A DNA stretch of 64,000 nt from Mytilus trossulus (Eukaryota). The translations under genes and the position numbers were made by a program. How positions within the stretch are numbered: the stretch's first letter is position 1; the number at the start of each line of letters is the position of its first letter. The notes beneath the pieces were generated by a model that made no database searches, was not told where the DNA came from, and saw only the letters and a list, made by a program, of their open reading frames with translations. The stretch is from positions 6,076,001 to 6,140,000 of the forward strand of contig NW_026963290.1 of assembly GCF_036588685.1 (NCBI RefSeq), in the 5' to 3' direction. Shown here in pieces: positions 1 through 64,000 of this stretch.

Positions 1-1092
1 CAACCATCCAAGATGGCTGCCATGGCTAAAAATAGAACATATGGGTAAAATGCAGTTTTTGGCTTTTAACTCAAAAACCAAAGCATTTACAGCAATCTGA
101 CATGGGGTAAAATTGTTTATCAGGTCATGATCTATCTGCCCTGAAATTTTCAGATGAATCGGACAACCCGTTGTTGGGTTGCTGCCCCTGATTTGGTAGT
201 TTTAAGGAAATTTTGCTGTTTTTGGTTATTATCTTGAATATTATAATAGATAGAGATAAACTGTAAACAGCATTAATGTTCAGCAAAGTAAGATTTAAAA
301 ATAAGTCAACATGACCAAAATGGTCAGTTGACCCCTTTAGGAGTAATTGCTCTTTATAGTCAATTTTTAAGCATTTTTCGTAAATCTTTATCTTTTACAA
401 AAATCTTCTCCTCTGAAACTACTGGGCCGATTTAATCCAACCTTGGCCACAATCATCTTTTGGGTATCTAGTTTGAAAAATGTGTCCGATGACCCGGTCA
501 ACCAACCAAGATGGCCGCCACGGCTAAAAATAGAGCAAAGGTGTAAAATGTAGTTTTTGGCTTTTAACTTAAAAATCAAAGCATTTAGAGCAAATCTGGC
601 TCAGGAAAATTGTTTATCAGGTGAATATCTATCTGCCGTGAAATTTTCAGATGGATTGGATATTCTGTTGTTAGGTTGCTGCCCCTGAATTGGTAAATTT
701 CAGGAAATTTGGCCATTTTTGGTTATTATTTTGAATACTATTATAGATAGAGACAAACTGTAAAAAAACAATAATGTACAGCAAAGTGATACCTTAAAAT
801 TAGTCAACATGACCAAAATGGTCAATTGAACCTCTAAGGAGTTATTGTCCTTTATAGTCAACTTTTAACAATTTTCATAGAATTTGTAAATCTTTACTAA
901 CATTTTCCACTAAAACTACTGGGCCAAGTTCATTATAGATAGAGATAATTGTAAGCAGCAAGAATGTACAGTAAAGTAAGATGTACAAACACATTACCAT
1001 CATCAAAACACAAAGTTGTCATGAATCCATCTGCGTCCTTTGTTTAATATTCACATGGAGCAAGGTGAGCGACACAGGCTCTTTAGAGCCTC
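1..1092 (+). mobile_element. 3' part of a non-autonomous Helentron/HINE-like repeat with internal ~500-bp tandem units
   Basis: CAACCATCCAAGATGGC at 1 recurs as CAACCAACCAAGATGGC at ~499. The element ends in AGGTGAGC (1063-1070) followed by the hairpin AGGCTCT-TTA-GAGCCT (1076-1091). Classification is inferred from this end structure. Confidence 0.55.
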
Positions 1093-1324
1093 AAGTTATT
1101 CTGAAGCTAAGATTGTATTACCGATGTTTTTCAACTGATCGGGCGGAGATTACGTTTTAATTCGCACAGGGACTGTCTATTTGATGATGTGTATGATACG
1201 GATGATTGCCGTTATAATTATCATTCAATTCTATTCACTTAGCAGTGTCACCAGACTGATATGAACATTACCTGAGTGTATACGTATGATATCAGACGAA
1301 TAAAATAGTTAAAACCTGGTTTAA

Positions 1325-1913
1325 GGTAAATCATAAGTATATACTTTTTGAGATAGAATTTTCTATAATTTGCCAAAATGAAGACTTTACTCTGCTTTTT
1401 AAAAAAATATAATAAAACGTATTGGTCACCGTGCTATTATTCAAGCTATGAGTCGTTGAAAATTGCCTAAATTTGGTTAGATTGTTCATGAAAAAACACA
1501 TGTGTGTAATAAAAAATATTCTATGAGATAGAATTTTGAAATAAATTGTGAAAAGACAGGTTTTATTACATGTTTTAAGAAAAGAAAAATAAAAAAGGGG
1601 GTCACCGAACTTGACTTCTTGCTACAAGTAATAATAAAAAAATTCCCTATATGCCCAGTATACATTTTTTACTTAAAGAGTTATCTCCCCTTAAATGGCT
1701 CATTTGAAAAAATGATTCTAAAAACGAAAGAAAATGATATTTGTTTAAATAATTTGGATAAAACAATAAATCACCAAGTTTTCCTTGTATAAATAAATAG
1801 TCTAACAATCAAATTGCAAATCTGTCTAAAAGTTTGCAGATATGGGCAAATAACTAGACCGATTTTGTACTGTGATTGTACAATCCAAGATGGCGATATA
1901 CCATGTATCTACC
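1325..1913. mobile_element. TTAA-flanked MITE (Kolobok/piggyBac-type ends)
   Basis: TTAA|GGTA... at 1321-1328 and ...TACC|TTAA at 1910-1917; imperfect terminal inverted repeat; no ORF. Confidence 0.5.
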
Positions 1914-2327
1914 TTAAATCAGAATTTGTCCGGATAATTCTGTATCTGATTTATTGGTAGTTGTTACTTAAATATTTTAATTTCCTTTTGTTTCATTTAA
2001 TATGCTTCAAGTAATATTTTCAAGAATTCAAAGTTCAAAGATTCTAAAAACATTTAGATTTTGGAAACATTTGCAACAAGTGACAACTACTAATGAATAA
2101 TGTGACGATAATTTTGTTTTCGCCAGTAAGGTCGGGGGATTATGAAAATAGGAAATAGATTACCTAAATTGCAACAAAATGTACATACGACAAAAAGCTT
2201 GAACAAAAATTACTTGATCTACAAAATGTTCGAATTTGTTTTAGATGAAATCCTAGCATGATAATATAATTGAAATCCTTGACAAAAAATCCTTCTCGTC
2301 TTTTAAGTTATTATTAAGACGAGAAGG

Positions 2328-2388
2328 ATATTTATGAGACAATCACTTGATATAAGACTCTTATATCAAGTGATTGTCTCATAAATAT
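2328..2388. repeat. Perfect 30-bp-arm palindrome with 1-nt spacer, adjacent to a second hairpin at 2289-2329
   Basis: ATATTTATGAGACAATCACTTGATATAAGA-C-TCTTATATCAAGTGATTGTCTCATAAATAT; the arms are exact reverse complements. Confidence 0.95.
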
Positions 2389-2639
2389 AAGGTGTGCACA
2401 ATGACCAATTTGGATCAGTCATACTCATAATTCTGAAAAGGATACATGTCTATGTTACTTAAAATTATATTGTCACGTGAACTAACATTGATTGGATGAT
2501 TATTTGTACTAACCACAACCTTCGCACTTTTTTCATTTAAGGTGTGCTTGGATTGTATAAATTGGGGATGTGTCTTGTGATATATATTAGCCTTTGACAG
2601 GACAAATAACAGTCGTATTCAATTGAGATTGGAGTCGGC

Positions 2640-2725
2640 CATACATGCCACAAGCGGGATTCGAACTCGCAATCTCAGTGTTGATTAGTTGAGATAAATT
2701 ACTCAGATCACTCAACCAGTAAGGT
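2640..2725 (-). mobile_element. Degenerate tRNA-derived SINE head
   Basis: Minus strand reads GCGAGTTCGAATCCCGCT (Pol III B-box like); no complete cloverleaf. Confidence 0.4.
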
Positions 2726-3239
2726 TGAGTTGTTTGTATTCGCCATACAAAATTGTATTACAATGATCATACTTTTTATTTTCAAATAAAAAATTTTAAA
2801 ATCTACCTTTCAAGTCAATTTTTATCTTGTCTTCAAAAAGTATATGTCTATCATTCTGTCATTTAGAGTGGTTCTTTTAAAACAGAAAAAAGTGTTTACG
2901 ACCAGCAGCAAGTCTTTTAATATTATTATGCTGGAATTCTTGGAATTATCATATTGAATCTAAGATTATAATACCAATGTTATTTCAACTGATCGGGCTA
3001 ACGTTTTAATTTGCATGATGGCAGTCGTTTTGTAGATGTGTGTGATAGGATGAATGCCGTTATCAATATTATTGAATTCTAATCACCTATATATCAGGGT
3101 CACTAGACGGATATACACAAGACCTGACTGTATGTTATTAGACCAAGATATTAGTAATCTAGTAATCTGTCTTAATTATACACACATCTCATTTTCTAAA
3201 CATTTTTAAATACTATGAGGCCGTTTCTCTTTGGGTATG

Positions 3240-3615
3240 GCTTATAAGTTACAAAGTTCCCTTGGTATCTTTTGTAATAAATGCTCAAACATGTACTTTT
3301 ATGTTTTACGATTTTAGTGTAACTGCCATCCATCTAAGTTTTAAATACTGCCTATATTCCCACGTGTCAGGAAGTACGACCAGACAAAACAATTCATAAC
3401 AAGATGACAGGAAATGTCATTTCTTTGACAAACGAATATTTAGTGAAGGCAATACATTTGTTTTATATCTATCTCTCGAAACATAAACGATTGTTTTAAA
3501 AATATCTTTCCGGTTATAACAAATACAATATTAAGTAATTCAAACTTTTACAAAATTATGTTGAAACTATTGTTATTTTACCATTTTCTATTCTTTTTTC
3601 TATAATTGTTTTCAA
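3240..3615 (+). promoter_or_regulatory. Candidate upstream regulatory block, paralogous to ~28085-28460
   Basis: Alignable by eye with 28085-28460. It contains an identical 30-nt core ATTCATAACAAGATGACAGGAAATGTCATT and two ETS-like sites (CAGGAAGT 3368-3375, CAGGAAAT 3408-3415). Function is inferred. Confidence 0.4.
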
Positions 3616-3931
3616 TATGCACAATGCAATGACGACCTCACATATATCTAATATAAACTATTGTCCCTTCAGTTGCAATAAGATGCAAAGTTAGTTTAAA
3701 CAACCCAAATTTCCATACCACAAAATTGAATTCAATGCGTATAAAATGCATCTACTGCCAAAAAGCAATTTTTGACTACGAGTAAGTAAAGAGAGGTAAA
3801 AGAGACGTTTATGATATGAATCAGTCGCTTGTTACGCTTTGTACCCTTATCATTGTTACTTAAAAATAAAAGATAAATACCATTGTCTTTTTATATAGTC
3901 TATGTTTGGTTTTCTTTACTTTTAAAGAGAT

Positions 3932-4726
3932 ACTGAGCCAAAAAAGTAAAGCAACACTTTTATTTTTAAATATTTTGTGTTGTTTTTGAAAAAAAATATT
4001 TAAACATCATTGATATAATCTCTAATTTTACCTGTTATTTAAAACAGTCGTACTTTTTTCCTTGTGATTGATTTTGTGCCATGTCAGCTTTGCACGGGTA
4101 ATTGATGTTCTCCCTTCTGTATGTGTACTTTTAAAACGAACGTTCAGAAACACACCAATGGTAATAAAAACACATACACCTTTGAAAAAATCCACCAGGC
4201 CTCCCCGAAAATGACCGTCAGAAAGCTCTTCGAATGGTTTATGCCGGAATAAGTGTTGCTGACATTGTGGCTCGATTTAGTATGCACAAGGCAACAGTTA
4301 AAGGGACTAACAAACAGATATCGACAAATTGCAACTGCACAGGATAGGTCGATATCTCGTAGACCAAAAAAATTATCGTCAAGGAAGGAGCGCAACATTT
4401 GCTTTACGTAAACACGTGACAATTTTTTTTCCGGCCACAAGAGTAGTGCATTTAATAAAGGCTGCTGCTGGTGTGCCTGTCAAACCTTCATTGGTGTACT
4501 TAAGGCATGGCTGAGAAATATATATTGAATAACACTATACTCCTTTCCGCATTTTGACCCTCCCGTGCTCCCTCCAAAGAAAATCCTAATGAATGTGAGT
4601 GATAAACATTCATGTTGCTTCTGGCATGTCAAAATTCCATTTTGTTATTATTAAAATTATATGTTGTTATGATTTTGTAATAAAATAAAATTTCACATTT
4701 CTGTTGCTTAACTTTTTTGGCTCAGT
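3932..4726 (+). mobile_element. Internally deleted Tc1-like transposon
   Basis: 24-bp TIRs ACTGAGCCAAAAAAGT(A/T)AAGCAAC (23/24 match). Frameshifted N-terminal transposase HTH at ~4195-4410: LPENDRQKALRMVYAGISVADIVARFSMHKATV / LTNRYRQIATAQDRSISRRPKKLSSRKERNI. Confidence 0.8.
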
Positions 4727-6123
4727 TTATTATGCTGTTATCTGTGGGCAAGCACAAGGAATCTGTTTTACCATGTCTCCTTGATATAATTCAAGTCACT
4801 TCCTTGAAAATTAACTGAAACAATCATGACAGGGTAGAATATAACAAATTGTGACGGAGATGGCAAAGTAAAATCACAAAAATGCTGAACTCCAAGGAAA
4901 ATTCAAAATGGAAAGTCCCTAATCAAATACCAAAATCAAATGCATGAATACCAACTGGCATTTTACTGACTTGGTACATATATTATCATATGCTAAAAAG
5001 GATGGATTTAATCTACTTGATAACCTTAATGTAAACCTCAACTGATCTATATTCAAACGAAGTCAAAAACCCGTCTTTTTTTCTAATTCCGCTCTTTCGG
5101 ATTTTAGTTTCATTGTATGTATAAAAAGTAACACGAAAGACTGCTTTTTAAAACAGACTATGGAGAATTGTCTCATTGGCACTCACACCACATCTTCTAT
5201 ATCTATAAAAGCTTTCGTTATTTTTCTTAATAATATTTATGTTCGTGTTGTTTGTGGAGATGCACTTTATCAGTAAGGAATTGATATTTCAATGGGCATT
5301 ATTTGAACCCTTTTTGCATATAATTGTATTTACCTTTGTAAATCACTGGTTATAATTTCTTAATTTTATTGAGCCTCAACGAAACCCAAGTTTGTTCTAT
5401 ATTCTGATAGTTCGAAACAAAACCATCAGGTATTTGGACGTCGTGTTCCCTGTACAGAGTGTAAAGAGCAAAATTCTGTAAAACATTTGTCATGTAGAGT
5501 CTTTCTGAAACGAGATAAGAATTCTACACAATTATTTAATAAATGCCAAATGTAATTACTAGTAAGTAAAACAATATTGATAACACTCTTAAACATCAAT
5601 GCTGAATAGTTAAACATCTGCAATTTAGGGTTAAGTCGCTTTTCAGTATTAATCCTTTGATACTGAACCGTAATAAATATATAATATTAGTGAAAGAAAG
5701 TAAGCGCTGACATTTCTTAAACAGATCAATACAGGAATCATACTTCTAGTGCGAGTAGTATAATTGTATTCACTGAAATTCCTCTCCTTCACTATTAATT
5801 GATGTCCACTTATATTTAAACGGACCATAAAACTTCAAATAAATAGACAAATTTACATATCATAAACATGATTTACGACTTTAAATGTTTACAAATTAAC
5901 AGAATATTATGGTTTCTATTTTCAATTGTATTACTGTCATTTATGGTAAATTTACATATATTTCTTTGCACGTTTTTGCAAGTATTTTGATCCTACATTA
6001 TATTATATCTTTATTTATCTTTTGTTAATAACACTGTAGTGTGTGTAATTTAAATATCAAATATTTTGTATGTGTTGTAACAGGAAGTTTTATCACAACA
6101 TTGAAAAGAAAATACATCTACAT

Positions 6124-6172
6124 ATGGATCTAGCTTACTCCTTTATGATTGTTTTTCATATTGCTGCTTTCA
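6124..6172 (+). CDS. Exon 1, signal peptide MDLAYSFMIVFHIAAF
   Basis: ATG plus hydrophobic stretch followed by a strong phase-1 donor GTAAGT, in frame with exon 2. Confidence 0.75.
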
Positions 6173-9100
6173 GTAAGTATAATAATATCGGAGTAATTAG
6201 TCATTTCCAGCAGCATGGGTTTGTTTGAGTTGTAAACACAACTTTTCTGTCCAATTAATTGTTAAGATGAAGTTCGATTTTCTTTTCAAAAGCTAAGGTC
6301 TATCCGCCTATTTGATTTTGTTTATTTGAAAATAACATGGTTATGCACTTTTGTACAGTAGATGTAGAATTGTATCAATGCAATTCAACCGAGGTACGTC
6401 TTAGGTACAAAAGTATTTTCAACCAAATGCAAGTTGTTAAATCACTGTAGGCATTTCCTCAAAACAAATTCTATGACCTCAATGTTTTGCACTTAAGATC
6501 AGATGAATTATTGAAATAAATATTATAATAAATTATATAACATTTTTATACATTATATACGATTATAAACAATTAGAGTTTGTAAGCGACACTTCATTGG
6601 TTTATCATGAGTGAAAACAACTTATTTGTACAAATCGCCTTGTTTCGATGTCGAAGGGACTAGACAAAAGTATTTGACTGATCCGAGGTTCGACTAATCC
6701 GAGATATAGTGTGTCGTCATGAATTGAGAATGCGTGAAATACAGTATGAGAGTTGAGTAAACTAGATACTTCAAAAAGTTTGTCTATTTTCATTTCTTAT
6801 TAAACACACACGTACAGATGAAAAGCAAAATCAATATCCTTCAGAAATATTTAAAAAGGTCAGTCACTATCAATTATGAAATTATCCGTGGAACGAAATA
6901 AATTCTGAATATCCTTATAAGGTCGTTTGCTTTTCAATAAATTATCATGAATAAACATAATTGCTCAAATCCTGCATACACACCTACAGCAAATTTAGTC
7001 AGGTTTATACTGTGCAAACACAATAAAAGGGAGGACAGTAGTTGAAATTTGGTTAGGATTTTACTTCTGCTTATTGAAAAACATGATCTCGAGTAAACAC
7101 GGTCGATATTTAAGAAAATTTTGACAAAACTCATGGTGCCAATTTTACGTGACGGCGAATTTAGTAAATAGTTCTGACGTCGTAAGAGCATTTAATTGAA
7201 AGTCTTTTAATACCGTCTTAAACATGAGAAACGTTTCGACTAGTATTGTGAAAATATTTGGCTGAATTTCAAGATTAAATGTTCGTTACAAAATAAGTCA
7301 TTGTTTGTGATGTCCTATACTTTTGTTAAGATGTTCCTTGTCTATCTAATGTTTTCATGTTGTAACGACTATTGTATCATGTATTTGTTCGTTTCTCTAT
7401 GCTTAGCTGTCTTTCGTTTGTTAGTGCTGTATTGCTGTCACGTAGTGTTGTCATCTTACTGAATTTTCTTAACATTACCTTACGAACGACAGGTTCGGCT
7501 AGCTATAGAACCAGAATCAATTCTACATTTTTTCTGAAAATGTCCTGTACTAATTCAGGAATATGACAGCTGTGATCACATACTCCGATTATCAAACAAT
7601 TCGTTTCTATGTATGTTGGTGGTTGTTTTCGTTGCACTTCAGTGTTTCTGTTGTTACGTTGTTTTCCTTTTAATGTTAGAGTATTTGACGTACATGTATC
7701 AACCTTCAACAAAAAAGCCACAACCAATAGTGTACAGATATACGACACGTAATGCGTAAAAACTTTGTGACCAAATGAGGCATACAGATAAATAGGGTTC
7801 ATAATCGACTATTTGAGAAAGATATGTTTTAAACTCACATTGTTTGTTCTGTAAGTTATCATTTTCTTATATAATTATTCATCTACCAAAGAATCATCAT
7901 GCTGATTTGTAAGGATGTTGAAGGGATGTATTGATATTTTTAAACCAAACTATAGTTCGTTATTTCCTTTTCACTGTTCATTCTAATCTAACAATTGATG
8001 TTTTAATTCATTTCATAGATACATTTGTATTAAAAGTTGATGCAACAGGTTCAGGTACTTCGGCAGATCCTTTTCAACAGTATGCTAAACGAGGACAGGA
8101 GGCAGTTCTACAGTGTACATATGAAAGGGAGTTCCTAAAATGGTACAAAAATGTGACAATTATATCTAATAGGAATTCTGTCATTGATTCTACAAAGTAC
8201 AAAGTATCAGCCACAAGCACTGGTTTGTACTACAGATTACATATACTGAACGTTCACCTCGGTGATAAGGGGATTTACATATGTCGAGGAGGGATAGGTG
8301 AATCATACTACATTCATCTGATTTTATATGGTACGCAGTTGTATACTTATAAATAATAGTATTATAAATCAACCAAATGACATATTTCTCGTACTATGAA
8401 CAACAATATTAAAAAAAATATTTCCGTACTCCTACGAACAAAGTTATTTTATTTATAGTTACCTGCGTACGCCATACTGTCCTAGTTTATATTTGTCCTT
8501 ATGACATTGCTTTTTATATTTTATATCATTTTGTGTCATAGATATAATTTATTTCGTGCTGTGTATGTGTTCTTGTTTTTTTAATATTTCTTATTGATTC
8601 AGTTAAGCATTTCATTTGATATTTCTTTATATATTTTTTTTCTATACTAAGATATACTAAGACATTTAGAATATGCAAATGTTTCAAGTAAGGTTGTCCC
8701 TTAGGTGTAGTTCGTGACCCTGAATTTGTTCAAGTTCAATCGATTTAGGACTATTGTACAGCGATATAATACTTTTGTCGTAATTTAAAGCAATGTGGAC
8801 GAAAATAAAGTCAGAAGAAAATACAAAAGTCAAATAAATTAATCTTGTTCTTTACTTTAGAGCAGCCTTTGCGTTTGACTATACAAAATGCCTCTACAGA
8901 TAACACATTGATTGGAACAGAAGGACATGACCTGCATATTGAATGTGTTGCAGTTCAAGGAATTCCTGTTCCTTTGTTATCCCTTGTAGTACTTGGTACA
9001 ACTGTTCAAACTGACTTCCAGGAATTGCGATACGTTTTGCGAAACATACCTAGAATTTATGATACAACAAATGTATCATGTATAGCAAACAGTTCTGCTT

Positions 9101-12100
9101 TGGATAATCCAATGACAACTACTGCTTTAATATATCTTAATCGTAGGTATCAATATATTTCTATAATAAGTTATGTTGATTTGTCCAATCAATTTTGAAC
9201 AGAATGATTGGTTAAAAAAATAATTTGTTCGCCACAGGAAGAGCTTCAGTAAGACCCTTTTGAACCCAAAATATATCAGTTTTACAAAATTTGTATAATG
9301 TAAACTTTTAGCCAATTTTTAGAATGTTGACTACTTCTGCTTCATAAATATGAAATGTTTTTGACAATATGATGCGCATATATCAGGTACTAGCATCATT
9401 AAGTCATGCTAAATTACTGAAATCTTCGCAATTTTAGTATGGCAGTAAAATTTTAGATTTTTGTCTTAAATGGAAGTGGCCACATTTTTGTTCATTCTTT
9501 GTATTACATGTAAGTTGTATTTGATGATAATACATAACATATATAAAGACTGAGGGTGAACATGGATGCGGCAACATTCATTGTTTTCCCACAAACTAAT
9601 CGAATCGACTGAAGTAGACAAATAAGTGTTTAAAAATGTACAAAATCGTTCTTCATAGGAACCTAATATGTGAGGCCAAAATCGGCCCTTACCAGATCTA
9701 CTCCTTTACATCTTAAGAACCGAGTTCTGGATGTAGATTACTTCTTATAGAGGTTTACGTATAAAAAAAATCAGTGAGAAATAACTATAGAGTATCTTAT
9801 TATGAAACGTGCTACTTCAAATACTTTCAAAGCGGTTTGTGTTTGTACCGGCCGACAAAGCAGCCAGCAATGTAGTTGTGGTATGACGTAAATACTACAC
9901 GGACGTTCTTAAGAATGAAATTATAAATTCATCTACTTTTAAGTCCATCCGCTTCACAGAGATTCATATCGTAAACAAGCATATCACAACCACATCAAAG
10001 CTTAAGGCTTCTTCGTAACATTTGACTACTATAAATTGGCTACCTAAACCAAAAATCATTTAAATATCGTTTCAAATCGGCCTCTAGTAAGTGTTCTACA
10101 ACTTATCTGCCAGTGCTCTTGACTAGTTCATTAACTACTATTAAAGAGCTTATCATAAATTATTGTAATAAAATATATGAACATAGTGGTATAAACCATT
10201 TTTGGAGTCTAAACAATTCTTTGGATGTTTTAGATAAATTGCGGGCTTTTGATGGTCCTTTTGATTCTGTTAATAGTTTTGATTTTTCTACTCTTTACAC
10301 TACACTTCCAAACTATCTTATTAAACAAAAGTTTCCTATTTAATATTTAAATGGTCGTTTGGTAAAGCTGAATGTAGATATATTTGCTGCAACTCATGTA
10401 AAGCCTTCTTCTCTAATAAGAAAGGTGAATATGCTAAATATACTTACTGGAGGTGTGATGAGATGATTGAGGCTGTTAATTTTCTCCTTGATAATATTTA
10501 CTTACGTTTCGGCAACAAAGTTTATCAACAGGTTGTAGGTATCCCCATGGGCACTAATTGTGCCCCTTTAATAGCAGACTTGTTTTTGTACTGTTACGAA
10601 TCACAGTTTATGACTAAACTCAGTTGATAAATTCAACAACACCTACCGTTATCTTGATGTTATTTTTTCGTTAAATAATCAAGAATTTTCTCAATATACT
10701 GCTGAAATTTACCCCAAGGAACTTACTTTAAATAAATCAAATGTATTCGGTAATAACTTCCTTTCCTGGATTTAGATATTTCGGTTTAAACGGGAAACTA
10801 CACACTAAAATTTACGACAAAAGAGATGATTTTTCGTTCCCTATCGTTAATTTTCCATTTTTAGATGGTGATGTTCCTTTGGCACCATCTTACGGTGTTT
10901 ATATTTCAAAACTTGTTCGCTATGCCCGTGTCTGTTGTGACGTTTTTGATTTTAACGAACGCAACCTATGTATATCTGGTAAATTATTAAACCAGGGATA
11001 TCGTTACCATAAATTACTTTAAACCTTTACTAAATTTTTCCTAGATATAAAGATTTGGTTTTGAAGTTTGGTTGTACCTGTAGAAAACTTATTTCAAACG
11101 GGATAGCACATCCTCATTTTTACGGAAATGTTGTTAACCGTGCCCTGAAATTTAGAAATGATCCATGTAAACTTGTTGCTCCTTTAAATAAACTTATTCT
11201 TAAAGGTGACCTATTCAACACTGTGATAAGATCATTGAATATTGTTTTTTTTGGTATAAATATTGACTTTGTTATAAGTAGATTAAAAGCTAACTAATTA
11301 TAACTAGTATGTTATATACATATACATTTTCATGGACTTACAATCTGTCGATACCTGTAACTTGGCATTGCACAAGGTCATGTTTTTCTCTGGCTGTTTA
11401 TAACGTCTTTACACTAAATCCATTGTATGTTGGATGTGTACGGATTGATTGCTTAGTCTTAGAGGCATGATTTTTTTATTAGTTGTTAATGGCTTTGAAC
11501 TAGCTGTCAGATAACTGCGAGTACTCTCAGATCTGTTCATTGTGTCTTTTTATGTCGGGATGTATAAGTACCCGGCCACGTCAACTTTTATGTTTTGTCT
11601 ATCTGATGAGTTAAGCCTTTTCAACTGATTTTTATAGTTCGTTCTTATGTTGTACTGTTAAACCACTGTCCCAGGTTAGGGGGAGGGTTGGGATCCCGCT
11701 AACATGTTTAATCCCGCCACATAATTTATGTATGTGCCTGTCCTAAGTCAGGAGCCTGTAATTCAGTGGTTGTCGTATGTTTATGTGTTACAATTTTGTT
11801 TTCGTTAATTTTTTTTACATAAATAAGGCCGTTAGTTTTCTCGTTTGAATTGTTTTACATTGTTTTATCGGGGCCTTTTATAGCTGACTATATGCGGTAT
11901 GGGCTTTGCTCATTGTTGAAGGCCGTACGGTGACCTATAATTGTTAATGTTTGTGTCATTTTAGTCTTTTGTGGATAGTTGTCTCATTGGCAATCATACC
12001 ACATCTTCTTTTTTTATACATATTCAGATAGAGGTTTTTTTTCTATCCTTACATAGAACACATGCATGCATAGACATATATGAGTATCGATTTTTGTTTA

Positions 12101-15100
12101 AAGTCAAAAATATTCTCATATGTTTTCAATTTCAGTAATGCCTTTGATGCCAGTGTTAAGTGTACCTCTCGTAAATACATTGGAGATGGTTCTATTTTCT
12201 ATATCATGCACATCAACCGGAAGCCGCCCTGCTGCCGCCATTTGGTGGATGATAGGCGAAACTGATGTAACAAATTTAGCATCGTCACAAGAAAAACAAG
12301 GGGTCGATGAGACTTTCACGGTTACATCCACGTTAGAATACACGGTGGACAGAAAATTTAACTTGCAACCGATAATATGTACAGCGAACAATACAATTGG
12401 TGGATTTACCAACCAAATAAACTTGTTCGTAAGATGTAAGTTTTCTCACAATACAGTTCGTTTATTTGATATTTTAAATGTAAAGATTTTATCATACTTT
12501 AAGACCATCCAAATTTGATTCATAATGATGAGTTATTGTAATACATGTTAAAAGCAAAATTGACGAATATAACGTTTTTGCTAAAATAAACAGCCATTAA
12601 ACGGTGACCTGTTGTAGTAAATTTCTGTGTGATTTGGTCTCTGTTGAAGAGTTGTATCGAAATTAAAATAATGTTCCGTTCGATGTCTATGACACAAGTG
12701 TGCTACAAATCTTTACAAGTATAAATGGGTTAAAGCAATTTATTCGAATTTAAAGTAGTTGAACCGAAAACTCTGCAATCGAAAATTGCGTCAAAATGTA
12801 TGTAAAGTGGTGTTATCGGTTCTTTGAACTTGAATTGAATATATTACAGTTCCGCCAGATGTTTCAGTTTATAATGTTACCTATAACATGACAGATCCAA
12901 CACGAACAATAAATTGTACAGCTCATGGTTATCCTGATACATATACATTTTATAAATGGAAGCATAGGTTGTATGGACACATTATTCGGGAACTTGACGG
13001 TGACACTATCTTAACACTGCCTGTGGTTCCTACACAACTTATATATCAAGACAATGGTGAATATGTGTGTATAGTTAGTAATGGTATTCAAGGTACGGAT
13101 GGAAAAGAGAAGCGGCAAGGAGCGGCACAAATTACTGTCTATGGTTATCTATGCTTTGTTGTTATACAATCAATATTACAAATTGAAAACTACTCTCTAA
13201 CGATTGCATGTTTACGTTTGTACTTTATTGAATAACAATGCATTTCATTATATTTAATTTGATGATCATCTAAAACGGAATAGTAATAATAATAACAATC
13301 AACGGTTACAGTTTTCTTGTCGTCCACAACTTCTTTATGTTAAGTAAAAGAAAGTCAAAAGATACAGTTCGAAAACTGACAAACTGACATCATACAAGAC
13401 AAACATCTTCACGGTCTACAACAACAACAAACAAAACTAACATATCACTTGCCTAATTCAACCATCGTTCAAGTTCTTATAGACAATAAGAAAAGTCAGG
13501 GATTGTAGATGAATCGAGGTTAACTTTTTTTAAACACGTTGTGTAATTTCACTTGAATCGCATTAATTGATTGACCTTACATTATACCTGTATGTTCAAA
13601 TTAAAAACTTTTTACCACTTCGATCGGATTAAACTTCAGATTGTCATTTGAGATAAACATGATAAATGCAAGGTAAATAAAGATTACCCATTTGATGTTC
13701 ATTTGTTTGTAGTTCCTAAAGTTCGATTGCGTTATGCTCAATTGTTTTTTTTCTGTGATCATTTTTCCTGGCCTAATAATATGCATGTATAGACCGAACT
13801 GTAAAAAGCTGACTTTCTATTTTGGCTTTTCTGATTTGCTATTTTTTCCCGATCTTAACAAAAAGCTGTTCATGAATATATATTCTTTGAAAATTAGAGG
13901 CAGTAGAAAATTATTGCTATTCAAATCTCATGAGTTTATTAATAAAATACAAAAAATCAATAAGCCTCGTCGCAGGATACTAAATCTTGGCGATTTCGGT
14001 CCTGATAGTATTTGAATTGCATGAAATAATTGCTTTTGCAATAGAAGATTTTTCTAACAATTAAGGATCAGTAACCTATTATAGTGTTTATCCGAAATTT
14101 GCTTTTTTTGATCCGAGGAAAAGAATGCACAAGCTGCAGTTTGTATTGCATCTATTCTTTGGCATTTATTTGCAGAAAGGTAAACACAAATAGAGGATTA
14201 GCAACAATTTAAATCTCTATCATATTTCAATACCTATAAGCATTTTTTATTCGAGCTTGCCGAATGAATATTTTTCACATACTTTTTTTCTAATTTAGCA
14301 CAACCAGTTTTTACTGCAGACAATGACGAAAGGAATATACAGTATGGAGAGATTGGAAAAACTATCGAAATTGTTGTGCATGTGTACAGTGTTCCTAGGT
14401 TCATATACAATGCTTGGTTCAATAATGGAAAACAGATTCAAGCATCTACTAAATATTTTTTTTCGGAATCAACCGTCAAGGTTGAAGATATTTTCCATGG
14501 AAAGACTGTTATGGTTAATGGCTATAAATCGGTTCTTACAATAAATAGTTTAACAAACGAAGACTTCACTAACTACACGTTAATATTAGAAAATGGTATC
14601 GGAAAATCTGTTGAACACACTGTGGTTTTAGAACGATCAAGTAAGACATTATTTATTTACACATTTACAATGAGTATATACGAAAAGGAATTAATGCAGT
14701 TCATAGAATAATAAATGAGGGGGATAGGAGGGGTCCTGATCCCGAAATCCCAGACTTTAAAAAACGAAATCCCGAGGTCCCGACTTTAAATAAAGTAAAT
14801 TCCGAAGTCCCGAAATCCGTAAAAAAGGATTCCCGGATCACAAAAGGGTCAATCCCGAAATCCCGATAAAGGTCATATCAAAAATAAATATAAGCGTTAT
14901 AAATATTCAAAATGAATACAGAGAACAACTGGTATATATAAAAATAAATTGGGAAAAAAAGGAAACACAACAAATGAAAATACTTCTAGTATAAATATAG
15001 CTGTACTATTGAAAAAAGCCATTTATATATATATATATAAAAGTACGTCTGAGTCAGTGACAACCCTACAACAGATGTATCCATCGGATCGCCATCAATG

Positions 15101-18100
15101 ATGGTGATACATGGCTGTGTACATAATGTATATACAACTCGTCTAAACATCAACCCAACAATGTAATGTGTGGTCTAGCGGGACGGCTGCAGTGCAGGCG
15201 ATTTGGTGTCACGATATCGCAGTAGCATGGGTTCGAATCCCGGCGAGGGAAGAACCAAAAATTTACAGATCTAACATTGTTAGGTTGATGTTTAGACGAG
15301 TTGTATATATATATATATATATATGTGTGTGTTTTTGTAAATAGACTAACTGGTTAAGGTTTAAATGATGACTTTATTCAATCGCTCCATTCTTCTGTTA
15401 TTAGGTACTCATAAATCCATGTTTTTTTTAAATATTTGGTCACGGGAAGTAGAATAGCGCATCGGACGCAAACAATTTGTAATGGACATGTATTATAATT
15501 TCCTTATAATAATGTTAAGGATGGTTTCTTAAGTTCACGTAAGGTATCCCCAAGTTTGTTCCGCACATATTTTAAACCTTTGCTGACACATGTTATGCTT
15601 ATTTTTATTTATTTTGTTTTTTTGCCAAGCATTGTCAGTTCATCGTTAATTTATGTCATTGGATAGATGATAGTTGTCGTTACGTATAAATAAAGGGGAT
15701 GTTTTGTTGAAAATGTTTTTATTTTTTAAGCTCCACTAAAACCGGAACCTTCGTCATTAGGGATGATTATTGGTGCTGTGTGTGGAAGTCTGATATCTGG
15801 TCTTGTTTTACTGGCGGTTTTTGTCATTGTAATCCTTAAAAAACGGAAAGGTTAGTCGTGTTGGCTATTATGAAACTTGTAATGCAAATCTATTAAAAAA
15901 ACATAACAAAAATAAAGAACTCCAAGGAAAAACTCAAAACAGAAAGTATCTAATCAATTGGAAAATGTATGCTATTACGCATCAAACTAATGGAAAACAA
16001 CTGTCGTATTCCTAACTTTTTACAGTCACCTATTTCATTATGTATAAAATGATGAATTAAACCCAGGTACATGAGTCATTATACGAAAATCTGACGTGTA
16101 AAAACAATTCACTTTTACTTAATTCCGTCCCTATTCATTTATAACCACATTAACAATATTAAAACCGGTACGCTTCAAAGTGGCGGAAAAAATCAGAAAA
16201 AACGAAAAATGAAGCAGTGGTTGGCACTAGCACGGTTAGAAATACCTTCGGCAGCACAAAATATCAATTCAGTATTTTGGTGTGGTTTGTGTTTCTCAGT
16301 ATTTTGCTTTCTATGTAGTGTTTTGTGAATTTTTTTTTGATTGCCTTTAATTTGTCTTTCGTTTTTTCTGCCATGGCGTTTTAAGATGTTCTCTACTTTT
16401 GCTTCTATATATATTCTTATACAGTTAATAATATCTATACACGAATAAATATGTAAGAAAGACACACTTGTATCAATAAGATAAAATTCTGATATTCAAG
16501 TGAAATTAGAATTGTTGGTGTTGATGTTATTTTTCTTTCGTCTTTTACTTGTACATTAAAAAAAATCAATTTAGACAACCTTTCTAAATAATTTCAATTA
16601 CCATGATAAAGTCGAAAGCTCATAACGCATGACCTTAATCTTTACAGATAAGGATTGCAAAACAAACTAGTAAAAGTGTTTACATTTAAAATAATAGAGA
16701 TTCATATGTATTCGAGATTAATTTTATCATGCTTTTTTTTTAAAAAGAAATCAATGAATGGGGTGCCCCAATTTGTGTCGATTACATCGGATCTGGAAGA
16801 AATATATTTTTGTAGTATTTCTAAAGTTTATCTTACAACTTTCATCGTTGTGTCGTTATTTCCGGTGTTGAAATGCCAGTATCCGAAGACAAGACACGCG
16901 TTTTGTGAAGCTCGAAGCAGATATCTCGAATAAAGGAGAAATTTTGTTCCGTCATAATTTTTTAGAAATTAAGATATATGAATGAGAAAATTACATCGAT
17001 CTTTTACATAAGTTTTTTGTATTGTTTTAGGGCATCAACAATGCGAAAAGTAAGTACATATTTAAAATAACAAATGTTGAATAAAATGTCAAACATTGTA
17101 GGCAAATTCAAACCGTAGATGTAATCTGCCGACAAAGTCATACAATTGCTACATGTATCATGATGCCTAAAAAATTACGTTGCCTTATTCAGTTCATTAG
17201 TTTTGGTAGCGATGTCGTTGCCGCTACGTTATAGTAAACATTCAAAAACTGAACTTTTATAATTTCAGATAATACTGCATCAAAGACACAAATCATCAGA
17301 AAATATGATACATTTTGTTTGTCTTTTGAATCCCCATATAGTTACAGAAAAAAAAGGATTCACATCCACATTCATTAAAGTGCACCTGTTTTATTGTAGT
17401 AGATTTGTTTTATTCTATGTTTAACTGTGTATGTAACGTATAATAATATGTTTTAGAAATTAAAAATGTCAAAATCTACTTAAATATCTTTTGAACATAT
17501 TTAGCACAGTAACTTTTGAAAAGACTGATTCTGATGATCACGCAAACGGTTATGAAGAAGTACAAAACAGCAGGGAAACACAAAATGGTATGATTAAAAT
17601 TAACAAATGTAAAAAATATTAAAACAATCAATTATTTTGATTAAAAAGGCAAAAAATCGTATACGCAACTTATCTATAAATATTGAATCATTGAATCACA
17701 TGCACAGTGTACGATAGACAAATTAATTATTATTGGATCTAGAACTACAAGTCGGATATAACATTTGCTCACATCATTTAATAATGAAACGTATATTACA
17801 CATCCATTAATGTACAAACAAGGTGCAATAAATACATCCACACTGGATCAAGGATACAAAGCTTCTAATTTGGAAAGAGTGGTACAAATCTTATCACTAC
17901 TGTAGGAAGCAGTCACATTTGTTTATTGGATAAAGAATCTGGAACTGCAGACGACTTTGGCTTACATTTTATTTTCTATTTTTTGTTGTATTCATTGTTT
18001 GTTCAGCATGACTAAGCATTTCGAGGCACTTGCTGTGCAAGATGTCCCAAAAGCTTATGACAGTTTGAGTAAAGAATTTGAGACCAATTTCAGATGCATC

Positions 18101-21100
18101 AATATTTCTAAAAATGATTGAAACACAATTTGCTCTGCTTATTTAGAATTTATTTACTAGATCACCATAAAAAAATCAATGTATATGATTTAGCATTTAT
18201 TCAAAATAAAAAAGCATTATATTTCTTGTGCTAAAAATGATTAAATTAAATGTAATAACTATACTTTGAATTTGCACGTTCTTCTCTGTGTCGGCTGTTA
18301 CTTTAATATCTGAGATAACGAGTACAGATTGACATACTGAACACATTAATGTAGTCTTTCCAGTTCGAGACACTTCATTTCCTTAATAAGTTGCCTCTGA
18401 TTGATGATTGAATGCTTTAATTTGATTGTTCAAATGCTTTTTACTAAATATTGCATATTATCTGGTTCGTACCACTGAGTTCTTTTATTCAAGCAACCAC
18501 GCATGTTGTATAAATTTTGCAGTTTTTTAAATTTGTTTTGTTTTTTACAGCTCAACATGTAAACAGGGATCTAAGGTATAATACTATTGTATAAAATATT
18601 ATATTGCTCATTCTAATGCAATTTGTTTGTAACGATAATTTTCATTGGACGTTGATAAATATTTTGAGGGGTTGAATTCCGCGTTCTACCAGTCCGTAAC
18701 TAAGAAAGCCACCATTTTGAATTCCGATTTTTTGTGGGATATGTAATTTCTCAAAAAATAAACAAGATTGTCACTTTTTGAGCCTCAAAATCTTCTTTTT
18801 GTCTATATTGAAACTATTCTGAAGCGTACGAAAAGAAAAAAATACGTTTAGTTTTCACGTTTGAAATGCAGAGTATACTTATGACGTCATATTGTTTAGA
18901 TGCTAAAGACGATGCAACAGTTTCGCCGACTTTTTCATTTCTGGCATTGTTAAGCCAAAATATTTATTAAATGAAATTTATTTTAATATGTGGCATTAGA
19001 ATGGAAATAACAATATTGTATTTTAAGCTTAGCCTTCGTAAAACTTGATTTTACTGTCGCAAACATCCGTTTACCTATCTCCGCTCTGCGTCGCTAGGTA
19101 AACTCAATTTGCGACAGTAAAATCGACGTTTTTCGAAAGCCAAGCTTAAAATACAATACAGTTATCTCCTAATTCGTATGATGATTTTTGTCTATTTGAA
19201 ATGCTTGAAAAACGGCTTCCATGTTGAAATCTGTGAATAAAGTAAGATTTTGTGTGATTCTTTGTTTTGTTCACAAATTGGTATCCATATAATGGAATTT
19301 TGTACGACTGTCATACAAGTGTTTGGTTAAGTTCTCTATAAAACAAGGTGTAATCCACAGTTTTCGACAGTAGAAAAGCGCTGTACCAAGCCAGGAGTAT
19401 GACAATTGTTGTCAATTCATTTGAGCTTTTATGTTTGTCATTTGATTAATTAGGGACTTTCAAAATTGAATTTTCATCGGAGTTCAGTTTTTAATGATTT
19501 TACTTGATACCGCTGTTCAAAGGTCAAAAATTGATTCAGAGAAAACAAATCAAGATTATAAACTAAAAATCGAGGAAAACAAATCAACTATACAAAGAGG
19601 ACAACAGCGAAACAATAGAACACACTGGTTGTAACAAAAAACAGTTTTCTGTCTATATCCCTTTCAGGTAGGCTCCAGACAAATTCATCCTCATTTGATG
19701 GAAAAATACTAAGATATCAAACGGTTCAATATTATACAGTTATGTGAATATAAAAATTTGAGCAAGGTCAAATAAAAAAAATATCGAACCAAAGTCAACA
19801 GATAATTTCAAACACTTAGAGAAATAAAATATGGATAAGAACATCTTTCTCCTTATTCTTAATTTAATTTAAGAATTGAAACCTTCAATAGACTTTGACA
19901 CATTCCCCATTTCCATACTCAATTTCTATTAAATACATGTGTTACATTTCTATTCAGTTTTCTCGTATTGATGATATTCAGTCAATATAGAAGCATATGT
20001 TGTTCTACAGAAAGGCAAACATGTTGATATTTATTTTATTTATTTTACAGTCATTCAAGAAATTACGAAAAACTTGGATTAAAAGATGCCCCTAATGTTT
20101 ATGAAGATTTAACTAATAAAGGTGATTTCACGTGTATCACTATGAAATTTGTTAATACAAAATATATCATTTACAAGAAAGAAAATAATACATACAATAA
20201 AGAGGTTACTTTGATAGGTTGATGCATATATTACCGTTAAATGTCATGTGGGAATTATATTACAAATTCAGAACAAGAACATGAGTATGTGATAGTTAAG
20301 ATTGACCAGGCTTTGAACTAATCCGATACACTGAGCCGGAAGTATAACGTTCAATGACACCCTAACCAAGCGAAAATGTGAAGCGCCTTCTACTGATTGC
20401 TTTTCAAAGAATGATAATTATTTTTAAAGACTAAAGAAGTTAGAACCCGATACAATCCAAATTCCAGGCATGCACGCTCCTACAAAAGACTGTGGCAGTT
20501 AGGTAACTAATAGAGGAAACATTACTGAAATCCTATTGCAGGCCAATTCCCATTAAATTTCTTATTCTTTCTAGCACTTTTCCAACAATCAATTTGCGCG
20601 CGAGCACTAACATTGGTGTATTTCCATCATTCAATAGAATATTAAAGGTAGAACAAGACGTATTGTAAACATTGGCATATTTAGTTTTAGTTAAACCTGC
20701 ATTTGATATTATTTCTTTCATTTTACAGAATCAAAGGAAATAGAAGGTCAAAGGTATTTTCTATATCGATAGATTTTTTAAAATAATAAGTTTTGAAACT
20801 TTTGATATTTGTGTAAATAAAGATGAACATGTTTTATCCTATGCTCTCTGAGTTAAAATTATTTCTTGTGTTTATAAATATCATTGTAATAAACTAAGTA
20901 CCAGAATATGACGATAAACAGCTGGAAAGACATTATAAATATATTATGTATACTACACTTTATATCACAAATTATCTATGTTATATTCTATTTCAAAATA
21001 AACGTGTTGCTGTTGCAGCACAACAAGACATTATGATGCACTTGGAAAGAAAGAGGTACCTAATGTTTATGACGAGTTGAACAATGAAGGTAATGTGACT

Positions 21101-24100
21101 ATATATGCTTCAATTTATAACAAAATAAATAAACAAGTAATAATCGTGACTAACGTTATGTAAAACAAAACAAAAAGCAAAAAAAAGGGCATTAGTCGGA
21201 CTAGACAGAACAAGTTATTGTATTTCTTAAACCAGTCAGAAGGTCAATTTATCAATTAAAAAGATTCATGGTTAAATTTCATAAATGATGATGTTTAACA
21301 ACAAACTATAACTGTGTAGTAATATTTTGCACTGAAATATTAATTTTGTATATATTTACAGCACAATATGAAAACAGATCTCAAAGGTATTTAGATTTGA
21401 TATGGAATTAATGTTTTGTTTATTTAAAAAAAAAATAACTTAGCAATACATATTTCATACTTATATAAAAAAATCGCAGACACTAGTGCTGAATCTTCAA
21501 AATATTGTTTTGAATTTGATGGATTGATATTTAAACAGACAGTCAGTTTTCAGATGGGTATTTATTCCCCCCTAGTAGCCGTTTTATTTGTTGTAAATTA
21601 GTAAGAATAATTCAAACAAATTATTCTCTAATATGAAAAGAACAAAATATCTTGCAAATTATTTAATTGAAATTAGGAATTTGACCAAAACAAGAAGCTC
21701 AGTTTCATATCTTGATATTTTCCGCGATGATGAGACATATGAAAGACTTAAAACTAAAATATATAACAAACCTGATGAGTTCAGTGACATTGTAACTATG
21801 GTCTTCATATGTGTGCAATGATACGATACCATCGTGCAATTTCACACTTTACATTTTAATACAGTTAATAATAAAAAACTACTAACATCGGCAATAATAA
21901 GTTTTACGGTTCCGTCGAGAATTACATATAGGAGTTAAAGCTTATCATGTCGACGAACTCACTGTCTTTTTAGAGTTCATGCTATTCTTTAGTTTTGTTT
22001 AACATGTTTAAGACCCTGAATCCTATCTTTATTTATCTATGAAATTTCCTCATTGGTTAATTACTTTTGTCTTTATGTCCAGCTCTAGAAACCATTATGA
22101 AGATCTTGGTCAAAAGAACGCAGCTTATGTTTATGACGATTTAAAAAGTGAAGGTAAGACGATTTTCGGATTAATTGAAACCATAAAGTCATGATAAATG
22201 TAAATTGAAACTGCTCATGCAGCAAATAAAAACAGAACGATTTATATTGTTTTGGAGTTATACTTTGGCAATGGAAGCGGGAAAAAAACCACACTATATA
22301 CAGGATTGATAATGACTTGACTCGTCTTGTACATATACCATAAAATTGTTATTACACATTATATGTGAATTTTAGTAAGCGCTTTAAACAGGACAATTTT
22401 GGTCTTATATTAGTTTTTTCACCAATTAACTTTGGTAGTTGTAATCTTACTTTTATTCATTACAGCTTGTGAAGAAACCAAAGCTAATAGGTAATATTTT
22501 TTTAATTAATTCTTTTGAAAGAATATCTTTTATTTTTGCAAAAAAATATTCAGTATGAACAAAAGTTAATGTAGTTTTCAAAGGTTAACAATTCGAACCA
22601 GAAATATCTGTTCTCGATTATCTAAAATATATCCATTCTTTATCGAAAGAAAAGAGGGATGAAACATACCTGAGAGACAGTTAACTCATAGATAGAAAAA
22701 TAAACTGATAATACCAAGGCTAAAAACAAAAAGACAAACACACAAATAATAGTACACAAGACACAACATAGAAATCTTATCTAAGCAACACGAACCCCAC
22801 CAAAACTGATCTCAGGTGCACCAGATGGTATGCAGATCCTGCTCCATATGTAACACCCTCCTGTTATTACAAACCCATTATATAGTCTAATTCAGTAGGT
22901 CACATTCGTCGTGATAAGGGAAGTGGATTGTAGATACGACAAACGCAACGTATCCGATATCATATGTGAAACGGTTAATCTATAACGGTCAACCAACTCG
23001 CGAAGAAATCTACCATTTAAGTGATCAAATTAGTATATATATATAGTGTGGTTGCATAATTATATCTGATTTCAATGAAAACATATCTTAATCTTACATT
23101 TTAGCCCGACACAACATTATGAGGACCTTGGTGTGAAAAGCAACCAAACTGTATATGATCATTTAATAAATGAGGGTGAGTCAACTTTGAAAATGTTTTT
23201 TTTATTTCTAAAACCAATTAAAACAAAAAATGTAATTGATAGAAACCATTGTATAAATAAATAAAAAGATGTTTACATTTGAAATAATATATACAACTGT
23301 CATTTAAGTAAGTCTGCAGTTTAATATATAAAAAAAACTTTAGGAAAATCAAGAATTTACATCACTAATCAGTTTGGATTACAATTAAAGAAGATTTATT
23401 ATATTTAGCCACTAAAATAAATCATGATTTGCTTATCGTTTTTATTATTTGTTTATTATTTGAAACCGTTTCAATTCTTCCGCTGATTCGGCCACACCAA
23501 TTTAATTTCTTGTACTACGGATTTTGGAATCCAAAAATGGGGCGAGCGAGCGATTTTAAAATTTTAATAAACAAATATTCAATTTTAAAATTTTTGAGGC
23601 GAAGCTAGAAAAGTAAAGGCGAGCGATTATAACTGTTTTTGGTAAACATAAAATAGTAGATTTTGACAATATTAAAACTTGATTTATTACATGTACTTTG
23701 ACATTTCTTTAATCAATGAAGTATTTTTCCCTGTATATTAAGAAATAATTGAATAATTAAATCTTATCAATTCATACATGTATGTCAGAATGTGTGACTG
23801 ACAATGAGACAATTCTCCATCCAAGTAAATAAAGGCAAAAGTAGTATACCGCTGTTCAAAACTCATAAATCCATGGACAAAAAACAAAATCGGGGTAACA
23901 AACTAAAATCGAGGGAAACGCATTAAATATAAGAGGAGAACAACGACATAATACCGAAACGTAACACACACAGAAACGGACCAAGCATCAGTCAAAACAC
24001 CACGAGAATAACAAATATAACATGAAAACCAAATACATGAATTTGGGATGGACAAGTACCGTGCCACGTCTTATCTCAATATCTCAAAAATAAGAGAAAA

Positions 24101-26200
24101 CACAAACGACTCAACGTTAAAATTCAACACACACATAAACGAACAATAATATAACAATGGCCATCTTCCTGACTTGGTACAGGACACTTTTAAAGGGGAA
24201 TAAAAGTGTTGGGTTGAACCTGGTTTTGTGGCATGCCAAACCTCGGAAATCAGGTTCCATACTTTTAAAAGGCCACTTTATGAATCTTATGTTAAAATTC
24301 ATGTATGTTCCGTCTACCTGAGGCTATTCATATTCATGTTTCTGATTTATAAGTTGCACTTTTAGCACAAATGTGGACTTGGAAAATTAAAATCGGTTGA
24401 AACTTGGTTTTCTGGAGGGGTGGGCTTCACATATGTGTCTTACACAGGAAGCTCAGAGGCATAAAACTTACTTTTAAAATAGTGTAAACCCAAGCCCATA
24501 TCACTACTGATCGTTATTATTAGTGACATATGCATAGGAAACGACTACTTCCGATTTCAGGTTCTTTTAAAGTAAAAAATTCGCCAAATCGTGAAATTCC
24601 GTATTTTTGGTCCAAATGACCTTTTGTATTCTGCTGAACCAAGATCAGATTCACTCCCACCTAACAACTATTGGTGTCAATTTGTTAACTAGGGCCCACT
24701 CTACATGCCGGCTACAGCTGGATACCTTTACCAGCACCCGTAAGTCTTCTGGGTCAAGATAAAGGACGAAAAGTCGTCAAAATTGATGCTTTTTGCACCT
24801 GTTGAACAACTTTGGGGCATATTTTTGCAAATAACCGAAAATTATACATTTTCTGAAAACAATTCAGCATGGTAGGGGTTAAATGGTGAAAACATGTCGA
24901 AGAATTTTGTAATATTTTTGGACTTTAACCATGTTAACACATTTACTTTAACAGTTTAATATTATTTATTAAGTAATTGGACCCCTCTTTTAGAATACTT
25001 GTTTAAAATATTATGTATTTCTCCTCTTTTTGAGTAAAAAATTCTAAGTTTTCAAAGGTTTTTGCTACTATACAAATCTTTTGAATTTCCATTTTCTTTT
25101 CTACAATAGTAAAATGACCCCTTGTCAGAGGAAGGGTTGTTCCCAACCTTATACTAACAAACACAGGTCAAAGTACGGCCTTTTATACAGGGCTTTGATC
25201 CAGACAAAATAGCAAACTCTAAGGGACCATATAATTATTAGTATTCACAATTTGAACAGGAAAACCAACGATCTAATTTCTACTAAACGGGAAAATACCA
25301 ATGAACAACATCATGCACATCAACAAACGATAACTGCCGAATAACATACCCTGAATCAATCAGGACAGGTGCATACACATGCGGCGGCTACGGATATGTT
25401 TGTTTCGCCAGCATACAAAATAATTGCAGTTGAAGGCAAATCATTTAGAAGTTCTTTGTACTTTATTCTAACAACGACAACAACGAACATTTTTCAACAG
25501 GGAATATAAGTAAGAGGGAAAGAAATCAATTTTTTGTTCTGTAGGCTACAGGTATTTCCGCTGTTATATATTTATTTCGGAGCACGCCCACTTGGGATAA
25601 ATTGGTTTCATGCTGAAACAAAAATTCTCACAGATATTTACATGGTGTGTTTGGGTGCTTATAGGTTTAAAATCGTTATATACAGGTTAGACTGTGATTT
25701 TAAAAACAAATGTTGATATCTTTGTATAATATTTACAAAAAAAACGGTTCGGGAAATTTACATGATTACATTTCCGGATGCGGGGTTATAAAAAAAAAAA
25801 AACGGTTTTGAAAAAATAGGTGCGGGCGGGTCCGTCGAACAAGGTATCAAATTGGTGTGGCCTAAAGATGCAACTACCTCAGAAAAGTTTCAACTGATCG
25901 AGTTCCAAACCTTTGGAAAGAACGATATATACATTTTCAAACTGTATAGCGGATTTCCTGAATTTTCACCAACCTGCAAAATAATTATATATTTTATAAT
26001 TTTGTTAAATCGGTTAATTTACATAAACAAAGGTCGACAAGACTCTATGTAATGTGACGGCGAATACATCTTTCTAATACAATTTACTCAAAATTTGGCA
26101 AAGAAAGTTTAAGATTGTTAAATGTCATGTTATATATATTTCAGACGCTGTAAATAAAGTGTATGAAAACGCTTCAAAACAATGGACACAGGAAAACTGA
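6124..26200 (+). CDS. 18-exon immunoglobulin-superfamily type I membrane receptor (signal peptide, 5 Ig-like domains, TM, cytoplasmic tail with 4 ITAM-like motifs), ~746 aa
   Basis: Manual join 6124-6172, 8019-8330, 8861-9142, 12136-12435, 12850-13143, 14299-14640, 15731-15850, 17031-17049, 17505-17587, 18551-18575, 20051-20121, 20729-20753, 21019-21089, 21362-21386, 22083-22153, 22466-22490, 23105-23175, 26145-26200. Total 2241 nt, all introns GT-AG, phases compatible, no internal stop. Confidence 0.88.
8019..8330 (+). CDS. Exon 2, Ig domain 1 (V/I-set like)
   Basis: AVLQC...LKWYK...LHILNV...DKGIYIC motif; tttcatag acceptor; phase 1-1. Confidence 0.92.
8861..9142 (+). CDS. Exon 3, Ig domain 2 (C2-like)
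   Basis: EGHDLHIECVAVQGIPVP...NVSCIANS; phase 1-1, AG/GT bounded. Confidence 0.9.
9830..12015 (+). mobile_element. 5'-truncated, decayed Penelope-like retroelement (RT domain plus 3' non-coding region) in intron 3
   Basis: Frameshifted RT motifs: PADKAASN, SFDFSTLYTTLP, QVVGIPMGTNCAPLIADLFL, YRYLDV, TKIYDKRDDFSFPIVNFPFL, SYGVYISKLVRYARVC. The ORF ends at 11297 with no C-terminal GIY-YIG, which fits the Naiad/Chlamys arrangement (endonuclease N-terminal); that assignment is inferred. Confidence 0.85.
12136..12435 (+). CDS. Exon 4, Ig domain 3 (nephrin/sidestep-like C-type)
   Basis: ISCTSTGSRPAAAIWW...TVTSTLEY...IICTANN; GTAAGT donor; phase 1-1. Confidence 0.92.
12850..13143 (+). CDS. Exon 5, Ig domain 4
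   Basis: FPPDV...INCTAHGYP...KWKH...QDNGEYVCIVSNGI; phase 1-1. Confidence 0.92.
14299..14640 (+). CDS. Exon 6, membrane-proximal Ig-like domain 5 lacking cysteines
   Basis: QPVF...VYSVP...AWFNNG...SVLTINSLTNEDFTNYTLILENGIG; GTAAGA donor; phase 1-1. Confidence 0.9.
15131..15307 (+). mobile_element. tRNA-like (A box/B box) core enclosed by 34-bp inverted repeats, part of an insert within a (TA)n tract (~15025-15325)
   Basis: TGGTCTAGCGG and GGTTCGAATCC lie between arms 15131-15164 and 15274-15307 (33/34 complementary). Confidence 0.65.
15731..15850 (+). CDS. Exon 7, transmembrane helix and stop-transfer
   Basis: PLKPEPSSLGMIIGAVCGSLISGLVLLAVFVIVILKKRK; phase 1-1; GTTAGT donor. Confidence 0.92.
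17031..17587 (+). CDS. Exons 8 (17031-17049) and 9 (17505-17587): juxtamembrane module with a single tyrosine motif GYEEV
   Basis: GHQQCE-N-TVTFEKTDSDDHANGYEEVQNSRETQN; phases 1-2 then 2-1; donors GTAAGT and GTATGA. Confidence 0.75.
18551..20121 (+). CDS. ITAM module A1: exon 10 (18551-18575) and exon 11 (20051-20121)
   Basis: AQHVNRDL-S-HSRNYEKLGLKDAPNVYEDLTNK; 25 + 71 nt. Confidence 0.85.
18996..19173. mobile_element. Fold-back (hairpin) MITE
   Basis: Long imperfect palindrome, e.g. TATTGTATTTTAAGCTT...GATTTTACTGTCGCAAA / TTTGCGACAGTAAAATC...AAGCTTAAAATACAATA. Confidence 0.7.
20729..21089 (+). CDS. ITAM module A2: exon 12 (20729-20753) and exon 13 (21019-21089)
   Basis: ESKEIEGQ-S-TTRHYDALGKKEVPNVYDELNNE; 25 + 71 nt. 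Confidence 0.88.
21362..22153 (+). CDS. ITAM module A3: exon 14 (21362-21386) and exon 15 (22083-22153)
   Basis: AQYENRSQ-S-SRNHYEDLGQKNAAYVYDDLKSE; 25 + 71 nt. Confidence 0.88.
21500..21850 (+). mobile_element. Ancient Penelope-like RT relic in intron 14 (paralogous relic at ~33480-33810)
   Basis: Degenerate FEFDGLIFKQTVSFQMG and SVSYLDI...LKTKIYNKPDEFS, resembling the RT at 10500-10860. Confidence 0.6.
22466..23175 (+). CDS. ITAM module A4: exon 16 (22466-22490) and exon 17 (23105-23175)
   Basis: ACEETKAN-S-PTQHYEDLGVKSNQTVYDHLINE; 25 + 71 nt. Confidence 0.88.
22650..23005 (-). mobile_element. 3'-end fragment of a second Penelope-like family (related copies at ~29385-29735 and ~34259-34572 on -, and 46031-46408 on +)
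   Basis: Shared GATCTCAGGTG...GCAGATCCTGCTCCA block; reverse complement of the 46031-46408 copy. Confidence 0.65.
23490..25862. mobile_element. TIR element (Harbinger-like ends) with nested repeats, in intron 17 of tail A only
   Basis: GGCCACACCAATTT at 23490 and AAATTGGTGTGGCC|TAA ending at 25862; absent from the paralogous intron of tail B. Confidence 0.65.
26145..26200 (+). CDS. Exon 18, terminal coding exon of tail A: DAVNKVYENASKQWTQEN*
   Basis: tttcag acceptor, phase 1, TGA at 26198-26200; paralog at 36128. Confidence 0.8.
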
Positions 26201-26664
26201 TTTACTGAATATCATGTTCAAATGAAAATAGAATACTGACAATTTTCTAATGAAGTATTTTGTCAATTGACAACCAGTTAATATATTCGTATCATATGAC
26301 ATGAAATTCGTCATTGATGTCAGATGAAATGAGCAAAAAACCTACATTGCGAAATCCTTTACAAAAAACTACTATGGAAAGGACACGAAAACTTCTGGAC
26401 TACAACTGATAGTTTTCCACACTACGCATCAGTATTTACGTTTACGAAAGAATCATTTTTAGTAGATTGCTCCGAATGTGTCTGAATAATCAATACACAC
26501 ATCAAGTTTCATTTAGTAAGGCTGAAAGAAAGAAATATAACTTCATGTTTCATATGAATCGAAAAGTGAAAAAGTACAATTATATATATATATAATTTCA
26601 ATTTAACTGTAACTAAAATAGTAACAAGCTTACTTTGTTCACATGCCAGATGTATATTGCTTGA

Positions 26665-26670
26665 AATAAA
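26665..26670 (+). terminator. Candidate poly(A) signal of tail A
   Basis: AATAAA near the end of the 3' UTR homology block; the paralogous position in tail B is ATTAAA (36650-36655). Confidence 0.5.
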
Positions 26671-26831
26671 AGTTGGAAAGTTACTTATCTTGGAAAAAGA
26701 AATATAAAAAACAAAAAGAGACTTAGCAGTAAAGGTTAAACTTTACAAAGACAACACAAGGAAACTTTTATTCAGATGAAAAACGTCAGTACCTAGGACC
26801 ATCATGCATCAAATGTGAAATAGATACGAAC

Positions 26832-27243
26832 TAGGGTTGGCAACGAGTACTCGAGTGCTCGGGTACTCGATCGGAAGGTCGAGTAATTTTAAGTCCAATA
26901 TTGTTTGTTGACAAATTAATTAAAAAGTCATATCATAAAAAAACCTAACTCCCTAGGAACAGATGCTACATATATTGTCTACCTTGTCGGAAAATATTTT
27001 GATTTTATTTGAATTTGTTAATTCGGTAATTCATTGTTTAATTGACTAAAAAAAAACAGAGGAGCAAGCTATGTGTGTAGTACGTTTGTCTTATGTTTAT
27101 GAAAGGTAATAACAAAAAGACTGCATCACACCTAAAATCTAAACTTTTCAATAGACGTTGAAGATTCATCCGAGTACTGGCGAGTACTCGAGTATCTTGA
27201 CCTAGTATCCGAGTATTAAATCTCAGATTTTTTGACATCCCTA
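26832..27243. mobile_element. hAT-like MITE
   Basis: TAGGG...CCCTA ends with subterminal CGAGTACTCG repeats; the 8-bp TSD is only partially matched. Confidence 0.5.
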
Positions 27244-30200
27244 CAAAGAACATTTTAATCATCATCGTACAGAAATCGTCCCAAGAATTTTTCTATGAAA
27301 AGTACCGAAAATTCTCTGAAATAACCTTCTTGCTCACCAACGTTCTGCCCAGACACTGATAACGTTTTGTATAGTCTGAAAACAGAAACAAAAAAATTGA
27401 GAAACTAAAATCTAAAACTATAGTAAAGAAAACGAGATATTCAGCACAATGAACCTAACAAAGAGGTTTGCACGTACTCCTGAAGGGTCAACAGTTCCTG
27501 TTTCACTCGCATGATCTGTCGCATCTAACTTGTTCAATAACCAACATCCGATATCATATTGATATATAGTATAACAAACAGACTTAATCAAACTAATCCA
27601 ATAATATTTCATAAACAATTCTTGTAGTTATTGTCCATTTGATGTGGTTTATCATTTGCTTTTGCCATTTGAATAGGGACTTTCCGTTTTGAATTTTTCT
27701 TGGAGTTGAAGTTTTGTTGTGATTGTACTATTTTTTGGAGTATGCTTCTTTCAATCTACTTTCAATTTAATTTTAGATTTTTTTTTGCAATGGTTATGTA
27801 GTTACTTTACACGCTGGAACTTTATATACATGGTTAGGACTTAAATTCTTGAGATATGTCGGGCAGCTTGCAATCCTTTTTTTTGTGTCGATACATTATT
27901 GTTTTATACTAAAGATACAATACAAGTATGTTTACTGTTCTAAAATTTGAGAAAAAAATACAAATTATGTAATGAACAATTGATACATTAATTTAAGTAA
28001 TATTTCTTAATTATAAAAGATCTCAACATACAAAAAAATATGGACGTTTGTAATATAATGACATTGTCAGTTTGTCCTTGGTTTTTAAAGTTACGAATTT
28101 CCCTTGGTTTCTTTTGTCTTAAATCTTCAAATTTGTAATGTTATGTTTAAAGATTTAAGAGAAACCACCATTAGTCTCAGTTTTAAATATTGTCTATCCT
28201 CTCACAGGTCAGGAAGTAAAAACAGAAAAAAACATTCATAACAAGATGACAGGAAATGTCATTGTTTCGTTAAAAGAATATTAAGTGACGACAATAAATT
28301 TGTATATATTCATTTCTCTAAATAAAAACGATTGTTAAAATTTTCTTCCTGTTATCTTATTGACACTCTTGAATATCTTATTAAATACAATATTAAGTAT
28401 TTCAAGTGTTTACAAAACGATGTTAAAACTATTGTGTTTCTAATATTTTCTATAATGGTCTTTCCTTTACGAAAATGTCAATTGAAACAAGGAAAACAAT
28501 GATCATATAATTGAAAACTACGTTCAAACATATGATTGCATATATATATATAAATGAGACGACTTTTAATACCCACAGTAAACACGAACAATCATTGTTA
28601 CGACCATTTTTGTAAAAGAGGGATGCAAGATACCGAAGGGACAGTCAACTTTTCTGTTTATGTTACATTCAAATCATCCAAGACAAATTAAGTTTGTTGT
28701 AATCCTTTGCGTATTTGTTATCACAACTAAGGATTAATCACAGATCAAAGTACACGGCAGATATCATAATGTTTGTTTTTGTTTGTTGAGATGGGAATAT
28801 TTTATTCGAAAAAATATCACACATTCTAATTACTAGAGAAAAAAATACTGCTTACTTTTCGTTAAGGTGAACATCTTCCTGATAATAAATTAAATCATTT
28901 CGTTGTCTTTCGACGAATATTTTGTTTTGTTCTGCTATAAGAAGTAAATCATAGTTACCACTACTTTTATAACAAAAGGTCAAAGACCATTTGAGTTTTT
29001 ACTATTCATGTGGAATTTGTTTGTTATTTGGCAACGTTTAGTTGAAAATATGTAAATTAATGTGGAACAAGACAAACAAACTATCTTGGGCCTTTCAAGG
29101 GGAAGATTATGCATTTGTTAATTAATCAATCTGAAACATATGACATTCAAACTTACGACGGAATCAAATATTGGATACAATACAAAGAATGCTCTCTTCC
29201 TTACCTGAAATTTAATATACTACTGTTTCATCGGCATACTGTCATATTTCTTCTCGTTTATTTTTTTGTGGTATTAAAAAGTTCCTGTCTTTAACAATAT
29301 ACTTCACGAAATACATTGAAACAGAAGATATATTGGGACTTTATCATGTTTGGTACTTCTTTTGTTCTGTTTTAAATTGGCACCACCAGAGGGACATTCC
29401 TAGATCGAAAAAAAAAATGACAACTTCATGGCTGAAAAAGAAAAAGACAAACAGATAAACAATAGTACACACGACGAAAAATAGAAAACTTAAGACTAAG
29501 CAACATGAACCACACAAAAATGGGAGAGGGTGATCTCAGGTGTTCCAGAAGAGTGGGTAGATCCTGGATCCGTCGTGTTGCTCATATTATTAAAAACCCG
29601 GTAAAAAGTATAGTTCGGTAGGTCACAATTGTGAAAAGGGAACGGGATTGTCGTTAAGACATCATGACCATATCCGATATTATCTGTGAAACTGATATTC
29701 CATAACGGTCAACAAACTTGTGATGGCATCCGTAAATACTTGCAATTATTCTGCAGAAGCTTAGATTGCAACTTCTACGAAAAAATATGTACAAAAACCG
29801 CGTTTATGTAGCGACATGTATCAGTTATAATAACAAAAATATCATTTCCTCTAAATAAAATTCTTATCTTTTGTGGGTTGTCCTTTGTGGTCTCATATTC
29901 TTGGGAGTATTGTTGTATTTTGATTTATTATATGTGGAGGCATATTTGATTTTTTTAGGGTAACAGCGAAGCACATGTATCTAAAATGTGTGTTTCTATG
30001 TATGTTGCATTGTCGATTGGTTTTTACTACACTTCGATGTTCTGTTGATGCGTTGTTTTCCTCCAATAGTTGATGTGTTTTCCTCGGTTTTGTAACCTGT
30101 ATCGGAGTTCAGCATTTTAGTGATTTTACTTTATACCGCTGTTAAAAAGTCAGTAATCGATTGAGAGAAAACAAATCTGGGTTACAAACTTGAAATCAAG

Positions 30201-30657
30201 GGGAAAACACCAACTATAAAAAGAGGACAACAACGAAACAACAGAAAACACTGATTGATACAAAAACAAACGTCGAGCTTTAATGTTTCTATCTGTACCT
30301 TTCTGGTCCGGACAAATTCATCTTCATTTGATATAGAAATCTAAGATATATCACGGTTAAATTTAAAAATAGTTATGTGGCTATAAGAATTTGAGCAAGG
30401 CGAAATAATAAACAAATATCGAACCAAAGTCAACAGATGAGTGCAAACACTTAGAGAAAAAAAACTAAGATAAGAAGAACATCTTTCTCCCTAATTTGAA
30501 TTTAAGAATTATACATAAAACCCACATTGAACTTCAATACATGTGTTACATTTTTTATTCATTTATTTTCATATTTATGATATTCAGTCAATACAGAAGC
30601 ATATATTTGTACTACAGAAATGGAAACGTGTTGATATTTATTTTATTTATGTTACAG

Positions 30658-33600
30658 CCTTTCAAAGAATTATGAAAAACTTGGATTAAAAGATGACTCC
30701 AATGTTTATGAAGATTTGACTAATAAAGGTGATTTCACGTGTATCGCTATGAAATTTTTAATACAAATTATATCGTTTACAATTTTTTTTTAATAATAAA
30801 TACAATACAGAGGTTATTGTGATGGATAGATGAACAGATGACTGTTTAACGTCTAGTGGCAATTATAATGCATATCCAGGACCAGAATATGAATATGTAA
30901 TATTAAAAATAAGGCTCACTTAACCGAAACACTGAGCCGGATTATAACGTTCAATGTCACTCTAGCTTTTACGCCTGATTGCCGCGTGGTTTTCAACGAA
31001 TCAAATATCAATTCTAAAGGCTTAAGTCGTTTGAATCCACTGCACCAAAAATTTCGAGGCAATCACACTAACACGAAAACACTGAGGCAGTTATGTACCT
31101 TAGAGACAAGGCATTACTAAATTCATGTCTCGGGGCAGTTTCTCTCAAATTTCTAATGCGGTCTAGCACTTTTGAATAATCATTTTCAGCGCAAGCATTT
31201 AAAATGCTTTATTTCTTTTATTCAGTACGATTTGATCGTACATGACATATTGTAAACATTGACATATTTAGTTTTAGTTACATCTGCATTTGATGTAATT
31301 TCTTTCATTTTACAGACACAAAGGAAATCGGTGGTCAAAGGTAATTTCTATATTTTTTATTATCGCTATATGTAATGAAAGGACAGGTTTTTTGATACCT
31401 TTGAAATTTGTGTGAATAATTATTAACATGTTCTATCCAGTGCTTATTTAATGTTTTACCCCTTTTCCTTTGAATCATTTCTTTTTTTATATAAATGTAA
31501 TTAAAATAAAATAAGTACCAGTATATGACTATTAACAGCTGGAAAGATGTTTTTATTATATTCTGTATACTACACTCTATATTACAAAAATCTATTTTAT
31601 AGTCTTTTTTAAAATACATATTTTGTTTTTACAGCACAACAAGACATTATGATGCACTTGGACAGAGAGAGGCACCGAATGTTTATGACGAATTGACCAA
31701 TGAAGGTAAGGTGATTATATTTGCTTCAATGTCTGAAAAATTCAAACAATTAATAAGTTTGACTGAAGTTATGTTAAGGTAGCACAATACAAAGATTTTA
31801 TAACTCCAACTCCCAAGTTTTAAAACGCAGTAACTTTCTTAATAATGATTGAACATTTATAAAAGTGGTAGTTATGGATAGCTAACAGATTACTCTTTCA
31901 AAAAATTGCAATGTTAGTATGATGCAACAATTATGTAACCAATTATAATGTTATCTGTGTCTAAAATATTTTCCCTCAAATTTCCACTTTCAATTGAAAT
32001 TAGCTTCCTCATAGGTATTCCTATGTTCCTATGGTCATTACCTACAAAAGGGTGCTTTAGATTTCAGATAGAATATATAGAACAAATTTTACACCTAATT
32101 GAACATTATCTTCTTTTATGTGGTTAGGATGTTCACACTAATTAGAGATTTATGAGAGAATGAAATACCATAGGGACAATTTGAGACACCCTTATGAAGC
32201 CCATGATGTTTTGATAAAAATTTCGTTAAAATTTTCTGTATAGTTAAAGAGATGAAAGAGCTAAATTCGTTCAAGTGAACTTACCGAGATTTTGCCACTA
32301 GTTACATAATAATTGATTACATAATGATTGCATAATTAAAATATTGCATTCATTTAAAAGTTTAATCTTTTATCTATCTATATATACCTCTTTTATTATT
32401 TTGTATGCATTCATAAGAAAGTTGCAGCATTTTAAAGGTAAGTGATTGGAAGTAAACAAATCTTTGTATTGTGCTTCCTTAAACAACGCAAAACACAAAA
32501 AGGAAAGCAAAGCCGGACTTAGCACAATAAACTTTTGTATCTCTTAGATTAGCCAGAAAGATAATTTGTTAAAAAAAGGTCCATTGTTTTAAATAAAAAT
32601 GTCATAAATGATGATGCACAACAGCATGATATAACAGCGTAGTAATAGTTTGCACTGAAATATTAATTTTGTATATTTACAGCACAATATGAAAACAGAT
32701 GTCAAAGGTATTTAGACTTAATATGGAACTAAGATTTAATTTATTCAACAGGGAATTAACATAGAAATGTTTCACTTTGAGAAAAAAATCTTTTATAGTT
32801 TTAGTTGGGTCTTGTTGATAATATTTTGAAGGGGACATTAAGTTCTAAATAAAAAAATATATACTTATTAAACACGAAATATTCAAATTTTGAATACAAT
32901 ATTTTTGTGATGTCTCACTAAAGTATTTTCAGCATTGTATACCCCTACATCATGTACGAACAAGATATTAGTATTTTAGTTAACCAAAATTCGCATTTTA
33001 CTCTCTTTTGGTATATGAACATATGTTATTAACATGAACGAAGACAATGATAATCTCCTAACTTGATAGTAGACTGTCTCCTTTACTTCACACAAATTAA
33101 TATAAAGAACGATATATTTCAGGATGTTCAAGATTTCCGACATAACACCTGCCTTGGTAAAGATATTGAGATGCGTTATATTCTACCATCCGTTTCAAAC
33201 CCTAAATATTTATTGCAAAATCTTAAATCACTATTTGTTTTTCAGTTTCATCAATATTTTTAAAAACTGCTTTTTTTAAGCTTTACACTATTATTCCCTT
33301 TGAAAAAGTTAAAGATCACGTCCATTGTTACTTTTAACAGCTTTAAAATAAAAAAGGAACACTAGCTATCAATTTCATTTTCAGGTTAAATATTACTTGT
33401 TACAAACCGAACTGATTAACCTGAAAAATGAAACACACCGACGGTTGTATCTTGTGAAATGCTTGCCTTTTTATTTATCAAATTATTTGTTAAGTTCGGT
33501 CGATTGATCTTTAAGCATGCAGTCGTTATTCATATTGGTACCTATTGTACACCCCAGGTAGTCGATTTATATTTGTACAACTAGTAGGCAAATATAAAAA

Positions 33601-36168
33601 AACAAATATTGCAAAGAACCTAACTTGAAATTAAGAGTTCTACCAAATCAAGAAGGTCTGCTTCATTTCTTAAATATTTTTTACAATAATGGAACATAAG
33701 AAAGACTACAAGCAAAAATATTTAGCACACGGGATGATTTCAATAGCCTAAAATTATACGGCCTTCGCATATTCTACTTGATTTGATACGCTCGTGCATG
33801 TTCACACTTTATATTGTTATAAGTAAAAACTACTAACATTGTCAATAAAACATTTTAACACGGTTCTATTAAAAACCCGATAGGACGACACGTTACGTGT
33901 GTCTGTGTCTCACGTTCCTAGCGACATGTTAGTTCACATGTAGATCTTGAGATAGTAGAAAATTAAGCTGGTATGTAGTTTATCTGGTGTGTTCTATTCC
34001 CGATTGGATTGTGACTTAGAGTGCATTGATACATATAAAAAAGGTTAAGCTTATTCTGTTGACGAACTCCCGGTCATTGCTATTCTTTAGTTTTGTTGAA
34101 TAACCTTACCAAACTTTCTATAAGATTTGAATATAGGTAAACTGCTTTTCTAAATTTACAGCTCTGGAAAACATTATGAAGATCTTGGTAAAAAAAACGC
34201 AGCCTATATTTATGAAGATTTGAACAATGAAGGTAGGACGAGTTTTGGGTATATTTAAAAGAGGAACAAAAAATACCAAAGGGACAGTCAAACTCATAAA
34301 TCTAAAATAAACTGACAACGACATGGCTTAAAATGAAAAAAAAAACCAAACAGACAAACAAACAATACTAGAAGTACACTTGACACAACATAGAAAACTA
34401 AAGAATAAACAGCACCAAAAACTAGGGGTGATCTCAGGTGTTCTGGAAGGGTAAGCAGATTCTGCTCCACATGTGGCACCCGTCGTGTTGCTTATGTGAT
34501 ACCAAATCCGGTGAATATTCTAATTCGGTAGGTCACATTCATGAAAGGGAAGGGGATTGTAGTTACGACGAAACTATTTAGTCACGAAACTTGTAAATAT
34601 ACACAAGATATAACAAAATAAAAAATTGACGTTTTACATTGTTTTTATGTGATAATTAGGCAAATTAGTATAAAAATCAATCAAAAAGAGGATTATTCTT
34701 GTCATGTCTTGTGATTATACTATCTACTTGCTTGTAATGTTTCAAATTGAACTTTTAGTAGCACTTTAAACAGGAGAATGAATGTCTAATATGAGTCATT
34801 TCTCCAAACAATTTTAATAGCTTCGTTCTTATTTCTATTCATTACAGCTTTCGGAGAAACCAAAGTTAAAAGGTAATATTTTAATTAATTCCTTTGAAAG
34901 AAGATTTTTATTGATTTTTTGGGCAAAATATCATTCAATATAAAAAAACAAAAAAAGCAAAATTGCTATAAATGGTTAACATTTCAAAATAGAAAGTTTC
35001 TCGATTATATGTTCTCTATTCAATCTTTATCGAAGGACAATTTCGATTTAATCGAACAAACTGGTATATATAGTGTGATTATATAATTTTATCTAATATT
35101 AAAGTAAACATATCTTTTTTTTTTCATTTTAGCCCGACACAACTTTATGAGGAACTTGGTGTGAACAACGACTCAACTGTATATGATGATTTGACAAATG
35201 AGGGTGAGTCAACTATGATATTTATGTTTATTTCTTAAAAGGTGCTATATAAATACACATAAGCAAAATATTGAATAATATATTGTTATTGTTAGAACGT
35301 ATTGTGTAAAGAAAAAAAGGAAAGATGTTTATATTTGACAATGATATATCAATGTCCCTGAAATAAGTCTGCAGTATCATAATTCAAGTGCAATAATTTC
35401 TATCCATTATTTATTGGGATTACAATTAAAGAAATATTTTTTTAGTTTTAACTATCAAATAAATATTGCTTTTTATTGTTTTATATATTGTTTCAAACCA
35501 TTTCGACACACCTGCAGGTAGGTTGTGTATCCAAAAGGGTATCATCAGCTCAGTACTTAGCTTCTCACATGATTTATAGCATATACCTTTGAATAATTGT
35601 CCATTCATAAAATTTTAATTATTTTAAAACTACTGATGCAACTTCCTCATACAAAGTTGTTCAAAGTACAAATCATGTTTCGGTTGATTTGTCAACTAAT
35701 CGAGCTCAACCTAAACATGCTAAAAAGGGAATGATATCCATTTTGTTAACCCTGCAGTGTATCTCTTGAATCTTCAAATACCTGCAAACTAATTAAAGTA
35801 TCAGAACGTTTTATTTACATAAAACAAGGTCGACAAGACTCTGTAATGTGGATTGCGATTTAATCTTTATGCCCCATTTATGGGCATTATGTTTTCTGGT
35901 CTGTGTGTCCGTTCCTACATCAGTTCGTGCGTTCGTCCGTTCGTCGCGGTAGAAGTAGAAGTCCAATCAACTCGAAAATTAGTACACATGTTCCCTATGA
36001 TTTTCGAATTTAAATGCGAATCGGGCTTCCGTGTACAGGGAACTCATTCTTGTTCTATTTAACTTGACTAAAGTTTTGGCAAATAAAGATTAAGATTTTT
36101 ATATGACATGTTTTATATTTATTTCAGACGCTAAAAATAAAGTGTATGAACACGACGCAAAACAATAA
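30658..36168 (+). CDS. Duplicated four-ITAM cytoplasmic tail cassette (tail B, 8 exons); alternative 3' end or 5'-deleted paralog
   Basis: Exons 30658-30728, 31316-31340, 31635-31705, 32683-32707, 34162-34232, 34848-34872, 35133-35203, 36128-36168, all GT-AG and in frame: LSKNYEKLGLKDDSNVYEDLTNKDTKEIGGQSTTRHYDALGQREAPNVYDELTNEAQYENRCQSSGKHYEDLGKKNAAYIYEDLNNEAFGETKVKSPTQLYEELGVNNDSTVYDDLTNEDAKNKVYEHDAKQ*. Expression status unknown. Confidence 0.8.
31778..32478. mobile_element. TTAA-flanked MITE (Kolobok-type), tail B only
   Basis: TTAA|GGTAGCACAATACAAAGATTT ... AAATCTTTGTATTGTGCTTCC|TTAA; the paralogous site in tail A (~21160) is empty. Confidence 0.8.
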
Positions 36169-39100
36169 ACACAGGAAAACTGATTTACTTAATATTATGG
36201 TCAGATGAAAATAGAATACTGACAACTTTCTAATGACATCTTTTGTCAATTGACAACCAGTTAATGCATTCGTATCATATGACATGAAATTCGTCATTGA
36301 TGTCAGATGAGATGAGTAACAAAACTTCATCGAGATTTCCTTTAAATATGGAAAGAACAAGAAAGCTTCTAGCCAACAAATGGAATTTTCCACACTATAC
36401 GCAATGATATATGAGGAAAATTTCCCAATTAAAAAATCCCTGAAGAAAATTTTGTAGATTGCTTTGAATGTGTCTGGACAAACAATACACATAATCGTTA
36501 AAAAAAATAGCTCACAACATCTTTCATATGAATCGCAAAATGTAAATTTACAATTTTGTATATGAAAATTTTAATTTCTATTGTAACTGCAATTGTAAAA
36601 AGCTAACTTTGTATCAAATGTCAAATATATATTGCTAAAAACTTGTTGAATTAAAAGTTGGAAATTTGCTATTCTTTGAGATAAACTATCAAAATAAAAA
36701 CATCATGTTTTGTAGAAAATATTGCAGCGGTTTGTTTCGATTGGTATGGATATTTGTTATGAAATAAGCAAATGAATTATTTGCATTATAATTTTTTGAG
36801 TTGTCTTTCTTTCCACAATAAAATAGTATCATATATACACGTGGAATGTTATTTAACTATATAAGAAAGGTATTATCAAGAATACCATTCAAACGTATAC
36901 GTACTATTGATGTTATTATGAAACTGCTTTTGGATAGTCAGTATTATATGATACTTCCCATTATAATCCTTTTTCTGCGTGTATGGTTTGTAAACCTTAT
37001 GTTTACTTGGTTTTTGTTACCAATGCAACTAATGTACCCTCAATATTTAACAACATAGCAATGCAAATATACTTGCAAAATGATTCTTGCATTAATCTGG
37101 CGGCAGGTTTGGAATGCCACAAAACCAAGTTCAACCTACCATTTTTATTTAAATGCCCTGTACCAAGTCAAGAAAATGGCCATTGTTATATTATAGTTCA
37201 TCTCTTTGTTTGTTACATTTTAATGTGGTGTTTTTGTTGTATCGTAGTTCTCTTATATTTGATACGTTCCCTCAGTTTTTGTTTGTAACCCGGATTTGTT
37301 TTCGTGCCTGGGACAAGAACATCCTTATCATTTAGAATATTTCATAATTTAGCAAACAGTAAAGATAAATATAAAATGACTATATTATAAATATACATGA
37401 TTAAACTAAAGTGGTGAATAGCTACAGAATAAAAACGGATACATTACAAAAATACAGAGCCATGTTAGCTGATGATACATTTTGTACCTGAAAATATAAG
37501 TGTATATCTTTAATATCAGCTAAATTCCGTTATGCAGATGATCAATCGCCTGAAATCTTCATTTTGTTCATGAATTCCGGAATGTTATAAGTATACAATA
37601 AATAATTTAGAGTTTTGTTTTCAATTATGAATGTTCCATTGGTACTCTTTATTCATACGCATTTTATAAACTAATAAAACTTTTAAACAAAATGTGCAAG
37701 GAATCCGAAAGTAGCCATATAATATTGTAATTGCCTTTGCAATTAATTTGAATATCTGGAGAAAACAATGACAATTGTTTTACTGATTTAAACTGTTTGG
37801 TTCGCTCATAGACGAATTTAGTATATCGGACAACTATTTTCTAGATATTTTTCAAGGAATCAAGATACTGTATCCAATGTGCATACATATTAGTATGTTC
37901 ATTAACACAAATAAATATTGCTAATACTACTTTTTTCAGCTGTTTTTTGTTGTTGTTGAATAATTATACGATTATAATGTGTCATCTCCCCGCCAAATAA
38001 ACGAATACTTATACATGTAAAGTGATTCGAACTCTGAGGGTTCGAAACTACATGTACGTCATTTGGGATAACTTACAGGTTCTAAATTAAATATGTTAAA
38101 GTTTAAGTCAAAGAAAAAGTTTAATCAAAGTAATGTGCAGGTTTGATAAGACAGGAATACACACCAATCAATCATCACCACAGCTGTCTGATAAAGATAG
38201 CCCGGACATTAGTTATAGTTAGATAAAACTGTCAATGTCGCATTATCAAAATTAATTGAAGCATTGCACTTTTTTTTATGAAAACCACCTGGATTCGTCA
38301 TTTTGTTTTTTTCTATTTAAAATTTTTAGAGAGAAAAATATCTTCATATTGAATTTCTGAAAAACAAAAATACTACACGCGATGATGTAACATGGTCTTC
38401 CATAGTTTCGGTATAATTTAATCACACATTTCCATATATACGTGACGATTTAGATCTAGTTTGCAATTGACATGTTGTACAAACATCAGTCTATTGTTGA
38501 AATCCATATCTATTCTAATTTTGCTATTTTTGTTGTTGTATTGCTGTCACATTGACTTTTATCAGAGCTTACACATTTGAAGTCTCATTTGTCACAAATT
38601 ATGTAATCTTACTCCGAGTTTGCAATAAGATAATAAAAATACTAGGTTCGATTGTAATGACACATGTTTTTTTTAAAATATTTATAAGAATACAAAATGT
38701 TGTTTGGAATAAACGTATTTTTAAAGTGTGAACCTATTACACTCCAATATTTTAGTGAGTGATTATATACGGTAGTAAAGAGCAAGGCAAACATAAAATT
38801 ATGAATATTCTGGAAACCAAAAGGTTTGCGACTATTTTCACACAACATCTTGCAAGTAAAAGACTAGTGAGTCATGCACATTTCAGTAAGACTTACGATC
38901 ATTTTTAGTTGCAAGGTGTTTTGCGAAAGTGCATACACTTCTTCATATCTTAATCTTTTTTTATTGGCATTGAAACAGATATGCAGCTTGAATTTATGCA
39001 AACAAGTCGATTCAGCTGTTCAATCGTCAACTTTCTCTGCTGTAAATTTTATCTTTGCCATATCGAACGACTTTTTTTATATTTCAATTCATGCGTGTAC

Positions 39101-40299
39101 ACACTTTGCTGACAAGTCCCCCTGACACAAAAACTGCCCTAATAAAGTTATTAGAAGAATAACTGAAATCACAGACAGAAAGTTTTACGGTTTTAATCCA
39201 GAAAATGGTAGACCAATGCGATGCGTCGGTGTCTCTAATCGCAACCTTTTTGTTTTTTCTCGATTGGATTCTTAATGTACAAAAATAAACTCCTGACATT
39301 GATTATATATCCTTTTTGTGGCATTTTGATTAAGGTGGATATGCATTGTGTGAATGATATTTTATGCTGATAATCTTATTTTGTTAACAAATAGGAGCTT
39401 GCATGAAACAAATAAACAACACAAACTGTGCATTCTTGCTTAACTACAGATAAAATATTTTACAAAAACACTTAATAAAATCTACAAATTGAGAAAAAAG
39501 TGTACAGCTTAATTGTAATGTAAACTCAAACCTTTTTATACAGACAGCATGACAAAGCTTCATTGATCTAATTTGTGAATTTTGTCTAATACTTTAGTAA
39601 CGAGCAATAAAATTGAAAAAATATTTATTAAATATTTCTATGATAAGTATTATACATTGTAGTGCTGAAAGTTTAAAAAAAAAAGAGGTCAATCAAGACG
39701 ATTTAAATGGTTTGAAATGTAAATCATACCCATTTTTGACCTGATCTTAATAACTTTTAAAAAATCTAAATTATTTTTATCTGTCTGCACAACATCGGTA
39801 AATCAATAGTAAATTGCATATATTCATGCAAAGAGAAGTTGACAAATTAAGATCACTCTTAAGAAAGCGTGGTTTTTGATAAATCGAAGACATGATATGG
39901 CAGCGTGCTTAAGAAGGAGCCATGAAGTTATTATGTTAGCAACGTTCTCAAAAGGTCATATGAACATCTAAATGATATATCATTCAATTGACATTTAGAT
40001 AATGTCTGCTAATCAGCCTAGTATATTTTAAGAGTCTACAAAATGTATTTTAAATCATGCATGGTAATAAATCAAATTATATATTCATTTTTGCTGACGA
40101 AAATATACTGAGTGCCAATGAAAACGCAACACTTGGTTTTTCCAAAAAAAATATATTAGAAATGATAATCTTTCAAAATAAATTGTTCTTGAAAATTAAC
40201 AATTTTAACAATAGACCGATATCAAACAAAAGTGTTTCATTATCATCTTTCGGACGCAATAGGTAAACGAAGCATCCATTGTCGAATCATCAACTCACA

Positions 40300-40973
40300 G
40301 TCTTAACAAAAAATGTTACAATGTGGTGCAGCGCAATCTCGACAGCGACGTGGAATTGATAATCCTTGACATTTAATGTGATCCCGAGGAATGATATTCC
40401 ACTTGTTCTACAAAGCAAATAAAGTTGACTTTATAATAATGGTAGTGGCTTTCATCGTTTAAATCATGTCAAATCTGATGCAAAATTTGCTCGATGGGAC
40501 CAAAATCCAAAAGGCGGTGTGCCAAATGTATATGTAACCACCACTGACAGTTTTTTGGTACATAATGAATGATTTATGGTCTACAGAATTCGATTTTTAC
40601 GCCAGACGGTCGTTTAGATGTCACTAAGGAAAGACTGTGGAGCTATTTAACAATTTCTGCGCAAATCGTGATTTACTGAAATTGCTCCAAAGGTTCTACC
40701 GTGACCACCATTGAAATCTTGTAACCTTTGGACAGCCATCTGAGTCGATATCGGATATATCAAAGATTAAATGTATCGCTCTTGCTGAGCGTTACTTGTT
40801 TTTTGTACCCCTTGATGTGGCTTAACAATTAATGATCCATTTTGGTTGAATTTGTGGATGATAGGGTTATTGCAGATGCTACAACTTCAGTCCTCTCGTA
40901 ATTGTATGCTGTGATGGCTTCATTGGATCATGCCAAAAACTGCATGTTGCTGGTTGTCAGAAAGTCTTGGCAT
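40300..40973 (-). mobile_element. Highly decayed Tc1 transposase relic
   Basis: Minus strand: MPRLSDNQQHAVFGMIQ, HKFNQNGSLIVKPHQGVQKTSNAQQERYI, and SGGYIYIW (cf. the Tc1 GGGSVMVWG motif), with stops and frameshifts; TIRs not located. Confidence 0.55.
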
Positions 40974-43900
40974 TTACTCAGATGTTTATTGAAGTTTCTT
41001 AACAATAAGGCCGGGAAAATTTCATGCCATTTTTGCCAAGCTTTAAATGACAAAATCGTGAAAATGGTGCGTATGTTGAAAAACGGTGATTTCGGCTAAT
41101 GTCCGTTCAAAATAACCCTTACAATAAAGAAACAGTTGAATTCGTGTGAAATTCTGTGTATACCCAGTTTACGGTTGTTCATAATGTGAGAAGTGCCGTC
41201 TGATGTTATTCTGTGGTTTAAATGTTCCCTTATATTATGTATGTATGTATTTCTCTGTCATAAGTGTTCTTGTGTTCATTTGTACTGTTTTCCTGTGAAG
41301 TAATGTGTCATTTTAGCAGAATTTTTAACATAAGAATAAGATTGAGAAGTTTGACTAGCCATGAAACTAGGTTCAACTTACTATTTTTCTTTAAATGTTC
41401 AGTATCAAATCAGGAATATGACAGTTATTATAAATTAGTACGTTTCTATGAATTTTGGTGTTTGTTTTCGTTGAAAATAAGTATTTCTGTTGTTTCTTTG
41501 ATTATATGTATTCCCCATTTTCGGAATATTTTTTCTATTTTCACTTATTTGAGATGTTCTTGCTCTTATACTAAAGATATGTCAAAAGAGTTATGTATAT
41601 TTCTTTTATTTAATGCGTTCCCCTTAACGCTTAACCGATTTATATCTATAGAACAGCGGTATACTACTGTCGCCTTTTTGCAGTATTCTTTTTTTGTTGT
41701 CCGTTACTGACCTCTTTCTAAACAAAATTTCTTTTTTCTCCATTAAACCTCATTTTCCAATGACATTCCTAATTAAGCTGTTTTAAAAGTGGTGCGAACG
41801 ATACCAGATGGACAGTCAAACTCGTATTTTGAAACACCATGGCTACAAAAGAAACACAAACACACAATTAAAAGTACACAAGACACAACACAAAGATTTT
41901 AGGTTATTACCCAGCATTTTACATTGCCCCAGGGTGTTAAGCAAACAACAACAGTCAAACAACAATCATATGTATTTGTCTATTCATATTGTGATATTTT
42001 GACTGATTGATGATTTACCTGACTAGGTATGGCTGTTTTACGAAATGCTTACCCCGTCTAAAACATGCAGACTAGTTTTTTTTTTTTAATTTGAACGATT
42101 CCCCCAAATTTTCATTATTCATTTGAGTTGAACAGTTTTAACGCATTTGCGATATTTGAATATCGGTTTACAACTGTTGCCTCATATTTATATTCTTAAG
42201 TCTAACGGTCAAAATAATGACTAATGGAATTGGCCTCTTATCTGTTAAACAGTTGTAATATTTTGTTTACTAGTCTGCACGTTTTATTATGCAAATACAC
42301 AGTGACAGTTTAGTAGCAATTGATAATTTAATATTAATATTTTAATTTCACGTACCGAATAAAATTTATACGTTTGTATTAATAATACCTCAGTTATTAA
42401 TTATTGAATATTAAGTCAACTGTTTCTTTGATCGGTTTCTTGTTGACATTTACATTTAAATAAAATTACATATAAACACAGAATTTAATTACTGTTATAA
42501 GGAGTAAAAAAAAGAAAATGCAAGTAGTTTAATCATCAATAAGATTGATTGTACTTTAAGGTCCAAATTCGTGATTAAAATCTATTCGAATATAAGATGT
42601 GATGTCTACACGCAACAAGTTAACGAAGAAATCTGTAAACTAATAATGATTTCTGCTAAATATCTGTCTTCAAGCAATTGTAAATTACCTGATGAAACGA
42701 GATTTTGTACAGTTTTTATAATTGGATTGTACTTTACCAATTGTAAGTTGATCAATCCATAAAGATTGTTGTGAAATGATTGATAGACATTCCCTGGGAC
42801 AGATAAATCATTGCAATACAAATATCTAAATAGAAAACAATTGGATAATTCGTTGGAAAAACAACTTTTATTTAGATCACATTTAGTGAAAGGTTTTTAA
42901 TTTAATATAATGGTTTATAGACTGCAATCTTAAAGGCAGCTTGGTCTCTTTTAAAAATTCCATAACAGATTTCTGGTAGTTTTGAAAATAAATTACATTA
43001 ATTATCAAATTCCAATTTTTTATTTAATTATGTTATAACACACATAAGGGAACAAAAATCTTTATTGAAAACCGCATCGGTGGTCTTGGTGAGGTAATCA
43101 TGTATCCAATAAGGACGGTTGTGGATATAACACCGACTTGATCAAGTGTCCGTTAAGCATGCTCATTTAGTATCGATAATGATGTCTGGTCATGATGTCG
43201 TGGCATGTCTTCAAGGCCTGTTGACTGTTACCTCATGAACTAACTCGTTAAAGATCGTTCTCAGCATGTCTGTTTTGTTCAAAGCAGGGTTCATGTTCAT
43301 ATCACTTTCTAAAGATGCAAGGTTGAACGATGGGCTATAGTTACCAATTGCGGTTTATTTCTGAACACGTGTAACCGAATTGAATAAAATACGAAGTATG
43401 CTTTAATTGCCTTGGGCTGATTCTGCTCTTTGGTCAGGTTGTTATCTCTTTGATGCATTCGCTATTACCACTCCAAATTATATGTAATACATTGTTAGCA
43501 AAGTGTTGAGAATTTATGAAAATTTGTACATTGTGTAGGAACTCTTCACCCAGTACCATACCTCATGTTCAATCGATAGAATCGTCAACAAATTATATTT
43601 TTTCATGATATAAGTTGATAAGTTGCATTTTGTCACACAACTGCAATGTAAAACATTTGTAAAACGGCTGCACAATAATATTTTAAAATCAATAATTATA
43701 TAACTATGTGCAATTGTTGAAAAATATATCAGTTTATTTTGTAAATTTCTTGAAGAACCAAACTGTAAGTTGTTTCAGGACAATTTTAATTTTGATCTTG
43801 CGAGTTACACTATTACAAATGATTTTGACCCTACCTCTTTGACAGATAATTAAGTGAAAACGAATGATGTATCAATTCAAATGTACGCATCCAAACTTTA

Positions 43901-46030
43901 AAACTATGTTTATTGCATTTTCCTTCCATCATTTTAGAAGGTTGTAATGAATTGAATCACAATCTATCAATCTATAAGATAAATTTCACATGTCACAAAG
44001 CCATTTGCGATTTATTTGTTGATATATTCACCATGTCAATGGGTTTCTTCTCTAAGAAATGAAATGGGAATACTTTTTTTTATAAAGTGTGTATCCATTA
44101 TGTTAGGCAGAAGATTTTTGATGGTTTTTCTATCCATTGAATGTAGCATTGATACATTGAATAATTGTACATCAGGTATTGGTAATGAAGTGAATCTTAT
44201 ATACAGATAGCGGTTAATTGTCGTCCTCTAGCCCGTATATTTGAATGCACTCAGAACCTTTCGAGAAATAAAATACAGACATCAGAAAAAACAAAAATAC
44301 ATGCATAAAAAGGATTTATTGTAATGCAATCACCGTTCATATCTAATCAAAAACATTCTTTGATGCTGTGTTCGTGGTAATATCTCAAAATAAAATAATT
44401 TGTAGATGCTTAAGTATTTGACCCAGTAACACCATCACGCAAATTACGTATTAATATAAATAATTTCTTTTTTAATATCGACAAACATGTTTCATGTAAA
44501 CCGATATTAGCAATCAAAGAATTCTTAATTGTTTGTTGTGTTTAATGGCTATTGTAAGTACTTGTTGCTTACAGAGTATACACACACATTGGTATCTATG
44601 TCTTTGAAACGAAATTCAGTTATAATTTATTGTCATCATTAGTCATTGGTCATAATTCTTCAAGTTTTGTAATGAGAACAATACTTCAGACATGAAAAAT
44701 AAGCTACATAACCAAACATTGTAAAAGACTATGTATGTCTTCGAATGAAACCCATTCATTGGAATTTCTTAGAGAATAACATTCGTAGGGAGACATTTAA
44801 CCCGCATTTTTTAGCTTAGCAACATATTATCCCTAAACGATGATTTACATCATCCTTTTGAACATTTTTACATTTGGACAGGTTTTTTTCGATATTTTTC
44901 AGATTTTTTAAAGTAAGAAATCGCCAAAAATCAAAAGATCCAAATATTCGGAAAATTTGGAAATACTTCGCTTGTCTCGTCTTATTCTCGGTTTATACTA
45001 ATAAACAAGCTTAAAATCTCGTTACTCTTTTCTTTGCAGAGTTTTATAAGTTACTTGAGTATTGATTTTTATTTTTTTGTATGGTTTGACTCTTGCGACT
45101 GAACTTCACTAAACATCTTTTAAAAAACGTTGATCCCAATTCACAACCAATGTGATTTTTGGGGCGTTATCTTTTGACTCAATGGATATTAATGTCTTAA
45201 ATTTAAAACTGTTTAAACTTCTCAACATTAAACATACGCAAGATTGAGTTTTATACTTCTAAATTGTTTATTTTCAAAAAGTATATCAAGTGATTTGTAA
45301 TAACACGAAGTATATAAAGCTTTGTATGTTTAGTCAAAGTGTTACGGTTATAGCGTAATGTTTGTTTGAACTGACGTCATATTCCTAATGATTACAAACA
45401 TTACAGTATAAATTTATAAACTTGCTTCTTCTGACGTAACGTTCATATTTATGTTTCATCAAGATCATCAATATACCGAGGAAAATTCAAACATGTTTAC
45501 AAGAGATAATATATTAATACAAGACACATGTTCAGCATTTCAGTTTCAGGAATGTAGAAAAAAATTAAATCGAAGATAACTATTGACAGCTTAATGAAAG
45601 TCTTAAATTTTTATTCATCTTCAACGTGAACCTCACGGGCTGATCGTCATTTTTAAAATTCTTTAACTAGTATTGTCTGCAAGATGTGTATGCTTAGCTG
45701 AAAAAATGACTTGTCTTTTGATATTTAATTTTGTATTTCCCGCCAGAAAAATTATTCGAATCAATTGCCATATTATAAAGTGATCGCCTATTTATTAGAT
45801 TTCCATATGGTAGGTATTAATCACTATTAATCAAAACTGTTCAAACCTCTGAACATTATATAAACGCAAGATCGAGTTTTAATACTTCTAAGTTGTTTAT
45901 TTTCCAAAAGTATATCAAGTGATTTGTAATAACACGAAGTATATAAAGTGTTGTATGTTTAGTCAAAGTGTTACAGTTATAACGTAATGTTTGTTAGAAC
46001 CGACGTTATATTCTTAACGATTACGATTAC

Positions 46031-46408
46031 GAACGCCATCACGAGTTGGTTGACCGTTATAGAATAACCCTTTCACAAATGATATCGGATATGTTCCTTA
46101 CGTCGTAACTACAATCCCCTTCCCTTTCATGAATTTGACATACCGAATTAGACTATTTACCGGATTTGTAATCACATAAGCAACACGACGGGTGCCGCAT
46201 GTGGAGCAGGATCTGCTTACCCTTCCGGATCACCTGAGATCACCCCTAGTTTTTGGTGGAGTTCTTGTTGTTTATTTTTTAGTTTTCTATGTTGTGTCAT
46301 GTGTACTATTGTTTTTCTGTTTGTCTTTTTTATTTTTAGCCATGGCGTTGTCAGTTTGTTTTAGATTTACGAGTTTGACTGTCCCTCTGGTATCTTTCGT
46401 CCCTCTTT
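46031..46408 (+). mobile_element. 3' end of a Penelope-like element
   Basis: Encodes a C-terminal peptide ERHHELVDRYRITLSQMISDMFLTS* followed by the 3' region shared with the 22650/29385/34259 copies. Confidence 0.7.
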
Positions 46409-46416
46409 TACAAACA

Positions 46417-47155
46417 TCTATAATACTAAAATTACGAGGTCCAGTTTATCAGCCGTCATCGGGTATAAACGACAAATCAAAGAATTCAACTTTAAATATA
46501 ACTAATATAGGGCAATGGTGTAGATTAAAAATTACACCACTCCAGACCCTTTTGTTTTCCACATAATTAATATTGCCAATAAATAACAAGTTCTGGGTCG
46601 AGTCCGATACCGATACCAATATTATATTCACCTGGCTGTTACCTATAACCTTATCTGCACGTTCCGCATTTGACTGGCGCACCACCAAAAGATGTATTAG
46701 GCAAACGGGTCATAATCACAGGGTTTACACTCCTAAATTCAATCATTGTCAAATTGTTCCCCATTGTTATCAGTAAGACTCCCTAAGATAACAATACGGA
46801 TACTAAAAATCTGGACTTAAAATAAAGCGTATACACAGGTACAGTTTTCAATTTGTTAGCGGGCATGACGTAAACAGCGAATACAAGAATTCAACTTTAT
46901 TTACAATTAATGCTGTTATTAAAAAATACTCCATTCCAGGACCTTTTGTTTTCCAAATAATTAATAAATACCAATAATTCACAAGTTCCAGGTCGACGGG
47001 TTCAAACAGAAATATCTTGCAAAAGCAGAGAAAACTGTGTATCTTATAATCGGCATGACTTTATCAGATGATAATACCAATACTAAAATAAGGCTTACGC
47101 ATTGTTATATACTTTAATTCAGTCACGGACCCGCATTTTCGCGGGTGTGTTCTAG
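46417..47155 (+). mobile_element. Non-autonomous Helitron
   Basis: 5' TC, 3' CTAG, subterminal hairpin ACCCGC-ATTTTC-GCGGGT (47129-47146). Inserted between A and T with no TSD; the empty site ACAAACA|TTACAGTATA is visible in neighbouring tandem units. Confidence 0.9.
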
Positions 47156-48182
47156 TAACAGTATAAATTTATATACTTGCTTTTTGTGACGTAACGTTCA
47201 TATTTATGATTCATCCAGATCATAAATAAACCGAGGAAAATTCAAACAGTTTTACAAGAGATAATTTATTAATACAAGACACATGTTCAGAATTTCAGTG
47301 CCAGGAATGTAGAAAATATAAAATCGAAGATAGCTATTGACAGCTTTATGAAAGTCTTAAATTTTCATGCATCTTCAACGAGAACCTACAGGGCTGATCG
47401 TCATGTTAAAAATTCGTTAACTAGTATTATCTGCAAGATGTATATGCTAAGCTGAAAAAATGTCATGTCTTTTGATATTTAATTTTATATTTCCCGCCAG
47501 AAAAATTCTTCGAATCAATTGCTCCATTATAAAGTGATCGCCTATTTATTGGATTTTCATATGGTAGGTATTTAAAATCACTATTAGTCAAAACTGTTCA
47601 AACCTCTCAACATTATAAATACGCAAGATGGAGTTTTAATACTCCTAAGTTGTTTATTTTTCAAAAGTATATCAAGTGATTTGTAATAACACGAAGTATA
47701 TAAAGCGTTGTATGTTTAGTCAAAGTGTTACGGTTATAGCGTGTTGTTTGTTTTATTTGACGTCATATTCGTTATGATTACAAACATTACAGTATACATT
47801 TATATACTTGCTTCTTCTGACGTAACGTTCATATTTATGTTTCATCCAGATCATAAATAAACTGAGAAAATTTCAAACAAGTTAACAAGAGATAATATAT
47901 TAATACAAGACACATGTTCAACGTTTCGGTGTCAAGAATTTAGGAAAAAATGAAATCGACGATAGCTGTTGACAGCTTTATGAAAGTCTTAAATATTCAT
48001 GCAGCTTCAACGTGAACCTCAAGTGGTGATCGTCATGTTAATATTTCTATAATTATCTGCAAAATGTTTATGCAATTTGATTTTTCGTTATATATTGCCC
48101 GTAAATAAATAGACCAGTTTTAAGACAAAGACTTGCTTTGTATAATCACCGCCTATTGAATTTTAGATAAAATAGTGAAAAG

Positions 48183-50669
48183 GGGAAGGTGTAAAAGGCA
48201 ATACAGAGATACAAGATACGAGATACGAGATACAGCGATACGAGAAACGAGATACGAGATATGAGAAACAATTATAAGTAATATGAAAAAAATAAGTCAA
48301 GTGTGTTGAACTACACTAATTTCATTTAGACAAACTGTTAAAATTGTAAACTCTGGGAACTAATAGATAAATTTGTCAACATCAATTTAAAACACAAGCA
48401 TTACAATAAATAAAAGCATCTGAAGATTATACACTTTAATTTTATTTGAGGTTACTGGCCTGTGCCATAATTTGATACTACCATGGTCAAACATAAAAAT
48501 TCTTTAGTGATTTATTTATTTAAAACAGATAAACATCTTGTTAATTATATAAATGAAGACTATTTCAACATAGATTTTTAAATTGATTTCTTAATCATTT
48601 GTTTATTGTCATCTTATTTAAAAATAATAAAGTCATATTAATATTCACTATAACAATTATGTTTTTGTGTACCTTATAATTTGTAAAAGACTTTCTGTTT
48701 TCTACTGGAGTTAAAATGACACACACAAATACTTCTGTGGAATTTTATCTCATTCATCTTTGTGAAATTATGCTTTAATGAGTTATCTGTTAACTATTTT
48801 TTTTTTCACAATCATAAAAATTACCATTTAACAATTGGGTTAAAACTTATTTATAAGGGTCTGGAGTGTGGGGGTGGGGGTCTGTTATTCTGTAAACATT
48901 TAATTTTCACCCCTTTTTATACGACCGCAAAAAATTTGCGTTCGTATATAGCTATATATCACGTCGTCGTCGTCCGTAGACAGATTGGTTTCCGGACAAT
49001 AACTTTAGTTTAAGTGAATGGATCTCTATGAAACTTAAACAAAAGGTTCAATACCACAAAAGGAAGGTTTGGATTGTAGGACTGTGTAGATAAGATACAC
49101 CTACTTGGGTTAACCCCCTCATGGTGTATCTATTATAATACATACACTATATAGTACCTGTCGCGAGACGGGAGGGTGTAATTTTACTGGTTGTCGCTTG
49201 TTGCTGTTCCTCATATTGGTTTTTCGTTTAAAGTTTTTTAAATAAATCTGGCCTTTGGTTTGTCCTGTAGGAATTGTTTTACACTTATTTTGGGGCCATT
49301 TATTGCTTACTACAAGTCTTTGCAGTGTGAAGCTCCATGTTGAAGGCTGTGACATATGATTATAACCTATAATTGCTTATATTTACTTCTATACATGTAT
49401 GTATAGGTCTTGGACGGAGGGTTGTCTTATTGGCAATCATACCATATCTTCATGTGTTTATATGTATAAAAATGTTAGGTAGAAGATGTTTCTGTTAATT
49501 TTGCATATGCTGACTTCACAGGGTCTGATAGTGTTAATGAACCAAATGTGCAATCATGCACTATTATTTGAATATATAATATTTGAAATTTATGTACGTT
49601 CAGCCACACATTTTACACCCACCATGGCAGACATGTTTATTCACCTTTCAGGAACAAATTAACAACACTTAAAAAGGACATTGACAGGAACATATCTGCA
49701 AAGTTTGGTGAAATTATATTTAGTGGTTCTCAAAACAAATATAAAATCATGAAAACTTAAGGAATGACACAGACGACAGACTTCAAGTGATGACAATAGC
49801 TCACAGTGTAAAAGTCTAATAATAAGAAAAAAACTTACCTTTCATTTCTCGTTCTGGTAAACCCCTAAGGGCTTCTGCATAAGTTTTCTTTAAAAAAAAT
49901 TTCTTCGACATGTTGCTTTGCTGAACCAGTATCTAGCAGTGGCTTATTTATTGTCCAACATTGGAACCATTCCCATAACCTCAGTTTATTATATTTTTAA
50001 GATGTAAAGTGACACTATTAACCTCTGTACTGTTTCAAAATTGTTTAATTGCTGACATTGTGATAAAAAGTTTACTGATAAAAAATGCAATTTTATTACC
50101 TTTTCCACATACACTTTCAACAAATTGTCAGTATATTTTTTTATTTTTGAAAGGGACCTATGGTTTGTTAATTTGATATGCTACATTTCATGAGTGTTAC
50201 AAGGTTGTGTCTTAAATATTGAAAAACATAAAACATTTTTTTTTTAATTCTGATAACAACAATTAAATGTATACATATTATGTCATTAAGATAAATATGA
50301 TTCTTCAATTCAAAATAACTGAAATAATTGATAGATATTCATCAATGCAAGTTTTTATCTTGCAAGATCTGTCACCAAATAAGCAATTTTATATAATTTT
50401 TTTCAAATGAACCATAGAGAATTTAAAATTTTTTTTTTTTGCATAAGACTGTGTCCTCTTTATGCCATTGTATTAGAATAACTGAAATTTGTAAAAACAT
50501 TAATATCAATGATTAATGCATTAACAAGTTTCATGTATTTCCATAATATACATTTTTTTAGCTTTAATTAATTATTATATAATTTTCAGTTATTTTGTAT
50601 CTCGTATCTCGTATCTCGTATCTTGTATCGCTGTATCTCGTATCTCTGTATTGCCTTTTACACCTTCCC
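48183..50669. mobile_element. 2.5-kb non-autonomous Mutator-like (MULE) element
   Basis: TIRs GGGAAGGTGTAAAAGGCAATACAGAGATAC with GAGATAC subterminal repeats at both ends; 9-bp TSD AGTGAAAAG / AGAGAAAAG (8/9). Confidence 0.8.
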
Positions 50670-51687
50670 AGAGAAAAGGGTGTAAAAAAAATTAGAAAAC
50701 AGATTGTTCCAACACTTATATCCAAAAAAACCAAAGTGTTTATGGGACGTCCGCTTTAGATGTGTATACACCAGCATAGTCGTTTTATCTGTAATTTTGC
50801 TGATAGTGTCTATTCCCGATTGTAACATTATAACTAAATCTGTATTTGCATGGAGGTACATGTATGCATAACATGATAAGATATCCTTGCAGATGCACCA
50901 GGACTTGCTCATTTCAATATAGTTCTTTTAATTTGTAAGGTTTGAACATCGGTTAACAAATGTTGCGTAAATTTGCCTATATCAGCACTATGAAGTCTTT
51001 GCAGCGCAGCTACTAATTGAATGGCGACCAACTTGAACAACGAATAAAAAACCTGAACAAACTTTAAAAGCAGGAACATATTAAGCTGGCTACAACAGAA
51101 AGCTGGATAATTAGCTACAGCAACATGACGGATGGTTACTAACCGGTCCGTACCACCTGATATTACCCTCGGATTTTTGGTTGGATTAATGTTGCACAGT
51201 CTTCAGTTTGCTATGCTGTGTTTTGTGTTCTTTTGTTTGTATTTTAATCGTTTGGGTTTTTTTCATGGCATCATCATTTTTTTCAAACCTTTGCTTTTGT
51301 ATATTCCATCTAACTTCCACAGCGGCACCTTACTGTCGGTTGAATATTTCTTCCATTAAAGGACACAAAAATAAACACGAGACTTACAAGATGCTTTATA
51401 GAGTCTAATCATTGAATTGAGTTAAAAGTTGTAGCATTTGTAAGAGGCCAGTAAGTGATTAATTCCTTAGTATAAACGCGTAGAACTTAGTATAGGAATT
51501 TTCACGTGTTTTAATTCATCATTTGTCAATGTGTTAATTAAAAAAAATTACAATAGAAGGAAAGATGTGAAATACATCTAATGTTGTTTATACAATTAAT
51601 AATTTCCAATTTTGAAGCTTTCCATGAACACAGATTAATAACACACAATAAAGTAAAAAGATCTGCAACCCTTTAGGAATTCAGATT

Positions 51688-53140
51688 ATTTTACAATTTA
51701 TAATTGTCATAAGGGACAAAAGTATTGGTAGTCGATGATTTCAAAGCCTTGAGTAGTTTATTTGCTCTAAAAGTACAACAAAACACATATAATTCTCATG
51801 GGACACTCTATAATTTGTAATGCATATTGTATTAAAGTGCATAAACATTTTTTTAAACTAAATATTTCAATATAAAATTGCACGTTACAATTTTAGCACT
51901 GCATACAGGGGTTGTAGAATTTACTAGTGGTATATATGTTTCCTAATGCCTTCAAGCTAGACTTATACAATATACATTTATTTGTCTTTGGGTGTGTGCC
52001 GCGTTTTCATCCGAATTATAGCAAGTCAATATCTAGAGTAACACGATGGAACATGAGCAGATAAAAAATGACTTACTAGAATCCCAAGCATTTGGGTTCA
52101 TTTGCCGTATTTTGTTGATGAGCGGATTTTTTTTCACATAGTGTTGTCATTTTAGCCGGAGGGTTGGCCTGCTATAAAACCAGGCTCAACCCATTATGTT
52201 TTTCTTAAATTGTCCTGTACCAAGTCTTGAATATGACAGTTGTTATCTAATACTAGTACAACATTTTGGAATTTTGGGTCCTCAATGCTCTTCAACTTTG
52301 TATTTGTTTGGCTTTTTAACTATTTTGATCTGAGCGTCACTGATGAGTCTTATGTAGACGAAACGCGCGTCTGGCGTATAAAATTATAATCCTGGTACTT
52401 TTGATAACTATTTACACCACTGGGTCGATGCCACTGCTGGTGGACGTTTCGTCCCCGAGGGTATCACCAGCCCAGTAGTCAGCACTTCGGTGTTGACATG
52501 AATATCAATTATATGGTAATTTTTATAAATTTTCTGTTTACAAAACTTTGAATTATTCGAAAAACTAAGGATTTTACAATTTATAATTGTCATAAGGGAC
52601 AAAAGTATTGGTAGTCGATGATTTCAAAGCCTTGAGTAGTTTATTTGCTCTAAAAGTACAACAAAACACATATAATTCTCATGGGACACTCTATAATTTG
52701 TAATGCATATTGTATTAAAGTGCATAAACATTTTTTAAACTAAATATTTCAATATAAAATTGCACGTTACAATTTTAGCACTGCATACAGGGGTTGTAGA
52801 ATTTACTAGTGGTATATATGTTTCCTAATGCCTTCAAGCTTGACTTATACAATATACATTTATTTGTCTTTGGGTGTGTGCCGCGTTTTCATCCGAATTA
52901 TAGCAAGTCAATATCTAGAGTAACACGATGGAACATGAGCAGATAAAAAATGACTTACTAGTATCCCAAGCATTTGGGTTCATTTGCCGTATTTTGTTGA
53001 TGAGCGGATTTTTTTTCACATAGTGTTGTCATTTTAGCCGGAGGGTTGGCCTGCTATAAAACCAGGCTCAACCCATTATGTTTTTCTTAAATTGTCCTGT
53101 ACCAAGTCTTGAATATGACAGTTGTTATCTAATACTAGTA
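51688..53140 (+). repeat. Near-identical ~570-bp direct repeats (51688-52258, 52571-53140) flanking a retrozyme insert
   Basis: The two copies differ at only a few positions by eye; the intervening 52259-52570 matches the 355-bp retrozyme unit. Confidence 0.92.
52334..52377 (+). ncRNA. Type I hammerhead ribozyme in a dispersed retrozyme copy
   Basis: GCGTCA-CTGATGA-GTC-TTATGTA-GAC-GAAA-CGCGCG-TC/TGGCGT. Confidence 0.85.
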
Positions 53141-53312
53141 GTTCGTTTCTATGTATGTTAGCGTTTGTTTGTGTTACACTTCAGTGTTCCTGTTGTTATA
53201 AATAAAAAAAAGAAGATGTGATATGATAGCAAATGAGAAAACTCTCCACAAGAGACCAAAATTAACAACAATAGGCCACCTTATTGCCTTCAATAATTAG
53301 CAAAGCCAATAC

Positions 53313-54707
53313 TACGGGGCGCCGAATGGGACTCTTGTGGTTTTGTACTCAAAATTCAAATTTGTACGGACAAAAGTGACTTTTGTTCAACAAAAATGAG
53401 TTCAGTTTAACAAAATTTGTATCATACTACAAATTTGAAATTTTGTCATACAAAATTATCTATCAGCGGACAAAAGTCACTTTTGTCATGACAAAATTCA
53501 TTTTTGTTACACAGACTTGACTTTTGTTACCTAATTTGAAAATTGACCGACAAAAGTCAATTTTGTATTTAAATTAGTGTAGTTTGGTTTCTGTGAACTA
53601 ATTTGCATAAAAAATCGACTTTTGTTACACAAAATTTACTTTTGTTACACAAAATTTACTTTTGTTACACAAAATTTACTTTTGTTACACAAAAATTACT
53701 TTTGTTACACATAATTGACTTTTGTTACACAAAATTGACTTTTGTTACACAAAATTGACTTTTGTTACACAAAATTGACTTTTGTTACACAAAATTGACT
53801 TTTGTCTCAACAAAATTGACAAAATTGACTTTTGTCTCAACAAAATTGACAAAATTGAATTTTGTCTCAACAAAATTGACAAAATTGAATTTTGTCTCAA
53901 CAAAATTGACAAATTGAATTTTGTCTCAACAAAATTGACAAAATTGAATTTTGTCTTAACAAAATTGACAAAATTGAATTTTGTCTCAACAAAATTAACA
54001 AAATTGAATTTTGTCTCAACAAAATTGATTTTTGTCTCACAAAAGTCAATTTTGTCTCACGAAAGTCAATTTTGTCTCATAAAAGTCAATTTTGTTGTTA
54101 CAAAATTGAATTTTGTCATCACAAAAATGAATTTTGTCGTCACAAAATTGACTTTTGTCTCAACAAAATTGACAAAATTGACTTTTGTCTCAACAAAATT
54201 TACAAAATTGACTTTTGTCTCAACAAAAATGACAAAATTGAATTTTGTCTCAACAAAAATGACAAAATTGAATTTTGTCTCAACAAAAATGACAAAATTG
54301 AATTTTGTCTCACAAAAGTCAATTTTGTCTCACAAAAGTCAATTTTGTCTCACAAAAGTCAATTTAGTCTCACAAAAGTTAATTTTGTTTCACAAAAGTC
54401 AATTTTGTCTCACAAAATTGAATCTTACCGTACACAATTGACTTTTGTGATTTAATTTCCATATCAGGTAACAAAAGTCAATTTTGTATGCAAATATGTT
54501 TATATTTGCATACCTTTAAGACAAAATTGACTTTTGTCATGACAAATATGAATTTTGTCTACAAAAATTAATTTTGTCATAACAAAAATTAATTTTGTCT
54601 ACACAAATGAATTTTGTCATCACAAAATTGAAGTTCTCACAAAACAAGTCTGTAGCACAGAATTGAATTTTGTACAAAACCACAAGAGTCCCATTCGGCG
54701 CCCTGTA
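53313..54707. mobile_element. TIR element carrying an internal 20/30-bp minisatellite
   Basis: 36-bp TIR TAC(G/A)GGGCGCCGAATGGGACTCTTGTGGTTTTGTAC; 5-bp TSD AATAC (53308-53312, 54708-54712); interior made of CAAAATTGA(C/A)TTTTG units. Confidence 0.85.
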
Positions 54708-55642
54708 AATACCGTATAGTCAGATTTAAAAACAATTCAAACGAGAAAACTAACGGCCTTATTTATTTAAAAAAAAAATTGAACGAAAAACAAATGACAA
54801 CCACTGAGTTACAGGTTCATAAAAACTTTTTTCCTATAATAGTTGATGTTTTCCCCTCGGTTTAAGTTTGTAACACTGAAATGTTATCTTTTATTAGATT
54901 TATGACTTTTGAACACTGGTATTCTATACGTACTGTTGCCTTTATTTATATAAATCTTTAACTGCACTTGCTGTGGGTTTTTTTTATGACTGTTTTATCA
55001 TATTTTCTAGTCATATCTAGTTTATATCTTACATGTGTATTTTCATTTATTGTTTTATATTGCCTTCTTAGTAACTTCACTATTTTTGTAATACTGATGA
55101 TTAATTTTGATCCCTAAATTGTATTTTTCCGGCTTATTAGTATTTTATCTATAAATCATGCTAACAGCAAATAATATTGTTTTCATCCGTAGAGAAGTGC
55201 TATTTGTAGATTGTCTGGTATGCTATTTTAGAAATCAAACATCAATGCCTTTATATGACATTTATTGAAATAGAACGTTTGTAAAAATATATTTAACGTT
55301 TCCTTATATTACTATTTAATTACATCCATAGTCTAACGCAGACGTATTAGCCAACTGATTTGCTATTTTGAAAACATCCATACACGATTAACAAACTATT
55401 TTTGTCAAATAGCCCTTCACCTGTTTTAATACTTATACATCCTTGGTTAAGAGATATTCTGCTTTGCGGGTTTCAGATAAAGTTAAAGTAAAAAAAGCTC
55501 TTCTAATGCAACGGTCAAATCGATATTAAAATGAGAAACGAAAAACATGTCGTACGAACCCCATCAACAAACGACAACTGTTAAACACCAGGTTCCTGAC
55601 TAGGGACAGATGCAAACAAATTAATCTGGTTTAAACGTTTTA

Positions 55643-57340
55643 ACATGAATATCAATTATATGGTAATTTTTATAAATTTTCTGTTTACAAAACTTTGAAT
55701 TATTCGAAAAACTAAGGATTTTCTTACCCCAGGAGTAGATTACCTTAGCCGTATTTGGCACAACATTTTGGAATTTTGGGTCCTCAATGCTCTTCAACTT
55801 TGTATTTGTTTGGCTTTTTAACTATTTTGATCTGAGCGTCACTGATGAGTCTTATGTAGACGAAACGCGCGTCTGGCGTATAAAATTATAATCCTGGTAC
55901 TTTTGATAACTATTTACACCACTGGGTCGATGCCACTGCTGGTGGACGTTTCGTCCCCGAGGGTATCACCAGCCCAGTAGTCAGCACTTCGGTGTTGACA
56001 TGAATATCAATTATATGGTAATTTTTATAAATTTTCTGTTTACAAAACTTTGAATTATTCGAAAAACTAAGGATTTTCTTACCCCAGGAGTAGATTACCT
56101 TAGCCGTATTTGGCACAACATTTTGGAATTTTGGGTCCTCAATGCTCTTCAACTTTGTATTTGTTTGGCTTTTTAACTATTTTGATCTGAGCGTCACTGA
56201 TGAGTCTTATGTAGACGAAACGCGCGTCTGGCATATAAAATTATAATCCTGGTACTTTTGATAACTATTTACACCACTGGGTCGATGCCACTGCTGGTGG
56301 ACGTTTCGTCTCCGAGGGTATCACCAGCCCAGTAGTCAGCACTTCGGTGTTGACATGAATATCAATTATATGGTAATTTTTATAAATTTTCTGTTTACAA
56401 AACTTTGAATTATTCGAAAAACTAAGGATTTTCTTACCCCAGGAGTAGATTACCTTAGCCGTATTTGGCACAACATTTTGGAATTTTGGGTCCTCAATGC
56501 TCTTCAACTTTGTATTTGTTTGGCTTTTTAACTATTTTAATCTGAGCGTCACTGATGAGTCTTATGTAGACGAAACGCGCGTCTGGCGTATAAAATTATA
56601 ATCCTGGTACTTTTGATAACTATTTACACCACTGGGTCGATGCCACTGCTGGTGGACGTTTCGTCCCCGAGGGTATCACCAGCCCAGTAGTCAGCACTTC
56701 GGTGTTGACATGAATATCAATTATATGGTAATTTTTATAAATTTTCTGTTTACAAAACTTTGAATTATTCGAAAAACTAAGGATTTTCTTACCCCAGGAG
56801 TAGATTACCTTAGCCGTATTTGGCACAACATTTTGGAATTTTGGGTCCTCAATGCTCTTCAACTTTGTATTTGTTTGGCTTTTTAACTATTTTGATCTGA
56901 GCGTCACTGATGAGTCTTATGTAGACGAAACGCGCGTCTGGCGTATAAAATTATAATCCTGGTACTTTTGATAACTATTTACACCACTGGGTCGATGCCA
57001 CTCCTGGTGGACGTTTCGTCCCCGAGGGTATCACCAGCCCAGTAGTCAGCACTTCGGTGTTGACATGAATATCAATTATATGGTAATTTTTATAAATTTT
57101 CTGTTTACAAAACTTTGAATTATTCGAAAAACTAAGGATTGTCTTACCCCAGGAGTAGATTACCTTAGCCGTATTTGGCACAACATTTTGGAATTTTGGG
57201 TCCTCAATGCTCTTCAACTTTGTATTTGTTTGGCTTTTTAACTATTTTGATCTGAGCGTCACTGATGAGTCTTATGTAGACGAAACGCGCGTCTGGCGTA
57301 TAAAATTATAATCCTGGTACTAGTACTTTTGATAACTATT
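55643..57340 (+). mobile_element. Non-LTR retrozyme array: ~4.8 tandem 355-bp units, each with a hammerhead ribozyme
   Basis: Period exactly 355 (55643, 55998, 56353, 56708, 57063); units nearly identical; hammerhead cores at 55836, 56191, 56546, 56901 and 57256. Confidence 0.9.
55836..55879 (+). ncRNA. Type I hammerhead ribozyme (first of five in the array)
   Basis: Stem I GCGUCA/UGGCGU, core CUGAUGA, stem II GUC/GAC, GAAA, short palindromic stem III (ACGCGCGU); predicted cleavage after GUC at 55873. Confidence 0.9.
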
Positions 57341-57896
57341 TAATAGGTACCTATAGTTACCCTTACCCGAAACAATAGTGTAACATCGCAACATTAAATA
57401 AATAAGATAAATGATAATCAAGCTGAAATACGCGACACTTGATTTTTTGCTGTTCATTTTTCAATTTAATGCTCATGGGTTGCACTCTTTTTATCAACTC
57501 AGATAAATAGATCAAACCAGCATATTTTCGACGTTACATTTGTCTTCCTACCATCATATCATTTGGTCGAGAGTAATCAAGTTACAATATGTAATTAGGT
57601 GCTACAAATGTATATAATACCTGCATAAATGTATTAATTGTGTAGTTGTCATTCAGATGCATTATGTCAGTAATATAGTAAGTGATAAGCCCGCATGATA
57701 GGTACAGATATTTCAGATTGTATGACTTTTGTTTTGTACCAGATAAGACTTAGTAATTAACATGGAAGGAAAAGCCAACAAACTCAGTTTGAACGACGTT
57801 TCCATTAAATTGAATAATTTAGAAGATACATTGTATAAACACTTAAAAACTGTTGTTTTCAGTAAACAGAGTTTTCAGAAGTAATAAAAATATTAC

Positions 57897-58058
57897 TTAA
57901 GAATTGAATGCTTCTTTTTGTAAATTTATTGGGGTGTAAAAGCGTTGACCGTAGTACATTTTGTATGAAGCGCGGAAAGCTTCATACTAAAAATGTGCGC
58001 ACGGTCAACGCTTTTACAACCCTATAAAGTTACAAAAAGAAGCATTCAATACTGATAA
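57897..58058. mobile_element. Fold-back MITE hairpin
   Basis: ATTGAATGCTTCTTTTTGTAA...TGTAAAAGCGTTGACCG / CGGTCAACGCTTTTACA...TTACAAAAAGAAGCATTCAAT. Confidence 0.7.
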
Positions 58059-58914
58059 TTACATTTTTTAGCTATGATCATGAAAACACAAATTTAATAA
58101 ATTTGGTATTTTATTCACCTGTGCACTTTATTGTTGGACCACGTGCTATCATGAATGAAAATTGTTATTGAGTGATGCAATTGCCTACGGAATAACACGT
58201 GATGTGCAGTTAGCCAATCAAAATAAGGTATTATAATGAAACATACATCTAATGTAATTATTACCAAATAAAGCGATAATATAAAGTGACGGGACACTAT
58301 AAACGTATGACTTTGCATATAGATGAAGGCCTTACAGTGGCCTATAGTTGTTAATTTCTGTCACTTTGTCCCCTGTTAAGAGTTGTCTCATTTGCAACAC
58401 TCAACATATTCTTTTTTTTTATATGAAAACTTCTAACAAACAAAAAATGTTGTAAACGTGTTTTGTTTTAAATTAATATAAACATGATGGACGCCATAAA
58501 AAAAAGAATTAAAACTGCATTAAAAAATTTGTTCAGGTTGATAACTATCCATGGTGATCAAATATAATACCAGACATATTACACTCGCCACATTCTACAT
58601 GACTCGGTATGTCCTAATAAAGGCAACAGTAGTATACCTTTGTTCGAAAGTCATAAATCGATTAAGACAAAACCCAATCCGGGTTACAAACTAAAACCGA
58701 AGGAAACACATCAGGTATAAGAGGAAAACGAAGGAATAACAGACACAGAAGTGAACAAAAAACAAACGACAAAACAACACACAGAAGCAAACTATAAGGT
58801 TACAACTGCCATTTTCCAGACTTGGTACAGGACATTTTAAGAAAATGGTTGGTTGAACCTAGTTTTGTGGCTAGCCTTACCTCGCGCTTTTATGGCAATG
58901 TTAAATGTAACTAT

Positions 58915-59090
58915 AAATAGTTGAAAAAGGTTTCAAATTATAATTTAATACGCCAGACGCGCGTTTCGTCTTCATAAAACTCATCAGTGACGCTCAGATC
59001 AAAATAGTTATAAAGCAAAACAAGTACAAAAATGAAGAGCATTGAGAACCCACAATTCCAAAAAGTTGTGATAAATACGGCTTAGGTAAT
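58915..59090 (-). mobile_element. Older inverted retrozyme fragment with hammerhead at 58950-58993
   Basis: Minus strand GCGTCACTGATGAGTTTTATGAAGACGAAACGCGCGTCTGGCGT; flanks are diverged from the array. Confidence 0.8.
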
Positions 59091-62000
59091 ATAAACTAAA
59101 TAATCTAAATAAAATGACACCATTACATGACAGGAATACAGTACAAATAAATGCAAAAACATTAAAGACAGAGAACTACACAATTAAACAATACAATAGT
59201 ACAATATTAAAGTACATTTCGACATGCTAACCACTGAAGAAAAAAACGAACACGTAAAACAAGTCAGGAGCATGCAATTTAGTGTTTTTCGTTTATTATT
59301 TGTTTATATTGTTTTCTCTCGTGTTGTGCCGTGCAATCAATGTTCTACGTTAGAGGGGGTTGGAGACATCAAACATGTTTAACCCTACTCTATTCTTGAT
59401 ATGTGTTCATGTCCCGCCAGGTGCCTGAATTCAATGGTTGTCGTTGATACATGTTTGTCATATTTGTTATTGTTTTGTCATTAATTAGATCGTTAGTTTA
59501 CTTGGATTGGTGTTTAATTGGTATTAAATTGTATCACATGTGTTAAGTCGGTGCCATTTATATAAGCCGACTCTACAGCATCGTGTTACTCATTGTAGAA
59601 GGTCGTACGGTTGCCTATAGTTGCCAACATCCACATCGTTTACACTTTGGTAAATAGGAGTCACTTGGGCAGTCATACCATATGTCTTCGTTTCATATAT
59701 AAAAGGACCAGGTACAATGTATAACGTCCTTGGAATAATTAAAGAGTGGACTAAGAGAATAGAATAATGAAGTTGTCTATGTATGCAGCCTTCGTGTCAA
59801 TAGAGATATAGAGAGACAGATAGTAAGTGTCATGTCCGATAACTATTTTCTATATAATTCTAATATAATTCTCGAAATGATGTCCTGTCGTATCGTAGTA
59901 TGTTTTCAGACGTATTTAAGGTCGTCTTTTTATTAACTATCATGCTTGACAGGACGCGGTTTTCATGAACATCCATCCATTTCATCACAAGTCAGCACAT
60001 TAATTAAATTCTCAGCATAATGTAAATATATGTGGCCTCCTTGTCATGTGTTATAACAAACATGGTAACTCGAAATGATTTTTTTAGACAGATTTACAAA
60101 TGGATCAGCATGTTGAACTGCTTTTAATGTCCCCAAAGTATTTTGAGATTGGCAGTTTAATTGCATATTAAATAACAAGTGTGTTCATAAAATGTCATAT
60201 CTTGGCATTTTGATTACAAAATTCTCGTAAATTGCATTCGATTGCCTATGGTTAAGCAGTCAATTTTCGAACAGGAAAATTAAATGCTATAAAGTAAATG
60301 ACATATCACTTTTTGCGTCAAGCTCAGAATTGATCAATTTTATCTTTACGGTTATAATGCTTTAAAAGTAGTACGAATGTATTACCTCAAATTATATAAC
60401 GGTCGTCGTTTTTGTTTGAACTATTTTAAATTCAAGATAATTATTTCACCATCTATATCATGCGTGATGCTCGATTAATGCAGAGCTGTCAGTTGAATTA
60501 TAGTCCTATATTGCTTTTATAGTTTCAAAGAAACCATTCTATTTTAATACTATTATGCATATTTTCAAAATAACATATTTATGACAATTTTATAAATATA
60601 GAGCTAAAAATGATTAATTTCTAAACCAGAAATAACACGAACTAGTCTGCGGTGTTTAAAACATGCCTATTAAACAGTTTTATTACAAATGTTTGAAAAT
60701 GTCAAAGCTTGCTAATGCTATGCAGCTGATTCATTTCTGTCTATATCTGACTTAAGATTTTGCCGAAGTTTTTAAAATTTATTCAAAACATAATTGGGAA
60801 AAGACTATTTATCTTTTGTAGTTCTGATGATGGTTGGCCATCCCAAAGGCAATTACACAGGTATTTGATATCAAAAGACCTCAAGGGGGAAGGGGGGGGG
60901 GGTGTTTCGTTTGCATGGATTTGTTCTACAATTACAGGAACATTTTTTTTTTCACGTTTGTGAAAAGAAACCGCATCGCGAAATTTATATGTTTAAATGT
61001 TCATTTGCAGGGATTTATTTTACTTCCTATCAATTTATAAAAAAAAATATTGCGCAAACATTAATGTTCAATTTGCTTAAATGTATGTCGCTGGTTGCAT
61101 ACTGCTTTTATTAATTAAAGCACGATTGGTCTCATACAAATTTGTGTGTGTATTTTATTTACACTGTTCTGAAACCTGAAAAAGGTTAAAATGTTCATTT
61201 CCATCTTAATTTTGTGATCTGACAATGTGTTCGTCAACATGGACACTACTGATGACAATTCAAATCCCTCTTTGCCCCCCCCCCCCCAAAAAAAAAGCCA
61301 TAATCTTTTCAAGATTTTAATTTATGGTACGCGTTCTCATACAATTGTAAAATTTATTAAATTCAATGTCCACCCTTTCCTTACAGAAGTGTCTCTAGTA
61401 TGGTTCGATGTCATTACACTATTGTCTCTAAAATGATATGGTGTTCCTTTGCCTCTGCTTTTTACGTCCTTCTACTGTTAACTTTTATTATATTCAGAAT
61501 TCCCATACATTGGCTTCTTCTGTTGAAAAGAAATACATTTTCGAAAGCACTTTTGTTTAATTCGGTTTCTTGAATTTTTGTATTACTACAGCTGGGTCGA
61601 TGCCATTTCTTTAGAATTACAAGTACTCATGTGTATCATTAACCTGATAGTCTATCTGTCTTGGCATGACTGACACTTTAGACATTTTCAGTTAGTAGAA
61701 TTGAGTAACATTATTGTAAAAACAAGGTTAATAGTCAAGCAATGTACTTACAACACTAAGATGGCTAATGAAGGAGTTCTGTTGGTTTTACGTAATTATC
61801 AAAAAACAAAAACTATAGTCTGTGTTATTGGACATTTTTTTGATTGTGTATAAAGATTCCTAGACGCTCGTTTATTTGAGCAATTAATATCAAGACATAT
61901 TAGGACATTATTCGTAGACATCATAAAATAAACAAATGATGTACAAAATGTTGCAGCAGCAATTACTTATTTGACTTCAATAAAATATCAATTAGTTATT

Positions 62001-62772
62001 ATATTCGACCTACAGTGGGACCTTCAGTACGATCGTATGATGAAAAGGATTATTTATTATGAAATACTCCCCGTCTTGCGTAATCCTTTTGTTAAAGACA
62101 GCCTTTACAAAATTCCTGTTCTTGATAAAAGATAAAAATCTTGATTTCACTAAAATATCCACGAAATTACAACATTCAACCTTCATACAGTCTGGCCTTC
62201 AGTTCGATCGAATATCCGATACTTGAAAAAAAGGATTGTCCTTTTCCTCGAAATACTTCGCGTTGTTCTTTTAAAGTAAATGTTCTATTGGATGAAGATT
62301 TGTGGCTTGCGTCAATATCCGTTAGAAATTTTTAATTACCATCGATTACCGTTTACTCCGGCGCGGGAGGTCTTTGTGATGCTGATAAGATTCGGTGTAA
62401 TTGACTTTTTACAACTAACAGAATGCCTGTTTTCCTAAAATAAGTCTATTTCAAGTATTTAATCTCATTCAAGTAATTAGCTTTGTTTTTATATGATTTC
62501 GCATTACATGTATTTACAGTAACGTCCCAGTTGTTAGTATTTCCGAAGGCATTAAGCTTTCATGTCAAGTTGAACTTGTACTGTGAGTAAGTTTACGTTA
62601 GATTTTTTCCGTTTTATCTTAATTTCATTGTTAGGTTCAAAAAGATAGTTTGATTTACTGCATTATACATGTAACTTGTGCAACCGATTGGTATATTTGG
62701 ACAACTCCTAGTATCTTTTAAGACATTCCATTGTCAAATTTAGCCCAATTTATCATCAGATGTATATTGACT

Positions 62773-62836
62773 GCTATGACCTCTGCAACTGAAGCTATGA
62801 CCTCTGCAACTGAAGCTATGACCTCTGCAACTGAAG
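62773..62836 (+). repeat. 21-bp tandem repeat x3
   Basis: GCTATGACCTCTGCAACTGAA three times. Confidence 0.9.
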
Positions 62837-64000
62837 TTAATATGTTTGATAGGTACAGACGGTGCCGCAAGTTGAGTATAAACAAGCAATACATGTATGT
62901 GCAAAGTTTACCGTAAAAATTAGACTCCAAAAAGCCGCAATATACAAAAACTGTTTTATGCACACAAAAAAGGAAAATTTCGATCAATTGGAAGTGACTT
63001 CCTCGACAAATTGTTTAAGTAATGTACTAGATTCAAGTAAGCTGCCTACAGAAAAGTATTTGAGTGGATAAATCAGCGTCAGTGTTTTTCTGACGTTCAT
63101 AGGATGTGATTTACTATGTTTAAGTAGTAGGACAACCACTTAAAAGTTCAAAATACGCTTGAGTTGTGTAAACTTCTATTTCTATTCAGTTGTTTGCATT
63201 TGGATTTATTAAGTATTTCAGTTTATTAGTTTATCGAACCCATCGCTGGATATTATAGTTTGAAAGCTTCTTTTGTAACATTGTTAAATTTCTATTTGCA
63301 TTTACACTCGGAACAAATAGCGTGCTTCTCCAAAATGTTGTCTGTAGCTATTAATACATTGAATATGCCAGGTCATTAGTGTCTAACAAACATTACAATA
63401 ATGGAAAGACAATTACATGGCAATAGGAAGATGACAGAAATATGACAAATTTTAGAAGCAATGTAAAATTCTTCTAATTGAAATCGATTTGTCTTGTAAG
63501 AAAACCCACCAGTGGGGAAACAAGTTATTATCACAGCTATGAAGACAGAGTAAATTGACCTTGTTATGGTCAATTATTTTGATGGAAAGTTTAGCGTAGG
63601 TTTTCAACATATAATTCACTGATCGTAATGGGGTCTATAGTAGGCGAATAGAACATGTTCTTCCTGTATGTCTAGTCATGAACCATTTGGCCGCAGAACG
63701 TTTATTCAACCCAAAGTAACTGATATTGTATAACTTTAAAGAACATCAGCTGTCAATTTTATGTTCATTGATTTCACTCAAATTCTAAAACTGTATTCAT
63801 AACGTATAATCTTATATTGGAATTGGTAACAGTCAAACATGTACAGACGCGATCGTGCTGGTGTATGCGTATTTCGTTCTTATTATATAGAATGGACCAT
63901 CAAGGTGACCACCGAGGTGTGAGACATTGTATACAATACAAATACATGTAACCTCATACGTCTTTTAAATTGACATTTTGTTGTTTCAAAATTAAATAAA

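What the first reader, a model, noticed from the sequence alone, without database searches (positions are those of the whole stretch)
6124..26200. Invertebrate five-Ig receptor carrying four tandem ITAMs in its own tail
Seen: after SP-5xIg-TM, the spliced tail reads YEKL-x8-YEDL, YDAL-x8-YDEL, YEDL-x8-YDDL and YEDL-x8-YDHL, repeating every 32 aa. These exons are too small for the ORF track. Established: YxxL/I-x6-8-YxxL/I is the ITAM that binds tandem-SH2 Syk/ZAP-70 (and Shark) kinases; CD3-zeta has three, and vertebrate ITAMs usually sit on adaptor chains rather than on the ligand-binding chain. I recall an oyster five-Ig receptor with an ITAM being reported, but orthology is unchecked. Inference: an activating, probably haemocyte, receptor with built-in signal amplification.
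Basis: partly seen in the sequence, partly recalled or inferred. Interest (0 to 1): 0.85.

Follow-up and report, generated by a model that had tools for sequence, protein, structure and literature searches.

The report
Mussel five-Ig receptor with four ITAMs
This is a real, transcribed mussel (Mytilus trossulus) gene for a cell-surface receptor with five immunoglobulin domains whose own tail carries four copies of the tyrosine motif that vertebrate immune receptors use to switch cells on, one member of a mussel gene family with three to five such motifs that nobody seems to have described.

Summary
From the first Ig exon (Ig1) to the stop it matches a RefSeq computational model, XP_063416831.1 (Mytilus trossulus, named "NCAM 1-B-like"). 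Spliced contigs from four public runs show all six junctions that link the 71-nt ITAM exons and the 25-nt microexons.

The tail has four YxxL-x8-YxxL motifs spaced exactly 32 aa apart. It has no ITIM or ITSM. It also has a membrane-proximal YEEV and two YEN motifs.

Relatives in five Mytilus species carry three to five modules. The window gene has lost the first: exon 18008-18069 is degenerate.

The same genome encodes a Shark-type Syk-family kinase (SH2-ankyrin-SH2-kinase), a Src-family kinase, SHP-2, Csk and PLC-gamma.

A second, intact tail-only copy with four more ITAM exons lies at 30.1-36.7 kb. Whether it is used is untested.

The activating, Syk/Shark-recruiting mechanism is inferred. 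Haemocyte expression, phosphorylation and SH2 binding were not tested. Orthology to the oyster one-ITAM receptor CgIgR could not be shown.

Verdict: a new variant of a known kind; the gene itself is already in RefSeq under a generic name. The scan had already flagged the tail modules and the second cassette on this same DNA.

The parts
6124..6172 (+). Exon 1: start codon and hydrophobic signal-peptide exon (ends in phase 1)
   Evidence: Donor is GTAAGT. The peptide aligns with the N-termini of M. galloprovincialis relatives P0136 and P0135. The RefSeq model XP_063416831.1 lacks this exon and starts 'MD'.
8019..8330 (+). Ig1 exon (V/I-set-like; the domain that varies most between paralogs)
   Evidence: Pfam Ig_3, I-set and V-set at E 1e-5 to 1e-4, below the curated cut-offs. 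Beta-sandwich in the AF2 model. 9-79% identity to paralogs, against 65-90% for Ig2-Ig5 in most of them.
8861..9142 (+). Ig2 exon
   Evidence: No Pfam hit, but it has a Cys pair (149/194) and folds as a beta-sandwich at pLDDT about 90.
12136..12435 (+). Ig3 exon (CD80-like C2-set)
   Evidence: Pfam C2-set_2 at E 1.3e-10, 41.6 bits, above the cut-off of 21.
12850..13143 (+). Ig4 exon
   Evidence: Pfam Ig_3 at E 1.6e-4. Cys pair 337/388. Weak donor GTTATC, but it is the one used in the RefSeq model.
14299..14640 (+). Ig5 exon (no Cys pair)
   Evidence: Pfam Ig_3 and I-set at E 5e-5 to 1e-4. This was the query that retrieved the family. Beta-sandwich in the AF2 model.
15731..15850 (+). Transmembrane exon followed by KKRK
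   Evidence: The top Kyte-Doolittle windows are at residues 538-562. Helix 523-548 in the RefSeq-numbered AF2 model.
17031..17049 (+). 19-nt microexon (GHQQCE)
   Evidence: GT-AG. Present in the RefSeq model and conserved in relatives' models. Not covered by the laid reads.
17505..17587 (+). 83-nt exon with a single YEEV motif (Src-family SH2 type)
   Evidence: Contigs cover it, and X2 joints leave it towards 18550 and 20056.
18008..18069 (+). Degenerate first ITAM module (HFEAL-x8-YDSL; first Tyr is Phe, exon shortened); skipped in the model
   Evidence: Homologous to the intact first ITAM (HYEALGLQDVPNAYDNL) of relatives. One X2 contig joins position 18069 to the ITAM1 exon through 37 letters that are not in the window there; it probably comes from a relative or paralog.
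18551..18575 (+). 25-nt microexon before ITAM1
   Evidence: Strong splice sites. In the RefSeq model. An X2 joint ends at 18550 (table 5c).
20051..20121 (+). ITAM1 exon (YEKL-x8-YEDL), 71 nt
   Evidence: Joint 20121|20729 in X2.
20729..20753 (+). 25-nt microexon
   Evidence: Joints 20121|20729 and 20753|21019 in X2. X5 and X6 contigs carry a diverged 25-nt piece at this place.
21019..21089 (+). ITAM2 exon (YDAL-x8-YDEL), 71 nt
   Evidence: Joint 21089|21362 in X2, X5 and X6.
21362..21386 (+). 25-nt microexon (carries a YEN motif)
   Evidence: Joint 21386|22083 in X1, X2, X5 and X6.
22083..22153 (+). ITAM3 exon (YEDL-x8-YDDL), 71 nt
   Evidence: Joint 22153|22466 in X1, X2 and X6.
22466..22490 (+). 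25-nt microexon
   Evidence: Joint 22490|23105 in X1, X2 and X6.
23105..23175 (+). ITAM4 exon (YEDL-x8-YDHL), 71 nt
   Evidence: X6 record 29 (280 nt) spans ITAM2-25-ITAM3-25-ITAM4.
26145..26200 (+). Last coding exon (…NKVYENASKQWTQEN, stop ends at 26200)
   Evidence: Same end in the RefSeq model. The VYEN end is conserved across the family. The junction was not covered by the laid reads.
30101..36700 (+). Second tail cassette. ITAM exons 30658-30728, 31635-31705, 34162-34232 and 35133-35203; microexons 31316-31340, 32683-32707 and 34848-34872; last exon 36128-36168. No ectodomain exons.
   Evidence: Segmental duplicate of 19476-23442 plus 26011-26716. Exons are 86.5% identical with no indels; introns are 71% identical with 27 gap openings per kb. 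Frame, splice sites and all 8 ITAM tyrosines are kept. There are no Ig exons elsewhere in the window. Its use in RNA was not tested.

Best explanation
The locus encodes a type I membrane receptor of the immunoglobulin superfamily: signal peptide, five Ig domains, one transmembrane helix and a 184-residue acidic, disordered tail. The tail is built from frame-neutral 96-nt modules, each a 71-nt exon plus a 25-nt microexon, and each module holds one complete ITAM (YxxL-x8-YxxL). Four modules are intact here.

Most likely mechanism (inferred): ligand-driven clustering through the variable outer domain Ig1 lets a Src-family kinase phosphorylate the ITAM tyrosines. The membrane-proximal YEEV is a likely docking site for that kinase's own SH2 domain. 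Each doubly phosphorylated ITAM then binds the two SH2 domains of the mussel's Shark-type Syk-family kinase, so one chain could recruit up to four kinase molecules. The two YEN motifs could add a Grb2-type adaptor.

Shown: the gene structure, its transcription and splicing, motif conservation across five Mytilus species, and the presence of the kinase toolkit in the same genome. Inferred: phosphorylation, SH2 binding, an activating output, the cell type and the ligand.
For: - Gene model: 18 GT-AG exons give 746 aa. The protein equals RefSeq XP_063416831.1 from Ig1 to the stop.
- Splicing: GT..AG joints for all six junctions between 71-nt and 25-nt exons appear in contigs of four runs from four studies. 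Single contigs span ITAM1-25-ITAM2-25-ITAM3 and ITAM2-25-ITAM3-25-ITAM4.
- Topology: one TM segment followed by KKRK, 9 N-glycosylation sequons outside, four Ig Cys pairs. The AF2 model has five beta-sandwiches, a TM helix and a tail at pLDDT about 26.
- Motifs: 4 ITAM, 0 ITIM, 0 ITSM, one YEEV, two YEN; 0 of 200,000 shuffles reach 3 ITAMs.
- Conservation: 3-5 modules in 11 five-Ig relatives from M. edulis, M. galloprovincialis, M. coruscus and M. californianus. Further positions are conserved: G at +4, K at +6, P at +9, V at +11.
- Toolkit in the same genome: a Shark-type kinase on contig C3 with two SH2 domains that keep the FLVR arginine, ankyrin repeats between them, and a kinase exon whose best PDB matches are SYK and ZAP-70. 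Also a Src-family kinase, SHP-2, Csk and PLC-gamma.
- Precedents: oyster CgIgR (five Ig, TM, one ITAM with the same x8 spacing and LG after the first YxxL) binds CgSyk and drives ERK (PMC6994640). Drosophila Draper's own ITAM is phosphorylated by Src42A and binds the Shark tandem SH2 (PMC6219719).
Against: - There are no data on tissue or cell type, phosphorylation or binding.
- The laid contigs come mostly from other Mytilus species or paralogs (several differences per exon), so they show the family's splicing rather than this allele's.
- Residues upstream of the first tyrosine are basic or polar, not the acidic D/E-x-x of the classical extended consensus.
- The ectodomain resembles cell-adhesion IgSF proteins only weakly (DIPs, IgLONs, CADM4, nectin-1; E 1e-7 to 1e-4), which fits adhesion as well as immunity.
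- The RefSeq model has no signal peptide. The exon-1 junction rests on homology and splice signals only.
- Junctions 15850|17031, 17049|17505 and 23175|26145 were not covered by reads.
Confidence: 0.6

Rival explanations
1. It is a cell-adhesion or cell-recognition IgSF protein of the nectin, IgLON or Kirre/nephrin type, used in tissue organisation or the nervous system. On this reading the tyrosine motifs serve as general SH2 or endocytic (YxxPhi, AP-2) signals rather than as Syk/Shark-recruiting ITAMs.
For: RefSeq names in the family are NCAM1-like, irregular chiasm C-roughest-like, nephrin-like and syg-2-like. The best solved-structure matches are adhesion molecules. Larger Mytilus relatives add an FN3 domain, as CAMs do. 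No expression data tie the gene to haemocytes.
Against: The paired YxxL units with fixed x8 spacing are conserved as pairs in 53 distinct modules, each pair inside one exon; a simple sorting signal would not require that. The matches to CAMs are weak (E 1e-7 at best). NCAM's FN3 domains are absent. The only characterised bivalve protein with this layout signals through Syk.
Confidence: 0.2
2. It is a self/non-self (allorecognition-type) receptor. On this reading a tandem, diversifying IgSF family detects conspecific or foreign cells, such as gametes, neighbours or transmissible neoplasia cells, through a variable distal domain and signals through ITAMs, as proposed for the Hydractinia Alr family.
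For: Paralogs lie in tandem on contig C15. Ig1 is far more variable than Ig2-Ig5 and comes in at least two unrelated types. Invertebrate histocompatibility IgSF genes with ITAM-bearing tails are described (10.1101/2022.03.04.482883, listed; I did not read beyond its abstract).
Against: There are no polymorphism data, no evidence of homophilic binding, and only a small family was seen here. Ig1 variability fits microbial-ligand diversification equally well.
Confidence: 0.1
3. The downstream cassette (30.1-36.7 kb) is a dead remnant of a partial duplication, and the four-ITAM count of this gene is simply a decaying version of an ancestral five. On this reading ITAM number carries no special meaning.
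For: No Ig exons accompany cassette 2. dN/dS between the cassettes is 0.62, which fits one neutral branch. RefSeq has no protein using cassette 2 among the hits. One module of the main gene has already decayed. Module number differs between paralogs.
Against: After about 22% substitution and 27 gap openings per kb in the flanking introns, cassette 2 keeps all exon lengths, all 15 splice sites, the open frame and all 16 Tyr/Leu motif residues. By my rough estimate this would happen under neutrality less than once in 100,000 times.
Confidence: 0.4

Closest known systems
CgIgR (also cited as CgIgIT2), Crassostrea gigas (PMC6994640; review PMC11999971)
   Same: A bivalve type I receptor with five extracellular Ig domains, a TM segment and an ITAM on its own tail. 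The motif has the same x8 spacing and a Gly straight after the first YxxL (YTELG…YEKL against YEKLG…YEDL). It was shown to bind bacteria, to dimerise, and to recruit CgSyk and activate ERK in haemocytes.
   Different: CgIgR has one ITAM; this gene has four and its Mytilus relatives up to five. Homology was not demonstrated: neither the single-sequence nor the profile search retrieved any oyster protein.
CD3-zeta (CD247) of the vertebrate T-cell receptor
   Same: Several ITAMs in tandem on one disordered cytoplasmic chain, read by a tandem-SH2 Syk-family kinase after Src-family phosphorylation.
   Different: CD3-zeta has three ITAMs, almost no ectodomain, and is a separate signalling subunit. 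Here four to five ITAMs sit on the ligand-binding chain. From my memory (not tested here), vertebrate ITAMs are split between two exons, whereas each mussel ITAM lies whole in one 71-nt exon, which suggests an independent build-up.
Drosophila Draper with Src42A and Shark (PMC6219719)
   Same: An invertebrate receptor with the ITAM on its own tail plus additional non-ITAM tyrosines.
   Different: Draper has an EGF-repeat ectodomain and a single ITAM with longer spacing; it is not IgSF.
NCAM1 and Kirre/IrreC-roughest (the names RefSeq gives this family)
   Same: Five Ig domains, a single TM segment, and weak sequence similarity of the Ig domains.
   Different: NCAM has two FN3 domains and no ITAM. 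Kirre-type tails end in PDZ-binding motifs (from my knowledge, not tested). Neither family has an ITAM array, so the names reflect generic Ig similarity only.

Membership tests
ITAM-bearing immunoreceptor | YxxL/I-x6-8-YxxL/I motif | tested here: met
   Four matches with x8 spacing at residues 614, 646, 678 and 710.
ITAM-bearing immunoreceptor | The motif lies in the cytoplasmic part of a membrane protein | tested here: met
   Single TM segment at 538-562 followed by KKRK; N-glycosylation sequons and Ig Cys pairs lie on the other side. TM helix and disordered tail in the AF2 model.
ITAM-bearing immunoreceptor | Acidic residue(s) upstream of the first tyrosine (extended consensus D/E-x-x-Y) | tested here: not met
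   The upstream residues are S/T-x-K/R-H/N. Acidic residues follow the tyrosines instead. This feature is optional in most definitions.
ITAM-bearing immunoreceptor | Both tyrosines are phosphorylated and bind the tandem SH2 of a Syk-family kinase | not testable with these tools
   Only the presence of the partner was shown: a Shark-type kinase with two SH2 domains in the same genome.
Immunoglobulin superfamily type I receptor | Ig-fold domains | tested here: met
   Pfam hits for four of five exons; Ig3 is above the curated cut-off and the others are at E 1e-5 to 1e-4. Five beta-sandwich domains in the AF2 model.
Immunoglobulin superfamily type I receptor | N-terminal signal peptide | tested here: inconclusive
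   Exon 6124-6172 is hydrophobic and aligns with relatives' N-termini. No signal-peptide predictor was on hand, no read covered the junction, and the RefSeq model omits the exon.
Ortholog of oyster CgIgR | Significant sequence similarity or reciprocal best match to the C. gigas protein | tested here: inconclusive
   No Crassostrea protein appeared among the hits, but these searches use a word pre-filter or list only the top hits. The CgIgR sequence itself was not available by reference. Only layout and motif spacing agree.
NCAM1 (the RefSeq name) | Five Ig domains followed by two fibronectin type III domains | tested here: not met
   There is no FN3 exon between Ig5 and the TM exon. FN3 occurs only in more distant Mytilus relatives.
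Shark/Syk-family kinase (the proposed partner, contig C3:81.98-82.02 Mb) | Two SH2 domains, ankyrin repeats between them (Shark type), and a C-terminal Syk-like tyrosine kinase domain | tested here: met
   N-SH2: Pfam SH2 at E 9e-11. Ankyrin: Pfam Ank_4, Ank and Ank_2 above their cut-offs. C-SH2 pieces with the FLVR arginine were found with a local SH2 profile. The kinase exon matches SYK and ZAP-70 best, at 105 bits against 86 or less for other kinases on a single stretch.

The most novel reading that the evidence does not exclude
The gene carries two alternative, complete four-ITAM signalling tails. On this reading the same five-Ig ectodomain can be spliced from donor 18575 either to cassette 1 (20051-26200) or, in the same phase, to cassette 2 (30658-36168), giving one receptor two interchangeable multi-ITAM outputs. 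More broadly, frame-neutral 96-nt ITAM modules and whole tail cassettes would be shuffled among tandem paralogs to tune signal strength, an invertebrate route to the ITAM multiplicity that vertebrates reach by assembling CD3 chains.
Probability: 0.25. Interest if true: 0.75.

Novelty: new variant of a known kind. Interest (0 to 1): 0.6.

Why it matters
- ITAM multiplicity: why the T-cell receptor complex needs ten ITAMs is a standing question in immune signalling. Here evolution has placed four to five ITAMs on a single ligand-binding chain, so a dimer would carry eight to ten, in an animal with no adaptive immunity.
- Natural experiment: paralogs carry three, four or five modules, which gives a ready-made test of what ITAM number does.
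- Exon design: one ITAM per frame-neutral 71+25-nt pair shows how such arrays can grow and shrink.
- Bivalve immunology: only one ITAM receptor (oyster CgIgR) has been characterised, and these genes are hidden in RefSeq under names such as "NCAM1-like". They are concrete candidates for haemocyte activating receptors in mussels, a group of interest for aquaculture disease and transmissible neoplasia.

Tried and rejected
- Joined model: I did not send the joined 746-aa model to any search tool. Searches used single exons by reference or the RefSeq protein P0001 that a tool returned; the join was built only inside scripts from window coordinates.
I rebuilt it from coordinates.
- The first sequencing-run run was one base too long and was resent.
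- Read laying allows one call of 6,000 letters.
- Apparent ITAM2 skipping (joint 20121 to 22083 through a different 25-nt piece): I reject this as alternative splicing of this gene. The inserted letters match paralogs that lack that module (P0131, P0003 and the upstream C15 paralog), so it is cross-mapping at 90% likeness.
- An eight-ITAM read-through isoform: rejected, because no credible phase-compatible microexon lies between 23175 and 30658.
- Oyster orthologs: none found with a single sequence or a nine-sequence profile.
- The hunt for Syk among SH2 hits first turned up Csk, SHP-2, RasGAP, PLC-gamma, Src, Abl and Fes before the Shark-type gene. I did not look for a second, ankyrin-free Syk.
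- ORFs at 10.1-11.3 kb looked like a mobile-element remnant, but Pfam found nothing.
- Complex prediction was not used: binding needs phosphotyrosine, which it cannot model.
- Literature searches for Mytilus plus ITAM found nothing relevant.


Full report
**What is there.** It also finds a second set of four at 30671, 31648, 34175 and 35146.

Each motif lies whole in a 71-nt exon with a pyrimidine-rich acceptor and a GTRAG-type donor. Between successive 71-nt exons there is one convincing 25-nt microexon with strong splice sites, conserved between the two sets. A 71-nt exon runs 1 base + 23 codons + 1 base, and a 25-nt exon runs 2 bases + 7 codons + 2 bases. Only the pair (96 nt, 32 aa) is frame-neutral.

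Working upstream, I found the signal-peptide exon, five phase-1 Ig exons, a TM exon, a 19-nt exon, an 83-nt exon and one more 25-nt exon.

**Independent support for the model.** Searching the Ig5 exon against 1.8 billion representative proteins returned a 731-aa protein that is 100% identical over that exon. It is RefSeq XP_063416831.1, "neural cell adhesion molecule 1-B-like", from Mytilus trossulus. From the start of Ig1 to the stop it equals my model, including the 19-nt exon, all 25-nt exons and all four ITAMs. It differs only at the N-terminus, where it starts "MD" and lacks the hydrophobic exon 6124-6172. No read was laid on that junction.

**RNA evidence.** One read-laying run was allowed, on 17400-23399, with Logan contigs of four runs from four studies. 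The contigs skip introns with GT..AG ends, so they are spliced RNA. Once the tool's stated cut shift is applied, joints are seen for 20121|20729, 20753|21019, 21089|21362, 21386|22083, 22153|22466 and 22490|23105.

- One 1,066-nt contig (X5) carries ITAM1-25-ITAM2-25-ITAM3.
- One 280-nt contig (X6) carries ITAM2-25-ITAM3-25-ITAM4.
- An X2 joint ends at 18550, next to the acceptor of microexon 18551.

Most contigs differ from the window at several positions per exon. They therefore come largely from other Mytilus species or paralogs, and they show that the family splices this way rather than proving it for this allele.

A joint from 20121 to 22083 through a different 25-nt piece looked like skipping of the ITAM2 module. 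The inserted letters match paralogs that lack that module, so I read it as cross-mapping.

**Protein features.** Pfam gives Ig-family hits for Ig1, Ig3, Ig4 and Ig5; Ig3 is CD80-like C2-set and above the curated cut-off, and Ig2 has no hit. An AlphaFold2 model built on a nine-sequence alignment shows five beta-sandwich domains, a TM helix and a tail at pLDDT about 26, which means disordered.

There is one strong hydrophobic segment (538-562) followed by KKRK. Nine N-glycosylation sequons and four Cys pairs lie on the N-terminal side. The 184-residue tail is acidic (net charge -13) and has 12 tyrosines:

- eight in the four ITAMs;
- one in a membrane-proximal YEEV;
- two in YEN motifs, one in a microexon and one at the C-terminus;
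- one further tyrosine in no motif.

There is no ITIM or ITSM. No shuffle out of 200,000 of the tail reaches three ITAMs. From established SH2 specificities (my knowledge, not tested here), pYEEI/V suits Src-family SH2 domains and pYxN suits Grb2.

**The family.** Searching with the tail alone, and then with the whole protein, found only Mytilus proteins at high scores. They come from M. edulis, M. galloprovincialis, M. coruscus and M. californianus, under names such as NCAM1-like, irregular chiasm C-roughest-like or simply Ig-like. They share the five-Ig layout and carry three to five ITAM modules.

The usual first module (HYEALGLQDVPNAYDNL) corresponds to window 18008-18069. There the first tyrosine is Phe and the exon is shortened, and both the RefSeq model and mine skip it. 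More distant Mytilus relatives with an added FN3 domain carry one to three modules, and a scallop protein carries one.

Across 53 distinct modules, positions beyond the Tyr and Leu are also conserved: Gly +4, Lys +6, Pro +9, Val +11, and acidic residues at +13 and +14. Tyr and Leu are fixed by how the modules were picked, so their invariance there is circular.

Between paralogs, Ig1 is far more variable (9-79% identity, with at least two unrelated types) than Ig2-Ig5 (mostly 65-90%). That marks Ig1 as the likely diversified, ligand-facing domain.

In the M. trossulus genome the window is contig C15:6,076,001-6,140,000. A tandem paralog with the same layout lies about 10-30 kb upstream of the gene.

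**The second cassette.** Window 19476-23442 plus 26011-26716 is duplicated at 30101-35482 plus 35807-36700. The copy holds four ITAM exons, three microexons and a last exon, but no Ig, TM or proximal exons, and no Ig exon lies anywhere else in the window.

- Its exons are 86.5% identical to cassette 1 and have no indels.
- The aligned introns are 71% identical and have 27 gap openings per kb.
- All splice sites, the frame and all eight ITAM tyrosines are kept.
- The stop comes five codons early.
- dN/dS is 0.62.

That dN/dS would fit one neutral branch. Keeping lengths, splice sites and motif residues at this divergence is very unlikely without selection; by my rough estimate it would happen less than once in 100,000 times. 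Gene conversion or recent loss of function are alternatives.

Donor 18575 and acceptor 30658 are phase-compatible, so an alternative tail is possible. No RNA evidence was obtainable, and no RefSeq protein using the cassette appeared. The scan's first stage had already flagged this cassette and the 25+71-nt module design on this same DNA.

**Is the proposed reader present?** SH2 and tyrosine-kinase profile searches of the window's own genome, followed by reading the candidate loci, identified Csk, SHP-2, RasGAP, PLC-gamma, a Src-family kinase, Abl and Fes. They also identified, on contig C3:81.98-82.02 Mb, a gene with this layout:

- an N-terminal SH2 domain;
- ankyrin repeats;
- a second SH2 domain;
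- a proline-rich stretch;
- a kinase domain with a YY activation loop.

Pfam confirms the SH2, Ank and kinase pieces. The kinase exon matches human SYK and ZAP-70 best among solved structures. A local SH2 profile found the missing SH2 pieces, and both domains keep the FLVR arginine. This is the Shark layout. So the kinases and effectors that ITAM signalling needs are encoded in this genome. That the tail uses them is inference.

**Comparison with what is known.** The closest described protein is oyster CgIgR: five Ig domains, a TM segment and one ITAM with the same x8 spacing and a Gly after the first YxxL. It binds bacteria, dimerises, and recruits CgSyk to activate ERK in haemocytes (PMC6994640). 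A 2025 review of invertebrate IgSF proteins cites that receptor as its only ITAM example and does not mention Mytilus.

Drosophila Draper shows that an invertebrate ITAM on the receptor's own tail is phosphorylated by a Src kinase and binds Shark's tandem SH2 (PMC6219719). CD3-zeta has three tandem ITAMs but is a separate signalling chain.

I found no paper describing multi-ITAM receptors in mussels. The RefSeq name NCAM1-B-like does not fit, because there are no FN3 domains. Matches to solved adhesion molecules are weak.

**Verdict.** Its functional core remains untested: haemocyte expression, phosphorylation, SH2 binding and amplification.

The gene is already annotated by machine, so it is not a new gene. 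The new point is recognising a Mytilus family of ligand-binding chains with three to five modular ITAMs, plus a spare tail cassette. I class it as a new variant of a known kind, with interest about 0.6.

**Limits.** The joined protein was never sent to a search tool.

Noticed in passing
G000:C15:6053000-6072100 (loci L001-L003), upstream of the window: A tandem paralog with the same layout: Ig exons, TM, the 83-nt YEEV exon, a first module reading YEAL-x8-YDNF (last Leu is Phe), ITAM1, ITAM3-like (YKDL…YDDL), ITAM4 and a VYEN end. It has no ITAM2 module.
   Followed up: partly
G000:C3:81982677-82021974 (loci L021-L024), + strand: A Shark-type Syk-family kinase gene (SH2, ankyrin repeats, SH2, a proline-rich repeat, kinase). 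About 12 tandem copies of a 44-nt unit encoding 'TTPPPLPSSQVSVYRQLL…' lie at 82010055-82010649 in the linker region.
   Followed up: partly
G000: C12:10462403-10469311 (-), C6:44941000-44946219 (-), C4:57229827-57235290 (+), C1:70759287-70766948 (+): Loci for SHP-2 (two SH2 domains), PLC-gamma (two SH2 domains), Csk (two neighbouring alternative-looking SH2 exons) and a Src-family kinase. I identified them by eye from their translations.
   Followed up: partly
window 1-8018, especially position 41: The RefSeq model XP_063416831.1 starts 'MD' and lacks the signal-peptide exon 6124-6172. The only ATGG|GTR in the upstream 8 kb is at position 41, so the annotated start may sit in a far upstream exon or be a mis-call.
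   Followed up: partly
window 19800-19999 and 22800-22999 (also 18600-19400): Intronic stretches with very high summed contig depth in all four runs (up to about 55,000) and sharp loose ends at 19893 and 19925. These are short, highly repeated, transcribed elements inside the introns.
   Followed up: no
window 10113-11297, + strand (intron between Ig2 and Ig3): A run of ORF fragments that look like a decayed mobile-element protein. Pfam finds nothing at E below 0.01.
   Followed up: partly
window 53611-54632 and 55643-57321: Satellite-like arrays: 20/30-nt units over about 1 kb, and a 355-nt unit repeated 4.7 times at 99% identity.
   Followed up: no
proteins P0139 (M. edulis 'nephrin-like', 977 aa) and P0138 (M. 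coruscus, 754 aa): P0139 has ITAM-like units (YEVLGRTDQPNAYEDL, twice) at its N-terminus ahead of the Ig domains, probably two neighbouring genes fused in the model. P0138 has the family ectodomain and TM but an unrelated Cys-rich tail. Both point to tail/ectodomain mix-ups or shuffling in this family.
   Followed up: no

Follow-up and report, generated by a model that had tools for sequence, protein, structure and literature searches.

We propose that a gene in the 64,000-nt window (the whole stretch of Mytilus trossulus DNA analyzed here, contig NW_026963290.1, positions 6,076,001 to 6,140,000) encodes a five-Ig receptor whose tail is made of tandem two-exon units, and that gain and loss of units between gene copies probably sets signalling strength, likely via a Syk-type kinase. 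This is a well-supported architecture rather than a new mechanism, and the signalling role is predicted only. How many ITAMs a receptor carries is one of the variables studied in T-cell and CAR signalling, and this bivalve family is a natural series in which chains have 2-5 motifs, reaching beyond the three of TCR-zeta. Its exon plan differs from that of vertebrate ITAMs, one module has been caught dying, and one gene copy has been caught losing its head. With this family, one can ask directly whether Syk output is graded by motif number in an invertebrate, and whether tails of this kind originated independently. Our searches of open-access literature turned up no description of the mussel family.

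All features described here lie on the forward (+) strand. The exon model predicts a Mytilus receptor with five Ig domains, a transmembrane (TM) part and an ITAM tail, and the RefSeq M. trossulus protein XP_063416831.1 (P0001) is identical to the joined exons from Ig1 to the stop. The N-terminus of P0001 starts differently from our predicted first coding exon (6124..6172), a putative signal-peptide exon that runs from an ATG to a GT, is in frame with Ig1 and resembles the N-terminus of M. galloprovincialis P0009. Five Ig-sized exons follow, all of phase 1-1, with Pfam Ig matches in four of them. Ig1 (8019..8330), which is divergent between paralogs, has Pfam Ig matches under the curated cut-off; Ig-like domain 2 (8861..9142) is in frame and conserved in homologs, with no Pfam match; Ig3 (12136..12435) is a C2-set domain (PF08205, E 1.3e-10); Ig4 (12850..13143) matches Pfam Ig_3 (E 1.6e-4); and Ig5 (14299..14640) matches Ig_3/I-set and is 100% identical to P0001. 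Compared with the upstream tandem neighbour, Ig1 is 25% identical and Ig3-5 are ~80% identical. The TM exon (15731..15850) encodes a helix whose translation is free of charged residues, and its joint to Ig5 is present in contigs from related mussels.

The tail begins with a short 19-nt exon, s0 (17031..17049, phase 1>2), whose joint 17049>17508 occurs in contig run X2 (see below), and an 83-nt exon, L0 (17505..17587, phase 2>1), with a single YEEV. From 18551 to 23175 there are eight exons flanked by AG and GT that alternate between 25 nt (phase 1>2) and 71 nt (phase 2>1). These are s1 (18551..18575, module b, in P0001), L1 (20051..20121, ITAM-like YEKL-x8-YEDL), s2 (20729..20753), L2 (21019..21089, module c, YDAL-x8-YDEL), s3 (21362..21386), L3 (22083..22153, YEDL-x8-YDDL), s4 (22466..22490) and L4 (23105..23175, YEDL-x8-YDHL). 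Exons L1 to s4 are found in spliced contigs, and the loose end of a contig behind 22490 reads L4. The terminal coding exon (26145..26200, in P0001) carries a VYEN motif and the stop, and an AATAAA lies behind it at 26665. The initial annotation had described a strict 25/71-nt alternation with these phases over 17031..23175. This is borne out for the eight exons from 18551 onward, but not for the first pair, which measures 19+83 nt and contains one YEEV and no ITAM. As had also been claimed, each YxxL-x8-YxxL lies whole inside a single 71-nt exon (four of four pairs). The claim that skipping any adjacent pair removes one ITAM in frame holds in silico for all seven adjacent pairs of the 18551-23175 run, but not for s0+L0 or L0+s1, where a skip costs no ITAM; skipping a lone exon causes a frameshift for 10/10 tail exons, as predicted earlier.

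Any two of the 71-nt exons agree at 42-50 of 71 nt, while shuffled sequences share 20 on average and 34 at most (10,000 shuffles). The resemblance of the ITAM exons is beyond chance and, on this sequence comparison, the units are homologous, which supports the previously suggested origin by tandem exon-pair duplication. A homolog search with the tail alone yielded 9 proteins, all from this Mytilus clade; within 402-1280 aa, the cassette thus appears to be unshared with other ectodomains.

Motif number varies between gene copies in DNA, and thus constitutes an evolutionary dial. The comparison of module counts among paralogs, which had been recommended as a check, gave 2-5 motifs across paralogs and 3-5 canonical motifs in full-tail homologs. 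In the DNA of the upstream paralog, s2 is kept and the offset pair L2+s3 is absent. Distant paralogs follow the same design with pairs of 16/19+74 nt: four on chromosome 6 have tail exons of 80-16-74-19-74(-19-74) nt, and in a fifth just one spacer is without resolution. Module presence was checked at the DNA level for paralogs of this assembly, and the module-less models of other species are database models only; the paralog tail survey covered copies other than those at C6:21.44 Mb, C6:21.74 Mb, C7 (two) and C9. In a tree of the Ig3-TM region, 8 of the 11 inner branches are open, and because of this poor support the number and direction of module gains and losses are not countable.

Judging by its sequence, this gene also carries a dead fifth module (module a), both exons of which have been lost. 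Its 71-nt ITAM exon is recognizable at 18007..18077 (53/71 nt shared with its live counterpart in the upstream paralog), where the acceptor is intact, the first Tyr has become Phe and the donor site is lost. The 25-nt partner has been deleted: ~1.9 kb of paralog intron that holds this short exon has no counterpart here. P0002, P0004, P0008 and others have a live module a, and contigs from related mussels contain it in spliced form. The initial annotation had overlooked the exon at 18007-18077. L0 is possibly an eroded module (FEKT-x8-YEEV); its core shares 22-29 of 48 nt with the ITAM cores, with shuffle fractions of 0.0001-0.09.

The predicted tail lies in frame behind the TM exon, i.e., it would be cytoplasmic. 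All four motifs have two YxxL/I separated by 8 residues, within the spacing of 6-9 residues given for the ITAM consensus in the available part of PMC9546547. The consensus in the accessible portions of PMC4536121 and PMC6994640 includes an acidic residue before the first Tyr; D/E(/N) three positions before this Tyr is missing in 4/4 motifs, which have S, T, R and T instead, and a Pfam scan of the four 71-nt exons, with queries of just 23 aa, brought up no ITAM family at E<=1. A functional ITAM would also be phosphorylated on both tyrosines and bind the tandem SH2 of Syk or Shark. Both absences favour a rival reading in which the gene encodes an adhesion or neural Ig protein whose tyrosines serve single-SH2 docking or endocytosis instead of forming Syk-binding ITAMs, with a motif number that drifts with little effect. 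Automatic protein names (NCAM-like, irreC-roughest-like, nephrin-like), the loss of Tyr or Leu in several paralog motifs, and a dN/dS of 0.62 between the tails of this gene (copy A) and its downstream duplicate (copy B, see below) also point in that direction. However, we regard this reading as unlikely, given that all eight live exons in copies A and B have Y, L, Y, L and the 8-residue spacing without exception, that scallop and freshwater-mussel relatives have the same paired motif, that a divergent Ig1 combined with birth and death of tandem copies suits immune receptors, and that there is a precedent in oyster.

This precedent is CgIgR of the Pacific oyster, which has five Ig domains, a TM segment and an ITAM, and binds CgSyk (PMC6994640, in part); oyster Syk is described in the available part of PMC13344425. 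CgIgR and the mussel protein are both single-pass receptors of bivalves that have five Ig domains and ITAM sequence in their own tail, but the oyster protein as described there has one ITAM, compared with four in the mussel gene and up to five in mussel relatives. Further marks of the CgIgR type are expression in hemocytes, binding of bacteria, dimerisation and recruitment of Syk. The CgIgR motif was absent from all proteins that we fetched, including 148 new distant matches. By analogy, CgIgR appears to be the closest functional model for the mussel receptor; the likeness is one of architecture and does not imply orthology.

Further comparisons draw on the available parts of the cited papers; those of PMC10514466, PMC12943528 and PMC3544630 contain nothing that bears on this gene. 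The vertebrate chains CD3, CD79, FcR-gamma, DAP12 and TCR-zeta resemble the mussel tail in their paired YxxL and in having several ITAMs per chain; TCR-zeta has three ITAMs and tail splice variants, and X. laevis FcR-gamma gained a second ITAM via an extra exon (PMC4536121, PMC8416054). However, the vertebrate adaptors have an intron within the first YxxL (PMC4536121), whereas the mussel motif is whole in one 71-nt exon, a distinction already drawn for this gene that agrees with those parts of PMC4536121 and PMC2110893. The adaptors also have a negatively charged TM residue, unlike the mussel helix. ITAM-bearing CEACAMs are, like the mussel family, Ig receptors that have expanded and whose tails consist of tiny exons, but in the portion of PMC2110893 at hand a phase-0 intron interrupts their one ITAM and no module is repeated, whereas the mussel modules are repeated and whole-exon; CEACAM ITAMs disappeared where a splice donor decayed or where the skip of one exon shifted the frame. 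Among invertebrate receptors, exon skipping, frameshifts and alternative ends alter ITAM or hemITAM tails in Dscam (PMC6851185), Draper (PMC13148388), Hydractinia Alr (10.1101/2022.03.25.485889, PMC9546547) and Botryllus FcoR (PMC12582321). Alr1 genes keep the ITAM within one exon, as the mussel gene does. As described in these excerpts, the four systems show on/off or ITAM-ITIM swaps, in contrast to the mussel's tandem exon-pair array with a count that varies between paralogs.

In the explanation that we prefer, a two-exon unit that provides one whole YxxL-x8-YxxL was probably duplicated in tandem to build the tail. The unit starts and ends in phase 1, such that duplication, deletion or silencing of an adjacent pair preserves the frame, while loss of one exon would truncate all of the downstream tail; this difference would explain why losses occur in pairs. 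Extrapolating from CgIgR, the divergent N-terminal Ig would bind a ligand and the receptor would cluster, whereupon a Src-type kinase would phosphorylate the motifs and a tandem-SH2 Syk would dock. Any contribution of splicing would likely be confined to the last module, where skipping one exon would drop one ITAM plus the terminal VYEN, with the resulting stop placed to escape decay.

Our view of splicing depends on contigs from two runs (X1 and X2) of one study of related mussels, which we took to be RNA by guess, and which matched 0.05-0.07 of words. Such contigs show presence only, and rare forms are dropped, so a missing joint carries no weight. Nine of the ten listed joints are at predicted exon ends, and eight of the ten link consecutive exons. 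A 411-nt contig close to this gene reads L1-s2-L2-s3-L3, and s4 and L4 join at the same depth. Mytilus database isoforms provide a second source: in two of six isoform pairs the tail is changed, in both by a single-exon frameshift skip that removes the last ITAM. A lone skip of s4 matches isoform X2 of an M. californianus relative, and a lone skip of L4 matches isoform X2 of an M. galloprovincialis relative. Single-exon frameshift skips had previously been treated as a dead end.

The initial annotation had suggested that splicing tunes ITAM number like a dial, with cells skipping adjacent exon pairs in frame to obtain 0-4 ITAMs from one gene. The proposal fits the frame neutrality of all seven adjacent pairs, each of which costs one motif, and ITAM content is spliced in Penaeus and Daphnia Dscam, Draper, Hydractinia Alr1A and Botryllus FcoR, according to the parts cited above. 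However, frame neutrality is needed for pair duplications to survive, so that duplication alone predicts it and regulated skipping gains no support from it. A joint of the type L1-s2-L3, which jumps a pair, was seen in both runs; we rejected these joints as skips of this gene and read them as paralog transcripts, since 9-10 of ~73 L3 letters differ from this gene, s2 resembles the P0007/P0013 paralog class, and a paralog so built is present in this genome's DNA. The GenBank model P0013 joins L3 directly to the terminal exon, without s4+L4, which may be a pair skip, but it also lacks a TM and is therefore a poor model. An L3-to-terminal joint was likewise rejected for a 1238-nt contig in which 96 letters lie between L3 and the terminal exon; a second contig with this joint lacks such resolution. 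No same-gene pair skip was found in the two presence-only runs, from which rare forms are dropped, and an in-frame pair difference occurs in none of the six Mytilus isoform pairs compared. The variation found is genomic, and isoforms lose the last module by a single-exon skip; splicing as a dial is so far unsupported, and we think it doubtful.

Downstream lies copy B, which repeats the region upstream of the gene (3131-4067) at 27966..28870 and, at 30101..36700, forms a headless duplicate of the tail with no signal, Ig, TM or s1 exon. By exon call and translation, its exons are L1b (30658-728), s2b (31316-340), L2b (31635-705), s3b (32683-707), L3b (34162-232), s4b (34848-872), L4b (35133-203) and a terminal exon (36128). 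No s1-like 25-nt exon that would link copy B upstream was found in 26700-30600. The exon at 36128 had been taken for a second end of this gene, but it belongs to the separate headless copy. Because copy B also duplicates the upstream region, it is a whole-gene copy that lost ~15 kb. It might instead be an extension of this gene, with read-through from L4 to s2b or from s4 to L1b giving a 7-ITAM receptor that ends at the second terminal exon: copy B is on the same strand, 4.5 kb beyond the stop of copy A, the phases are compatible, and its tail exons are all open with intact splice sites. Nevertheless, we consider this extremely improbable. The duplicated upstream region indicates a whole-gene copy, copy A has its own AATAAA, the RefSeq model stops at copy A's terminal exon, and a B-like spliced contig of run X1 has its own s1 and at least 255 letters upstream.

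A more ambitious proposal is that one cassette tunes signalling at three levels, namely paralogs and haplotypes with 2-5 ITAMs, regulated in-frame pair skipping, and read-through into copy B for up to 7 ITAMs. If true, it would be a natural graded code of ITAM multiplicity in an animal without adaptive immunity, but we judge it quite improbable. A DNA pattern for the ends of ITAM exons gave 8 matches, versus 1 for the control, and 6 of these are inside this cluster.

Reading of the window combined with splice-site scoring gave a plus-strand model of 18 exons that is open over 746 aa: an exon for the signal peptide (6124), followed by five phase 1-1 exons of Ig size (8019-14640; Pfam matches Ig families on four), a TM exon (15731-15850), ten small tail exons (short s0-s4, long L0-L4) and a terminal exon (26145). 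The Mytilus trossulus RefSeq protein XP_063416831.1 shows full identity to the model from Ig1 to the stop and so matches every predicted tail exon independently.

The tail architecture is real and orderly. Four pairs lie in 18551-23175, each a 25-nt exon (phase 1 to 2) followed by a 71-nt exon (phase 2 to 1) that holds a whole YxxL-x8-YxxL. The strict alternation that the initial annotation described from 17031 is correct in phase but not in length, as the first pair measures 19+83 nt; it encodes a lone YEEV only. The annotation's frame arithmetic is borne out by computed skips: removing an adjacent pair costs one motif and keeps the frame for 7/7 pairs in 18551-23175, and skipping any single tail exon causes a frameshift (10/10). 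The 71-nt exons share 42-50 of 71 nt pairwise (shuffled maximum, 34) and the short exons 11-18 of 25 nt (shuffled mean 8, 95th percentile 11). An acidic residue three positions before the first Tyr is present in none of the four motifs.

In vertebrate ITAMs, according to two accounts (PMC4536121, PMC2110893), an intron splits the first YxxL, whereas each mussel motif lies whole within one 71-nt exon. The previously drawn contrast with vertebrates thus holds, and an independent origin of the mussel plan is likely. Invertebrate ITAMs, and splicing of them, are already known. ITAM content is under splice control in Dscam, Draper, Alr1A and FcoR, as it is in TCR-zeta, and Alr1 genes, like the mussel gene, carry the ITAM within one exon. 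Our searches of the open-access literature turned up neither a description of this mussel receptor family nor one of ITAMs arrayed as tandem exon pairs.

The number of modules varies between gene copies. A dead 71-nt exon (18007-18077, plus strand) shares 53/71 nt with the live module-a exon of the upstream paralog (G000:C15:6051159-6072072); its donor is lost and its first Tyr is Phe. The 25-nt partner exon sits in a stretch of about 1.9 kb of intron in that paralog for which there is no counterpart here, although the left-flank alignment is gappy. The paralog itself keeps s2 and lacks L2 and s3, an offset pair. Database homologs with full tails have 3-5 canonical motifs. Using database proteins as guides, we mapped five more distant tails, whose short exons are predictions in which a protein match chose among many noise candidates. 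Four tails on sequence C6 are predicted as 80-16-74-19-74(-19-74) nt; they carry 2-3 motifs, of which some end in YxxM. In the fifth, on C15, two 74-nt exons were mapped and one spacer exon was not located. The phase plan is thus common to the whole family, 25/71 being the lengths of one clade. Among distant matches with TM and tail, 14/55 have a motif and one has three; those named come from Mytilus, scallops and freshwater mussels. An Ig3-TM tree did not recover the order of module gains and losses.

These comparisons show a two-exon phase 1-1 cassette, tandemly duplicated and lost pairwise. Pairwise change would preserve the frame and loss of one exon would truncate the tail, which would account for the paired losses; by the same logic, frame neutrality requires no splicing function. 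By analogy with the oyster receptor CgIgR (PMC6994640), receptor clustering would lead to tyrosine phosphorylation and Syk docking, and motif number would set signal strength.

The initial annotation proposed that splicing could tune ITAM number. Evidence on this comes from two contig runs, presumably RNA, representing two samples of related mussels from one study. Nine of ten listed joints match predicted exon ends, and eight link consecutive exons. A 411-nt contig from a near-copy of the gene (1-5 differences per long exon) has the order L1-s2-L2-s3-L3; the L3-s4 joint equals this contig's joints in depth, and the loose end behind s4 is L4 sequence. The sole jumping joint runs from L1 through an s2-like piece to L3, in contigs that differ from the gene at 9-10 of ~73 letters in L3 and whose s2 resembles the paralog class of homologs P0007 and P0013. 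An apparent joint from L3 to the terminal exon was rejected as a pair skip for the one resolvable contig of two, in which 96 letters intervene. No pair skip of the gene itself was seen in these runs, from which rare forms drop out. A dial in motif number is shown between gene copies but not in splicing.

Among eight database isoform pairs (six Mytilus, two Potamilus), two differ in the tail. Matched against the same skips computed for our gene, the M. californianus X2 model ends as expected from lone skipping of the last 25-nt exon, and the M. galloprovincialis X2 model as expected for the last 71-nt exon; both lose the final ITAM together with the terminal VYEN. These skips would put the stop of our gene either 39 nt ahead of the final exon junction or within the final exon. 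By the 50-nt rule, which derives from mammals and may not apply to molluscs, such transcripts would be spared decay. In the GenBank model P0013, L3 is joined in frame to the terminal exon, and the TM is also missing. P0011, a RefSeq annotated paralog from M. edulis, stops a few residues past the TM with no tyrosine motif and is a candidate decoy receptor.

Downstream lie a duplicate of the gene's upstream region (27966-28870, plus strand) and one of its tail from L1 onward (30101-36700, plus strand). This second copy (B) lacks the ~15-kb head that holds the signal, Ig and TM exons. The exons it does have keep an open frame and intact splice sites, and dN/dS against the first copy is 0.62 (133 codons). 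Its terminal exon stops five codons earlier. A 1238-nt contig (run X1) joins B-like s2, L3 end and s4 to upstream exons of its own, so this type of gene is whole in another mussel. The favoured reading of the copy is a paralog that recently lost its head, or else an error of assembly; its use as an alternative end of the gene is disfavoured, although read-through would be in frame. Both upstream regions keep CAGGAAGT (3360-3380 and 28205-28220), which we take to be an ETS-like site.

The tandem neighbours are ~80% identical in Ig3-5 but 25% in Ig1 (G000:C15:6053127-6053486 versus window 8019-8330), so that two very different Ig1 types are found in receptors that resemble each other elsewhere. 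Each type turns up repeatedly among Mytilus species, a pattern suggestive of swapping of the domain or of divergence driven by the ligand. On C7, an ITAM-like paralog exon (G000:C7:45544129-45544221) has a stop within its second motif. On C6, a three-ITAM tail with no Ig or TM upstream (20876790-20890849, minus strand) lies beside an Ig1-TM head for which no tail was found (20915422-20935817, plus strand), which looks like a paralog split by inversion, or a misassembly. Within the window, the Ig2-Ig3 intron holds a degenerate stretch (10136-11300) that on reading resembles a decayed reverse-transcriptase retroelement and has a 66% copy upstream in the contig. At 55643-57321 a 355-bp unit occurs 4.7 times in tandem with almost no change between copies; this array and a nearby 571-bp duplication (51688-53140, 99%) are possibly a recent satellite or an assembly artefact.
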